From Hemiscyllium ocellatum (lineage: Eukaryota): a DNA stretch of 64,000 nucleotides. Each line of letters starts with the position of its first letter. Within the stretch, counting starts at the first letter, position 1. A model generated the notes under the pieces. The model saw nothing but the letters and a program-made list of their open reading frames with translations, searched no databases and was not told the DNA's origin. Below are positions 1 through 64,000 of this stretch, piece after piece. Position numbers and translations under genes: made by a program. Location of the stretch: positions 19,116,341-19,180,340 of the forward strand of contig NC_083409.1 of assembly GCF_020745735.1 (NCBI RefSeq), given 5' to 3'.

Positions 1-2911
1 GGATAGAGTGGATACAGGGCAGACTCGGGAACCAAGGCACAACCTCAGAATGAAGGGCCGACCCTTTCGAGCTGAGGTGAGGAGGAATTTCTTCAGCCAG
101 AAGGTGGTGAATCTGTGAAACTCATTGCTACAGAGGGCAAGGGAGGCCAAGTCACTGAGTGTATTTAAGACAGAGATAGATAGGTTTGTGATTGTGAAGG
201 GGATCGAACGTTCCTGTGGAGTAGGCAGGGGAATAGGGGTGAGAAGCATATCTGCCAAGATCAAATGGCAGAGCAGATTCAATGGGCTGAATGGCTGATT
301 TCTGCTCCTATTTCTTAAAGACTTCTGGACAGTTTCCCCCCAAAACCCTGGAACACTGAACCCACTGGACTGTGAGCCCTGCTGGAGCTGTTTGTCATCA
401 GAAATTTGCCAAGAGACAACCAAAGAGTGGAGAGAGTGTGCATCCATGTGGGAATTTCAGAATGCTTCCTAGCTCCTGGAATACCTTTAGTACAGGAAGT
501 GTGGTCAGTGACAGCAGTTGGAGCTCTGGGTTTTGGAGCTTAAGCAGCAGCTGGTGTCAGTGCGGAGCGTCCGTGAGGCTGAGAGCTCTGTGGAGAGCAC
601 GTTTCTAGATGTGGTCACTCTGCAGCTTCAGAGTATGCAGGGTCAGAGGGAATGGGGGAGCAGCAGACAGTCCAGAAGAAGCAGGCAGCTAGTACAGGAA
701 TCCCCTGACTGTATCCCACTCTCCAACCAGGATTCAGTTTGGAATCCTGATGAGAATGATGGGAGTGTAGCCAGAGCCAAGTCCATGGCACCATGGGGGG
801 GCTCAGCTTTATTGGGGGTGGGGGGGGTGTGTGGTGGTATAAGGAAGACTGGAAGAGTGATCGTGAAAGGAGATTCGAGAGTGAGGGCATCGATAGGTGT
901 TTCTGCAGCTGCAGATGGGAATCCAGGATGGTGTGTTGTCTCCCTGGTGCCAGGGTGAAGGATGTCACTGAGCGACTGCGGAGCACCCTGAGGGGAGAGG
1001 GGGAACAGGCAGCAGTCGTGGTCCATATCAGTCCCAGTGACAGAGGGAGGAAAGGGATGTAGTCCTGCAGTCAGAATTTAGGGAGCTCAGAAGGGAAATA
1101 ACATCAGAAACTCAAAAGTAGGAATCTTCAGGTTACTCCCAGTGCCCCAGGCAAGTGAGAAGAGGAGCAGGAGGATAACACAAGTGACTGTGGGGCTGGA
1201 AAGAGGATCCAGGAGGGAGGTTTTAGATTCTTGTGACATTGGGGCTGGGTCTGGGGGAGATGGGACCTGGGTAGACCAGACAGCGTTGCTCCTGAACAGA
1301 GCTGGCACTGAGCTCCATTGAGGTGATCTACTCGTGCTGTTGGAGAGGGTTTAAACTAACTTGGCAGGGCTGTGGGAGCCAGGAGGGAATATCGGAGAGG
1401 AACACCAAGATCCACAGAATCATCAGTGCAGTCAATAAGTCACCATCCAGTGGGAAGGATTTAGAGGAATACGTTTGCAAGGAATTTACAGAGACCTGCA
1501 AATATAAATAGGGTGGGGGGGAATGTCTTTAATTTCTCAATATAGACTGGGATAGTAGCAGTGTGAAGGACAGAGAGGGACCAGAGTTGTGAGAGTGTGT
1601 TCATGTGAATTTTCCCCAGCCGCATGTTTCCAGTCCAATGAGAAAGGAGGCTCTGCTAGATCTGGATCTTGGCCCAAGTGGATCAAGTGTCAGAGAGAGG
1701 ACACTTAAGGAAGAGTGATCATTGTATCACAAAGTTGAGGGTGATGGTAGAAAAGACCAAATGCCTTTTCAGGGTCAAACATCTTCACTGGGGAAAATGC
1801 CAGCTTCTATAGGATATGGATGTAACGGATCCGAATAAAGTGGGATCAAACGTTGGCAGGAAAGTCCTGAAAAGAATAGTAGAGGATGTGGACCAGGTAT
1901 AGTCGAGATACATTTGAAGGAGGGCAAACAATTCCTGAACTTACTCAAGGGCAAAAGTGGTAGAATTATGGTAAATAAGAAAAGGGCAAAAGAGAGAGAA
2001 TAGGGCCCCATGAAGATGAACAATGTACCTCTGGGTGGATCCACAGGAAATGGTTTAGGTCTTAAATGAATATTCCAGGTCAGTATTTATCATGGAGAAG
2101 GACATGGAAATTTGGGAACTTTGGAAGTAAATAGTAATGTCTTGACACAAGTCCACATTACAGAAGAGGATTTCTTAAAGTGCAAGATGGTAGATAAATC
2201 TCCAGGACCTGATCAGGTGTATCCCAGGACATTGTGGAAACCTAGGAAAGAGATTGCTGGACCCCTTGCTGAGGTATGTTTCTGATTGACAGCCATGAGT
2301 GAGGTTCTGGAGAACCAGAGAGGTTGGCTAATGTTAGCCATTGTCTAAGGAAAAGCCAGGGAACTATAAACCAGTGAGCCTGATGTCATTGCTGGGTAAG
2401 ATATTGGAGTGAATTCTGAGGGACAGGATTTACATGCATTTGGACAATCAATGCAGTTTTGTGCATGGTAATCGTGTCTCACTAACGTGATTGAGGTTGT
2501 TTGAAGAGAAGATTGATGTCAGCAGAACAGTAGACACTGTCTATATGGACTTCAGCAAAGCATTTGACAAGGTTCCACATGATAGACTGATTAGTAAGAT
2601 TAGGCCACATGGGATCCAGGGGGAGCTAGCCATTTGGGTAAAAAAATGACTTCAAGATAGGAGACAGAGAGTGGTGGTAAGGGGTTGCTTTTCAGACTGG
2701 AGATCAGATGTCAGCTGTGTGCCACAAGGATTGGTGCTGGTTCCACGGCTTTTCATCATTTAAATACATGATTTGGATGTGAATATAAGAATTATAGCGA
2801 GTTTGTAAATGACCCCAAAATTGGTGGTACAGTGGATAGTGAAGAAGCATATCTGAGAGTACAGTGGGACCTTGATCATTTGGGGAAATGGGCAGAGGTG
2901 TGGCAAATGGA

Positions 2912-3129
2912 CAAAAGTGCAGACTGCAGATGCTGGAAACCAGAGTTTAGATCAGAGTGGTGCTAGAAAAGCACAGCATGTCAGGCAGCATCCGAGGAGC
3001 AGAAAAATCGACGTTTCGGCTAGAGGAATCCTGATGAAGGGCTTTTGCCTGAAACGTCAATTTTCCTGCTCCTCGGATGTTGCCTGACCTGCTGTGCTTT
3101 TCCAGCACCACTCTGATCTAAACTTGTGA
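2912..3129 (+). mobile_element. Penelope-derived fold-back element with 8-bp TSD (CAAATGGA)
   Basis: About 75-bp inverted arms; TSD at 2904-2911 and 3130-3137; inserted in a CR1 LINE. Confidence 0.8.
3025..3066 (+). ncRNA. Minimal type I hammerhead ribozyme motif
   Basis: GGAATC-CTGATGA-A-GGGC-TTTT-GCCT-GAAA-CGTC-AATTTTCC: intact catalytic core, palindromic ACGT stem III, one stem I mismatch. Confidence 0.6.
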
Positions 3130-3247
3130 CAAATGGAGTTCAATTTAGATAAATGTGAGATGTTGCATTTTGGAATGTCAAACCAGGGCAGGACTTATAC
3201 TGTTCATGGTGGGGACCTGTGGAGTGTTGCTCAACAAAGTGACATCA

Positions 3248-3361
3248 GGGTGCAGGGGCAGGGGCAGGTGCAGGGGCAGGGGCAGGTGCAGGGGCAGGGG
3301 CAGGGGCAGGTGCAGGGGCAGGGGCAGGGGCAGGTGCAGGGGCAGGGGCAGATGCAGGGGC
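3248..3361 (+). repeat. G-rich 6-bp tandem array (GCAGGG/GCAGGT) x about 19
   Basis: Read directly; expanded from a CR1-internal GGGTGCAGG motif. Confidence 0.95.
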
Positions 3362-4254
3362 ATTATTCCTTGACAGTGAAGTCACAGGGAGACAGGGAGA
3401 TGAAGAAGGTGTTGGGTACACTTGCTTTATTGGTCACTGCACTAAGTGTCAGAGTTGGGACATCATTTGCAGCTGTACAGGAAATTTGGGAATAATGTGA
3501 ACAATTCTGATCATCCTGTGATATGAAGGATGCTGTTAAACTTAAAATTCTTCAGAAAAGATTTCCATGGATGTTGCCTGGAACTGGAGGGTTTGAGCTG
3601 TCGGAAGAAGCTCAATAGACGGGGTATTTTTCCTGCAGGATCGGAGACTGAGGGGTGGCCTTATAGATGTTTATAAAATCATGACGGGCATGGACAGGGT
3701 GTATATCCCAGGTCTTTGCCTTGGGAAAGGGAATCCAAAACTAGAGGGTATAGGTTTAAGATGGGAGGCAAAAGATCCAAAAGGGACCTGAGGGGTAACT
3801 TGTCACACAGAGGGTGGTGCGTGTCCGGATCGAGCTGTCAGAGAAAGTGCTGGTGACGGATACAATTATAACATTTAAAAGATGTTTGGATGGGTACATG
3901 AATAGGAAGGGTTTAGAGGGATGTGGGCTAAATGCTGGCAAATGGGATGAGGTCAGTTTTGGATATCTAGTTAGCATGGAGAGGTTAGACTGAAAGATCT
4001 GTTTCCACGCTGTCTGACTCCGTGACCATTAGAGGCTGGAAAAACTGAGATCTTTTACCCTGAAGTGCCGGAGGCTGAGGAGTGACCTTATAGAGGTTTA
4101 TAAAATCATGAGGGACATAAATAATGTGAATAATACAGGAAGGAGGTGAATGTTTTGTAGAGCTGGCAAACATATGCACAAAGATCATTCCAGGGAAGAG
4201 GAATATCAGTTATGAAGATAGATTGGAGAATTTGGGACTGTCTTCTTTGGAGAA

Positions 4255-4456
4255 AGTTACAGATCACACAACATCAGGTTATAGTCCAACAGGTTAATGT
4301 GGAAGCACTAGCTTTTGGAGCACCGCTGACAACCATTTGATGAAGGAGGGGCGCTCCGAAAGCTAGTGCTTCCAAATAAACCCCCTGTTGGACTATAACC
4401 TGGTGTTGTGTGATTTTTAGCTTTGTCCACCCCAGTCCAACACTGGCACCTTCAAG
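4255..4456 (+). mobile_element. Second-family fold-back element with 11-bp TSD (TCTTTGGAGAA), specific to cluster 1
   Basis: Inverted arms ATCACACAAC..GGTTATAGTCCAACAGG / CCTGTTGGACTATAACC..GTTGTGTGAT; TSD 4244-4254 and 4457-4467; empty site in cluster 2 near 37510. Confidence 0.82.
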
Positions 4457-4854
4457 TCTTTGGAGAAGGCAGCGAGGAGAATTGTTCCAGAAATTCAAAA
4501 TCAGGAGGGGGCCTGGAACAGAGTAAATAGGGAGAAAATGATTCCACTTGTGAAAGGATTGAGACCGAGAGGCCACAGATTGAAAGTAATTGGAAAAGTA
4601 AGAAAAGTGAGATGGGGAACAACATTTCAGTCAGTGAGTGGTTAAGGTGTGGAATGCACTGCCTGAGAGTGTGGTGGAGGCAGCTTCAATTGAAACATTC
4701 CGAAGGGAATGAGACTGTTATCTGAAAAGGAACAATGTGCAGGGTGACAGGGAGAAGGCAGGAGAATGACACTCAGTGAATTGGTGATTTGGAGAGCTAG
4801 TCCAGACAGGATGGACGGAATGGCCTCTTGTGCACTGTAACAGTTCTGTGATTG

Positions 4855-5110
4855 TGTGATTGAGCAGAGTTAAAGCTGGGGGAGGTGGGAGCTCGGTGTC
4901 TCACTGTGCTGCTGCTGCTGCTGCTGAGGTCAGTGAGATCAGAGACTGGGACAGGGAGCCAGAGCTCACATCAAACTCTGCCCGTGTCCATCACACTGAG
5001 ACTGGCAGGAGGCTACTCACTGATTTCACTCCATGCTGCAGGAATGGGACCACAGGCTGCAAATGGACAGAGCTCTTCCACATGGTGAGTAAAACTTACT
5101 GACTTATATC
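4855..5110. other. Highly conserved J-C intron block, cluster 1 copy
   Basis: Only about 4 substitutions plus a (CTG)n length difference vs revcomp of 36845-37120. Confidence 0.7.
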
Positions 5111-5301
5111 TTGCTTTTTTTAAAGAGGGCATGAAAGTAAAGAAATACAACTGGACACCCTGCTAAACACAGTGCTCAAGTCAAACAACCATTTCATTCA
5201 CTGCAGCTCCCCACTAACACCTTCAACAAATCAGTAACTGTATTTTAGAAAGTGTGTTTCAGTTTGACAGGGTTAATAACAGAGGATTGAAGTTTACTTA
5301 C

Positions 5302-5336
5302 TCAGTCTGAGCTTGGTTCCTTTACCGAACGTGTAC
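5302..5336 (-). CDS. IGKJ: Ig kappa J segment 1 (YTFGKGTKLRL-S)
   Basis: FGxG motif, 35 nt, followed by the GTAAGT donor and preceded by the 23-RSS. Confidence 0.96.
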
Positions 5337-5375
5337 CACAGTGAGAGCTCCCAGTGCAGAGGCTGTACAAAAACC
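5337..5375 (+). other. 23-bp-spacer RSS of J1
   Basis: CACAGTG(5337-5343)-agagctcccagtgcagaggctgt(23)-ACAAAAACC(5367-5375), facing the V1 RSS. Confidence 0.98.
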
Positions 5376-5806
5376 TCAGCTCTCTGCTTCCCTCTTATCA
5401 CTGTCAACCTCTCTCTGTCTCTGTCTGTCTCTCACTCACTCTCACCCTCTCCCTGCCCCTCTCTGTCTCTCCCTCATTCATGTGTCTTTCTCTCTCTGTC
5501 TCTCTGGGTCGTTTCCAGCTGGGCTCGGGAGGTTGGTGAAATTTATTTTTCGATGTTAAATCTTGCAGCAGGTTTTCACATGTGGCTATAGAGTGTAAGA
5601 GGGAAACTAGAGGCCTTCAGTGAGTGTTGAAACACCACAGGGATTGGAGTGTGTCGTGGACAGTGGCAATCCCAGTTTGAGGTAATTTGATCAGCTTCAT
5701 TTAGATCTAACTGGATATGTCAGTTCAGGTGGTGGGACAGTGTGTCCATTATCATACATTTTATGTAACTGTGGGATGTGTCAGGAGGTAGTGCTTTATG
5801 TATTGA

Positions 5807-5834
5807 GGTTTTTGTACAGCTCTGTGTCACTGTG
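5807..5834 (-). other. 12-bp-spacer recombination signal sequence of V1
   Basis: Minus strand CACAGTG-acacagagctgt(12)-ACAAAAACC, perfect consensus. Confidence 0.98.
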
Positions 5835-6133
5835 TCGAGGGGAGCTGTAAACTTGCTGACAGTAATAGTCAGCGACATCCTCATTCTGAACGTTGCTGAT
5901 TTTCAGGGTGAAACTGGTCCCTGATCCACTGCCGGTGAATCGATCGGAGACTCCTGTGAATCGATTTGTTGCATAATAGATCAGGAGAGAGGGTTTCTGA
6001 CCTTCTCGCTGCTGGTACCAGTTAACATAGTTGCTAACAGATTGACTGGCCGTACAGGTGAGTGTTGCGGTCTGGTCCAGTCCCACTGACAGCACTGGGG
6101 GAGACTGGGTCATGCTGATGTCCCCACTGATAC
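5835..6133 (-). CDS. IGKV: Ig kappa V segment 1, unrearranged ([23 protein letters not shown]...[15 protein letters not shown]...[15 protein letters not shown])
   Basis: Acceptor CCCTCAG| at 6134; open frame with both Ig cysteines, WYQQ and YYC; ends directly at a CACAGTG heptamer. The sequence type matches shark NS4/kappa V. Confidence 0.97.
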
Positions 6134-6319
6134 CTGAGGGGTCAGAGAGAAACACAGTGAAGTCAGAACTGTCACAGAAAGAGCCTGTCAAATGAGAGAT
6201 TATTGGAGACACTGAGCACTCCTCTAGTTTCAGTATTTTCCCTTCAATCACAAGTCAGTGGAATTGGAGTGAAATGGAGAGCAGGGAAAGATTCAAGGTG
6301 GAAGGAGAGAGATTTGTAC

Positions 6320-6368
6320 CTGCGACACAGAATGCCAGGGCCCAGATCAGCTGGATGTGTGAAATCAT
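6320..6368 (-). CDS. IGKV: Ig kappa cluster 1 leader exon (MISHIQLIWALAFCVA-G)
   Basis: ATG at 6368, 49-nt hydrophobic exon ending G|GTACAA (phase 1 donor); near-identical to the cluster 2 leader. Confidence 0.93.
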
Positions 6369-6428
6369 GGTGTGTGCTCCTGTCCCTGTGCCTGGTTCCA
6401 GATAAACTCTCCCTTCACTGGACTCTGC

Positions 6429-6520
6429 TTTATAAAGCTGCAGCCTGTGAGAGTCTGACTGGGTGTTCCTCAGTATGTAAATGGCATCAGGCAGAGAGAG
6501 CCACGTCCTCACACTTCCTC
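6429..6520 (-). promoter_or_regulatory. V1 promoter: TATA (6429-6436), variant octamer ATTTACAT (6475-6482), PU box GAGGAAGT (6513-6520)
   Basis: Motifs read directly, with the same spacing as in cluster 2 (TATA about 60 bp before ATG). Function is inferred from known Ig V promoters. Confidence 0.75.
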
Positions 6521-7574
6521 TTCTCTCTCTTTCTATCTCACTCTCTCTGTCTCAGAGTCATTGATGTGAACAGCAGTGAATGAGGCCATTTGGCCCATTG
6601 TGTCTGTGCTGGTAAACAAAGATCTGATGACACTAATCCCATCCTCCAGCTCTTGGCCCGTTACCCTGGGAGCTACAGCAACACAAGGGAATATCTAAAC
6701 ACTGCTCCAATGTCACGAGAGTTTCTGACTCAACCAGCCTTTCAGGCAGTGAGTTCCAGACTCCCACCACCCTCTGGGTGAAAACATTTCTTCTCAACTC
6801 TCCTCTCACTCTCCAACTCGCCTGGCCATGGACTCACTCGTGTTCAGAACGATGAGAGGGGATCTGATTGAAACATATAAAATTGTAACAGGGCTGGGCA
6901 GGGAGGAGGTTTCCCCTGGTTGGGGAGTCTGGAACCAGGGGACACAGGCTCAGGGGGATACAGGGTAGACCATTTCGGACTGAGATGAGGAAACATTTCT
7001 TCACTCAGAGAGTGGTCAACCTGTGGAATTCGCTACCACTGAAGGCTGTGGAGGACAAGGAACTGAATATATTCAAGAAAAAGAGAGAGATAATTGTTTT
7101 GCATTTTAACAGCTTGAAGAGAATGGGGAGAAGGCAGGAATATGGCTTTGAGAGAGAGGATCAGCCATAGATCATAGAATGCCTACAGTGTGGAAACAGG
7201 CCATTTGGCCCGACAAGTCCACACTGACCCTCGAAGAAATGATGACATTCAAAAATTGATACAGCCATGATCATACTGAATGACAGAGCAGACTCAAAGG
7301 GCCGAATGGCCTACTGCTGCTCCAAGTTTCTACGTGTCCGTGTCTGTGTTACCTTCGATCTCTGTACCAGATTATGAAGTCCTTTACTCATGTCAAATGT
7401 GCCATCCTACCCAACCTGTCACTGTCCTGAATAATCCTATCCCTCTCTATCAGGTCCCTTTTAAGCCTTCACTGCTCAAAGCTCACATTCAGGCAGCATC
7501 CTGGGAAATCTCCCTGTACCCTCTCAGGTACAATCACATTCTTCCCAGAGTGTGGTGACCAGGACCTGTCCCTC

Positions 7575-7653
7575 TCTCTCTTTCTCTGATTCACATCTGC
7601 CATTTCTTTCTCTCTACCTCTATCTCTCTCTCCCAATGTTAATCTCTTTCATG

Positions 7654-7716
<63 letters not shown>

Positions 7717-8330
7717 CACACACACACTCACTCTGTCTCATAGCCACATTCTCCAACTCACTGATGCTTTCTGACTACATCTTATCATCTGTTTCGCCAT
7801 CTCTCACTGTCTCTGTTACTCGCTCCCTCTCTCACTTCATTTAAAAGCCTCCAATTGTTATCTGTCACTCTCTATTCCTCCCTCTTTCTCTCTCCTTCCC
7901 TCTCTACCTCCCAATTTACAGTCTCTCTCCCTCTCTCTCTGTCATTATAAATCTACCCATACTCATCTCTCTCTCTCACACTCAACCCTACCCTCCCTCT
8001 CAACTCTCTTCATGCTTAGTCTCACACCCATCCTGTCTCTCACTCTCTCTCTCTCTCCTTGTCTCTTTGTCTCTCTCCATCCCTCTCAGTCACACTGTCT
8101 CACATTTTGTTTCTCTCTCTATCCCTCAACCTCACCATTTCTACCTCCCTCTACCTCTCTCTTGGTCCCCTCACATATCTTACACCGTATCAGATGCTCG
8201 TCCCTCTATCTCTCTCTCTCTCATTCTTTCTTTCTTTCTCTCTCTCTCTCTCATACACACACACACACACACACACACACTATTTTTCCCTCCATCTCTC
8301 TCTCTGCCTCACTGCTCTCTCTTTCTGACA
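7575..8330 (+). repeat. CT-rich low-complexity tract with (CT)n(CA)n microsatellites; mirror GA-rich tract at 34150-34500; other (CT/AG)n runs at 16620-16660 and 56240-56272
   Basis: Read directly. Confidence 0.9.
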
Positions 8331-9199
8331 GTGTCCTGGGTGGTGACAGTTGAATGCAGGATAAATCTCCCTCTGCTCTGTCCCACTAATGGATGTTAAC
8401 ACTTGACCCCTGTCTTCTCCTGGAGGAAGGCCCTATTTCCACGTTGACCAGGGTTTGGCCTCTCTCAGGAAGATGGACAGATTCTGGTCAAATGAAGGGC
8501 AGTTCTGTGCTGTTCTGTGCTGTTGGCCTATTCTCACTGGGGACTGATTTGGACACAAACCTCATTCTGTGAAGGCCTAGCAGAGAGAGGAGATCCTCAG
8601 ATCATCAGCGTGAGTTGGAGGGACAGGACAGGCTCTGACCCACTGACCCATTCACAACATATTCCAATCCCTTCCCCTCTCCTTCCCCTCTCCTTCCCCT
8701 TCCACAGTCAGTCTTGTCTGAAATGGAGTGGTCCCTTCCCTGTCTCACACCAAGGAGGAGATGAACAGATATTTAATGGGTAATGGGTTAAAGGATGATG
8801 GAGAGTGGGCAGGAAAGTGGAGTTGAGTCTGAGATGGGATCAGCCATGATTGTATTAAATGGTGGAGTGGGCTTGAGGAGCTGAAATGCCTGCTCCTGCT
8901 CCTAGTTCTTATGGTCCTCCACCCTCTCCCCCATCCCTCTTACTGCAACTTTGTGAACATTCTTGGAATGTTTGGACATTGAAGGCGCTATGTGAATTCA
9001 AGATTGGTGTGGATTCAATGTGGGGACAGAATTGTGCACGGGCTGTGATAGCTCCTGCGGTTGAATATCCTGCTGGCAGGCTTCCGCCTTCCATATACAG
9101 AATGGGGAAGTGGGGGAGGTCGGAATGTACTGCCGGGGTACACGGCGCTGTCCTCTAGCAATGTGGTTGACTCTCTAGTGCCCTCTGAAATGGCCGAGC

Positions 9200-10480
9200 A
9201 AGGCTCTCAGTTGTGTCAATTATGACAATGTTTCAACAAAGAAATGAGACCGGACGGGCCACAGGCATCGATCTAGACACCGAAAAGACAATGACAGAAA
9301 CAGCCCTGTCTACCCTGCTCCATCCTCCTTACTGACATCTGGGAGCTAGTGCCAAATTCAGGAGAGCTGTCTTACAGATGACTCAAGCAACAGCCTGACA
9401 CAGTCATACTCACAGAACCATACCTTACAGACAATGCCCCAGACACCACCATCACTGTCCCTGCATGTGTCCTGTCCCACTAGAAAGGAAGACCCAACAG
9501 AGCTGATGACACAGTGGTCTACAGTCAGGAGGGAGTTGCCCTGGGAAGTCTCAAAGTTGGCTCTGGACCCTGTGAAGACTCATGAAACTAAGTTAAAAAT
9601 GGGCGAGGAAACCTCCTGGTGATTACAAGATATCTTGCTCCCTTGGCTGATGAATCAGTCTCTCCTGGATGTTGAACAACATTTGGAGGAAGCACTGAGG
9701 GTGATGACAGCAGAGAGTGTACTCTGGGTGGGGGGTTTCAATGTCCACCACTGAGAGTGGCTCGGCAGCAGCATTACTGATCGAGCTGGTTGGTTCCTCA
9801 TGGATGTAGCTGAGGGACTGGCTCTGCAGCTGGAACCAAAAAGATGGAAAAAGATGCTTGACCCCATCCTCACCAATCTTGTGGCTGTAGATGCATCTAT
9901 CCTTGACAGTATTGGTAAGAGTGACCATCAACACAGTCCTTGTGGAAACAAAGTCTGACCTTCACATTGAGAATCCCCTCCATTGTGTTGTGTGGTACTA
10001 TCACCGTACTAAATAGGACAGACTCCGAACAAATATTGCAACTCAAGGCAAACTCGTAAATGAGGATGATTGCCAAAGATTGCACAATGTTCAGCACTAT
10101 TCTCAACTCCTCAGATACTGAAGCAGTCCACGTGCAAATGCAACAATATCTAGACAATATCCAGGTTTTGTCTGAGAAGTGACATTTCCCATTGGTGCCA
10201 TGCAAATGCCAGCCAATCACCATCACCAATAAGAGACAATCTTAACATCGCCCCTTGACAATCAATGCTATTACCATCACTGAATCCCTACTATCAACAT
10301 TCTTGAGGTGCCATTGACCAGAAACACAACTGGATTCACCAAAGAAACACAGTGGTTACAAGAGCAAGTTAGAGGCTAGGAATACTGCATCGAATAACTC
10401 CCCTCCTGATCCCCGCAAAGCCTGTCAACCAAGTCAGGAGTGTGAGCAAATACTCCCCACTTGCCTGGACAGGTGCAGCT
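9200..10480 (+). mobile_element. Second non-LTR family, APE endonuclease region with internal deletions
   Basis: KQQPDTVILTE.YLTDNAPDTTIT.P and VLWVGGFNVHH-type endonuclease remnants; a related independent fragment lies at 30650-31250. Confidence 0.7.
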
Positions 10481-11584
10481 GCAACAACATTCATAGATTG
10501 ATAGTGTCACAGAGTCATACAGCACAGAAACAAACCCTTCAGCCAAACTTCTACATGCTGACCAGGTTTTCTGAAGTGAACTCATCTTATTTGCCTGCAT
10601 TTCACACATATCCCTTGAAACCTTTCCTATCTATGTCTATTGTATCCTATGTCTTTCTTATCCACTCAAAAAGCTTGATACCATCCAGAGCAAAGCAAAC
10701 TCCTTGATTGTCATCACATTCTCAAAGTTTTCAAACTCACCGTCACTAATGCTCCATAGCAGCAGTGTGTATTATCGATAAGAAGCACTGCAGAAATTCA
10801 TCACTGATCTTCAGATAGCACCTTCCAAACCCATGGACAAAAATAGAAAGTGCTGAAAAAGCTCAGCAGGTCAGGCAGCATCTGTGAAGAGAAATCAGAA
10901 TTAACATTTCGGGTTGAGCATGAAATATTAACTCTGATTTCTCTTCACAGATGCTGCCAGACCTGCTGAGCTTTTTCAGCACTTTCTATTTTTATCTCGG
11001 ATTTACAGCATCTGCAGTTCTTTTGGTTTCCCTCCAAACCCACGTTCACTTCCGTTTAGAACAAGAGCAGCAGATACATGGGAACACTGTGAGCTGCAAG
11101 TTCCCCTCGAAAAAGCTTAGCATCCGGACTTGGAAATATGTCGCTGATCCCTCAGCCTTGCTGGGTTAAAATGCTGGCATTGTGGGTCAACTTACAGCTT
11201 GTGGACGACAACAATTCAAGATGGCAGCTTCCCACCACCTTCTCCAGGGCAACTAGGGACAGGGTAAAAAATGTTGGCCCAGCCGGTGAAGCCCACTTCC
11301 CACAAGTGAATATGCAAAACCAAATGAAGTGTTCCTCAGGAGGGGAGAGGGAATGTTCAGGATCCTGAACTCCATTTCCCAGCCCAGGCAGTTTGTCTCC
11401 CAATGAATGAATGAGATGCCAATTTGAAGCCCAGGTTCAGGGCAGTCTCACTCTGTGGACATGAGGTCTATAAGAAGGAATTGGAGATTGAGCTATAAAG
11501 GAAAGATTTGCTGGGTTACGGGGAGAGAGGGGGGAGCAGTGGGACTAACTGGATCATTCAAAGGCATGATGGGCTGAATGGCCT

Positions 11585-11960
11585 CCTCCTGTGCTGTCAG
11601 TTTCCAGGGAGTGCAGACAGTTCACAGTTTTCTCCCGTCTCAGTAACAAACGTCCAGCTGCTCTGAGCTCCTTCTTTCACTTCCTCTGTTGGTGAAGTTT
11701 CAACCTTGTGATCTGACAGCCTTTGCAGTTATTTTTTACACTGGGGCTTTCTGTTGTGGTCAGAATCTCTAATAATAAGTGCCCAATCAGTGACAATCAC
11801 AGCAGCTAAGAGCTGTCAGGACTGAGGAGCCAGGCTCACTGGGAAACACATTGGGAAGATCAAAGCCATCCCCTTCAGCTCCTGGTACAAGCTCCATCCC
11901 TCTCCCTGAGCACTGTCTGCTGCTCAACCAGACTCTTTACAACTTTGGCCTCATCTTTGG
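11585..11960. promoter_or_regulatory. Candidate lymphoid enhancer ~5.2 kb upstream of V1
   Basis: About 95% identical (hand count) to revcomp of 30135-30515. Holds E-box CAGCTG 11655-11660, EICE (GGAAGTGAAA on minus) 11675-11684, Runx TGTGGT 11755-11760 and MEF2 CTAATAATAA 11769-11778. Confidence 0.55.
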
Positions 11961-13089
11961 GGCTGATTTGAGGCCCAAATCCTCCACATCACAATTATCA
12001 GCCACTGAAAATCTCAACCATGTTTTTGTGACCATTCCAATATTATCTAGGCCCACATCACAGCCACTGCCTTCCGTAAACATCAGCTCATCCCAAACTC
12101 TGCTGTCTATGTTCAAACTCACTCCAAGTCCACTCCATACCCCTGCCCACACCTCCCCATCACACCATAACCACCACAATCCTCACTGACTGACATAAGC
12201 TCCTGGTCCAGGAGCACCTCGATTTTCAAATCTCATCCTTGTTCTCAATCTGCTCCCTGTTCTTCCACCCTCCCTATCTCTGTGACCTCCTCCAAGCTGC
12301 CTCACTCAGTGTGATCAATAATCTTGGATATATGGCTCTCTGTTTCTTCATCCAAATCATTGAGAATTATCGTGAAAAGCTGAGGTCCCAGCACAGATCC
12401 CTGGGAATACCACTACTCACATCTGGCTCAATGGAACACACACACGTTATCCTTCCTCTCTGTCTCCTAGACAGACCCATTCCTGACCCAAGGTAAATGC
12501 ATTTCTCAAATTCCATCTAATTCCATGATTTGGAGATGCCAGTGTTGGACTGTCGTGTAAATGTTAAAAATCACAGAACACCAGGTTCTAATGCAACAGG
12601 TTTGTTTGGAAGCATTAGCGTTTGGAGCGCTGCTCCTTCATCAGATGGTTGTGGAGTGTAAGATCTGAATCAATGTTTCTTTTGTGGAACATTCTTAAAT
12701 GTCTTTTGGAATTCCCTATAGACAATAGCCATCGACATTCCTTATATCCCACACTAGTGATCTCCTAAGAAAGTGTAACCCGGTTAGTTAAGATGTCTGA
12801 ACCTTTGTCAATCCATGCTGATTCTCTCAGACCAGTTCATATTTGTCCGTTATTCTGTCTCTAAAAACAGACTCAATCACTTCCTGACAACAGACATTCA
12901 ATGGAGATGTTCATTGTAATTGAGGCTCGTAAACAGCTAGCACTGACACGAGGGGCTGAACAGCCTCCTCCTGTGCTGGCACCTTCTCTGTCTCCTGGAC
13001 GGAAATATTTTACAGATTAAAAACTAAAGACCAGCAGCAAATTTTAAAATATAAATTAAAAACTCCTCAAATAATTTCCACATACAGGG

Positions 13090-16000
13090 CCAGGCGATGT
13101 GTAGTAATTGTACGATGGGGAAGCTGGTGGAGCCCATTGTAGCTCAGAGTGACCACATCTACAGCAAGTGTTGGTTGCTCAAAGCACTCCAGCTCAGAGT
13201 TGATGAGCTGGAATCTGAGCTTCAAACACTGTGACACATCAGGGAGGGGGAGAGTTACCTGGACATTGTGTTTGGGGAGACAGTCACACCTTGTAGGTTA
13301 AATACTTCAAATTATGGCCAGTGGTCAGGAACAGGCGGGTGTGACCAAAGATAAACAGGTCAATGCAGCCTGGACAGCCTTACAGGTGCCTCAGCTCCTT
13401 GTCCAACAGGAATGAGATACTTGCTCCCTGTGTCAATGAGGAAAAGGATTGTCGAGAGAATGGGCAAATGTAGTTTGAGGATTTTGGTGATAGTGACCAT
13501 AACTCTGGAAATTTCAAAGTCATTATATAAAAAGATCAAGATAGAGCAGAAATTATAATGTCTAAACTGGGGAAAAAGTAGGGATGTGTAGGTTAGGTGC
13601 ATTAGCCATGGGAGATGCTGATTTACAGGGATAAGGTAGGGAGACAAGTCTGGGTGGGATGCTCTTCAGAATGTTGGTGTGGACTCATTGGTCTGAATGG
13701 CCTGTTTCACACTGTATGGATTCTATGATTCGATGACTCCTACGGGCAGTCATTGCTGGCTTGGCCAGAGATGTCCATTTCCTATGAATGAACGAAGGAA
13801 ACCACTGAACCATGGTCCAGGAGGCCACTCAGACTGGGGGAGCACAAAGAAAAGAGGGGTCTTGATAATGAGGAAACTGATAGCATCCTTTATGAGCAGG
13901 ATTGAGAGCCCCACATGGTGTGTTGCCTGTCTGGTTTCAAGGTAAGTGCATCTCGAGCCGGCTTTTAAATATAACAGACTTGGGGGGCGGGGAGGTGGGA
14001 GGAGGTGGGGTGCGGGGTTGAGGATCCAGTTGTTGTTGTATGTGTTGGGACCAACAACATCAGCAAAAATCGGCAAAAGCTCCTATTTGGACAATATCAG
14101 GAAAGCTATCAGAAGGATATTGATTAAACAGATGGAGAGAAATAAGAAAGAGGTGAATACAGCATCAGTGCTGAGGAACAGATTCCAGTGAATGGACCAA
14201 ATAAGAGTTCTATATACGAATGCACGGAGTGTAAGGAATAAATACAATAATCTGCAGGAACAAATTCACATTTAAGATTGTGGTATCGGATCAATTACTG
14301 AGCCATAGTTGCAGAATCATTCAGATTGGGAACGATATCTATCGGGTTAGAAGGTTCACAGGATGGATATAGGGAAATGGCAGAAGAGGTGGAGCAGCTT
14401 TATTGATGAGGGAAAAAATGGCTTCAATGGTGAGGGAGGTCATAATGAGGAGAAAACATTCAGTGGGACTGAGGAGCAGGAAAGGATCGAAAACTGTAGT
14501 AGATGTTGGATACAGACCCCCTGACAGCAGCTCTGAGGTGCTGGATTATATAAATGGAGGAATTAGACAAGTGTGTAGCAAAGCCAGTGTATGATTAATG
14601 GTGAAGTTTAACTTTAACTTAGATTGGGAGACAGACAAGCCCTCTGTCAGAAAGGTAGTGAATTGCTGCTGTGTGTCCAGAATAGTTTCCAACAGCAATA
14701 GGTCCTGGATACAACAAGGGGACAAGCAATATTGGAATTAGTAATGAATAATGAGCCAGATTTAGTTCGTAACTACTTGTGCATGAATATTTATCAAATA
14801 GTGATCATAACATGATCTAGTTCAGTGTCGCATTTGAAAGTAAAAAGCATGAATCAGCTGCTAGAGTTTGAGTTTAAGGTAAGGCCGACTTTAACGAGAT
14901 GAGACAGAGACTGTCCACAGTAAACTGGGAAAATCTGCTCATGGGTAAAACAACTGAACAACATTGGGGAATATTTAAAGGAACATTCAACACAAAGCAA
15001 AGCCAGTTTATACCTGAGAGGGAAAAGCGAACAAACAACAATGGTCAATTAGAGAGATAAGGGAAAGAATAAAATGTTTAAAAAAAAGGCATACAGAAAA
15101 GCAAAAAATAAGGACAGATTCCGCTGAATGGGAAGGATACAAAAGGGCCACATATCAGCTTCTAAGAGCTACCAAAGGTGATTCTGAAAGGAACCATGTA
15201 AGGGATAACAAAATCAATAAGGAGAAATGTTACAGTTCCATAAAAGGGAAGCTGGGAGGTCAGTAGCAATGTTGGCCATTAAAGACTGAAAGTGACAATG
15301 GGAAAATGACAGACATGTTAAATAAATACTTTACCTCAAGATTTGCAGTAGAAAAGGAAGAGGACTTGCCTGAAGTCCCAAAGGAATTAACAGAGGATCT
15401 GTGTCAGGGACTGATGAGATTCCCTGCAGTGTGCAAACATGCCTTTTGGCCCAACCAGTCCACACCGACCCCTCCGAAGTGTAACCCATCCAGGCCCATT
15501 TTCCCTCTGACTAATGCACCTAACACTATGGGCAATTTAGTATGGCCAATTCACCTGACCTGCACATCTTTGGATAGTAGGAGGAAACCCGTGCAGACAA
15601 TGTGCAAACTCCACACAGGCAGTTACCCAAGGCTGGAATTGAACCTGTGACTCTGGTGCTGTGAGGCAGCAGTGCTAACCACTGTGTCATCTGAATGAAG
15701 TTAATGTTAATATAACATGTGTAATAAGGAAAATAATGGAACTAAAGAGTGACAAATCCTCAGGACCTGAGGGTGATAAAGTAGAAATAGACCACATTGC
15801 AGACGCCCTGACTATAATCTTTCAGAGTTACCTGGATTCAGGAGTCATACCTCTGAATTGGAAAATTGCAAATTTCACTTCACATTTAACAAGGATGTTA
15901 GAGAAAAGCCAGGGAATTACAGGTCACTGAGCCAGCGTTTGTGGTGTGGAAATTGTTGTAGTCTATAATCAAGGATGGGGGTAACTGAAGACCTTGAAAA

Positions 16001-16430
16001 TGGTCAGTTAATCAGGGAGAATCAGCATGGATTCATGACAAGTTGGTCATGGTGAAAAAAACTCATTGAACATTTTTGAAGAGGAAACAAAATTACTGGA
16101 CACAGTAATGTCAATGGATGTTGTTTATAGGGACTTCCAGAAGGCATTTGATAAAATCCCATGTAAGAAACTGTCAACTCAGTTAGAAATCCACAGAATT
16201 GAGGCTAAAATACTGCCATAGCAAAATTTGTTGAGTGACAGGTGACAGAAAATAGGGATCATGGATAAGTGCTGAAATCAGCAGGATGTGACCAGTGGTG
16301 TCCAATAGGAATGTGTGCGCACACCTCAATTATTTACATTATTTATTAATGCATTGGATAAAGGCATAGAAAGTATGATACTCTAGTTTGCTAATGACAC
16401 AAAGTTAGGCAGCTTTGTAGGTAGTGTTCA
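13090..16430 (+). mobile_element. Degenerate CR1 LINE (ORF1 zinc finger/esterase, APE endonuclease, partial RT) with nested SINE pieces
   Basis: CSNC...DHIYSKC...LRVDELESELQTL ORF1 start, YTNARSVRNK endonuclease start, DFQKAFDK RT motif. Confidence 0.8.
15412..15691 (-). mobile_element. V-SINE copy (further fragments near 13600-13735, 47700-47815, 56272-56380)
   Basis: Same head and body as 23833-24146. Confidence 0.8.
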
Positions 16431-16623
16431 TAGAGTCAGAGAGTCAACATTCATCCAGTGCAATCTTTAACAGAGTATAATTTATCTTTGACATACAACT
16501 CCCTGACTCCATCTCTCTCTCTCACACTCTCTCTCCACACCCCTCTCTAACTCAGCTGCACAGATCTCAGTCTGAGTTCCATCCTTCTTTCTCTGTCCAA
16601 GCTCTATCCCCCTCTCTTTTAGT

Positions 16624-16662
<39 letters not shown>

Positions 16663-17109
16663 GTGCTCCATCTCTTGCTCTCTAAGCCGTATCCCTCCCT
16701 CCATTTCAGCTGCTGGGAGTTCGATCTGAGCCAATGCCAGTGAATCCCATGGAGAATAATGACGGGATATTTGGAGTGTGAGTTTGATGATGTAAATGTG
16801 AACCATTGCAGCAAAGACATTACAGATGGTTTGTACAGACAGCAAAGCCCAAACCAGAGCATTGTGTCAATCAACACAGAACTTAAAAAAGCTTCAATAA
16901 AAACAATTATTAATGTGACTCTCAGAGGTATCATTATTCTAGTTACAAATGGCTATTTCTCAGTGAAGGTCCATCCTGCTGAATATTAGATACAGCTGGG
17001 CTTTGAAGAAATATTGGGCAGATGGAGTGTAATGTGGGGGAGTGTGACCTTGTTCACTTTCACAATAATCATTCAAATGTGCCTGGAGAGTTGTTAGGTC
17101 CACACAGCA

Positions 17110-20052
17110 AAACTTGCCATTGGGTATAATCCATTAAGTGTGATAAATACAGAAACTCGCTTAGTTCTAGTTGTCAGTGAGTTCTTGTCAACATTCTTTT
17201 AACAAATCAATTTTATACAAGAATGATATACAACAAACCCTCTCTATACAACCTTCTCAGCTGGGAATAGGGAATGAATCTGGTTTTGTGACGAGACCAC
17301 ATTCCTCGAGTCTACACAGAATTAAATTGAACAGTTTGGTTCAGAAGCCAATACTACAGGAGAACGCCAATTACTCTGATATGGTTCAATCAGCTGATTC
17401 TCCAACATGGAAGCCCTCTGTTCCATCGCCGGTTTCGGTTGGTTTTTGTTTTATTTTGTCTGAATTACCAAATTCATGTTATATTTGATTCATGTGGTAG
17501 ATCTAAGTGTATCAATACAAGTCCACAAGATAAAGGAGCAGAATTGGGCCATTTGGCCCATCATGTCTGATCATTTACAGTTGATAATGTTTCTCAGCTC
17601 CAATCTCTTCCCTTTTCCCTGTAAATCTTGATCCCTTGACCAATCAAGAGCCAATCTATCTCTTTGTTAAATACACTCAATGAATTGGCCTCCAAGGCCA
17701 TCTGCAGTTCCACAGATTAATGACAATCTGGCTGAAGAAATTCCTTCTCAACCCAATTCGAAAGATCGTCTCTTCACTCTGAGTCTGTGCCCTCGGGTCT
17801 CCTACTCTCCAATTATTAGAAACATCTCCTCCATGTCCACTCTATCCAGGCCACCCTGTATTCTGTAAGTTTCAATGACATTCCCTCTCATCTTTCTAAA
17901 CTCCATCAAGTACAGAACCAAAGTCCTCAAAGACTCCTCATACAAACACCTTTGTATTGTCTGAGCAGCCTCACTAAATCTACCTGTTGATCTTTCTCCA
18001 GATTCAAAAATACAGCGTCTGAAGTCTCAAATATCTCTGAATTTGTTCATGTAATAACAGGAAGTTACTTTGGGAAGTGTCCAGGTCTTTTTTGATCTCA
18101 AGCTTTTTCTGATCCCCTCCTCTATTATACTCTCTACTTGACAAACCTGTACATGATGGGATGGTTCCTCAAAAACTGGGAGAGGAATTAAGGATGCTGG
18201 TTTTGTATTGAGGTTTACCTATAACTTGACAAGTAAGACACGCTTTATAAAACTGCACCACATCTTTAACCAATTGTGGCTCAGTAAAGTACCTGTTTCT
18301 GGATGCCTGTGTTTTCCAAATCCCCCTGTGAACTGCCATGGGAGTCTCATGTGCCCCTTGTACTATCTCCCTATGATAGCTGGGTGGGACCACTAGGCAA
18401 TGTCTAACCGACCATTCTTCATCTGGGGGTCTATGAGTGGGTCTCCACTTCCTCATCAGCGCTCCATTCTGAACACAATAACACTCTGAAATTCCTTCGG
18501 CCTCGACCTCAGTATGAGCTGACTGTGCTCATTTATTTCATTCAGGATCTGCTTTTTGGATCTGCTGCAATTAATGACATCATACCAACCACTCCACCTG
18601 GATTATCTTCACCCTTTCGGAAAGTTTCAGCGATCCTTTCACTTGCTGTGGTGTCACATCAACCCTTATTGATGGATTTTGTTTAACCATTGCCCTGGTT
18701 ACCTCACACGAAGGAGAGAGACCAGGAACCTGTTCCTGTCATTGTTCTGTTTCTTGGCCCTCCTTTGGACATTCTGTAATTATCGGGGAAGCTACTGCCT
18801 TTAGTCCTGACAAACCATTCCCCAGAAGGAAATCGACTCCTTCAACAGGGAATGTTTTCCCATTCCAACAATTACTTCTCCTGATAACAAATCACATTCC
18901 AGTTGTACTGTATACAATGGAAGTGGAATATATTTTCCACCAATCCCATTGATTAATACCTTAGCTACCATTGAGCTCTCTGGAGGGAAAATCAACTCTT
19001 TCACCAGTAAAAGGGACTGTGTTGCTCCTGTATCTCTCAGTTTGGTTCTGGGTTTAGCTGAAGAAAAAGGCGTCACCATTCCTTTTGATAAAAGTCCTGT
19101 CCACCTCTCATCTACCTGACAACCTCCTTTACTAATGACAGAATTCACCTCCAGCCTTTTTGTTATAGTTACAGCTACAACCTGCTCTGTGGGATTATCT
19201 GTTTGGGTTGCCCTCTCTGACTCATTTTTACGAACTCCCATAAATCCCATGGGTTTACCTCACAACTTCTAACATTCCAAACATACATGGCCCACCTTAT
19301 TCCAAGAGAAAAATTTCAGCTTCTGATCATCACTTCCACCCTCACCAATTTCCTTCTTCATCTGAGGAGGAGTTCTTGGGCTGTTCCCTCCTGTCCATTC
19401 TCTCCCCTGGCTATCTACCTTCCTTAGACTCTCCCAATTTTTATTTTTCTCCCATTTCTGGGCCTGATGGGAAAAAGGTTTCTGGATCGGTCTCCCATCA
19501 GGTGACTTCCCCACCTCCTGATGCTGCTTGGCTTGTTGTGCTCTTCCTGCCTCCTGTTTGTCTACTTTGGATTCCAGCATCTGCAGGGTTTTGGTTTTAA
19601 CAAAGTCTACAATCATTAGCCATTCTAGCTGCTTGTCTTACTGTCGTTCCCCTTTGGTCATCTACATGAATTCTGATTCTAGAAGGGAAGGAAGTTCTTC
19701 TCAAAGGATAACTTCTCTGAGAGCATTGTAAGTATTCTCAGCTGTTAATGCCCTTATCCACCTGTCAACATTATTTTGTTAAACTCTCTTAAACTCAGTA
19801 GAGATTTTTCCAGGCTGTTGTGTAAGTTCTGAAACATCTCTCTGTAATGTTTCTGGAGCCAACTCATATGTGCTTAGAATAGACATTTTCACCTCCTCAT
19901 GATTCCGAAAATATTCCTCTGACAGGGATGTAGAAACCTCTTGTGCTTCCCAAGTTCATTTTTGCATGGGCAAGGTCCAACCTGTTTTTCCCACCTCCCT
20001 GATGTTGCTATCTTCTGAAACAACATGAAAAATGCTTCCATATCCTTCTCTT
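17110..20052 (-). mobile_element. Degenerate Gmr1-like Ty3/Gypsy LTR retrotransposon (gag/SCAN-like, CCHC knuckle, protease, integrase Zn domain, RT)
   Basis: Hand translation: EEKDMEAFF (gag, ~20040), NKVGHVCLEC knuckle (~19290), LRDTGATQSLL protease (~19040), GVDFLLGN, AHETPMAVH...CLTC integrase H2C2 (18456-18170), MLENQLIEP.QSNW.SPVVL...FCVD and KPDSFPIP...KIDLLK RT (17420-17150). Many stops and frameshifts; integrase core missing. Confidence 0.85.
17520..17940 (-). mobile_element. CR1-type LINE 3' fragment nested inside the Gmr1-like element
   Basis: Typical LINE 3'-end sequence; the Gmr1 reading (…RQYKGVC | IDTLRSTT…) resumes across it. Confidence 0.7.
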
Positions 20053-21466
20053 CATAGTCATAGAGTCATACAGCAAACAATCAGGCCCTTCTGTTTGTTG
20101 ACATGTCGATGCCAATCAGTCATCACCAAACTCCATTTACCTGCACTTGGTCCATAGCCTTCCATGCACTGGCATTTTATGTGCTCATCTGGATGTTTCT
20201 TAAATGTTGTGAGAGGAGCTTCCTCCACCACCTTCTCAAACAGCACATTCCATATTTCTACCATCCTCTGGAGAAAACAAGTCCTCAAAACCCCTCTAAA
20301 TCACTTTTTCATACGGTATGCTTATTGCCTCTGGTCATAGACATGTCTGACATGGGGAAAAGATTCTCACAATTGACTTTGTCTATGCCTTTCATATTTT
20401 TGTATACCTCAACCGGATTCCCCCCAGAGAAAACAAACCCAGTCTATCCAGTCTCTCCTCATAACGAAAATTTTCCATCCCAGGGAACATTCTGGTTAAT
20501 CTCCTCTGCATCCTCTCCAGTCCAATCACGTTCTTCCAACAGTGTCACGACCAGAAATGTGCACAATATTCCAGACATGACCTAACCAGTGCTCTGTCAG
20601 GTAACAACACAAATTTCTACTTCCTATATTTTACACTCTGGCTAATGATGGCAATCATCCCATATGCCTTCTTCACCACCCTGTCTAGCTGTGCTGATAC
20701 CTTCCAGGATTGATGGAGTTGTACACCAAGGTCCCTTTGTTCCTCAGTACTCCCAAGGAACATAAGAACATAAGAACTAGGAGCAGGAGTAGTCCAAGTG
20801 TCCCTTCAACCCTGCTCTGCCATTCAATAAGATCATGGCTGATCTTTTCATGGACTCGGCTCCACATAAGACCATAAGACAAAGGAGTGGAAGTAAGGCC
20901 ATTTGGTCCATCGAGTCCACTCCGCCATTCAATCATGGGTGATGGGCATTTATCGACAGTTACCTACACTCTCCCTGTAGCCCTTAATTCATTGCAAGAT
21001 TTAGAATTTATCAATCTCTGCCTTGAAGACATTTAATATTTCAGATGCCACTGCGCTCTGTGGCAATGAATTCTAAAGGCCCATCACTCTCTAGCTGAAA
21101 AGTCTCCTCAGTTCTGTTTTAAACTGACCCTCTCTAACTCTAAGGCTCTGCCCACGGGTCCTAGTACCCCCACCTAATGGAAACAATTTCTCAGCATCCA
21201 CCCTTTCTAAGCCATGCATTATCTTGTAAGTTTCTATTAGATCTCCCCTTCTACACTGGAATGAATACAATCCCAGGATTTTCAGCCGTTCATCATATAT
21301 TAGGCTTACCATTCCAGGGATCATCCATGTGAATCTCCACTGGACACGGTCCAGTGTCAATATGTCCTTCCTGAGGTGTGGGACTGGACTAAATGGGGCC
21401 TAACCAGAGCATTATAAAGTCTCAGTAGCACATCTCATTTTACATTCCAACCCTCTTGATATAAAT

Positions 21467-21628
21467 TAGGAGAAAGTGAGGACTGCAGATGCTGGAGATC
21501 AGAGCTGAAAAATGTGTTGCTGGAAAAGTGCAGCAGGTCAAGCAGCATCCAAGGAGCAGGAGAATTGGTGTTTCAGGCATAAGCCCTTCTTCATTCCTGC
21601 TCCGCTTTTCCAGCAACACATTTTTCAG
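21467..21628 (+). mobile_element. Penelope-derived fold-back element with ~14-bp TSD (one mismatch)
   Basis: CTCTTGATATAAAT at 21453-21466 and CTCTTGAGATAAAT at 21629-21642. Related hairpins at about 10841-10992, 22795-22890 and 45720-45935. Confidence 0.7.
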
Positions 21629-23449
21629 CTCTTGAGATAAATGACAACATTACATTTGCTTTCTTAACCACAGATTCAACCTGCAAGTTAACCTTTAGAG
21701 AATCCAGGACTAGCATTCCTAGATCACTTTGTATTTTGGCTTTATGAATTTTCTCACCGTCTAGAAAATTGTCCATGCCTGTATTCTTTTTTCTAAAGTT
21801 GAAGACCTGGCATTTCCTCTCACTGTATCTCTTAATTCCTTTATTGCTAAAGAAAATCTGTCTTAGCTTTAAAACATTTACTGGAGTAGCATCAATTTCT
21901 TCATTGAGCAAGGAATTTCACAGATTTATGACCCTCTGGGTAAGAGGTTCCTTCTCAATTCAGTCCTAAATCTGCTCCCCCTAATTTTGAGGTTCAACCC
22001 TCTTGTTTTAGTTCCACCTGCCAGTGGGAACATCCTCTCTCCTTCTGTCTTATCTATTTTCTTTATAATTTTATTTGTTTCTATAAGATTCCCCTCATTC
22101 TCCTAAGTTCCAATGAATATATCCCAGTCTACACAGTCTCCCTTCATAAGCTAACCTCCTCCACCTCAGAATTAGCCTCGTGAACTTTCTCTGCAGGCCT
22201 CTAGTGCTGGTATTGCCTTTTTCAAGTAAGGAGATCATTACTGCATGCAGTGCTCCAGGTGTGGTCTCACCAACACCCTGTACAGCGGCAACATAACCTT
22301 CCTGCTTTTTAAAATCAATCTCTTTAGCAATGAAGGACAAAATTCCATTTGCCTTCCTAATTGCTTGTTGTACCTGTAGACCAACCCTCTGTGATTCATG
22401 CATAAGGACACTCAAGGCACATGCCTTTCATTGTGTATATCCTTCCCTTATTAGGCCTCCCAAATCAATCACCTCAGAGGTGTCAGGATTAAATTACATC
22501 AGCCATTGCTCTGCCCAATTTACCAGCTGACCAATATCAGACTGTAGCCTGAGACCCAGTAATCCAAGATGGCAGCAGAGTAGGACACTTCAGACTGAGT
22601 TCATCTGCTCCGTCTGTTTCCTTTTCTTCTTTCTATTCCACTTCTCTTTTCCTTTACTTTTGTCCTTCTCCCTTATTTCTTCTCCTGGGCACGGACTCCC
22701 AGCCTCAGTCGCCTGGCCTCTGACCCAGTGCAGACCTAATGATGTGGCCTCTTGGCTTGGTTTGGCAGTGTCCTGGCCTGGCAGGGAGACCTTCCAGAGC
22801 TGAAAAATGTGTTGCTGGAAAAGCGCAGTAGATCAGACAGCATCCAAGGAGCAGGAGAGTCGGCATTTCGGGCATGAGCCCTTCTTCAGGGATACCTTCC
22901 AGCCCAATGGGGCAGACTCTTGGTCCAACATGATGGCCTCTCAGTTTGATGTGGTGGCCTCTCAGCCCAGCTAAGTTCTTAAGAAACGCTATAATACTTG
23001 AACTTCCAGCTTTATTTCTTCATTTTCTACTTAAAACTAAACAGATCTGCAACGTGTAACTTTGAACTTTATTCTTTCTTCCTACCTTGTTCTTACGATT
23101 CTGTACTGAGGTCCTTGTACCTAAGATGGCACCTTGTGAGGTGGCGTTACATACTTTTCACTGTACTCCAATACTTTTGCACTCGAATACACGTGACAAT
23201 AAACTAAAATAAAAATCAAATCAATATCAATAACACCACCAATTTATGTGGCCTCTGAAAAACCTTCGATTTATACAATCACAGTCAATTTGTTAATGTA
23301 CATTATAAACAGCAAGGGTCCCAGCCCCAATCCCTGTCTTACACCACTGGTCACAGGTTTCCAATCACAAAGACAACCCTCCACCATCACTCTTTGCCTC
23401 ATATTTGGATCCAATTTGCCAAAATGCCTTGGATCCAATGGGCTCTTAC

Positions 23450-25410
23450 AATAACTCCAGGAAAGGCAAGAGAGGTAGGCAAGTAGTGCAGGAGTCTTCT
23501 GTGGCTATTCCCATTTCAAACAAGTATGCTGTTTTGGAAAATGTAGGGGGTGATGGAAACTCAGGGGTACTTAGCATGAGCAGCCAAGTTTCTGGTATTG
23601 ACATTGGCTCTAATGTAATGGGAGGTATGTTGGGTTCCAAACAATCGACTGTGTTAGGGGACTCTCTAGCCCGAGGTACTGACAGACATTTCTGTGACCA
23701 GCAGTGAAAAATCAGAATGGTGTTTTGCTTTCCTGGTGCCAGGATCAAGGATGTCCCCGTGAGGGTGCAGAATGTTCTTAAGGTGGAGAGGGACCAGCAG
23801 GAGGTCATTGTACACTTTGGAACCAACAACATGCGGCACGGTGGCACAGTGCTTAGCACTGCTGCCTCACAGCGCCAGAGACCTGGGTTCAATTCCCGAC
23901 TCAGGCGACTGACTGTGTGGAGTTTGTACGTTCTCCCCGTGTCTGCGTGGGTTTCCTCCGGGTGTTCCGGTTTCCTCCCACAGTTTAAAGATGTGCGGGT
24001 CAGGTGAATTGGCCATGCCAAATTGCCCGTAGTGTTAGGTAAGGGGTAAATGTAGGGGTATGGGTGGGTTGCGCTTCGGCGGGTCGGTGTGGACTTGTTG
24101 GGCCAAAGGGCCTGTTTCCACAATGTAAGTAATCTAATCTAATCTAAACATAGTAAGGGAAAAGGTTGAGATTCTGAAGGGATATTGCAGAGAGTTAGGC
24201 AGGAATTTAAAAAGGAGGTCCTCAAGAGTAGTCATATCTGAATTACTCCTGGTGCTATGAGCCAGTGAGGGCAGGAATAGGAGGATAGAGCAGATGAATG
24301 CATGGCTGAGGAGCTGGTGTATGGGAGAAGGATTCACATTTTTGGATCTTTGGAAGCTGTTTTGAGGTAGCAGTGACCTGTACAAAAAGGACAGATTGCA
24401 CCTAAATTGGAAGGGGACTAATATACTGGCAGGGAGATTTGCTAGAGCTGCTCGGGAGGATTTAACCTAGTAAGGTGGGCGGGTGGGACCCAGGGAGATA
24501 GTGAGGAAAGATTTCAACCTCAGATTGGTAAAGTTGAGAACAAAGACAAGTCAAACAGTCAGGGCAGGCGAGGACAAAGCAGAGAACAAGGTAAGACTGA
24601 TAAATTAAACTGCATTTATTTCAATGCAAGAGGCCTAACAGGGAAGGAAGATGAACATAGGGCGTGGTTAGGAACATGGGACTGGGATATCATAGCAATT
24701 ATAGAAATATGGCTCAGGGATGGACTGGACTGGCGGTTTAATGTTCTAGGATACAAATGCTACAGGAAGGACAGAAAGGGAGGCACAAGAGGAGGGAGAG
24801 TGGCATTTTTGATAAGGGATAGCATGACAGCTGTACTTAGAGAGGATATTCCCAGAAGTACATCTAGGGAAGTTATATGAATGGAACTGAGAAGAAAGAA
24901 GGGGATAATCACCCTGTTGGGATTATATTATAGCCCCCCTCCAGTAGTCAATGGGAAATTGAGAAATTTGTAAGGAGATTTCAGTTATCAGTAAGAATAA
25001 TGGGGTCGTTATAGTAGGGGATGTTAACCTTCCAAATATAGACCGGGACTGCCATTGTGTTAAGGGTTTAGATGGAGAGGAATTTGTTAAGTGCGTACAA
25101 GACAATTTTCTGATTCAGTATGTGGATGTACCTACTAGAGAAGGTGCAAAGTTCGACTACTCTTGGAAATAAGGCAGGGCAGGTGACTGAGGAGTCAGTG
25201 GAGGACCACTTTTGGTCAGCGACCATAATTCTATTCATTTTAAAATAGTGATGGAAAAGGATAGACCAGATCCAGAAGTTGAAGTTCTAAATTGGAGGAA
25301 GGCTAATTTTGCCAGTATCAGGCAAGAGCTCTGAAAAGCTGATTGGGGGCAGTTGCTCGCAGGTAAAGGGACAGCTGGAAAATGGGAAACCTTCAGAAAT
25401 GAGATAACTT
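23450..25410 (+). mobile_element. CR1 LINE fragment (ORF1 SGNH-esterase and APE endonuclease)
   Basis: VLGDSLARGTDRHFC, CFPGARIKDV, HFGTN, YFNARGL motifs; interrupted by a V-SINE. Confidence 0.85.
23833..24146 (+). mobile_element. tRNA-derived V-SINE (shark HE1-type), complete, 5-bp TSD AACAT
   Basis: A box TGGCACAGTGCTT, B box GGTTCAATTCC, V-domain, (AATCT)n tail; TSD 23828-23832 and 24147-24151. Confidence 0.88.
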
Positions 25411-25759
25411 AGAACATAGAACATAGAACAATACAGCACAGAACAGGCCCTTCGGCCCACGATGTTGTGCCGAACATCTATCCTAGATTAAGCACCCATC
25501 CATGTACCTATCAAATTGCCGCTTAAAGGTCACCAGTGATTCTGACTCTACCACTCCCACGGGCAGCGCATTCCATGCCCCCAAAACTCTCTGGGTAAAG
25601 AACACACCCCTGACATCTCCCCTATAACTTCCACCCTTCACCTTAAATTTATGTCCACTTGTAACACTCCATTGTACCCAGGGGAAAAGTTTCTGACTGT
25701 CTACTCTATCTATTCCTCTGATCATCTTATAAATCTCTATCAAGTCACCCCTCATCCTT

Positions 25760-28700
25760 CGCCGTGGATATGGTTTATTTGGACTTTGTAAGGAGAGTAG
25801 ATTGGCGGTTCTGTGGTCAAAAACAAGACTCACGAATAGCATGTTGCCTCCCAGTTGCACGGGTCAGGGATGTCTCAGATCAGCTGCAAGACATTCTGAA
25901 GGGGGAGGTGAACAGCTAGCTGTGATGGTTCATGTAGGCACCGATGATATCGGTAATAAATGGAATGAGGTCCTACAAACAGAATCTAGGGAGTTAGGAA
26001 CCACATTAAAATGTAGGATCTCAGAGGTAGTAATCTCAGGATTGCTCCCAGTGCCATGTGCTAGTCAGAGTCGAAATGAAAATATAGGCAGGATGAATGC
26101 GTGGCTTGAGAGATGGTGCAGGAGGGAGGGGTTCAGATTTTTGGGACATTGCGACTGGTTCCTGGGGAGGTGGGACAATTACAAATCGAGCCGTCTACAC
26201 CTGGGCAGGACTGGAACAAGTGTCCTGTGGGATGTGTTTGATCACACTCTTGGGGAGGGTTCAAAATAGTGTAGCAGAGGGATGGGAACCAAATGAGGAG
26301 GTTAGTGGGCAATAAGGAGGGAGTAACTAAAGCCTGTCAGGAACTAGATATTGAAGTCAGCGTGACTAAGGCTAAGAGTAGGTAGGGAGCAGATGATGAA
26401 TGCAAAGGGACAGATGATCTGAGGTGCATTTGTTTTAATGTGAGAAGTGTAGTAGGTAAGGCAGAGGAATTTAAGGCTTGGACTATTATCTGGGAGTATG
26501 ATGTTATTACTATTACTGAGACTTGGTTGAGGGAATGGCAAGATTGTTAACTAAATATCTCAGGATACAGATGTATCTGATGGGTTCGAGAGGGAGTTAA
26601 AATGGATGGAGGAGTTGCATTACAGGTCAGAGAGGATAGAGAGGATATCACACGTGTGCTGAAGGAGGGCACTATGGAGGACTCGAGCAGTGGGGCAATA
26701 TGGGCAGAGCTCAGAAACAGGAAGGGTGCAGTAACAATGTTGGTGCTATCCTACAAGCCTCCTAACAGTGAACGTGGGCTAGAGGTACAAGTATGTAATC
26801 AGATTATGGAAAGATGTAGGAGTAACAAGGTGGTGATGATGGAAGATTTTAATATTCCCAACATTGACTGGGATTCACTTCATGTTAGAAGTTAAGATGG
26901 AGCAGAATTTGTAAGGAGCATCCAGGAGGATTTTACAGAGTAATGTGGAAATAGTCTAACTCAGGAAGGGGCCATACTGGACTGGTGCTGGGAATGAGTC
27001 CGGCCAGGTGGTTGAAATTTCAGTCAGGGATTACTTTGGTAACACTGACCACAATTCCATAAGTTTTAGAATGCTCATGGACAAATATGAGAGTGGTCCT
27101 CAAGGAAGAGGGCTAAAGTGGAGGAAGGCCAACTATAGCAAAATTTGGCAGGAGCTGGGGAATGTGGATTGGGAGCAGCTGTTTAAAGGGAAATCCACAT
27201 TTGATATGTGGGAGGCTTTTAAAGAAAGGTTGACTAGAGTCAGGACAGACATGTCTCTGTGAAAATAAGGGATTGAAATGGCAGGATTAGGAAACGCTGG
27301 ATGACAGATGAAATTGTGAGACTAGCTAAGAGGAAAAAGGATGCATACGTAAGGTCTAGGTAGCTGAAAACAGACAAAGCTTTAGAAGAATATCGTGAAA
27401 GTAGAACCAATCTGAAGTGAGGAATTAAAAGGGCAAAAAGAGGTCACAAAATATCATTTACAAACAGGATTAAGGAAAATCCCAAATCCTTTTATTCATA
27501 TATAAGTAGCAAGAGGGTGACTAGAGAAAGGGTTGGTCCACTCAAGGACAAAGGAGGAATGTTATGTGTGGAGTCAGACAAAATGGATGAGATTCTTAAT
27601 GAGTGCTTTACATCGGTATTCACCAAGGAGAGGGAAATGACAGATGTTGAAGTTGGGGATAGGTGTTTGATTACTCAGGGTGAGGTCGGCTTACGGAGGG
27701 AGGAAGTGTTGGGTATTTTAAAAGGCATCAAGGTACACAAGTCCCCAGGCCGGGATGGGATCGATCCCAGCTTACTGAGGAAAGCAAGAGAGGAAATAGC
27801 TGGGATCCTTAATCGATATATTTGTAGCAACCTTGAACATGGATGAGGTCCCAGATGACTGGAGAATTGCTAATGTTTAAGAAGGGTAGCCAGGATAATC
27901 CAGGCAAATATCAACCAGTGAGCCTGATGTAGTGGTAGGGAAGCTGCTGGAGAAGATACTGAGGGATAAGATCTATTTACATTTGGAAGAAAATTGACTT
28001 ATCAGTTATAGGGAGCATGAAGTTGTGCAGGGAATGTCATGTCTTACCAACTTTATAGAATCTTTTGAAGAAGAGATGAAGTTGATTGATGAGGGAAGGG
28101 CTGTGGGTGTCATATACATGGATTTCAGGAATGCATTTGATAAAGTTCACCATGGTAGCCTGATGAAGAAATTAAAGTCACATGGGGTACAAAGTGTACT
28201 CACTAGATGGAGATAGAACAGGCTGGGCAACAGAAGACAGACAGTAGTAGTGGAAGGAGTTTCTCAAAATGGAGAACAGGAATCCGTGCTGGTACCACTC
28301 TTGCTTTGGAAAGACATCAATGATCTGGAGGAAGGTATAGGTGATCTGATTAGCAAGTTTCCAGATGACACTAATATTGGTGGAGTAGCAGATAGTGAAG
28401 GGGACTATCAGAGAATGTAGCAGAATATAGAATATAGACAGATTGGAGAGTTGGGCAGAGAAACGGACGGATGGAGTTCAAACCAGGCAAATGCGATCTG
28501 ATGAATTTTGGAAGATCCAAATCTGGAGTAAACTGTACGGTGAATGGAACACCCTGGGAAAATTGATGCCCAGAGAGACCTGGGTGTTCAGGTCCATTGT
28601 ACCCTGGAGGTGACAACACAGGTCGACAGAGTGGTCAAGAAGGCATATGGCATACCTTCCTTCACCAGACGTGGTATTCAGTACAAGAATTGAAAGGTCA

Positions 28701-29280
28701 TATTAGAATTATATCAGCCTTTGGCTTGGCCACATTTGGAATACTGCGTACAGTTCTGGTTGCCACATTACCAGAAAGATGTGGATGCTTTGGAGAGGGT
28801 GCAGAGGAGTTTCACCAGAATTGCCTGGTATGGAGGGCACTAGCTATGAAGAGAGGCTTAGTAGATTAGGATTATTCTCATTAGAAAGTCGAACATTGAG
28901 GGGGGACCTGATTGGGGTCTACAAAATCATGAGAGGTATAGACAGGATGGATAGCAAGAAGCTTTTTCCCAGAGTGGGGGACTCAATTGCTCTGGGTCAT
29001 GAGTTCAAAGTGAGAGTGGAAACATTGAAAGGAGATATGCGTGGAAAGTTCTTCACACAGAGAGTGATTGGTCCTGGAACACGTTGCCAGTGGAGGTGGT
29101 AGAGGCAGGCACAATAGCATCATTCAAGATATATCTAGATAGATACATGGATGGACAGAGAGCAAAGGGAGATAGACCCTTGTAAAATTGATGACAGATT
29201 TAGATGGAGGATATGGACCAGTGCAGGCTAGTAGGGCCGAAGGGCCAGTTCTTGTGCTGTAATTTTCATTGCTCTTTGTT
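25760..29280 (+). mobile_element. Near full-length but decayed CR1 LINE (esterase, endonuclease, RT, 3' end)
   Basis: HVGTDDIG esterase, CFNVRSV endonuclease, YMDFRNAFDKV RT and standard 3' region; many stops. Confidence 0.85.
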
Positions 29281-30134
29281 CTTTGAACTGAGGAAGCTCT
29301 AAGGAACAGAGTGATCTTGGGGTGCTTCTCCACTGATCCCTGAATATGGCAAGACAGGTTAACAGAGCAGTTATGAAGGCATAGGGGACACTTGCCTTTG
29401 TCATGTCAGGTATCGGTTTTAAAAGCAGGAGGATATGCTGCAGTTAAGTAGAACATTGGTGAGGCCACAGCTGGAGTACTGTGTGCAGTTCAGGTCACCA
29501 CACTGTAGGAAAGATGTGATTGCACTGGATGGGGCGCAGAGGGGAATCACCAGATGTTGTGTGGGATGGAAACTCTCAGTGATGAAGAGAAATTGGATCA
29601 GCTCGGGTTGTTTTCTTCAGAGCAGAGAAGGTGGAGGGGGGACCTGATCGAGGTGTATACGGTTATGAGGGGAATGGACAGGGAGGAGAGAAAGCAGCTG
29701 TTCTCCTTCTTGGGAGGGTCAATAACAAGTTGGCTCACATTCAATGTCAAAGATAGGAGGTTTCAAGATGTTTTGAGGAAAGTGTTTTTTACCCAGAGGG
29801 TGGTGGGGGTCTGGAATGCACAGCCTGGGAAAGTAGTTGAGGTGGGAAACCTCACAAACTTTAAAAAGTACTTGGTGGTGAACAGTTGAAATATCATAAC
29901 ATTCAAGCTATGGGCCACATGTTGGAAACTGGGATGGTATAGTTTTAGTGTAGTTTGGCTGGTACACAGTTAATGGGCTGAAGGGCCTCTTCTACACTGT
30001 GTGATTTTATGATTCTGTTGTGTGCAGTTTTGGTTTCCTTATCTGAGGAAGGATGTTCTGGCTGTGGAGGGAGGACAGCGAAGGTTTACCAGACTGATTC
30101 CTGGGAGGACAGCATTTAGATCTGATGAGAAACT

Positions 30135-30515
30135 GGATTGGTGAGGCCAAGTTTGTAAAGAGTCTGGCTGAGCAGCAGACAGTGCTCAGGGAGAGGGATG
30201 GAGTTTGTACCAGGATCTGAAGGGGATGGCTTTGATCTTCCCAATGTGTTTCACAGTGAGCCTGGCTCCTCAGTCCTGACTGCTCTTAGCTGCTGTGATT
30301 GTCACTGATCGGACACTTATTATTAGTGATTCTGACCACAGTAGAAAGCCCCAGTGTAAAAAATAACTGCAAAGACTGTCAGATCGCAAGGTTGAAACTT
30401 CACCAAAAGAGGAAGTGAAAGAAGGAGCTCGGAGCAGCTGGATGTTTGTTACTGAGACGGGAGAAAACTGTGAACTGTCTGCGCTGCCTGGAATCTGACA
30501 GCACAGGAGGCTGGT
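30135..30515. promoter_or_regulatory. Candidate lymphoid enhancer ~5.1 kb upstream of V2
   Basis: Mirror copy of 11585-11960: MEF2 30317-30326, Runx ACCACA 30335-30340, EICE GGAAGTGAAA 30411-30420, E-box 30435-30440. Confidence 0.55.
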
Positions 30516-32164
30516 TCTGGGATTTTTCTTTTCAGAAACAGCACAGTGATGGAAAAAAGGACAGTCACTCTCTCACAAACACACACGCCTGCACTCGGAG
30601 ATCAGAAACAGAATCCAGCAGCAGCTCTGTCTCCAAGCTGTGGAACCTGCACAGAATTGTTCCCTCATTCAGTTTTTAACTGGCAGGATAGACCAAGCAG
30701 GGGAGGCAACACAGTAGTGTGTACAGTCGGAAGGGAGTTGTCCTGGGAATCCTCACCATTAACTATGGAATCCATGAAGCCTCATGGCAGCAGATCAAAC
30801 ATGGGGAAGGAAACCTCCTGCTGATTACCACATAGCACCGCCCTCCCCTCCAACCTCAACTGAGCAGTCAGTCCTCCTCCATGTTGACCAACACTTGGAG
30901 GGAGCACTGAGGGTGGGAAGGATGCAGGATATACTCTGAGTAAGGGACTTCAAAATCCACCATCAAGAGCTTCTCAGAAGCATCACTACTGAGCAAGTTG
31001 GTCAAGTTCCACCTGATTCAGCTGCTAGACTGGACCTGGGGCAGGTGGTGAGGGAACCAACATGAGGGAAAACCATACTCACCATCACCCTCACCAATCT
31101 GCCTGCTGCTGGTGTATATGTCTATGACAGTATCAGTAAGGGTGACCACCGCACAGTCCGTGTGGAGACAAAATCCCATCTTCACATTGAGATTGCCTTG
31201 CATTTTGTTGGGCAAGAGATATGGGATGTCAGGAAGAACTTTTTTTAGCAGCAATTGGTAATGACTTGGAAATTAGTGCCCATTCAGGTGAGGCAGGTGA
31301 AGACACTCAGTGATTGCAATGGCAGATTGGATGGGCTCTTGATGGAAATAAACCTGCAAGGCCCTGGATGTCGAGTAGGGGAGGGGGTGGGACTGACTGG
31401 ATTGCTCCATGAAATGACAGCATTTACACACTTAGTCTCACCTTTACACAAAGACAGGGAGAAACAGACAAACCAGTTCACAGAAGTGTTTTCTCAAGCA
31501 AAACACTCTTGAACCAACTCAGAGAACACACCAGTCTAGATTTACTAGAATAAATCAGCAAATCAATGGCAAGGGAACAGCGACCCAAAAGTGTTGGAAC
31601 TGAACAGTATATTCAATATCACAAACAACGAGAGAGGGAGGGATGAAGGGCAGGAAGGTAGAGAGGGTACTCTTAGGGTCTGAAGGCTCTGCTGTCAATG
31701 GTGGGATGGAGGAAGCAACAATGGGCAGGAGACCAGAGACAGAAGGTGGAAGGGGGAGGGAGGGAATGTGAGTCTACAGCAGGACACAGAGTGAGGGGGG
31801 AGGGAGGCCATGGAGGCAATTGGCTGGCAGTGAGGTCAGATTCTGGAACAACTGTAGTTGTGAGACAGGGAAGGGATCGCTCCACATCAGACAAGTTGGG
31901 GTTTATGGAATGTGGCTTCAGGAAGCTGGGAGAGGACATTGAAATCATAGAGTCAGGAGGTGGGATGAGCAGGAATTGGGGTTTCTGTGGTCAAGAGACT
32001 GAGGTAATGCAGAGACAAACAATGTTGTGCAGATTGAAATAAGGGACCTGGGTAATGGACAGGATGTGGGGTTCACAGCTCAGATACTGGACAGTCCGGT
32101 GGGAAGGAGGCCCATGTTTACTGTTTATTGGTCCTATGGGAAGGTGCCCCATGTTTACATCATC

Positions 32165-33410
32165 ATAGAGTCATAGAGGTTTACAGCGTGGGATCAGGCC
32201 CTTCAGCTCAACTCATCCATGCCGACCAAGTTCCCAAAACTGAACTAGTCCCATCTGCATGCGTTTGGCCCAATCCTCTCTAAATCCTTCCTATCCATGT
32301 TCCTGTAAAAATGTCCTTGAAATCTAGTAATTGCACTCCCCTCTACCATTTCCTCTGGCGGCTCATTGCACATACACACCATCCTCTGTGTGAAAAAATT
32401 GTCTCTCAGGCCCCTTCTAATTCTTTCCCCTCTCAACTTAAACATATTCCTTCTCATACTGGACTCTCCTACCCTGGGGAAAAAAAAAACTTTGGCTATT
32501 CACCTTATCTATGGCCCTAATGATTCTATAAACCTGTCTAAGGTCACCCCTCAATCTCCTGCATTCACTGGAAAAATCTCTCGGACTATCCATCCTCGCC
32601 TTGTAATTCAAACTCACCAACCTTGGTAACATCCCTGTTAACCTTTCTTTTATCCAAACCAGTGTAATAACTTCCTTCCTATAGCAGGGTAAATAGGAAT
32701 GTACACAGTGTCCAAATGTAGCCTTACCAATGCCTTGTACAGCTGTAACATGATGTCCCAGCTCCTGTACTCCCTGCTTTGACCAGTGAAGGTGAGCGTG
32801 CCAAATGCCTTCTTCACCATCCTGTCTACCTGTGACACCACTTCCAAGGAACTATGCACCTGTACCCCTCAGTCTCTCTGTTCAACAACACTCCCCATGG
32901 CTCTACCATTAATTATGTAATTCCTGCCCTGGTTTGTCTTACCAAAATGCAACTCCTTGCATTTATTGAAATTAAGCTCCATCTGGATTTGTTGACCCAC
33001 TGACCCAGTTGATGAAGATGACATTGCATTCTTAGATAATCTTCTTACCTGACCACGATGCCAACAATTTTAATGTCAGCCACAAACTTACTGACCATTC
33101 CTGCTATTTTCTCATACAAATTGTTCATGTAAATGATGAACAACAGTGGATCCAGGATCGATTCTTGTGGCAGATGGCTGGTCACTGGCCTCCAGTCTGA
33201 AGATCAACCCTCTCTCACCAGCCTCTGCCTCCTACCATCAGGCCCATTTTATATCCAATTGGTTAGCTCTACCTGGATCCTCTGTGATATAATCTTACTA
33301 AGCAGTCTACAATGGGGAACCTTGTCTAAGGCCTTGCTAAAGTCCATGTCGATGATATGTACTGATCTATCTTAAGCTATCTATTTCTTCAAAAACTCAA
33401 CTATCCACTT
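32165..33410 (-). mobile_element. CR1 LINE 3' half inserted into a ~43-bp minisatellite
   Basis: RT-to-3' end remnants with a (CTATGA) tail at the left edge; the GGAGGCCCATGTTTAC repeat core occurs on both flanks. Confidence 0.75.
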
Positions 33411-33436
33411 GTCACCATTAGAAGGACAAGTGAATA

Positions 33437-33680
33437 GGAGGCCCACATTTACTGGTCTTCTTGGAGTATCCAGTCAGAAGGAGGTCCATGTTTACTGGTT
33501 TCCTTTGGAGAGTCCATAACGAAGGAGGCCAACATTTATTGGAGGCTCAAGCAGGAACAATGCCCATGTTTACTGGTCTCTATTGGGAGCTTCAGTGGGA
33601 AGGAGGCCCATGTCTCTCCATGGGGCACTCTCGTGAACTGACGTCCATGTTTACTGGACTCTGTTGGAGAGTCCAGTGCA
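33437..33680 (+). repeat. Degenerate ~43-bp minisatellite, about 6 units (2 more cores at 32104-32158)
   Basis: Recurring core AGGAGGCCCATGTTTACTGG. Confidence 0.8.
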
Positions 33681-35463
33681 GCGTGAACACCATGGTGGGT
33701 GTGGGGTTCAGTTCCTTTCTGTTGTAACTGTGTGATGGTCCAACCCTCATCCCAGTAAAACACACTGACTCAGAGACTGATCGTGGAAGGGGAAGGACAG
33801 GGGAAGGGATTGGAACATGCTGTGAATGGACAGGATGGGTCAGTGGGTCAGAGCCTGTGCTGTCCCTCCAGCTCACACTGATGGCCTGAGGATCTCCTCT
33901 CTCTGCTGGGCCTTCATGGAATGAGGTTTGTGTCCAAACCAGTCCCCAGTGAGAATAGGGCAACAGCACAGAACTGCCCTTCATTTAACAAGAATCTGTC
34001 CATCTTCCTGAGAGATACCAAAACCTGGTCAATGTGGAAATGGACCTTTACTCCAGGAGAAGACATGCTTCTGGGGTCAAGGGTTAACATCCATTAGTGG
34101 GGCAGAGCAGGGAGAGATTTATCCTGAATTCAACTGTCACCACCTGGGACACTGTGAGAAAGAGAGAGAAGTGAGACAGAGAGAGAGAAATAGAGGCCGA
34201 GTGTGATGCGGAGAACGAGGGAGAAACAGAGGGAGAAATAGAGAGGGGTAGATAACATTTGGAGGCTTTCAATTGAAGTGAGAGATGGAGCGAGTGACGA
34301 AGACAGTGAGAGATGGAGAAAGATTATGAGACGGAGTGAGGAAGCGTGAGTGAGTTGGAGAGAGTGGCTATGAGACAGAGTGAGAGAGAGGGAATATGAG
34401 AGAGATTAACAGTGGGGAGAGAGATAGATGTAGAGAGATCAAAGTAGCAGATGTGAGACAGAAAGGGGAAAAGAGAGAGAGAGAGAGAAAGGTCCTGATC
34501 ACCACATTCTGGGAAGGATGTGATTGTACTTGAGAGGGGGCAGAGGAGATTTCCCAGGATGCTGCCTGGGATGGAGGGTCAGCTATGAGGAAAGACTGGA
34601 AAGGTTGGGGCTGTTTTCCTTGGAGCATTGAAGGTTGAGAGGGACCTGATAGAGAGGTATAAGATAATTGTTGGCAGTGATATGTTGCATAGGAAGGCAC
34701 TTTATACAAGAGTAAAGGACTCAATAACCAGGGACAGAGATTGAAGGTAACACAGACATGGACACATTGAAACTTGGAGCAGGAGCAGGCCATTCGGCCC
34801 TTTGAATCTTATGTGTCATTCAGTATGATCATGGCTGATCCTCTCTCTCAATGCTGTGCTGCTGCTTTCTCCCCATTTCCTTCATGCTGTTAAAACGCAA
34901 AACAACTCTTTTCTTTCTTGAATATATTCAGTTCCTTGTCCTCCACAGCTGTTTGTGGTAGAGAATTCATCAGGTTGACCATTCTCTGAGTGAAGAAATG
35001 TTTCCTCATCTCAGTCCTAAATGGTCTACCCTGTATCCCCCTGAGCCTGTGTCCCCTCGTTCCAGACTCCCCAACCAGGGGAAACCTCCTCCCTGCCCAG
35101 CCCTGTTACAATTTTATGTGTTTCAATCAGATCCCCTCTCATCCTTCTAAACTCGAGTGAATCCAGGCCCAGTTGAGTTGCAGAGTGAGAGGAGAATTGA
35201 GGAGAAATGTTTTCACAAAGAGTGTGGTGGGAATCTGGAACTCACTGCCTGAAAGGCTGGTTGAGTCACAAACTCTCGTGACATTGGAGCAATATTTAGA
35301 TATTCCCTTGTATTGCTGTAGCCCTCAGGGTAATGGGCCATGAGCTGGAGGATGGGATTAGTGTCATCACATCTTTGTTTACCAGCACAGATACAATGGG
35401 ACAAATGGCCTCATTCAGTGCTGTTCACATCAATCACTGTCTGAGACAAAGAGAGAGAGAGAA

Positions 35464-35560
35464 GAGGAAGTTTGAGGGGTTGACGTGGCTCTCTCTGCCT
35501 GATGCCATTTACATACTGAGGAACACCCAGTCAGACTCTCACAAACTGCAGCTTTATAAA
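35464..35560 (+). promoter_or_regulatory. V2 promoter: PU box GAGGAAGT (35464-35471), TGACGTGG (35481-35488), variant octamer ATTTACAT (35507-35514), TATA (35553-35560)
   Basis: Motifs read directly; the layout mirrors the cluster 1 promoter. Confidence 0.75.
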
Positions 35561-35620
35561 GCAGAACCAAGTGAAGGGAGAGTTTATCAGGAACCAGGCA
35601 CAGGGACAGGAGCACACACC

Positions 35621-35669
35621 ATGATTTCACACATCCAGCTGATCTGGCCCCTGGCATTCTGTGTTGCAG
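35621..35669 (+). CDS. IGKV: Ig kappa cluster 2 leader exon (MISHIQLIWPLAFCVA-G)
   Basis: ATG at 35621, donor G|GTACAA at 35670, 186-bp intron to the acceptor CCCCTCAG at 35855. Confidence 0.93.
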
Positions 35670-35855
35670 GTACAAATCTCTCTCCTTCCACCTTGAATCT
35701 TTAGCTGCTCTCCATTTCACTCTAATTCCACTGACTTGTGACTGAAGGGAAAATGCTGAAAGCAGAGGAATGCTCAGTGTCTCCAACAATCTCTCATTTG
35801 ACAGGCTCTTTCTGTGACAGTTCTGACTTCACCGTGTTTCTCTCTGACCCCTCAG

Positions 35856-36154
35856 GTATCAATGGGGACATCATCATGACTCAGTCTCCCCCGGTGCTGT
35901 CAGTGGGACTGGGCCAGACCGCAAAACTCACCTGTACGGCCAGTCAATCTGTTAGCAATGAGCTTTCCTGGTACCAGCAGCGAGAAGGTCAGAAACCCTC
36001 TCTCCTGATCTATTATGCAACAAATCGATTCACAGGAGTCTCCGATCGATTCACTGGTAGTGGATCAGGGACCAGTTTCACCCTGACAATCAGCAACATT
36101 CAGAATGAGGATGTCGCTGACTATTACTGTTTGCAGGATTACAGCTCCCCTCAA
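35856..36154 (+). CDS. IGKV: Ig kappa V segment 2, unrearranged ([23 protein letters not shown]...WYQQ...[11 protein letters not shown])
   Basis: Open 299-nt exon with canonical Cys/Trp/Cys, ending at a heptamer; 21 nt differences from V1 by hand count. Confidence 0.97.
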
Positions 36155-36182
36155 CACAGTGACACAGAGCCATACAAAAACC
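36155..36182 (+). other. 12-bp-spacer RSS of V2
   Basis: CACAGTG-acacagagccat(12)-ACAAAAACC. Confidence 0.98.
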
Positions 36183-36590
36183 TGAAAGCACACAGAATCA
36201 CCTCCTGTACTGACACATCCACGGTTATATAAAATGCATAATAATGGACACACAGTCCCACCGCCTGAACTGTCATATCCCACAGTTAGTTCTAAATGAA
36301 ACTGAACAAATTACCCCATGCTGGGATTGTCACTGTCCACGACACACTCCAGTCCCTGTGGTGTCTCAATGCTCACTAAAGGCCGCAAGTTTCCCTCTTA
36401 CACTCCATGGCCACATGTGAAGAGCAGCTGCAAGATTTAACAACAAAAAATAAAGTGCACAACCCAGAGGCAGAGACAGAAAGACACATGAATGAGGGAA
36501 AGACTGATAGGGGCAAAAAGAGGGTGAGAGTGATCGACAGACTGGGAGACAAGGAGAGGGTGAGAGTGACAGAGGGAAGCAGAGAGCTGA

Positions 36591-36629
36591 GGTTTTTGTA
36601 CAGCCTCTGCACTGGGAGCTCTCACTGTG
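36591..36629 (-). other. 23-bp-spacer RSS of J2
   Basis: Plus strand GGTTTTTGT-23 nt-CACTGTG; spacer identical to the J1 spacer. Confidence 0.98.
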
Positions 36630-36664
36630 GCTTACGTTCGGTAAAGGAACCAAGCTCAGACTGA
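36630..36664 (+). CDS. IGKJ: Ig kappa J segment 2 (LTFGKGTKLRL-S)
   Basis: FGKGTKL motif, GTAAGT donor at 36665; phase 1 matches the C exon acceptor. Confidence 0.96.
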
Positions 36665-36844
36665 GTAAGTAAAACTCAATCCTCTGTTACTAACCCTTTC
36701 AATACTGAAACTTTCTAAATCGCAAATGCTGAATTGCTGCAGGTGTTAGTGGGGAGCTGCAGTGAATGAAATGGTTGATTGAGGAGCACTGTGTCTAACA
36801 GGGTGTCCAGCTGTATTTCAGTAGTCCTATTGCCCCCTTTAAGC

Positions 36845-37033
36845 AGCAAGATATAAGTCAGTAAGTTTTACTCACTGTGTGGAGGAGCTCTGTCCATTTG
36901 CAGCCTGTGGTCCCATTCCTGCAGCATGGAGTGAAATCAGTGAGTAGCCTCCTGCCAGTCTCAGTGTGACGGACACGGGCAGAGTTTGATGTGAGCTCTG
37001 GCTCCCTGTCCCAGTCTCTGATCTCACTGACCT

Positions 37034-37065
<32 letters not shown>

Positions 37066-37120
37066 CAGTGAGACACCGAGCTCCCACCTCCCCCAGCTTT
37101 AACTCTGCTCAATCACACAA
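36845..37120. other. Highly conserved J-C intron block, cluster 2 copy
   Basis: Mirror of 4855-5110; contains a (CAG)n run and an isolated CACAGTG at 37064-37070. Confidence 0.7.
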
Positions 37121-38576
37121 TCACAGAGATGTTACAGTGCACACAGAGGCCGTTCCGCCCATCCTGTCTGGACCGGCTCTCCGAATGAGCAATTGACTGA
37201 GTGTCATTCTCCTGCCTTCTCCCTGTCACCCTGCACATTGTTCCTTTTCAAATAACAGTCTCATTCCCTTCGGAATGTTTCAATTGAAGCTGCCTCCACC
37301 ACACTCTCAGGCAGTGCATTCCACACCTTAACCACCCACTGGCTGAAAATGTTTCTCACTCATCTCACTTTTGCTTCTTTTACAAATTATTTTCAATCCA
37401 TGGCCTCTCCTTCTCAATTCTTTCTCAGGTGGGAACATTTTCTCCTTGTTTACTCTGTTCAGACCCCTCCTGATTTTGAATTTCTCGATCAAATCTCCTC
37501 TCTGCCTTCTCTTCTCTGAGGAAATCAGTCCCAACTTCTTCAGTCTATCTTCATAACTAACGTTCCTCATCCTCGATGGGTCAGATAGTCCATTCCTGTT
37601 CCTATTTCTAATGTTCTTATTATCTTATCTCAGTCCCAGGTCTGTTCAGGAGGAACCCATCTGTCTGTACATGTCCATCTGCCCCAAAGCCAGTCCCAAT
37701 GTTAAAATAATCTAAAGCCCTTCCTCCTGGACTGTCTTTTCAGTTCCACCGTCGCCTGTGCTATCCTCCTCTTTCTATTCTCACCTGCGTGGGGTACTGG
37801 GGATAATCTTGGAGATTCCTACTTTTGAGCTCCTGCTGCTAATTCCCTCTGGAACTCCCAAAATTCCGACTGCATGACTACATCTCTTTTCTCCCTCTGT
37901 CACTGGGACCGATGTGGACCACAACTGCTGCCTGTTCCCCCTCTCCCCTCAGGGTGCTCTGCAGTCGCTCAGTGACATCCTTCACCCTGGCACCAGGGAG
38001 ACAACTCACCATCCTGGATTCCCATCTGCAGCTGCAGAAACACCTATTGATGCCCTCACTCTCGAATCTCCTCTCACTATCGCTCTTTCAGTCTCCCTTG
38101 TGCCCCCCTGTACAGCTGAACCCCCCCGTGATGCCATGGACTTGGCTTTGGCTGCACTCCCGAGATGAACCATCATTCTCATCAGGATTCCAAACTGAAT
38201 CCTGGTTGGAGAGTGGGATGCACTCAGGGGATTCCTGTACTAGTTGCCTGATCCTTTTGGACTGTCTGCTGCTCCCCCATTCCCTCTCTCCCTGCATACT
38301 CTGAAGCTGCAGAGTGACCACATCTAGAAACGTGCTCTCCACGGAGCTCTCAGCCTCACGGACGCTCTGCACTGACACCAGCTGCTGCTCAAGCTCCAAA
38401 ACCCGGAGCTCCAACTGCTGTCACTGACCACACTTCCTGTACTCATGGTAATGCAGGAAGCAGGACAAGCAGTTCCCTCATGCAACCTGATGCACACTCT
38501 CACCACTCCCTGATTATCTTTTGTCAAAGTACTTATGAGAAACAGTAACAGCAGGGCTCACAATCCAGTACTTTCA

Positions 38577-38919
38577 ATGTCCATAGAATCACATAATTCC
38601 TACAGTATGGAAACAGGCCATTTGGTCCAACAAGTCCACACTGACCCTCCGAACAGTAACCCACCCAGACCCACTCCTCTACCTTTTTAACCTACATTTA
38701 CTCCTGACTAATGTATCTAACCTACACTATGGGCAATTTAGCATGGCCAATTCACCGAACCTGCACAGCTTTGGACTGTGGGAGGAAACCAGAGTACCCG
38801 GAGGAAACCCACGCAGGCACAGGGAGAACATGCAAACTCCACACAGACAGTCGCCCGAGGCTAGAATCAAACCTGGGTCCATAGCGCTGTGAGGCAGCAG
38901 GGCTAACCACGAAGTGACC
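38577..38919 (-). mobile_element. V-SINE with 9-bp TSD GTACTTTCA, specific to cluster 2
   Basis: TSD 38568-38576 and 38920-38928; the homologous site in cluster 1 (~355) is empty. Confidence 0.85.
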
Positions 38920-39545
38920 GTACTTTCAGTTTTCCAGGGTTTCAAGGAACCTCTACATAAACCCAAAATACTTAAGATATAGGAGCAGAATTGGGCCAGT
39001 CAGAAGAGAGTCTGCTCTGCCATTTGATCTTATGTGATGTGTTTCTCAGCCCCATTCTCCTTTTAACTTTTGATCTCCTTACTGATCAAGAACCTATCTG
39101 TCTCTGTTTTAAATACTCTCAACACCGGGGCCTCCATAGACCTCTGTGACAATGAATTCCGCAGATTCACCACCCTGTGGCTGAAGAAATGCCTCCTTAT
39201 CTCAGTTCTGACAGATCATTCTTCATTCTGAGGCTTTGCCTTCGGGCCCGAGTTTCTTCTATTCATGGAAACACCTTCTCCATGTTCTCCAGGCCTCTCA
39301 ATATTCTGTAGTTTCAATAAGATTCCCCCATCATCTTTCTAACCTCAATTTCATACAGATCCAGAATCCTCAACCATTCTTTATATGACACCCCCTTTAT
39401 TCCCAGGATCATTCTTATTCTTTCTCTCTTTTTCCTCTGGACCCTCTCCAATGACATCCTTCCTTAATAAGGAGACCAAAATTCCAAATGTGGTCTGATT
39501 ACAGACTTATACAAACTCAGCAGTACACCTCTGATGTTAAAGTTA

Positions 39546-41915
39546 ATAGAACATAGAACATAGAAGGATACAGCGCAGTACAGGCCCTTCGGCCCTCGAT
39601 GTTGCGCCGACCGAATCCTACCTAACCTATACTAGCCCAATAACTTCCAAATGCCTATCCAATGCCCGCTTAAATGACCATAAAGAAGGAGAGTTCACCA
39701 CTGATACGGGCAGGGCATTCCATGAACTCACAACCCGCTGTGTGAAGAATCTACCCCTAACATCTGTCCTATACCTACCACCCCTTAATTTAAAGCTATG
39801 TCCCCTAGTAACACCTGACTCCATTAGCGGTAAAAGGTTCTTAGTATCTACCCTATCTAAACCCCTAATCATCTTATACACTTCTATCAGATCTCCCCTA
39901 AACCTTCTCTTCTCCAATGAGAACAGCCCCAAGTGCCTCAGCCTTTCCTCATAAGATTTTCCTACCATTCCAGGCAACATCCTGGTAAACCTCCTCTGCA
40001 CTCGTTCTAAAGCTTCCACATCCTTCCTATAGTATGGCGACCAAAACTGCACACAATACTCCAGATGAGGCCGCACCAGAGTCTTATACAACTGCAACAT
40101 GACCTCAGGACTCCGGAACTCAATTCCTCTGCCAATAAAGCCCAGTACACCATATGCCTTCCTCACAGCACTATTTACCTGGGTGGCAACTTTCAGAGAT
40201 CTGTGTACAAGAACACCAAGATCCCTCTGCTCATCCACACTACCAAGTAGCCTACCATTAGCCCAGTAATCCATCATCTTGTTATTCCTACCAAAGTGAA
40301 CGACTTCGCACTTAGCTACATTGAATTCCATTTGCCACATTTCCGCCCAGCTCTGCAACTTATCTATATCCCGCTGTAACCTACCACTTCCTTCCTCACT
40401 ATCCACAACTCCACCGACTTTCGTGTCATCCGCAAACTTGCTTACCCAGCTTTCAAGTCCTTCCTCTAGATCATTTATAAAGATAACAAAAAGCAATGGT
40501 CCCAAAACAGATCCTTGTGGTACACCGCTAGTAACTGCGCTCCAAGATGAACATAATCCATCAACTACTACCCTCTGTCTCCTTCCAGCCAGCCAATTCC
40601 TAATCCAAACCTCTAAAGTATCCTCAATGCCATACCTCCGAAGTTTTAGCATTAGCCTACCATGGGGAACCTTATCGAACGCCTTACTAAAATCCATATA
40701 CACAACATCTACTGCTTTACCCTCATCCACTTCCTTGGTCACCTTCTCAAAGAACTCAATAAGGTTTGTGAGGCACGACCTGCCCTTCACAAAACCATGC
40801 TGGCTATCCCTGATCACGTTATTCCTACCCAGATGTTCATAAATCTTATCCCTTACCATTCTCTCTAAGACTTTGCCCACCACTGAAGTCAGACTCACTG
40901 GCCTATAGTTGCTAGGGCTATCCCTACTCCCTTTCTTGAACAATGGGACCACATTCGCTATCCTCCAGTCCTCTGGTACTATTCCTGTTGACAACGATGA
41001 CATAAAAATCCAGGCCAATGGCTCTGCTATCTCCTCCCTAGCTTCCCATAGGATCCTGGGTAAATGCCATCAGGCCCAGGAGACTTATCTATATTCATCC
41101 TTTCAATATTCCCAAAACCTCTTCCCTGCATATTTCCAGGTCATCCATTCTAATTATTTGTGATTCCATATTCACATCAGCAACAGTGTCCTGTTCCTGA
41201 GTGAATACTGATGAAAAGTACTGATTTAATGTCTCTCCAATCTCCTCCGCCTCCACACACAACTTCCCACTACTATCCTTGACTGGACCGATACCTACCC
41301 TAGTCATCCTTTTATTCTTGACATACCTATAGAAAGCCTTTGGGTTTTCCCTAATCCTACCAGCTAAAGACTTTTCATGTCCCCTTCTCGCTTCTCTTAG
41401 CTCTCTCTTTAGCTCCTTCCTGGCTACCTTATAACTCTCTATCGCCCCTACTGAACCTTCACGCCTCATCTTTACATATGCCGCCTTCTTCCCTTTCACA
41501 AGGGACTCCAATTCCTTACTAAACCACGGCTGCCTCACAAGGCCCTTTACACCATGCCTGACTGTACATACCTATCGAGGACACGCAGTAGCTGCTCCTT
41601 GAACACTCCCCACATCTCATTCGTGTTCTTCTCTTGAAGCCTGTTTTTCCAATCCACACATCCTAAGTCATGCCTCACTGCATCATAATTTCCCTGCCCC
41701 CAGCTATAGCTCTTGCCCTGCGGCACACGATTATCCCTCTCCATCACTAAAGTAAAAGTCACCGAGTTGTGGTCACTGTCCCCGAAGTGCTCACCTACCT
41801 CCAAGTCCAACACCTGGCCTGGTTCATTACCTAGAACCAAATCCAATATAGCCTCCCTCTTGTTGGCCTGTCGACATATTGTGTCAGGAAACCCTCCTGC
41901 ACACATTGTACAAAC
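39546..41915 (-). mobile_element. Young 5'-truncated CR1-clade LINE (ORF2: endonuclease tail and RT) in the cluster 2 J-C intron
   Basis: 463-aa ORF 41018-39627 with GVPQGSVLGPLLF and FADD; upstream ORF2 pieces joined by three -1 frameshifts; (TTCTATG)n 3' tail at 39546-39565. Confidence 0.93.
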
Positions 41916-42944
41916 ATCAGTAATGTTAACATTGTAACTGCCTTTCAAACTGCCAATGGTGAACCTGCACGTTAACCTTCAGAGAAACCTGAGCAAGGAC
42001 TCCCATTCTCTTTGTGCTTCAGATTTCTGAAATCTTTCCTCACTTAGAAAACAGTCTGTGCCTCTATTCTTCCCACCAAAGTATCTAGCCTCACAAGTTC
42101 CCGCATTGTACTCCACCTGCCACTTCTTTGCACATTCTCCCAGCCTGACCAAGTCCTTCTGCAATCTCCCCCATTTCCTCAACTCCACTTGACTTTTCAC
42201 CAATTTTTGCGTCATCTACAAACTTATCAACAAAACTTGGTGAATGATAGGGCCTTAAGGAATATAGTGGAACAGAGGGAGCTTAGAATTCAGGTAAGCA
42301 GTTCTCTGAAGATGGAGTCACAGGTAGATAGAGCAGAGAGCTTTTTCTGCAGTACCCTTCATCAGTCAGGGCATTAACTACAGACGTTGGGAAGTAATGT
42401 TGCAGTTATACAGGACATTGGTGAAGTCACACTTGGAATATTGTGTTCAGTTTTGGTCACTTTGTTACAGGAAGGATGTTATTAAACTGGAAAGAGTGCA
42501 GAGGAAATTTGCAAGGTTGTTGCCAGGATTCAATGGTTTCGGTTAAAGGGAGAGTACTTTTTTCTTTAGAGTGTAGGAGACTAAGGGAGGACCTCAAAAG
42601 ATCATGACAGGCATGGATAGGGTGACTTCACTCACTCTTTTCCCCAAGGTTTGCGAATATGAGCTAGGGCGCATCAGTTTAAGGCTAGAGGGGAAAGAAT
42701 AAACGGGAACCTGAGGGGCAACCTTTTTATACATAGGATTGTTCGTATATGGAATGAGCTGCCAGTGGAAGTGGTTGAGGTGGGTACATTAATAACATTT
42801 AAAAGGCGTTTGGACAAATACAGCAAAGGAAAGGATTCAGAAGGATATGGGCCAAGTGCAGGATTAGTGTAAATGGACATTTTGGTGGGCATGGACCAGT
42901 TTGGTCCAAATGGCCTGTCTCCATGCTGTAGGACTCTGTGACAT

Positions 42945-43434
42945 TGTTATGGACCAGGCCAGACCCTTCGAAACATTTTAAGAATGCAGCCCAGACCTTA
43001 CCTTTTCGAATTGTGTTCAGCAAACGTAACCTGGATAGTCCAGGAATGATACAACTGGCCAAACCACTCAGCTTGAAGGAAAAGAGAATTTATTTACACA
43101 CAATCAAAAGAAAGCAGAATGTAGAATAACTTAACTGTTTGAAAACCCAACTGACAAGAAAATGCAACTTGACAAAGAGCTGTTCCAATTTGCTGCAACA
43201 TCCTTGGTAAAAAGGTAAATATAAACACAGGGGTTCTTACAGGAGAGGAATTTCAGACAGTGAGTCCACTGGAAAATGTTGAATTGGGGAACCTTTCTCA
43301 CCAGCAGCTTTCTTTATCCAGGAGCTTCCTACCGACTGTTTGTCAAAAACAGCAAACTGGAAGAACTGGCCACTCTCCTTTTATTGGACAAGTATCTAAA
43401 ATAAAACCTCAAAGTTAATTGCATTACCGGTACA
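42945..43434. mobile_element. Possible solo or partial LTR
   Basis: Starts TGTTATGG and ends TACA; A-rich, unlike the flanking CR1 pieces; no TSD found. Confidence 0.4.
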
Positions 43435-44519
43435 TCTGACTCCAGATTCCCTGTCACAAACTGCAGGGTGAATTCTGTCATATTACGGTCAATGCCCCCA
43501 AGGGATTCCTTCACCCTAAGTTCCCTAATCAGGTCTGCTTCAATACACATCACCCAATCCAGAATTGCCTGTTCCATAGTGATCTCTACCACAAGCTGCT
43601 CCAAAAATCATCTCGTAGACATTTCATTAATTCCTTTCCTTGAGATCCCCAAACAATTTAATTTTCCAGTCTACCTGCATATTGAAGTCCCTCATGACCA
43701 TTGTAGCAGGGCCTTCTCTATCACTTGATTTAGTTTCTTCCTCATATCCTGACTGCTGCTGGGGGGTCCTGTGCTAAGTTCTCATCATGCTCTTTCTCCC
43801 TTACAACTCCTCACCTCTACCCACACAGATTAAATGCATTCCAACTCTAAATCCCTTCTTGTGATTGATCTCATTTCATTTCTTACCAAGAAGGTAACCC
43901 CACCCCCATCTGCCCATCAGCATGTCCTGTCAATCGGATGTGCATCCTTGAGTATTTCATTCCCAGCCCTCAACCCCTTACAGCCAGGTCTCTGTGATAC
44001 TCAAAGCATCATACCTGCCAATTCCAATCTGCGCTACAAGCTCATTTACCTCATTTCGGATACTCCCTGCATTCAGGTACGACACCCTCAGACCTGCATT
44101 GACTGCCCTCCTTTTCATAGTTGTTCCCTTATGCACTGTGCCTAAAATTAATTTTCTGACCCTTTCCATAATCTATGTCCGATTAATTATTCTGGAAATT
44201 TTACTAACCTCTCCTGAGCCCTGCGTCACTTTAATGATTTTAAAGTCCTTGGGAACTCAAATTATCTCAATTTATGGCATCACACTGTCTATCTTATTCT
44301 AAATGATGCATGCGTCATCATACAAAGACTTTTTAAGTTATTTCTATTGTCAAGTTTCCCTGCACTTCTGTATTGCCTTGTTACAATAGGACATTCACAA
44401 ATTCTGACCCTTCCTCTTATTTTCTGGTAACAATCAAACCCATCACTAACCACGACTCCCACCTTCTGTGCCTTTCATTTTCTCACATTCTGTGCAACTG
44501 AACCCATTTGCTTTCTCTT

Positions 44520-44950
44520 TGGGTTGACTTCAGGTCAATATTTATCCCTGAAACATCACTGAACATGCTTCGTAATCTCATTTTTGTTTGTGTAATATTG
44601 CTGTGTACAAATTATGTTTTCTGCATTACAACAGTGACCAGTGTCCAGACAAGTCCCTCACTCTCTGTAAATGCTTTGGGAGAGCCTGACATACAAGTCT
44701 CTCTTTTGATGCACTGGGAGCCTTTCAGATATCAGAGATGCCATTCCATGGCTCTATTAGACAGACAGCAGGACGGTGTCTCCTGGTGTCCTGGTCAATA
44801 TTGATTCCCTAATGAGCATCACTAAAAATCGGATCCTCGCCTCATTGTCACCCAGCTCTCTGGGATCTTGCTGAGCACAGTCTGATGGAAAGAGCCACTG
44901 CGACATCCTGAGGTGGAGGCAGGTGCAACATAAATGCAAGTCTTTCTTTG
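44520..44950 (+). mobile_element. Two tandem relics of a Deu-domain-type SINE (similar relics near 53560-54040 minus, 59390-59540, 63790-63960)
   Basis: CAATATTTATCCCT..CATCACT..CATTACAACAGTGAC..ATAAATGCAAGTCTTTCTTT motifs recalled from Deu-SINE bodies; strongly decayed. Confidence 0.55.
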
Positions 44951-46517
44951 AGGTTGGAGTCTCCTGAACCTGACCCTTGCCCATTGGATGCACGCTTCCA
45001 TCTTCCAGGGAATATGGGATCATTAAGAGCAGTGTCACTGTCTGATCCCAAGACACTGAGACTCTTTGCAGCCTCACCTTTGACCTTAACCCAGCGCTGA
45101 TCTGGAAGATTTGAAACAAAATCTAGAACCTTCTACATGGACACCCAACGTGACTCCTTCCTGAAGTGTGCTGATCCAACTCTGCTCCAATGTTGTTGGA
45201 TAAACTTATCCCGAGCTGTGAGTGATCGGAGGTTTGCTAAAGAGGTGTCGAACTCCACCCCACATACCAGCTCTTGCTCCATAGCTCTGGAGGCTTTGGT
45301 GTTTCAAGTGAATATCCAAGTGTTTTTTTCAATGTGATGAGGGTTTCTGCCGCTCTCATCCTTTCAGCTAGTGAGGTCCTGATCCCACCAGCCACTGGGT
45401 GAAAACAATTACTCTTCAACTCCCCTCTAACCCTGCCCCCAATTCATTTCAATCTCTCTCCATGGTTATTGCCCTCTCTGCCAATGGAAATCAGTCCTTC
45501 CTACCCACTTTATCCAGACCTCTCATCATTTTACACACCATCGATCAAATCTCCCCTCAGCCTCCTGTGTTCCAAAGAAACCAGTCCCAGCCAAACCAAT
45601 CATTCCTCAAAGCTAATACTCCTAATTTCTGACAAAATCCTCCACTGTCCCCATCTCTAGGGGGACCAGAACTGCACACAGTTCTCTCACAGTGCTCTAA
45701 CTGGGCTTTATTTGAGGTCAGAAGTCACACAACACCAGGTTATAGTCCAACAGGCTTATTTCAAATCACAAGATTTCAGAGCACTGTTCCTTCAGCACTG
45801 AAGTCGCTTCACCTGAAGATGGAGCAGCATTTCAAAAGCTTGTGATTTTAAATAAACCTGTTGAACTGTAACATGGTGTCATGTGACTCCTGCACATGTC
45901 CACCCCTGTCGGACACCAGAGCCTCCACATCATATCGATAGTTTCACATCTTTGCTGAGACTCTCTCTTTGGGAGTGTCACTCTTACTCTTTTGGGAAAA
46001 GATTCTGAATGATCTCTGTCTCTGTCTCATCCTTGGAGGCCTCCCACTGCCCTGTCACTGATCTCCCATCACGTCGATGGTTCCAGTACTCTTTTATCAA
46101 ATTACCACACAGTTTGGTAAAATGAGTTGTTCCCAAATAAAAACTTTTACACTTGCTCCATGGTTCTCCATTTCCATCCCTATTCTCAATCTCACTGAGT
46201 TCTGATCACTGTCACTAAAATGCTCCCACATTGATAGCCTTTCCAGCTGCCCACATTCAATCCTTAAATGGTGGTCCAGGACTGTCCCTTCTCTTTCTGC
46301 TGCATCACCATCACCTTCTCAAGGACAATTAGGGATGGGCAGCAACTGGCTCTGCCAGTGCCGTACACGTCCCAAAAAGCAATTTTTAAAATGCCAGTGC
46401 TTTTGTCAGGTCTGCTAGGTACTGGATACAAATGTTCAAATGTTTTACCAGTTAATGTTCAGAGAGTTTATGTACCTTCAAAAGGCAGGGATTAAAATTG
46501 TTTCTCTTGTCTTTCAG

Positions 46518-46846
46518 GCCGTGACAACTCTCAGCCCAAACTGACCCTGCTGCCCCCCTCCCCGGAGCAGGTCAATGCCAAGGGCACTGCCACCCTGGTG
46601 TGCCTTGCCAATCACTTCTATCCCGATGAGCTGGAGGTGCAGTGGAAGAAGGACGGTGCAGTCATTTCGGACGGGGTTCAGACCAGCAACTACCAGCAAG
46701 CTTCGGACAGCACCTACAGTGTCAGCAGCCTGCTGACCCTCTCTGGGGCTGACTGGGAGTCCAACGCTCACTTCTCCTGTGCCCTCACCCACGTGACCCT
46801 CCCTTCTCCCCTCAGCAAGAGCATCAGGAGATCAGAATGTGTGTAG
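46518..46846 (+). CDS. IGKC: Ig kappa constant exon of cluster 2 (S-RDNSQPKLTLLPPS...TLVCLANHFYPDEL.VQWK...YSVSSLLTLS...FSCALTHVTL...RSECV*)
   Basis: Polypyrimidine acceptor CTTTCAG|; in frame with J2 (A|GC = Ser); C1-set Cys/Trp/Cys and C-terminal interchain Cys; J-C intron is 9853 bp. Confidence 0.97.
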
Positions 46847-47373
46847 AGTGTTCAAGACAGTCCACAGAGGAGACACAACTTTAAATAGGACAGGGCTGAG
46901 CTGGCAGGTCAAAGGTCATTGTCAGCACTGAATTTCAACTCTCTTCCTTCACAGGACTGGCTCAGAGACACTTCTGACCTTCAGGGGTTAAGGCAGGTCA
47001 TTGGCATAGTGTAGAGAAAACTTTACTCTTTATCTAGCCCCATGCCTTCCCTGACCTGGATGTGTTTGATGGGGACAGTGTTAACTTGCGATGTCAAGTA
47101 TAACCTCTAGAAGATCCTAAAGACTGTCAGCTGTGCAAAAACAATGTGAACCTCAAAAGTCTCTGATTCAGTAAAACAGACCTCCTTCCTGCTCAGCCGT
47201 CAGTTCCAATTTAAGGTTTTGTCACTGTTTAAAGGGACAGGATTCTCATGTTATTGAGTAAATCTCCACAAGTGTTTTCCTCAAGCTCCATTGTGGCTGT
47301 GAATTTGTGCAGCTTCCTCTGTCTGGGCTGTTAATTGCTGACTGTTTTTTGTCAATGTCAATCTGGAAAAGGG

Positions 47374-47379
47374 AATAAA
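47374..47379 (+). terminator. Candidate polyadenylation signal of the kappa transcript
   Basis: First AATAAA after the C stop codon (about 530 nt downstream), followed by a TCTG/GT-rich stretch. Confidence 0.5.
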
Positions 47380-47524
47380 GATGAAGAAGATTCAGTCTCT
47401 GTCTCTGTGAGTGCTTTGGGAATGGCCAGAGCTGAGTCCTCAGGGATAGGTGTACGAAGTGAAAAGCTCCACCCCACCCCCAGGTATGGAGCAGGAAGGG
47501 GAGAATAGAGGGGGCAATGGGGAA

Positions 47525-48010
47525 CACAATAATCTGATGGGAATTCCCCTGAACACCAACACATCCTTTCAGCACAGCAAGATCCCGAGCCAAGCCGTTC
47601 AGTTCACATTTTATTGATCAATTTGACCAGCAGGATCTTACTACCTAGAATAACAATACCACAGGGTTTGCAAAGTAAATATTCCATACAGCATTTGATT
47701 GGTATTTGGAGAGAATGTGCAAAATCCACATAGACATTCACCTGAGGCGAGGATCGAACCTAGGTCTCTGGTACTATGAGGTAGCAGTGCTAGCCACTGA
47801 GCCACCATACTGACTGGATCCATCCCTGATACAAAATATTCTGATGGCAATTCCCCCTCCACACCAATCCATCCATCAGGGACAGCAAGATCCTGAGCCA
47901 AACAAATCAGATCAGGTTCACTGGGGACACTCTATTGATCAATATGATCAGCAGAATCTTGGAACTCAGAATAACAATTCCACAGGGTTTGGGTAATAAA
48001 TATTCCATAA
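47525..48010 (+). repeat. Diverged ~170-bp direct duplication 3' of C (47525-47695 and 47832-48010) separated by a SINE head
   Basis: Shared CTGATGG.AATTCCCC, CAGCAAGATCC.GAGCCAA, TATTGATCAAT.TGA.CAGCAG.ATCTT and AGAATAACAAT.CCACAGGGTTTG blocks. Confidence 0.8.
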
Positions 48011-51000
48011 ATTAGACCTGGGTTTTCTTTACTCTTCAAATGAGATGGAATTGCCCTGTGTGTCCATGGAGTCAGATTGAGAATGTTCAGTCTGGGAGTC
48101 ATGGCTGGGGGGGTACAGTCAATGATAAACTGGTTCCAACTTCTGCTGTCACATTCTGTAGCCCCTGGGCCATCTCAGTGACAACCAGGCAGGGCTCAGG
48201 GTGGATTCCAGAGCAGCTCATTGTCCTGACTGTAGTGTTCCTCAGTCCACATGTGGCTCCAGCAATCTCACTCCATGGTTCTCGTATCAGTGGGAACCAT
48301 GGGGCTGAAATCATATCCAAACGGAATCTCACACAGCGGGGAGGCTGCTGGTGGATCAGAAACCCCTTGGATTCAGTCCCAGATTCCACCGTGGCTCTTT
48401 CATCAAACACAGCATTAGCACACTGACACCACATTCAGAGGGCAATCCTGAGATGGGGCAAGTTTGGTTCTTGATTCCAATGTGAGGAAATGGGGGCTGG
48501 GTGTGAAATGTCTAGTCTGAAACTGGTGGGGGTACTTTATAATGAAGAATAGAAACTGATTTCAGGATAAAGTCAGGTGTTGATGGGAGTGAGGAATATC
48601 TCAGTGATCTGCCTCCAGAATCCACAGCCCACACACATCCTTCTGTCAGACACTGAAGTCTGAGAAAGCAGCTCATCGACATCCAATTTTTCTCCAACCT
48701 TCCCAGAAAAGGTGAAATATTCTCTGTCTGAGTGATTCCCTGGGCAGGGCATTTTATAAAGGGCTGTGGGAAGGGAACCGTTGACTCTCAACGACAAAGC
48801 CAATGGAAGGATGTGGAGCTGACACTGTGAAATGTAAGGGCGCAGAAGATGACACCAGAAGCAATTCAATGTTGTCACTCTCTCCTTTGGTAATAATTGG
48901 TTTTCCCTCATAATGTGCTCTCTTGTATTCGATCCACCTGTCTTTCTTGCTTTGCTTCTTTTGACTTAAGTCTGTGGGGACTTCCATCAAAACCCAAACT
49001 CCTCACACTCATTCTGGCCCCTGAAGAGATTGGTTAGAGAAGACTGGATTACAACAAGTGTCACAGGTATTTCATATCTTACCACATTGAATCAAACCAT
49101 TGAGCCCATTAATGTTCAAAACAGATTCCAGCATTAAAGTCACATTTGTTGGTTATAAAAGTAACGTATTTCTCAGGCTGAAAGAAGGAAGCTTCAGACT
49201 GAGAAATGATCTAACTTTACCCAGATCCTGAGCATTGGCAAGTGGAACTAGATTGCGTTGGGATATCTGGTCAGCGTGGACGAGTTGGACTGAAGGTTCT
49301 GTCTCCGTGCTATACATCTCTATGACTCTAATAGCACAACAGAACAAAGTGATATCAATTAGCACCAGTATAAATACAGGGCAGCCTATATCCTGCAGTT
49401 GGCACTCAGTGCAGCTGGCACAGAGGGGGATGCTGGGAAGTTTGGTCAATGTGGGAGTTCGGTGAACTGACTGTCACTTCAGCTGATGGGAGCATGCACA
49501 TGCACTTGGATTGAAAATAGCAAAATAATAAACAAGAGGACAGGAGTCTGTTGACCAGATCAGCTGGGAAGAGCTTTGTGTAAGGAACCATATAAATAGT
49601 ATGCTTAGGAAACCTCAAATAGGGAAATCCAAGAAATGAAAAGCACTGAAACATTGATCCAGAGACTGAGGACAATGACTAGTTTAATGAAAGAATTGAT
49701 TTCTTTCATTTGTAAGTGGGATCAGCATTTGTTCATTAAACTGAAATGATTCAGGGTAAATATATCTGTAGTGTCTGTATAAAACTACAGCAACTCCCAC
49801 TCAGGGGGTTTGGATTGGAAGCTGAGTTGTAAGAATCCTGATACATCAGGGAGGGGCAGCGATACCTGGAGACTTTGTTCCAGGTGGAAGGTGTAAGCCT
49901 CAGGAGTGGGCAGTCCGATTCCATGTTAGTAAGGGGCAGGAGGGTATGACCCAAGAGGGGGTCAGATAAGGGTTTGGAGAATACAGTGGGACAGGAAAAC
50001 CCTCACTCTTCGAAACTCCAGTGAGAACAAGGCCAGCCTTTCCAATACTTCCTCACCACACAGCCCCCTCATACCATGGATCAGTCGGGTAAGACTCCTC
50101 TGAAACAAATCCAATGGATTTATATTCCTTCTGCAATTAGGAGACCAAAAGTTCATACAAACTTTGAGATGTCCAGGAAGAACTGAAACATCACATTCTC
50201 ACTTTCAGGTCCCTAATCACACCTGCTCTTACTTTTCACCAGCCTTGTTACTGTCCATCTCTCATTGTCATGTACACAGTGGCGCTGAGCTGCTTTCTTG
50301 AACCGCTGCAGTCTGTGTGCTGTAGGTAGACTCACAATGTGCGGAGGAAGGGAATTCCAGGATTCTGACCCAGTAACAATGTAGGAACAGCGATATATTT
50401 CCATATCAGTATACTGAATGGCTTGGAGGGGAACGTGCAAAGAGCAGTGTTCCTGTGTATCTGCTACCATGTCCTTCTTGAAGGAAGTGGTCATGGGTTT
50501 GGAAGGTGCTCTCTCAGGATCTTTGCTGAACCTCTGCAATGTATCTTGTAGATAGTGCACACAGCTGTTACTGAGGGTCAGTGTGGAGGCAATGGATATA
50601 TGTCGATGTGGTGCCAATCAAGCCAGCTGAAATTTGATAAACAAGATTTAAATAAAACAAAATAACATAAAACAGTTTGAAATTAAACAAAATCATCAAA
50701 AACTGTGGTGTCTTTTTAATAAACATCACTGAATCCAAAACATTATTCCCTCCTCTCTCTAAAGCAGCTGCACCTGTTCCCTTTTTCCAGCATCTTGTTT
50801 TATTTGAGATTTGCAGTATTTTACTCTTGTATCTGTTTTAATTCCATTGGTTATAAGAGAAGTATTGGTCAGCACACTGGGGAGAGTTTCCCTGAGATGG
50901 TCGCAAATCCCTTATATTCACATTGACCTGAGAGGGCAGTGGTTTAATCGATCATCCAGCAGATGGCATCTTTACCTTTGCCAGCCTCAGGATAGTGCTC

Positions 51001-51959
51001 CAGTGTCTGGAGTGGGGCTTGAAACCTGCAGGTTCAGGAGACGGTGTTATCACTGAACCCGTCTATTCTTTCCTGGTATGTGGGAGTCACTGGCAAGACC
51101 AGCATTTGTTCTCCATCCCTAACTGCCCTGAAACTGAGTGGCTTGCTCGGCCTATCAAGTGGCAGGTAAGGGTCAGCCACATTGCTGGAGTCCTAGCAGA
51201 GTCAGACATCTACAACAGGTCTACAAGAACAAGGCCCTTCGGCCCAATGAGCCAAAGCCAGTCAAACAAACACCTCACTATGCTAATTCCCTGTTCCAGC
51301 ACTTGGCCCGTAGCCCTGTGTACCTTGGCATCACAGCTGCACATCGAAATACTTCAATGTTATGGGAGAGCTTCTGCCTCAATTATCCTTACAGAAAGCA
51401 AGTTACAAATGACCACCACCTTCTGCATGAAAGTGTGTTTTCTCATATTCCCTCTTAATCTTCTGCTATTTTCCTTAAATCTACGCCCCAGGACATTGAT
51501 CATTAAATAAGTCCACATCATCAAGTCACCCTTTTATTTACACATCAACCATCCTTGACTGTAATGTCTCATATAAAGTTAGGCACCAGAGGTGCAGGGT
51601 CCCTAACACTCAACCTGTTTGATGTCAGTAAGTCATCTCCCTGTTATATCCTTTGTAAAGATTTGAGCTTTTCTTGTGAAACTCCTTTGAGATTTTTTAA
51701 TGGCACAGAGTCTTCCACACACTCCCATCTCTCTTGATGCTCACCCTTGTCTGGTTAATTCTTCCCATTTCCTTCTCTTCTTTCAGTTCATTCCATTTCA
51801 GTAAAGTCTGTGATATTTCCACGGAGGATGTGTACTTGAAACAGCCAGAGAGAAGCTCCTGTGAAGAAGCACTACAATAGAAGGAAGGCTGATATTTGCA
51901 GGAAGCCTGGACTGTGCCCTTGTGAACCTTTTCCAAACATTTCCATGTGATCTGTCAGC

Positions 51960-53470
51960 TTCCTTCAACTCTTCCCATTTCCTCCAAATCCAGTGGGTGG
52001 CCATGGGTCCCAGCTATGTCTGCTTGTTGTCGGCTACATCAAACAACACCTCACCAGTACATGCACAGGCACCGTTCCCCAAATCTTCCACCATTACATC
52101 AGTGACTGCATCAGTGCTGCATCCTGCACCCAGGCTGAACTGGAGCAGTTCATCGAATTTGCTAACAACTTCCAACCTGCCCTTAAATTCACGTAGTCTA
52201 TCTTAGACAAATCCTTCTCCTTTCTTGACCGCCCCATTTCCATCTCCGCTGACAGTCTCGGAACAGACATTTACTGTAAACCCACAGACTCACACAACTA
52301 CCTGGACAACACCTTCTCCCAACCAGTATCCTGCAAGAAGACCATCCCATTTTCCCAATTCTTCCATCTCCGTCACATCTGCTCGAACGAGGAGATGCTC
52401 CACTCCCAAGAGTCCCAGATGTCCACCTATTTTTAACGATGTACTTTTCCCACCTCTGCCATCCAGAAAGCCTCCACCGCACCTCCTCCATTCTCTGCTC
52501 TCCAAATCTAAACACCCCCCTCCAAAATTCAATAAAGACAGGGTTCCCTTTGTCTTCAACTTACACCCCACCAATCTCCGCATCCAACGTATCATCCTCA
52601 AACAATTCTGCCAACTCCAGCTAGACCCCCACCACCAAGAACATCTTACCCTCCCCACCCCTCTCTGCCTTCCACAAGGACTGTTCCCTTTGCCAATCCT
52701 TGGTTTTCACCACACTTCACACCTACCCCCTCCTCCCCAACAAAACCCTGGTACCTTCCCCTGCAACCGTAAAAGTTGCAAAACCTGCCGACACACCACC
52801 CCTGTCATTTCCATCCAGGGCCCCAGTCCTTCCAGGTCAGACAGAGGTTCACCTGCCTCTTCTCCAACCTAGTTTATTGTATCCGGTGCACCCGTTGTGG
52901 TCTTCTCTGCATCGGTGAGACCAAACATAAACTAAGGGCATGTTTTGCTGAGCATCTCAGCCAGGCTCACAAAGGCTGACCTGGCCTCCCAGTCACTGCC
53001 TATTTCAATTCCCCTTCCTATTGCCTCTCAGACATGACCATCCTCTGCCTTCTCCATTGCCACAAGCAATCGGACTGCAAATTGGAGGAACAAATAATTA
53101 TCTTTTGCCCGGGGTAGCTTAGAACCCAGAGGAATCAACATTGAGTTCTCCAATTTCAAAAAGCTTCCCTTTCCCAACTTTCAACTCCCTTTCCTGTCCC
53201 CCTCCTTCATTCTATTCCACTTACAGACCCTCCCTTCCAGCCACCAAATGGATTCATTCCTCCCATCAACCAACCACTTCAAACCCTCTACCTGTGTTCA
53301 TCACTCAATACCTTCCACTCCACCATTCCCCCCACCCACCCAAACAACTGATCCCACCTTGATTTGCAGCTCCCCCTACCCCCACCTGCAGTTCTGAAGA
53401 AGGGTTATACCCGAAATGTTGACTTCTCCACCTCCAGATTCTGCCTCGCTTGCTGTGTTCTTCCAGCCTC
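51960..53470 (+). mobile_element. Penelope-like element remnant (RT C-terminus, GIY-YIG endonuclease, terminal repeat)
   Basis: FQVRQRFTCLFSNLVYCIRCTRCGLLCIGETKHKL...FAEHL (52776-52979) is a GIY-YIG signature; CxRKSCKTC Cys motif upstream; hammerhead-type terminus at 53394. Confidence 0.85.
53388..53428 (+). ncRNA. Minimal hammerhead ribozyme motif at the Penelope terminus
   Basis: AGTT-CTGAAGA-A-GGGT-TAT-ACCC-GAAA-TGTT-GACT: core intact, stems I and II pair. Confidence 0.55.
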
Positions 53471-53894
53471 CTGCAAGCCTCCATCCCAGCCTGATAACCA
53501 TCTCGGACACTGGAAGGAAATGCCCAGGGCGCACGTTAACATGGTGAAAAAGCCTTTCAGCTGAAGCTTCAGTGTTTGCCTTCAGTGTGGATTTTCAGTT
53601 ACTGATTTACTCCCCTGTTATGTGACAGGAAGAAAGAACACTTGTTGGTGCAGTGTTTTTTCAATCGTCCCAAGATATTTAAAGCTGCCTGCACAGTGCA
53701 ATCACCTTCACAAGACAAAATGCTGAGGTCCCAAAATCAGCAAACGAATGACGAGACAAATCTGTTTTGGTGGCATTAGATGAATATTGAGCAGGATACC
53801 CGAGGGAATCTCTTTTAGAATGGGATCTTGTCGAGCCCCCTGAGGTGGAGGGATTGGGGTCTGGGTGGTGCTGGGGAACATCCCATACATAACA

Positions 53895-56234
53895 TGGTGC
53901 CAGAATTCACTGCAGTCTCAACCTGGATTCTGTGTTCTCATTTCTGAGGTGGCTTTCAATCCGATGACCATTTTGACTATGAGGCAGGAACATTGCCCAT
54001 GGAGTCACCATCAGTAACAATGTAAACTGTGTGGCTCTGAAAGCCTGAGTCTGCATCTCAGCTCGGGAGGATATCATCTCATTCATCAAATCTGTTTCTG
54101 CCCCTCTGCAGGCTGACCAGGCTGCCGGTGCCTTTCCAACACTCCCAGGTTTTCCCATGTGCCACAGCTCATTCTGCTGAGGGATAGTTTACTTGGAGTC
54201 GAAAAGTGTGGTGCTGGAAAAGCACAGCAGGTCAGGCAGTTGTGCTCAGGCCGAGGACATGACCTTGCCCCTCTGTCAGATCCTCTTCGAGACACTCATG
54301 GCTCACCACCGCCCTCTCCAGGACAGTTAGGGAAGGGCAACAGCAAGGATGGAGATGGGGACGCGGAGCTGCAAGTGCTACTCTGCAGTTTGGTGACCCA
54401 CTTTGATAGCTGTTTGTTCGATCTTTGAGTGTAATTCATTTTTTTTGCTGATCCCAGTGTCAATCCAAAGGACACTCCACCTTTCAGTCTGACAAACCAG
54501 GGTCACCCATGTCATGGCTCTATATCTGGCTGAGAGTCCAGTCTTTCAAAGAGATGAATTCAAGCCTCACCAATTTGATCATTTTAATTTTACATCATTT
54601 CTCTTGATTTCTCTTGGAATGGGCGGGCGTTGCCTTTCCCCAATTGTCCTGGAGAGGGCGGTGGTGAGCCATGTAATATCTGGAAAGGAAGGCGTTGGAA
54701 TTTGTACAAAAAAAGACATGAAATTCAATGTGATGTTCACAAATGTTCTTTCATTGAGGGAGCCTGGTCTGTGACTCCTGCCCCACTGTGACATGATCCA
54801 TTTTTAATGACCCCATGATCTGGCTCAGCAAAGAACTTAATCCAAGCAACTGGGGGTGGGCAATAATTATGAAGCTCACCAATGATGAAGCAGAAATAAT
54901 AATGAGAAGGAATAATGCAGCTCCTTGCTGTCTGCCTTTTAGCCTCTGAGCCAGCACACTCTCACCATTCTGGGTTTCTAATCCTCTAACATTAATTCAT
55001 TAGAGTGTGGGAATACATGAAGAGGTTTTATTTTGAACTGTAAGGTCTCTTTTCTCCGTGACTCTCTCCTTTTCAACCCCCTACAATCCTGTCACCAGAT
55101 GCTTGTGCTGACAGCCTTGTTGTGCAGAGTGAAAGCTCTCGGTGTTCTCTGAGGCCTCACTGCCTTGTGTCTGTCTCCACTGCAACATAAGGCAAATGAC
55201 GTGTTTCTGAAACCCTGTTGAACTTAAATGCCAGCAAAGAAAATGACTGCAACAAGAGTTGAGTTGGTCTTGTTAAAGAAAATAATTTTAACTTTTGTCA
55301 TTTTTGTCAGTGAGTAACAAAGGAAAGCTGGGGGTCGAGGATTGCTGCAGCCTCTGTCAGAACATAGGGCCCAGGAGCAGGACCAGGCCTTTTGGGAGCT
55401 GCTGCGCCAATGGAGAAGATCACTGCTCATCGGGTTATGGTCTCACCTGTACTTTCTGCTTCCCCACCCCCTCCCATTATCCTTAATTGCCTTGTTCATC
55501 AAAAAATCCCTCTACTGTAACCATGTACCAACTCCATGAGTGAACCTCCATTCCCATGTAGAGAAGAGGATTCCACAGACTGTCAACCATCAGCAAGAAA
55601 ACTCCTCCTTCCCTTTAAACGGGAGACTGCTTCGTGTTAAACTGGCCCCCAGTTTTCATCTGCCCTATAACAGGATCCACCCTCTCAGTATCCAGCCTGT
55701 GATGTCACCTTGAGATCAAAATCTGTTAATGAGAGAGAACAGGTTACATCAGTGAGACTTTTCCCCAGACACGATGAACAGTGTTGATGTAAATTGCTTT
55801 CTCCAGTCCCAGAGTCTAGAACAAGAGGGTTGTTAAAATTGTAATTCAGACAATTTCAGGAAAAATTCCATCTGACAGAGTGATGGAAATCTGGAACCCT
55901 CAATCCAAAATAAAAAGTTGTTGAGATTGAGTTTCAATGTTCATTTTCTCAGGGCAGTACAGTTTACAGGACAAAGGGAGAATGTATTCCAGGTCAGCCA
56001 TGGCCTGATTAACTGGGGAACTAGGTCAAAGCAACTGATTGGTCATTCCCACTGGAATCCACTGGAATGACTACTGATGTGTTTGCGGCTAATAAAAGGA
56101 GTCATTACCCATAGTCTTCAGGAGCTGTGCAAGTCCTCCGTAGTAACTAGAAAGCAGCTGTTTCACTGTGCCCGAACAATACAAAGTCAGAGGACACACT
56201 GCACCAGGTTCTAGCCCAACTGATTAATTTGAAA

Positions 56235-56276
<42 letters not shown>

Positions 56277-58030
56277 TTAGGTAAGGGGTAAAACGTATGG
56301 GTGGGTTGCGCTTCGGCGGGTCGGTGTGGACTTGTTGGGCCGAAGGGCCTGTTTCCACACTGTAAGTAATCTAATCTAAAAAAATGAACTTTTGGGTAAC
56401 TTTTGATGGTCCTCACAGTGTGCTATTTTATTCATGATGTGATACACGGAGACTATGTCAGCGTTGGGTGGCAAAAAGTTTATTTCCTCCTTTAGCCCCT
56501 TTCCAAAACTCTCTCTCCATCTTGCTTTAATCCTTATTGACTCTTCTACAATCGCCTCTATTTCCTCACTCCTTTCCAGTCCCAAAGGAACATATGGACA
56601 GACGTCATGACCCCACTCTGTCTTAAGTTTCATGTGTAGTGTGTTGGAGCTTGGGCCCCTGCCTCAGGCCCAGGTGTAGGGGCCTGTTCAACAATCTGCA
56701 CATTGTCCTATGTCTCTTTCTGAGTGAACTGGATCAAGTTGCAGTAACGATCTGGCAACAAGGTGTCTTGTCTAATATGTTCCCAGCACTGGGTACAGAA
56801 CTGGCTGTGTCAGAGGCGATAGAGGTTAGTGATGGAAGGATGGATTTCAGAATGGAGGACTGTGTCTTGTGGGGTTTCACAGGGATCAATGATGGGACCT
56901 TTGCTGTTCATGGTCTCCATTAGTGATTTGAATGAAAACATGGCTAGTCTAATTGATGAGTTTGTGGATGCCACAAAGATTGCTGGAGTTGCAGTTAATG
57001 ATCAGATTATTAGAGGATACAGCAGGACATAGATCAATTGGATGCATGGATAGAAAATGGCATATGACATTTAATCCAGATAAACGTGAAATGATGTATT
57101 TTGAAAGATGAAATACAGGCGGCAGAATACCAGCACAGTGAATGGCAGAATCCATTGGAGTATTGAAATGCAGAGGGATCTGGATGTACATGTTCACAGA
57201 TCACTGATGGTGGCAGCACCTAAGGTAGTTAAAAAGGCCAATGGCAGGCTTGGCTACATTGGGAGGAGCAGTGAGGATTGGGATAGACAAGTTATACCGC
57301 AGCTTTACTGAACTTTAGTTTGGCCACAATTGGAATATTTGCATAGAGTTCTGGTCACCACATGACCAGAAGGATGTGGATGTTTTGGAGAGGGTACAGA
57401 AAAGATTTACCATGAATGCTATCTGATATGGAGGGTTTTAGTGATGAAGGAAGGTTGGATAGACTGGATTTTTTTTCGTTGGAATGTAGAAGGTTAAAGG
57501 GCAATCTTATAGAAGTTTATGAAATTGTGAATGGCATGGAGAGAGTGGGAAATATGAGGGTTTTTCCCAGGGGAGAGGGGTCAGTTACTAGGGGACACAG
57601 GTTCAAGGTATGTGTGTGTGTGGTGGGGGGGGGGGGATTTAAAACAGATGTGTGAGGTAAATATTTCACACAAACGGTGGTGAGGGGCTGGAACACACAG
57701 CCAGTGGAGGTGGTGGAAGCAGACACAATAGCAGCTTTCAAGAAATACCTGGATGAACACATGGATAGGAAGAGAACAGAGGGATATGAACCCTGTAGGT
57801 GAATACAGTTTCAGTGAGTAAGCACAAAATGTGTCAGCACAGGCTTGAAGGGCCGAAGGGCCTGTTCCTGTGCTGTAATGTTCCTTGTTCTTTGATCCCT
57901 GCTGTTGAATTGGATTCTCGGGAGCCAGCTCCGTATGAAGAGCCTGTTCTCATTCTTTTGTTGGAGTTCAAGGGCAGTCGCTGTTTCCTTGCTACGTCAC
58001 TGATCAAACCAACAATGCGGGAAGACTCAT
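53895..58030 (+). repeat. Left arm of inverted duplication B
   Basis: Reverse-complement blocks: 53895-54341/63502-63965, 56030-56215/62990-63170, 56380-57870/61260-62760, 57870-58030/61105-61260. Confidence 0.88.
56820..57870 (+). mobile_element. CR1 LINE 3' half (duplicated in inverted form at 61260-62300)
   Basis: VSQGSMMGPLLF / FVDATK RT remnants and 3' end; orthologous position in both arms of duplication B. Confidence 0.8.
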
Positions 58031-61000
58031 GATGGAGTGGGTGGTTGTTTGATTTCTCACTTGTGTTAATACAGTTTTAAATGTGTCAGTGTACTTTCCC
58101 CTCTCCCTATGGAGGGGGTCACTGCCAGTGTCCCCACCCCACCTTTTCACTCTTATAGTGATAGCATTTTAAGCATTCCATCTGTCAGAGAATGCTGTCA
58201 TTCCCCCCCCAACCCACACAACTCCCCCAACTCCACCTCCCCACCCCCCCCCCACCACACAAATCTCTCGGGCACTGGGTGGGGGTGAATGGAATTTTAA
58301 CCTTTATTGCTGCCGGTTGGAATTTAAAAATAGAGAAACCTTGTACCAATTCTAATGGGTGTGAATGAGCCTGCACGTGCAGTGCTGTGTGCAGTTTTGG
58401 TCCCTGTATTTAAGAAAGGATGGACTGGCAATGGAAGCATCCTCCTGCTCCAATTTCTCACAGCAGAACTGGTTTGGAGCCTGCTTGTAGTATCAGCCTC
58501 CAGCCTCTGGATGGTGCCTTGCCCAGCCTCCCAATTCCTCTCCCCAGTCTCCTGCTGCAGCAGGTGGGGGAGGTGATATAATGGACCACTCGGTTATCCT
58601 CAATCTCTCACCCCATCTCCCAAACTCTCCAACCAAGCCTTCCCCCTCATGGCTCGCAGCTGTGCCTTCAGTCTCCCAGGCCCTCAGCACGGGGATTTCC
58701 TCCACAAACCCCTCTCACTTCTTAGAACAAACTCTTGGTCTCCTTTTAGTCATCAACACAAACACCGTATCTCCCCACCTTTTGAACGGTTACTATATTA
58801 AAGATGCTATATTAATACAAGTTGTTGTGATTGACATTACTGACCAGGAGTTATTTATTGACAGGTTTCACCAATATAACAGGAAAGGAAATGACCACGG
58901 CTGTAATGAAGTAATCATTTCCAGCCAACTGTACCACTGACACCAGCTCATCAAATGTCCTTAAAATAGCTCCTTCCAAACCCATGACTGCTTTGGTCTG
59001 GAACGACAAGGGCAGCAGATATATGGGAACACCAAATCCCTGGAAGTTCCATGCAAGCCACTCACCGTCTTGACTTTGAACTGTTCCTTCACTGCCACTG
59101 GGTCAAAATCCTGTAACTTTCCCTCTAGGAGCTTCATGAGTCTATCTACAGCATATGGATGCAACGCTTCAAGAAAGCAACTCAGCACCAACTTCACCAG
59201 GGCACCTAGGGATTGGTAATAAATGCTGGCCCATTCAGTGAACCCCACATCCCATGAAGGAATTTTAAGAAGCCCATTTCCTTTGACATCTCCCTTCCAC
59301 CCAGCCTAATACTCAGGCCTCATTGGCTGCTTGGGTTTCACTTGCCATTCCATCCTATTCTCCACTCCGTGTCCTATCCCTGAGATCCTTGTCAATCGTT
59401 CGCTGTTATCGTGGGAGCCTGCTGAGAGGAAATGGGCTGTCACAGTTCCCACATTACAACAATGACTAGACTTTGGAAGTATACATTAGCTGTGAAACAT
59501 CTTTGAACATCCTGAGCCCATGAACGGTGTAACAGAAATGCAATTCTCTCTCCTTTTTGTTTCCTCTCCATGCCTTCCCATCTGTCTCCCCACAACATCC
59601 CTCCCTTGTTTAAAATCTAGAATGACTTATGAATCTCTGGGAGAACTTAATCTGTGGCAATATTGAGACTAACAACAACCACCTCCTTGGTGGGCTTTGA
59701 GTGTGAAGGTCAATAACACTCTCACTGGGACTTGATCTTGGTTGTCTCCAGTCAGTCAGTGTTATTGTTCTGGGGCCAGACATTACTGACCAACCTTAGG
59801 CCCTGTAACCTGATTGAGATGACAGATGACCTGCACTGGGCTTTAACACACTGTTACCACAGCACAGAGTGAAATTGTGTAGTGCTGGAAAAGCATGGCC
59901 GGTCAGGCAGCATCCCTGGAGCAGGAGAGTTGACGTTTTGAGCATAAGCTCTTCATCAGGAATGGGGAGGAGGGTTGAGGAGTTGGAGAGATAAATGGGA
60001 GGGAATTGGGGCTGGGGAATTGGGGAAGGTCGTGAAGATTGCAATAGGTACGTGGAGGTGAGGGGTGACAGTAATAAGTCAGAGTGAAGGGTGGAATGGA
60101 TAGGTGGGAAGGAAGATGGACAGGTAGGACAGTTCAAGAGGGTGGTGCGGAGTTGGAAGGTTGGATCTGGGATAAGCTGGGGGAGTGGAGATGAGGAAAC
60201 AAATAACATCAACATTCAGAGTATTGAGAACAGGAGTTGGGAGGTCATGTTGCGGCTGTACAGGGCATTAGTGAGGCTGAGGGGTGACCTTAAAGAGGTT
60301 TACAAAATTAAGAGGGGCATAGATAGAATAAATAGACAATGTCTTTTCCCTGGGGTCGGGGAGTCCAGAACTAGAGGGCATAGGTTTAGGGTGAGAGGGG
60401 AAAGATATAAAAGAGACCTAAGGGGCAACTTTTTCATGCAGAGGGTGATACGTGTATGAAATGAGCTGCCAGAGGATGTAGTGGAGGCTGGTACAATTGC
60501 AACATTTAAGAGGTATTTGGATGGGTATATGACTAAGAAGGGTTTGGAGGGATATGGGCCAGGTACTGGCAGGTGGGACTAGATTGGGTTGGGATATCTG
60601 GTCGGCATGGACGGGTTGGACTAAAGGGTTTGTTTCCATGCTGTACATCTCTATGACTCTATGACTCTATAACATTGATTCCATGTCATTGGAGGGTCTC
60701 AAGGTGGAAGATGTGGTGTTCTTCCTCCAGTAGTTAGATGGCTTCAATTTGGCGGTGGAGGAGGCCTAGGGACTTGCATATCCTTAGCAGGTGGGAGGGG
60801 GAGTTGAAATGGTCGGCCACAGGGTGGTGGGATTGTTTAGTGTGTGTGTCCTGAAGATATCATCTTCCAATCCTCCAATGAAGATGCACTGTCCTCACCA
60901 AAACATGTTGGCAAATCTCTTCATAACATGTAAAGGGAGAGAAACATTGAAAACTGTATTATCATGAGTGAGAGTCCATTTAAAACAAGGACTATGATGT

Positions 61001-61104
61001 TAAATGTTCCCAGCCATAAACAACACTGGTGTATTGATGTCATTATCTTATTAAACAATATTAAAACCTCAGCCAAACATTTTCCTGCAGACAGTGTATT
61101 TAAA

Positions 61105-63965
61105 ATATCAAGAGGCTTTCCCCATTGTTGGTTTGATCAGTGACGTAGCAAGGAAGCAGCAGCTGCCCCATGAACTCCAACAAAAGAATGAGAACAGGCT
61201 CTTCATACAGAGCTGGCTCCCGAGAATCCAATTCAACAGCAGGGACCAAAGGACAAGGAACAATACAGCACAGGAACAGGCCCTTCGGTCCTCCAAGCCT
61301 GTGCTGATACATTTTGCCCTTCTATACTGAAACTGTCTTCATCGACAGAATTTATATCCCTCTATTCCCTTCCTATTCATGCATTAGTGCAGGTATTTCT
61401 TGAATACTTCTATTGTGTCTGCTTCCACCCCCTCCTCTGGCTGTGTGTTCCAGGTACTCAACTTCCTTTGTGTGAAATACTTGATTTGTACATCTCTGTA
61501 CAATTAATTGCTCCAAACCCCTGCACCTTGAACCTGTGTCCCCTAGTATTTGACCCCTTCACCCTGGGAAAAAGCCTCATATTTTCCACTCTGCCTATCC
61601 CATTCACAACTCTGTAAACTTCTATCAGGACGCACCTCATTTTCCTGCATCCCAGTGAAAACAAACTCAGTCTCTCCAACCTTTCTTCGGAACTACAATT
61701 CCCCCCATACCAGACAATATCCTGGTAAACATTTTCTGCACTGTCTTCAAAACATCCACATCCTTCTTTTTGGACTGTATGCAGTTCTATGCAACCAGAA
61801 CAGTATACCATATTCCAAGTGTGGCCGAACTAAAGTTCTATAAAGCTGCAGCATGACTTGTCTATCCTTACACTCAATGCCTCTTCCAATGAAGGCAAGC
61901 AGGCCATCAGCCTTTTTTACTGCCTTACCTCCCTGTGCTGGTACCTTCAGTGATTTGTGAATATGCACACCCAGATCCCTCTGCATATCAATACCCCAAA
62001 GGTTTCTGCCATTCACTGTATAATTCCCACCTGTACATCACCTTTCAAAATGCATCACCTCACATTTGTCTGGATTAAACTACCTCTGCCATTTTTCTGT
62101 CCAAGCATCCACCTGATCTCTATCCTGCTATATCCTAGATAATCCTTCTCATTATCTGCAATTCTACCAATCTTTGTATCAATTGTAAACTTACTAATTA
62201 GACCAGCTACACATTCCTCCAAATCATTTATGTAGACCATATACAGCAGAGTTCCTTGTGGAACCCCACAAGTCACAGCCCTCCATTCTGAAATCCATCC
62301 CCCCGTCACTGCCCTCTGTCTCCTCTGACTCAGCCAGTTCTGTATCCAATGCTGGGAACATTTTTGACAAGACACCTTGTTGCCAGCTCATTACAGCAAC
62401 TTGATCCAGTTCACTCAGATAGAGACAAAGGACAATATGTAGATTTTTGAACAGGCCCCTACACCTGGTCCTGAGGCAGGAGCCCAATATCCAACACACT
62501 GGCCTCACTTCACACCAACCTTCACAAAGTGCGGGGTCATGAACACCGGCCAACGATCCCTCTGGGACCGGGACAGAGTGAGGGAACAGGGACAATTGTA
62601 GAAGAATCAATAAGGAGTAAAGCAGGATGGAGAGGGTGTGTTAGGAAGTGTTTAATGGAAGAAACATACTTTGTGATACCCAATACTAACATTGTCTCCG
62701 TGTATCACAGAATCAAAAAAAAAGCACTTGTTTTGAAGACATTCAAAAGTCACACCAATGTACTTCTTTTTGATATATCATAGCATGCAGAGCATTTTCA
62801 TTGTGGTGCGATAAGTATCCTGGTCCGAAAGCTGTTCTCTCTCTTGCCTTGTTTCTGCAGATGGAGCCAATTAGATCCTCGCAGAACCCCAGTTTATTTG
62901 TAGTGTTCAGTAATGTGGGGATACCGATGGTGGACTGGGGAACACCTGATGAAGGAGCAGCACTTCAGAAGCTTGTGATTTCAAATGAACCTGTTGGGCT
63001 AGAACCTGGTGTTGTGTGCCTTCAGACTTTATATTGTTCAGGCACAGTGAAACAGCTGCCTTCTAGTAACTATAGTGAATGTGCACTTCAACTGAGGACG
63101 ATGAGTAATGACTCCTTCCATTATCCGAGAATAAACCCATTGGCATTCCGGGGGATTCCAGTGCGAATGACCTGTCAGGTGCTTCCCAGATATTTCCCAG
63201 GGAAGGTTAACAAGCAAGGATGGAGACGGGAGCGCGAAGCCTCAAGTGCTGTTCTGTGCAGTTTGGGGGCACACTTTGATAGCCAGTTGTTAGATCTTTT
63301 GAGTGTAATTCATTTTTTGCTGAGCCCAGTGTCAATCTGAAGGACACACCACCTTGCAGTCTGACAAACCAGGGTCACCCGTGTCATGGTTCTGTTTCTG
63401 ACCGAGGCTCCAGTCTTTCAAAGAGATGAATTCAAGCCTCACCAATTTGATAATTTGAATTATAGGTAATTTATTTTGATTTCTCCTGGGATTGGGTGGT
63501 TGTTGCCCTTCCCTAACTGTCCTGGAGAGGGCGGTGGTGAGCCATGAGTTTCTCGAAGAGGATCTGACAGAGGGACAAGGTCATGTCCTCGGCCTGAGCA
63601 CAACTGCCTGACCTGCTGTGCTTTTCCAGCGCCACACTTTTCGACTCCGAGCACAACTATCCATCAGCAGAATGAGCTGTGACACAAGAGGAAACGTGGG
63701 AGTGTTGGAAAGGCGGCCTGGTCAGCCTGCAGAGGGGCAGAAACAGATTTGATGAATGAGCTGATATCCTCCCGAGCTGAGATGCAGACTCAGGCTTTCA
63801 GAGCCACACAGTTTACATTGTTACTGACCGTGGCTCCATGGGCAATGCTCCTGGCCCATAGTCAAAATGGTCATCGGATTGAAAGCCACCTCAGAAATGA
63901 GAGCACAGAATCCAGGCTGAGACCGGGGTGCACTGCTGAAAGTTGCACAGTCTCTGGCACCATCA
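61105..63965 (-). repeat. Right arm of inverted duplication B
   Basis: Mirror of 53895-58030, lacking about 1.35 kb (54680-56030) and with the ~290-bp segment in non-inverted orientation. Confidence 0.88.
61260..62300 (-). mobile_element. CR1 LINE 3' half, mirror copy
   Basis: VTCGVPQG RT remnant; collinear with 56820-57870. Confidence 0.8.
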
Positions 63966-64000
63966 TTTGAGGCTCCACCACCATCACACCTCAACCACCC

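What the first reader, a model, noticed from the sequence alone, without database searches (positions are those of the whole stretch)
5302..36664. Head-to-head kappa clusters only ~30 kb apart allow lossless inversional V/J swapping
Seen: V1-12RSS/23RSS-J1 on minus and V2-12RSS/23RSS-J2 on plus, all four RSS perfect. Geometry: joining V1 to J2 inverts 5835-36629, gives V1-J2-C2, keeps the signal joint, and leaves V2 facing J1 so that V2-J1-C1 can still form by deletion. Known: shark Ig clusters are generally held to rearrange within a cluster, while teleost light-chain loci use inversional joining among closely spaced inverted segments. Inference: this pair could give combinatorial diversity or receptor editing unusual for sharks. 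V1/V2 and J1 (TAC, Tyr)/J2 (CTT, Leu) are distinguishable.
Basis: partly seen in the sequence, partly recalled or inferred. Interest (0 to 1): 0.75.

Follow-up and report, generated by a model that had tools for sequence, protein, structure and literature searches.

The report
Head-to-head shark kappa light-chain gene pair
Two intact, unrearranged shark antibody kappa light-chain mini-genes sit back to back about 30 kb apart, so swapping their V and J pieces by flipping the DNA between them is geometrically possible, but nothing shows it happens, it would add little diversity, it cannot edit a receptor, and the layout recurs across this genome.

Summary
The window holds exactly four recombination signal sequences (RSS), all with perfect heptamer and nonamer. 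They flank two intact kappa (type III/NS4) V-J units on opposite strands, which form the arms of an old, roughly 87%-identical inverted duplication.

The geometry is also right. An in-silico V1xJ2 join inverts 5835-36629 (30,795 bp). It places V1 in front of J2-C2 and keeps a heptamer-to-heptamer signal joint. V2 is then left 973 bp from J1 for a later deletional join.

- C1 is not in the window.
- J1 and J2 differ at only three junctional bases, so the combinatorial gain is about one codon.
- Either route gives two attempts per pair.
- No second join can remove or silence a first VJ, so this is not receptor editing.
- Each J has an equally good V signal about 0.5 kb away, which should out-compete a partner 30 kb away.

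No direct test was possible.

This scan had already noted the same layout on other DNA of this genome, probably epaulette shark, and an earlier follow-up called it routine there. The published reviews I could read say shark rearrangement stays within a cluster. Verdict: a real but ordinary pair, with inter-cluster inversion an untested, probably rare, possibility.

The parts
5302..5336 (-). J1 coding segment (YTFGKGTKLRL), followed by a GTAAGT splice donor
5337..5375 (-). J1 23-RSS: perfect heptamer, 23-nt spacer, perfect nonamer
5376..5806 (-). V1-J1 intervening DNA. The coding ends are 498 bp apart, RSS included.
5807..5834 (-). V1 12-RSS: perfect heptamer, 12-nt spacer, perfect nonamer
5835..6133 (-). 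V1 exon (V-set, CDR1 [12 protein letters not shown]3 QQVYSSP)
6320..6368 (-). V1 leader exon (MISHIQLIWALAFCVA); the leader intron is 6134-6319
6429..6482 (-). V1 promoter motifs: TATAAA 66 nt and the octamer variant ATTTACAT 114 nt upstream of the ATG
11585..11953 (-). Conserved non-coding block about 5.2 kb upstream of V1, 94.6% identical to its mirror copy. It holds GGAAGTGAAA and CAGCTG and is a candidate enhancer.
30142..30510 (+). Mirror copy of the conserved block, about 5.1 kb upstream of V2
35507..35560 (+). V2 promoter motifs: ATTTACAT at 116 nt and TATAAA at 68 nt upstream of the ATG
35621..35669 (+). V2 leader exon (MISHIQLIWPLAFCVA); the leader intron is 35670-35855
35856..36154 (+). 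V2 exon (V-set, CDR1 [12 protein letters not shown]3 LQDYSSP)
36155..36182 (+). V2 12-RSS, perfect
36591..36629 (+). J2 23-RSS, perfect; identical to the J1 23-RSS at all 39 positions
36630..36664 (+). J2 coding segment (LTFGKGTKLRL), followed by a GTAAGT donor
46518..46846 (+). C2 exon (C1-set). It is 90% identical to the nurse-shark NS4 C region. It has an AG acceptor, is in phase with J2, ends in a TAG stop, and is followed by AATAAA at 47374.
364..15689 (.). Left arm of the diverged inverted duplication (aligned pieces only)
23842..38569 (.). Right arm of the diverged inverted duplication. Mean identity over 5.4 kb of aligned pieces is 87%.

Best explanation
These are two ordinary, intact, germline-configuration cartilaginous-fish kappa (type III/NS4) light-chain miniclusters. 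They form the two arms of an old inverted segmental duplication and are therefore head to head, with start codons 29.3 kb apart. Each most probably works as an autonomous V-J-C cassette. RAG joins the V 12-RSS to the J 23-RSS about 0.5 kb downstream in the same cluster by deletion, and the VJ exon is spliced to that cluster's own C exon about 10 kb further on. The opposite polarity makes V1xJ2 or V2xJ1 inversional joining legal under the 12/23 rule. It is probably a rare by-product, not a designed diversification or editing pathway. Shown here: the anatomy, the intactness of the segments, the RSS quality, the geometry and its products. Inferred: the preference for intra-cluster joining and the rarity of inversion.
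For: Anatomy: there are exactly four RSS, all perfect and all correctly placed. Both V genes are intact, with leader, intron, V-set domain and promoter motifs at matching distances. C2 is a C1-set exon, 90% identical to nurse-shark NS4 and 78% to horn-shark kappa. Old duplication: the arms are 79-95% identical, 87% on average, with only 5.4 kb still alignable. They are interrupted by unrelated inserts such as a reverse-transcriptase ORF. Competition: each J has a perfect 12-RSS partner 475-498 bp away and an equally good one about 30.8 kb away. The J 23-RSS are identical and the V 12-RSS differ at 2 spacer bases. No gain in attempts and no editing: the simulation leaves zero RSS after two joins by either route, with both VJ joints retained. 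Little diversity gain: the J segments differ at nt 2-4 only. Literature: rearrangement in cartilaginous fish is reported as almost exclusively within a cluster (PMC4279169; PMC5192425; PMC3014032; PMC12227049). Recurrence: other windows of this genome carry the same layout (unchecked notes).
Against: No rearranged transcript or B-cell DNA could be examined, so intra-cluster preference is inferred, not shown. Published within-cluster evidence comes mostly from IgH and from other shark species. It was partly explained by clusters being far apart and of one polarity, and neither holds here. No consensus CTCF motif lies between V1 and V2, so the motif search gives no sign of an insulator separating the pair. 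Mouse and human kappa loci, and zebrafish IgL, do use inversional joining over far larger distances (general knowledge).
Confidence: 0.8

Rival explanations
1. Inter-cluster inversional joining between head-to-head partners is a regularly used pathway, accounting for at least about 1% of joins at such pairs. It would make the shark kappa array behave partly like a teleost or mammalian kappa locus and yield V1-J2-C2 and V2-J1-C1 chains.
For: The join is 12/23-compatible with perfect RSS on all four segments. The products are structurally sound in silico, and each V keeps its promoter and upstream conserved block. The distance is only 30.8 kb, with no CTCF consensus between the partners. There is a precedent in zebrafish over 81 kb. 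The classical reasons given for its absence in sharks, distance and same polarity, do not apply here.
Against: An equally good intra-cluster partner lies about 65 times closer. There is no diversity or editing benefit that selection could act on. The window holds no germline signal-joint footprint. Another window's note describes a germline-joined kappa gene whose head-to-head partner is an ordinary unfused cluster, which is the footprint of intra-cluster joining (s1-198116, not checked by me). Published consensus favours within-cluster joining.
Confidence: 0.12
2. The head-to-head orientation is an assembly artefact, either a false inverted duplication or a mis-oriented contig.
For: Palindromic repeats in multigene arrays are difficult to assemble.
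Against: There is no N or gap anywhere in the 64 kb. The arms are only 79-95% identical, with many indels and arm-specific inserts, whereas a foldback or haplotig artefact would be nearly identical. V1 and V2 differ at 21 of 297 nt. The same layout is reported at many other places in the assembly.
Confidence: 0.03
3. Cluster 1 is incomplete or dead because it lacks a usable C1, so the pair offers only V2-J2-C2 and, by inversion, V1-J2-C2.
For: No C exon lies downstream of J1 within the 5.3 kb available.
Against: The J2-C2 intron is 9.9 kb, so by symmetry C1 is expected about 7-8 kb before the window start. A note on the neighbouring window reports two convergent kappa C exons there (s1-207284, unchecked). 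V1, J1 and both their RSS are perfectly preserved.
Confidence: 0.05

Closest known systems
Nurse-shark NS4 / horn-shark type III (kappa) light-chain miniclusters (Lee et al. 2000, PMC2193156)
   Same: A single V with a 12-RSS. A single J with a 23-RSS about 0.5 kb downstream. One C exon. The leader begins MISHIQL. The C region is 90% identical to the nurse-shark NS4-type chain P0027 and 78% to horn-shark kappa. It belongs to a multi-copy family that also has germline-joined members.
   Different: The J-C intron here is about 10 kb. The genomic neighbourhood is now visible: clusters lie in alternating polarity about 30 kb apart. The reviews I could read instead assumed one polarity and large spacing.
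Zebrafish IgL clusters with inversional inter-cluster VJ joining (Zimmerman et al. 2008, PMC3014032)
   Same: Multiple V-J-C clusters on one chromosome. V segments lie in opposite polarity to the J-C of a neighbouring cluster within tens of kb. Inversion would keep all segments and move a V into another cluster.
   Different: In zebrafish, VJ-C cDNAs were mapped to V and J/C of different clusters. Here no expressed or somatic junction has been seen. Zebrafish clusters hold several V and J, and many V have no same-polarity J close by. Here every V has its own J 0.5 kb away.
Mammalian Ig kappa locus: inversional joining and receptor editing
   Same: V 12-RSS and J 23-RSS polarity. Inversion retains the signal joint and the intervening segments.
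   Different: Mammalian editing works because upstream V and downstream J segments remain, and a new join deletes or displaces the old VJ. In this pair one J per cluster and one V per cluster leave no RSS after two joins, and no join removes an earlier VJ.

Membership tests
Cartilaginous-fish Ig kappa (type III/NS4) minicluster | V-set exon with leader, ending in a heptamer-12-nonamer RSS | tested here: met
   V1 and V2: Pfam V-set E about 1e-18; perfect 12-RSS; leader and intron mapped
Cartilaginous-fish Ig kappa (type III/NS4) minicluster | Single J with a nonamer-23-heptamer RSS a few hundred bp downstream of V on the same strand, carrying the FGxGTKL motif and a splice donor | tested here: met
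   J1 and J2 lie 498 and 475 bp from their V coding ends, carry FGKGTKLRL, and are followed by a GTAAGT donor
Cartilaginous-fish Ig kappa (type III/NS4) minicluster | One C1-set constant exon downstream, in phase, similar to NS4/type III C | tested here: inconclusive
   Met for cluster 2: C2 at 46518-46846, C1-set E 4e-23, 90% identical to the nurse-shark chain P0027. C1 of cluster 1 lies outside the window and was not seen.
Cartilaginous-fish Ig kappa (type III/NS4) minicluster | Rearrangement confined to the cluster | not testable with these tools
No somatic DNA or cDNA of this animal was available.
Teleost-type inversional inter-cluster IgL system | V in opposite transcriptional polarity to the J-C of another cluster on the same chromosome, with 12/23-compatible RSS | tested here: met
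Teleost-type inversional inter-cluster IgL system | Expressed VJ-C transcripts whose V and J/C map to different clusters | not testable with these tools
The protein database held only germline gene models for this species.
Kappa-type receptor editing by secondary rearrangement | A secondary V-J join deletes or inverts away the primary VJ, and spare RSS remain after the first join | tested here: not met
   In-silico joins: after V1xJ2 the only remaining legal join (V2xJ1) removes 973 bp of non-coding DNA and leaves V1J2 intact. After V1xJ1, cluster 1 has no RSS left.

The most novel reading that the evidence does not exclude
Shark kappa miniclusters are not autonomous. Head-to-head partners share one open chromatin domain, and RAG joins V of one to J of the other by inversion at an appreciable rate. 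More distant same-polarity clusters might also join by deletion. The 'cluster' array would then function as a cryptic translocon, with real combinatorial V-C shuffling and, through leapfrogging deletions, genuine receptor editing.
Probability: 0.1. Interest if true: 0.75.

Novelty: new member of a known kind. Interest (0 to 1): 0.35.

Why it matters
The textbook view is that shark antibody genes are self-contained cassettes that never mix. Reviews explained this partly by the clusters being far apart and all pointing the same way. This window shows, in contiguous sequence, that neither is true for this pair of kappa clusters, and notes on other windows suggest the same elsewhere in the genome. 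If the within-cluster rule still holds, something else must enforce it, such as proximity of the cognate partner or cluster-by-cluster activation. That makes pairs like this one a clean natural substrate for asking how RAG chooses partners: the RSS are identical and the distances are 0.5 kb versus 30 kb.

Tried and rejected
No transcript or somatic junction was examined.
2. Fetching other clusters or the partner of a germline-joined gene from shark assemblies: the look-up of encoding contigs returned gene spans but no DNA ('file too large') for Chiloscyllium punctatum and Hemiscyllium ocellatum.
3. Looking for rearranged cDNA-derived proteins carrying V1: the protein search gave only germline gene models for this species (P0010 and P0011, 88% identical to V1, mis-spliced across the V-J gap). 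None matches V1 closely.
4. Germline footprint of a past inversion: there is no heptamer-to-heptamer signal joint in the window. Seven 3-mismatch matches were found against 4.1 expected, and none has nonamers.
5. Insulator between the clusters: no CTCF consensus lies between V1 and V2, and one lies at 50956 downstream of C2. This was a consensus search only, so it is weak evidence either way.
6. Extra V, J or C copies or pseudogenes in the window: none were found by tblastn or a J-motif scan.
7. Assembly artefact: rejected because of arm divergence and the absence of gaps.
8. Literature: Hsu 2016 and Zhu 2012, and the DOI I recalled for Iacoangeli 2017, were not held in the library. My recollection that Iacoangeli et al. 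state that shark IgL organisation precludes secondary rearrangements that delete a VJ could not be verified (one search found nothing). I therefore rest that point on my own simulation.
Full report
OBSERVATION

A scan of both strands for CACAGTG-like heptamers with an ACAAAAACC-like nonamer at 11-13 or 22-24 nt, allowing up to two mismatches in total, finds four sites in 64 kb. All four have zero mismatches:
- V1 12-RSS, 5807-5834 (-)
- J1 23-RSS, 5337-5375 (-)
- V2 12-RSS, 36155-36182 (+)
- J2 23-RSS, 36591-36629 (+)

Bare heptamers are common (31 found against 14 expected). Complete RSS occur only where a V or J coding end lies.

V1 has a leader exon at 6320-6368 and a V exon at 5835-6133. 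V2 has a leader exon at 35621-35669 and a V exon at 35856-36154. Both are intact. Each has a 49-nt leader exon, a 186-nt intron, a V-set domain (E about 1e-18) and no stop codons. Each has TATAAA and an octamer variant (ATTTACAT) at matching distances upstream of the ATG.

J1 (5302-5336) and J2 (36630-36664) encode Y/L-TFGKGTKLRL and are followed by GTAAGT.

The window contains no N.

- Only one constant exon is in the window. C2 lies at 46518-46846 (+), is a C1-set exon (E 4e-23), has an AG acceptor in phase with J2, and sits 9.9 kb downstream of J2.
- C1 is not present. By symmetry of the repeat it should lie roughly 7-8 kb before the window start. A note on the neighbouring window reports two convergent kappa C exons there (unchecked).
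- J1 and J2 differ only at nucleotides 2-4 (TAC versus CTT). The remaining 31 nt and all 39 nt of the two 23-RSS are identical.
- Those three bases sit at the coding end, where trimming and additions act. J identity will therefore often be unreadable in transcripts, and the proposed assay must rely on C.

WHAT IT IS

C2 is 90% identical to the C region of a nurse-shark NS4-type chain (P0027). It is 78% identical to horn-shark kappa and 94% identical to another Hemiscyllium ocellatum kappa model. The best V matches, at 88%, are H. ocellatum proteins. These are therefore kappa (type III/NS4) miniclusters, probably of the epaulette shark, with the V-12/J-23 polarity typical of kappa.

The two clusters are the arms of a diverged inverted duplication:
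- 4463-7181 matches 37511-34817 at 88.8%.
- Further pieces run out to 364-1312 / 38569-37629 on the J-C side and to about 15.6 kb / 23.8 kb on the upstream side.
- Mean identity is 87% over 5.4 kb. The rest has been replaced by arm-specific DNA.
- One 369-bp block about 5 kb upstream of each V stands out at 94.6% with sharp edges. It carries GGAAGTGAAA and CAGCTG. Other notes of this scan treat it as a candidate enhancer.

The V exons differ at 21 of 297 nt and 12 of 99 residues, concentrated in CDR1 and CDR3. FR2, CDR2 and part of FR3 are identical.

The interval between the two V genes holds no recognisable host gene. One ORF there has a below-threshold esterase-like match, and the other ORFs of 150 aa or more have no Pfam match.

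GEOMETRY

I carried out the joins in silico.
- Cutting at 5834|5835 and 36629|36630 and inverting the 30,795 bp between them places the V1 coding end against the J2 coding end, upstream of C2.
- The V1 12-RSS heptamer is fused to the J2 23-RSS heptamer at 5807-5873. This is a textbook chromosomal signal joint.
- V1 keeps its promoter and its upstream conserved block.
- V2 now lies on the minus strand at 6310-6606. Its 12-RSS faces the J1 23-RSS.
- A 973-bp deletion then gives V2-J1, after which no RSS remains.

As with the intra-cluster joins, untrimmed blunt joins are out of frame, so normal end processing is needed.

DOES THE GEOMETRY BUY ANYTHING?

Three points follow from the anatomy.
- The number of attempts per pair is two by either route: V1J1 then V2J2, or V1J2 then V2J1.
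- No legal second join deletes, inverts away or otherwise disables a first VJ. After V1J1, cluster 1 has no RSS. After V1J2, the only remaining join removes non-coding DNA. This cannot be receptor editing in the mammalian sense; it could only add a second light chain.
- The added combinatorial diversity is one junctional codon (Tyr versus Leu) plus whatever differs between C1 and C2.

There is thus little for selection to favour.

HOW LIKELY IS IT TO HAPPEN?

All RSS are equally good, so partner choice should depend on access. Each J has its own V signal 475-498 bp away and the partner's V signal about 30.8 kb away.

If contact probability falls with distance to the power 1 to 1.5, the cognate partner is favoured roughly 60- to 500-fold. 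That would put inter-cluster joins at well under about 2% even if both clusters are open together. This is an order-of-magnitude inference from general polymer behaviour, not a measurement.

On the other side:
- No CTCF consensus separates the two V genes. The only match is at 50956, downstream of C2.
- Inversional joining over far larger distances is routine in mammalian kappa loci and documented over 81 kb in zebrafish IgL.

Rare events are therefore plausible.

LITERATURE

- Zimmerman et al. (PMC3014032) attributed the absence of inter-cluster joining in sharks to distance and to uniform polarity.
- I found no paper describing head-to-head kappa clusters in a shark. The library is incomplete, and key Hsu-laboratory papers were not held.

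CONTEXT FROM THIS SCAN (AI notes, unchecked by me)

- The same head-to-head layout has been noted at many other places in this genome, at spacings of 28-52 kb, together with tail-to-tail axes.
- An earlier follow-up on another piece reached the same conclusion as mine and called the layout routine in a roughly 200-copy array.
- One note describes a germline-joined kappa gene whose head-to-head partner is an ordinary unfused cluster. That is the footprint expected from an intra-cluster join. An inversional join would leave a signal joint between the partner's V and J. I could not inspect that DNA.

WHAT COULD NOT BE DONE

- External shark DNA was not retrievable.
- No V1-specific expressed sequence was found in the protein collection.
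- The question of actual use is therefore open and rests on inference.

VERDICT

The functional interpretation is not supported as stated.

This is a well-preserved but ordinary pair of shark kappa miniclusters in an old palindromic duplication. Inter-cluster inversion is legal but probably rare and of little consequence.

The real residual interest is mechanistic. The classical reasons for cluster autonomy, distance and polarity, fail here. Such pairs would therefore be good substrates for testing what does enforce it.

Noticed in passing
window 11585-11953 and 30142-30510: A 369-bp non-coding block about 5 kb upstream of each V is 94.6% identical between the arms and has sharp edges, while the flanks are unalignable. 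It contains GGAAGTGAAA (an Ets/IRF composite-like site) and CAGCTG. It is a candidate per-cluster enhancer and has already been noted by other readers of this scan.
   Followed up: partly
window 53915-63923: A second set of inverted repeats: 53915-54342 versus 63923-63501 at 93.7%, and 56420-58033 versus 62727-61107 at 78%. It lies downstream of C2 and is consistent with a tail-to-tail axis toward a further minus-strand cluster beyond the window end.
   Followed up: partly
window 39627-41018 (-): A 463-aa ORF with a reverse-transcriptase domain (RVT_1, E 1.6e-35) inside the J2-C2 intron. This retroelement insertion helps account for the long (9.9 kb) intron.
   Followed up: partly
window 50956-50968 (+): The only CTCF-consensus match in the 64 kb (CCAGCAGATGGCA). 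It lies about 4 kb downstream of C2, and there is none between the two V genes. This is a single motif match of unknown significance.
   Followed up: no
window 25802-26269 (+): A 155-aa ORF with a weak, below-threshold match to a GDSL/SGNH esterase (E 2e-5). It may be a remnant of an esterase-bearing LINE ORF1. A similar stretch (25410-25760) recurs at 39547-39907 next to the reverse-transcriptase ORF.
   Followed up: no
window 3133-3495 (+) and 37037-37063 / about 4880-4900: Simple repeats: a Gly-Gln-rich repeat ORF in the J1-C1 intron, and mirrored (CAG)n runs about 400 bp downstream of each J.
   Followed up: no
proteins P0010 and P0011 (Hemiscyllium ocellatum RefSeq models): Public gene models for other kappa clusters of this species splice or read across the unrearranged V-J gap. 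One translates the 23-RSS itself. Automatic annotation therefore gives non-physiological proteins for these genes.
   Followed up: partly

What the first reader, a model, noticed from the sequence alone, without database searches (positions are those of the whole stretch)
11585..11960. Duplicated upstream block with an EICE, E-box, Runx and MEF2 set: candidate shark Ig kappa enhancer
Seen: an isolated ~370-bp island about 95% identical between arms (about 19 differences, mirror at 30135-30515), about 5.2 and 5.1 kb upstream of the ATGs although the intervening ~3 kb are unrelated TE insertions. None of the differences touch GGAAGTGAAA (ETS-IRF composite), CAGCTG 14 bp away, TGTGGT or CTAATAATAA. 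Known: PU.1/Spi-B with IRF4/8 EICE next to an E2A box is the core of the mammalian kappa 3' and lambda enhancers. Inference: each cluster carries its own 5' enhancer, a position unlike the mammalian intronic and 3' enhancers.
Basis: partly seen in the sequence, partly recalled or inferred. Interest (0 to 1): 0.72.

Follow-up and report, generated by a model that had tools for sequence, protein, structure and literature searches.

The report
Candidate upstream enhancer of shark kappa genes
A roughly 350-base non-coding block sits a few kilobases upstream of shark antibody kappa light-chain mini-genes and keeps a PU.1/IRF-type site and an E-box at fixed spacing across gene copies and in a second shark species; it is a credible but unproven B-cell control element.

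Summary
Blocks 11585-11953 and 30142-30510 are inverted copies: 369 bp, 20 substitutions, no indels. They lie 5,217 and 5,111 bp upstream of the ATGs of two head-to-head, unrearranged, apparently functional Ig kappa V-J clusters.

The block is not a dispersed repeat. In DNA contigs of two related organisms its number of contig variants and its depth track the V exon, not the neighbouring transposons. I found it upstream of three further kappa V genes:
- two in Chiloscyllium punctatum (94.6% and 77%), plus a fourth, outward-facing copy (75%);
- one in Stegostoma tigrinum (87.5%, only about 2.3 kb from the ATG).

GGAAGTGAAA, 14 nt, then CAGCTG is kept in five of six copies, and the RUNX site in five of six. 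The MEF2-like site is kept in only three. No NF-kB site or octamer is present.

Constraint is moderate. The block has 30-60% fewer substitutions than an adjoining ancestral transposon relic (p 0.0002-0.03). It is no better kept than cluster introns in the Stegostoma comparison. "No difference touches a motif" between the two arms is expected by chance (P=0.15).

Contigs from two Ig-expressing RNA runs of other organisms cover the block at low depth. Activity is untested.

The scan has noted this module before on other DNA of this genome. I found no published shark Ig enhancer.

The parts
11585..11953 (-). Upstream block, arm A copy (gene orientation is the minus strand); 5,217 bp upstream of the arm A ATG
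30142..30510 (+). Upstream block, arm B copy; 5,111 bp upstream of the arm B ATG
30327..30475 (+). Best-conserved core of the block (arm B). 91% identical to Stegostoma, 83-93% to the diverged C. punctatum copy. Holds the RUNX, Myb-like, PU.1/IRF and E-box sites
11620..11768 (-). The same core in arm A
   Evidence: coordinates mapped through the gap-free alignment
30411..30420 (+). ETS-IRF composite GGAAGTGAAA inside the PU-box AAAGAGGAAGTG (arm B); kept in 5 of 6 copies
11675..11684 (-). ETS-IRF composite GGAAGTGAAA (arm A)
30435..30440 (+). E-box CAGCTG, 14 nt downstream of the composite site (arm B); kept with the same spacing in 6 of 6 copies
11655..11660 (-). E-box CAGCTG (arm A)
30335..30340 (-). 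RUNX-type TGTGGT (arm B; reads ACCACA on the plus strand); kept in 5 of 6 copies
11755..11760 (+). RUNX-type TGTGGT (arm A)
30316..30326 (+). MEF2-like CTTATTATTAG (arm B); kept only in the three closest copies, broken in Stegostoma and both L002 copies
11769..11779 (-). MEF2-like site (arm A)
11324..11600 (+). Ancestral transposon relic abutting the block in arm A. Its 3' tail overlaps the last ~16-20 nt of the block. Used as the internal neutral control
35621..35669 (+). Arm B kappa leader exon, with TATA-like TTTATAAA and octamer-like ATTTACAT upstream
   Evidence: (spliced joint 35666>35853, cut +3)
35856..36182 (+). Arm B V-kappa exon followed by its 12-spacer RSS (heptamer 36155-36161, nonamer 36174-36182)
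36591..36664 (+). Arm B J-kappa with its 23-spacer RSS (nonamer 36591-36599, heptamer 36623-36629, J coding 36630-36664)
46526..46846 (+). Arm B C-kappa exon, about 10 kb downstream of J
5807..6368 (-). Arm A kappa leader exon (6368-6320), intron, V exon (6133-5835) and 12-spacer RSS (5834-5807)
5302..5336 (-). Arm A J-kappa coding segment (approximate ends). Its C exon lies before the window start
33788..34188 (+). Second collinear upstream block (arm A 8295-8689). 91% between arms, 92% in L001, 84% in L003 and L005, not found in Stegostoma

Best explanation
The block is a cis-regulatory module belonging to each kappa mini-cluster, most likely a B-lineage enhancer.

Proposed mechanism (inferred): its ~150-bp core offers a PU.1/Spi-B plus IRF4/8 composite site, an E-protein box 14 nt away, a RUNX site and a Myb-like site. 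Factors bound there would act on the octamer-like/TATA promoter of the V gene 2-6 kb downstream. This would drive transcription of the cluster, and with it RAG access to the V and J segments, which lie only 0.4 kb apart. It might also help target somatic hypermutation.

Shown here: its presence, its linkage to kappa clusters, its recurrence in other clusters and in a second species, motif and spacing retention, reduced substitution relative to an adjoining transposon relic, and low-level presence in RNA-derived contigs.

Inferred only: factor binding, enhancer activity and the target gene.
For: (1) Linkage, not dispersal. In DNA contigs of organisms A and C the block carries 12-35 contig variants and a summed depth of 1,250-2,700 / 8,000-14,000. 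The V exon has 15 variants and depth 1,250 / 7,900. Neighbouring transposon positions have 95-122 variants and 5-100 times the depth.

(2) Recurrence, always in gene orientation upstream of a kappa V:
- C. punctatum L001 3268-3615, 94.6%, about 6.4 kb from V.
- L002 4935-5296, 77%, about 4.7 kb from a germline-joined VJ.
- Stegostoma tigrinum L004 7295-7634, 87.5%, about 2.3 kb from V.
- Contigs of two more coded organisms at 94%.

(3) Motif grammar. GGAAGTGAAA-N14-CAGCTG occurs only in the blocks (window expectation 0.00) and is kept in 5 of 6 copies. The E-box offset is kept in 6 of 6, and RUNX and TAACTG in 5 of 6. In the 77% copy, 1 of 33 motif bases changed against 86 of 336 others (P=0.001). 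These loci were not used to choose the motifs.

(4) Constraint. Block against the adjoining ancestral transposon relic: 94.9 vs 86.3% (p=0.0002), 91.0 vs 83.7% (p=0.005), 80.2 vs 72.8% (p=0.03). Between the arms there are no indels in 369 bp, against about 3% gap columns elsewhere, and the block ranks in the top 5.5% of windows.

(5) The one cluster without the block in its assembled 10 kb upstream (L005) has a V pseudogene.

(6) Contigs cover the block at depth 11 and 109 in two runs. Both show V-exon depth of 1e5; a spliced leader-V joint was seen only in X16. The runs are too small (106-142 M letters) for DNA carry-over to give that depth.

(7) E-box, MEF2 and PU.1-IRF4 sites are the conserved functional core of human, mouse and chicken Ig-lambda enhancers, and E-box, NF-kB and PU.1-IRF4 of the kappa 3' enhancer (PMC3972084).

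(8) The block has no ORF and no Rfam match.
Against: - No activity, binding or chromatin data exist.
- Against Stegostoma the block (87.5%; core 91.3%) is no better conserved than the J-C intron (88.4%), the leader intron (94.1%) or the proximal promoter. Slow shark evolution could therefore explain much of the similarity.
- Between the arms, 94.6% lies within the range of other unique parts (promoter 92.9%, leader intron 94.6%).
- The MEF2 site is lost in 3 of 6 copies, and no NF-kB site or octamer is present.
- The outward-facing L002 copy has lost the EICE, RUNX and Myb-like sites.
- L001 keeps the block at 94.6% although its V lacks the first canonical cysteine.
- Other upstream segments appear in the RNA contigs at similar depth, so transcription is not specific to the block.
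- Gene conversion among clusters could mimic constraint.
- Only six copies from at most three species were examined.
Confidence: 0.5

Rival explanations
1. Neutral relic. The block is simply a piece of the ancestral intergenic DNA of the duplicated cluster unit that has so far escaped transposon insertion and deletion. Its similarity reflects slow shark sequence evolution, perhaps with occasional gene conversion, and the motifs are fortuitous.
For: Identity between the arms in other unique parts is 90-95%. Against Stegostoma, introns are as well conserved as the block. The motif-sparing between the arms has P=0.15. The generic EICE pattern is not enriched in the window (6 found vs 3.7 expected). 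MEF2 is not conserved. L001 keeps the block beside a V lacking Cys23.
Against: The block is retained in five of six upstream regions examined, while almost everything around it has been replaced. It has significantly fewer substitutions than the contiguous transposon relic in three independent comparisons. There are no indels between the arms. The composite site and its spacing to the E-box survive in a copy that is 77% identical overall (P=0.001).
Confidence: 0.22
2. Promoter or first exon of an upstream non-coding (sterile or germline) transcript of the cluster, rather than a distal enhancer. A PU-box-driven, TATA-less start site would open the cluster by transcription through it.
For: The block lies in contigs of RNA runs of two organisms. 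A perfect PU-box (AAAGAGGAAGTG) is typical of TATA-less haematopoietic promoters (general knowledge). Other upstream segments between the block and V are also present in the RNA contigs, as expected if transcripts run from the block towards V.
Against: No splice joint from the block was among those listed. The contigs run on collinearly with genomic DNA. Contigs give neither strand nor start sites. The depth is 1/1,000-1/30,000 of the V exon. Active enhancers also give such RNA.
Confidence: 0.12
3. Another kind of control element, such as a boundary/insulator or silencer between head-to-head clusters, or a dedicated hypermutation-targeting element (DIVAC-like) that does not raise transcription.
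For: In the window and in L002 two copies face each other between divergent clusters. DIVAC function in chicken and mammalian Ig enhancers depends on E-box, MEF2, NF-kB and PU.1-IRF4 sites (PMC3972084).
Against: I saw no convincing CTCF-type site by eye (inference, no matrix scan was run). L001 and L004 have a single copy with no facing partner in the fetched DNA. NF-kB is absent and MEF2 is not conserved.
Confidence: 0.1
4. Part of a transposable element or dispersed repeat that happens to sit near both genes.
For: Both ends abut repeat-derived DNA. The last ~20 nt match the 3' tail of a repeated element (6 matches in the window against 0.08 expected). The window is very rich in LINE, SINE and LTR fragments.
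Against: Contig variant counts and depth equal those of the V exon and are far below transposon positions. The only copy in 64 kb is the paralogous arm. In 115 kb of fetched loci it occurs only upstream of kappa V genes, plus one outward-facing copy. It has no ORF, and I saw no terminal repeats or target-site duplications by eye in the aligned ends (no dedicated search was run).
Confidence: 0.04

Closest known systems
Tetrapod Ig-lambda enhancers (mouse E-lambda 2-4 / 3-1, human and chicken Ig-lambda enhancers)
   Same: The PU.1-IRF composite is identical in core to the lambda-B type site (GGAAGTGAAA; the mouse sequence is from my own knowledge). A CASSTG E-box lies downstream of it and a MEF2-type site upstream. 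This is the same order as the MEF2, PU.1-IRF4, downstream E-box series described for human, mouse and chicken (PMC3972084).
   Different: The block lies 5' of V (2-6 kb upstream) instead of 3' of C. It has no NF-kB site and no upstream E-box, and its MEF2 site is not conserved among shark copies. There is one copy per mini-cluster rather than one per locus. Sequence homology to the tetrapod enhancers was not tested, and activity is unknown.
Mammalian Ig-kappa 3' enhancer (PU.1 / NF-EM5 = IRF4 composite plus E-box)
   Same: Kappa isotype, with an ETS-IRF composite plus an E2A-type box as the core (PMC3972084; general knowledge).
   Different: The position is upstream rather than 3'. The composite is GGAAGTGAAA rather than the GGAACTGAAA form I recall for the mouse element. 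No NF-kB site is present. RUNX and Myb-like sites are conserved instead.
DIVAC elements (Ig enhancer and enhancer-like sequences that target somatic hypermutation)
   Same: The motif repertoire overlaps: E-box, PU.1-IRF4, a CBF/RUNX-type site, and MEF2 in some copies (PMC3972084). Shark light-chain genes are known to hypermutate (general knowledge).
   Different: No functional assay has been done. NF-kB is absent and MEF2 is not conserved.
Earlier notes of this scan on the same genome (s1-228462, s1-203484, s1-228455, s1-216793 and others)
   Same: They describe the same ~280-350-bp module with an EICE, an E-box and a RUNX site about 5 kb upstream of other kappa clusters millions of bases away.
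   Different: These are unchecked AI notes. Here the adjoining transposon relic and the cluster introns were used as baselines. That gives a more moderate estimate of constraint, and the MEF2 site proved not to be conserved.

Membership tests
ETS-IRF/E-box type Ig light-chain enhancer (kappa 3' and lambda enhancers) | ETS-IRF composite element GGAANNGAAA | tested here: met
   GGAAGTGAAA within AAAGAGGAAGTG in both arms, L001, L002 forward copy and Stegostoma L004. It is degraded to GGAAATGAAG in the L002 reverse copy.
ETS-IRF/E-box type Ig light-chain enhancer (kappa 3' and lambda enhancers) | E2A-type E-box (CASSTG) close to the composite site | tested here: met
   CAGCTG lies 14 nt downstream in all six copies. 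The combined pattern has an expectation of 0.00 in shuffles of the window.
ETS-IRF/E-box type Ig light-chain enhancer (kappa 3' and lambda enhancers) | NF-kB site (conserved in lambda and kappa 3' enhancers according to PMC3972084) | tested here: not met
   No GGGRNWYYCC on either strand in any of six copies.
ETS-IRF/E-box type Ig light-chain enhancer (kappa 3' and lambda enhancers) | Conserved MEF2 site (lambda enhancers) | tested here: inconclusive
   YTAWWWWTAR is present in both arms and L001. It is lost in Stegostoma through a 2-bp deletion and in both L002 copies.
ETS-IRF/E-box type Ig light-chain enhancer (kappa 3' and lambda enhancers) | Position in the J-C intron or 3' of C | tested here: not met
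   The block lies 2.3-6.4 kb 5' of the leader ATG in every cluster examined.
ETS-IRF/E-box type Ig light-chain enhancer (kappa 3' and lambda enhancers) | B-cell-specific, orientation-independent activation of a promoter; PU.1/IRF4/E2A occupancy | not testable with these tools
   Needs reporter assays, EMSA/ChIP or ATAC-seq in shark or surrogate B cells.
ETS-IRF/E-box type Ig light-chain enhancer (kappa 3' and lambda enhancers) | Sequence homology to the tetrapod enhancers beyond shared short motifs | not tested
Conserved non-coding element under purifying selection | Substitution rate clearly below neighbouring neutral DNA | tested here: inconclusive
   Met against the contiguous transposon relic (p 0.0002, 0.005, 0.03) and against the L001 flanks (94% vs 79-86%). 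Not met against cluster introns in the Stegostoma comparison. Only top 5.5% between the arms.
Dispersed repeat / transposable element | Many copies unlinked to the gene family | tested here: not met
   Contig variants and depth are like the V exon and far below transposon positions. The only copies in the window and in five loci are those upstream of kappa V genes plus one outward-facing copy.
Structured non-coding RNA gene | Match to a curated RNA family | tested here: not met
   No Rfam match up to E=1 in 11200-12600.
Protein-coding exon | Open reading frame kept across copies | tested here: not met
   One or more stops, usually several, in every frame of every copy (five of the six copies, before the Stegostoma locus was fetched).

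The most novel reading that the evidence does not exclude
Each shark kappa mini-cluster carries its own 5' B-cell enhancer, built on the same PU.1-IRF composite plus E-box core as tetrapod lambda and kappa 3' enhancers. This would be the first Ig enhancer identified in a cartilaginous fish. It would show that this light-chain enhancer grammar predates the split of cartilaginous and bony vertebrates, and that in the cluster organisation it sits upstream of V. It could also be the element whose stochastic activation decides which of many clusters a B cell uses.
Probability: 0.4. Interest if true: 0.75.

Novelty: new variant of a known kind. Interest (0 to 1): 0.6.

Why it matters
Cartilaginous fish have tens to hundreds of separate Ig mini-loci. 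How a B cell activates only a few of them is an open question. The Hsu laboratory proposed infrequent formation of a promoter-enhancer complex (PMC2435157), but I found no shark Ig enhancer described in the searchable literature.

A short, alignable, cluster-linked module with a PU.1-IRF/E-box core gives a concrete sequence to test. Suitable assays are ATAC-seq or ChIP, reporter assays and hypermutation-targeting assays. It also allows a direct comparison with tetrapod light-chain enhancers.

Tried and rejected
- Chromosome-level assemblies. Fetching DNA around kappa genes failed for C. punctatum GCA_047496795.1, Hemiscyllium ocellatum, Scyliorhinus torazame (both assemblies), Cetorhinus maximus and Heterodontus francisci, with "sample's file is too large". 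No test in Carcharhiniformes, Lamniformes, Heterodontiformes, batoids or chimaeras was therefore possible.
- L003 has only 2.1 kb upstream of V and could not be used.
- L005 has an 884-N gap about 10.5 kb upstream of V. It was left as it is, so absence of the block there is not proven.
- Rfam: no match.
- Coding exon: rejected, stops in all frames.
- Generic EICE enrichment in the window: none, 6 found vs 3.7 expected.
- Motif sparing between the two arms as evidence of selection: rejected as not significant, P=0.15.
- CTCF/insulator reading: no convincing site by eye; no matrix scan was available.
- My recollection that the distal part of the block and arm A's distal flank resemble a LINE reading-frame relic could not be checked, because no repeat library is offered. 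It is not used as evidence.
- RNA evidence comes from contigs only, so it gives no strand, start site or level.
- Literature searches for a described shark or cartilaginous-fish Ig enhancer found nothing relevant.

Full report
**Setting**

The window holds an inverted duplication. Its two arms each carry an unrearranged Ig kappa-type cluster, arranged head to head.

- Arm A is on the minus strand. The ATG is at 6368-6366, the leader exon runs to 6320, the V exon is 6133-5835, a 12-spacer RSS is at 5834-5807, and J is near 5336-5302. Its C exon lies before the window start; an earlier scan note places C-kappa exons there.
- Arm B is on the plus strand. The ATG is at 35621 and the V exon is 35856-36154. 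The RSS has heptamer CACAGTG, a 12-nt spacer and nonamer ACAAAAACC. J is at 36630-36664 behind a 23-spacer RSS, and the C exon is at 46526-46846.
- Both V frames are open.
- The promoters carry a TATA-like box and an octamer-like ATTTACAT.
- The closest database proteins are kappa light chains of Chiloscyllium punctatum (88-90% identical), followed by other sharks. The source is therefore an orectolobiform-like shark, but I cannot name the species.

**The observation**

The blocks 11585-11953 and 30142-30510 are reverse-complement copies. They are 369 nt long, 349/369 identical, with 20 substitutions and no indel, and they have sharp ends. They lie 5,217 and 5,111 bp upstream of the two ATGs.

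With 33 motif bases out of 369 and 20 differences, the chance of none is 0.15.

The arms are collinear in several further pieces:
- 353-1312 / 38580-37629
- 4463-7181 / 37511-34817
- 7262-7943 / 34837-34175
- 8295-8689 / 34188-33788

Between 8689 and 11585, and between 30510 and 33788, there is no collinear match. Those stretches are rich in LINE-like frames and have very high contig depth.

**Is it a dispersed repeat?**

No. Contigs of four public runs were laid on 30000-35999. In the DNA-type runs of organisms A and C:
- The block carries 12-35 distinct contig variants per variable site, and a summed depth of about 1,250-2,700 (A) and 8,000-14,000 (C).
- The V exon shows 15 variants and depth about 1,250 (A) and 7,900 (C).

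The tool warns that summed depth is not a copy number. I therefore rely mainly on where the contigs lie and on the number of variants. Both indicate a copy number comparable to that of the kappa V exon. Within the window the only second copy is the paralogous arm.

**Other clusters and another species**

Protein searches led to annotated shark kappa genes. DNA could be fetched for five loci.

| Locus | Source | Block position | Identity to arm B | Distance to V | Note |
|---|---|---|---|---|---|
| L001 | C. punctatum | 3268-3615 | 94.6% | ~6.4 kb | |
| L002 forward | C. punctatum, germline-joined VJ gene | 4935-5296 | 77% | ~4.7 kb | |
| L002 reverse | C. punctatum | 1365-991 | 75% | faces outwards | as if serving a head-to-head neighbour beyond the locus edge |
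| L004 | Stegostoma tigrinum | 7295-7634 | 87.5% | ~2.3 kb from the ATG | |
| L003 | C. punctatum | not assessable | – | – | too little upstream DNA |
| L005 | C. punctatum | not found in the assembled 10 kb upstream | – | – | V is a pseudogene with several stops; an 884-N gap further upstream was left unexamined |

In addition, contigs of two other coded organisms, D and E, cover 30142-30385 (14 differences in 244) and 30169-30429 (15 differences in 261).

The variable distance to V (2.3-6.4 kb) comes from transposon insertions between the block and the gene.

**Anatomy**

Alignment of the six copies shows that the real unit is about 30158-30487. The last ~20 nt at the proximal end match the 3' tail of a repeated element. 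Its signature GGAGGCCATTCRGCCC occurs six times in the window against 0.08 expected. That element continues directly in arm A (11584-11324), L001, the forward L002 copy and Stegostoma, so it was already present in the common ancestor.

The best-kept part is 30327-30475. Runs invariant in all five copies aligned at that stage include CTGACCA, AACTGCAAA, TCACCA, CAGCTGGA, TTACTGAGA, GAGAAAA and TGTGAA; with Stegostoma added the E-box run shortens to CAGCT.

Motif retention across the six copies:

| Motif | Copies keeping it |
|---|---|
| E-box CASSTG, always at the same offset from the composite | 6 of 6 |
| ETS-IRF composite with PU-box | 5 of 6 |
| RUNX TGYGGT | 5 of 6 |
| Myb-like TAACTG | 5 of 6 |
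| MEF2-like | 3 of 6 (broken by a 2-bp deletion in Stegostoma) |
| NF-kB | 0 of 6 |
| Octamer | 0 of 6 |

The outward-facing L002 copy has lost the composite, RUNX and Myb-like sites.

The block has no conserved reading frame and no Rfam match.

**How strong is the constraint?**

It depends on the baseline.

Between the arms, substitution-only identity is:
- 86-91% in the J-C intron and the transposon-rich upstream DNA
- 92.9% in the promoter
- 94.6% in the leader intron
- 92.3% in the V exon
- 94.6% in the block, which puts it in the top 5.5% of 369-nt windows

Against L001, the block is 94.3% and its ancestral flanks 79-86%.

With the contiguous transposon relic as internal control, the block is better kept in all three available comparisons:
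- 94.9 vs 86.3% (p=0.0002)
- 91.0 vs 83.7% (p=0.005)
- 80.2 vs 72.8% (p=0.03)

In the 77% copy, motif bases are spared: 1 of 33 changed against 86 of 336 others (P=0.001).

Against Stegostoma, however, the block (87.5%; core 91.3%) is no better conserved than the J-C intron (88.4%) or the leader intron (94.1%).

My reading is that constraint is moderate and concentrated in the ~150-bp core. It is not the far-above-background conservation that a two-sequence view suggests.

**RNA**

Run X16 (organism E) shows V-exon depth above 1e5 and a GT..AG spliced leader-V joint. Run X15 (organism D) shows similar V depth. Both are small (106 and 142 million letters), so DNA carry-over could not give contigs of depth 109 and 11 over the block. 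I therefore infer low-level transcription across the block in Ig-expressing tissue.

Other upstream unique segments (33687-34160, 34988-35462) appear at comparable depth. The signal is therefore not specific to the block, and contigs give neither strand nor ends. It is compatible with enhancer RNA, with an upstream sterile transcript, or with general low-level transcription of the cluster's upstream region.

**Comparison with known systems**

Buerstedde et al. (PMC3972084) report that human, mouse and chicken Ig-lambda enhancers share an E-box and NF-kB, MEF2 and PU.1-IRF4 sites, with a further E-box downstream of PU.1 in mammals. They report that the kappa 3' enhancer shares E-box, NF-kB and PU.1-IRF4 sites. 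They show that these sites are needed for hypermutation targeting.

The shark block shares the PU.1-IRF composite, the downstream E-box and, in some copies, an upstream MEF2 site in the same order. It lacks NF-kB, adds conserved RUNX and Myb-like sites, and sits 5' of V instead of 3' of C. It works like that class on paper, but membership by descent is untested.

I found no shark or cartilaginous-fish Ig enhancer in the searchable literature. Malecek et al. (PMC2435157) invoke an Ig promoter-enhancer complex for shark heavy-chain exclusion without naming an element.

**Earlier notes of this scan**

The same module has been noted repeatedly upstream of other kappa clusters in this genome (s1-228462, s1-203484, s1-228455, s1-216793, s1-198111, s1-216798). 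I treated these as leads. My own fetches confirm recurrence in other clusters and in one other named species. They give a more cautious estimate of constraint and show that the MEF2 site is not a conserved component.

**Verdict**

The block is cluster-linked, recurrent and moderately constrained, and it has a conserved PU.1-IRF/E-box/RUNX core. A per-cluster upstream B-cell regulatory element is the best explanation (about 0.5). A neutral relic is the main rival (about 0.2). Function is wholly untested.

Noticed in passing
window 8295-8689 and 33788-34188: A second collinear upstream block about 1.5-2 kb from the ATG. It is 91% identical between the arms, 92% in L001, 84% in L003 and L005, and was not found in Stegostoma L004. 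It is also covered by RNA-run contigs of organism E.
   Followed up: partly
L002:9839-11371 (C. punctatum BEZZ01000502.1): A germline-joined VJ kappa gene: the V frame runs straight into FGKGTKLQLSK with no RSS. It has two copies of the upstream block in head-to-head orientation 3.6 kb apart, which mirrors the head-to-head pair in the window.
   Followed up: partly
L005:12906-16230 (C. punctatum BEZZ01001156.1): A kappa cluster whose V exon is a pseudogene with several stops. It shares arm B's upstream DNA from 30621 onwards but has no block in the assembled 10 kb upstream. An 884-N gap lies further up.
   Followed up: partly
L001:10200-10560: The V exon of this cluster has Tyr in place of the first canonical Cys (TLTYKSS), yet the upstream block is 94.6% identical to the window's.
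   Followed up: no
window 37738-37747 (minus strand): A further ETS-IRF-type match, GGAACTGAAA, in the J-C intron of arm B only. No counterpart matched in arm A.
   Followed up: no
window 39627-41018 (minus strand): An intact 463-aa LINE reverse-transcriptase frame inside the ~10-kb J-C intron of the arm B cluster.
   Followed up: no
window 53908-57974 and 61167-63930: A second set of inverted repeats (75-97% complementary) at the right end of the window, with no V, J or C signature. It is probably a transposon-derived structure.
   Followed up: no
window 18801-19616 (minus strand): Retroelement-like frames (protease and gag-like) in the 18-kb transposon-filled spacer between the two blocks.
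   Followed up: no
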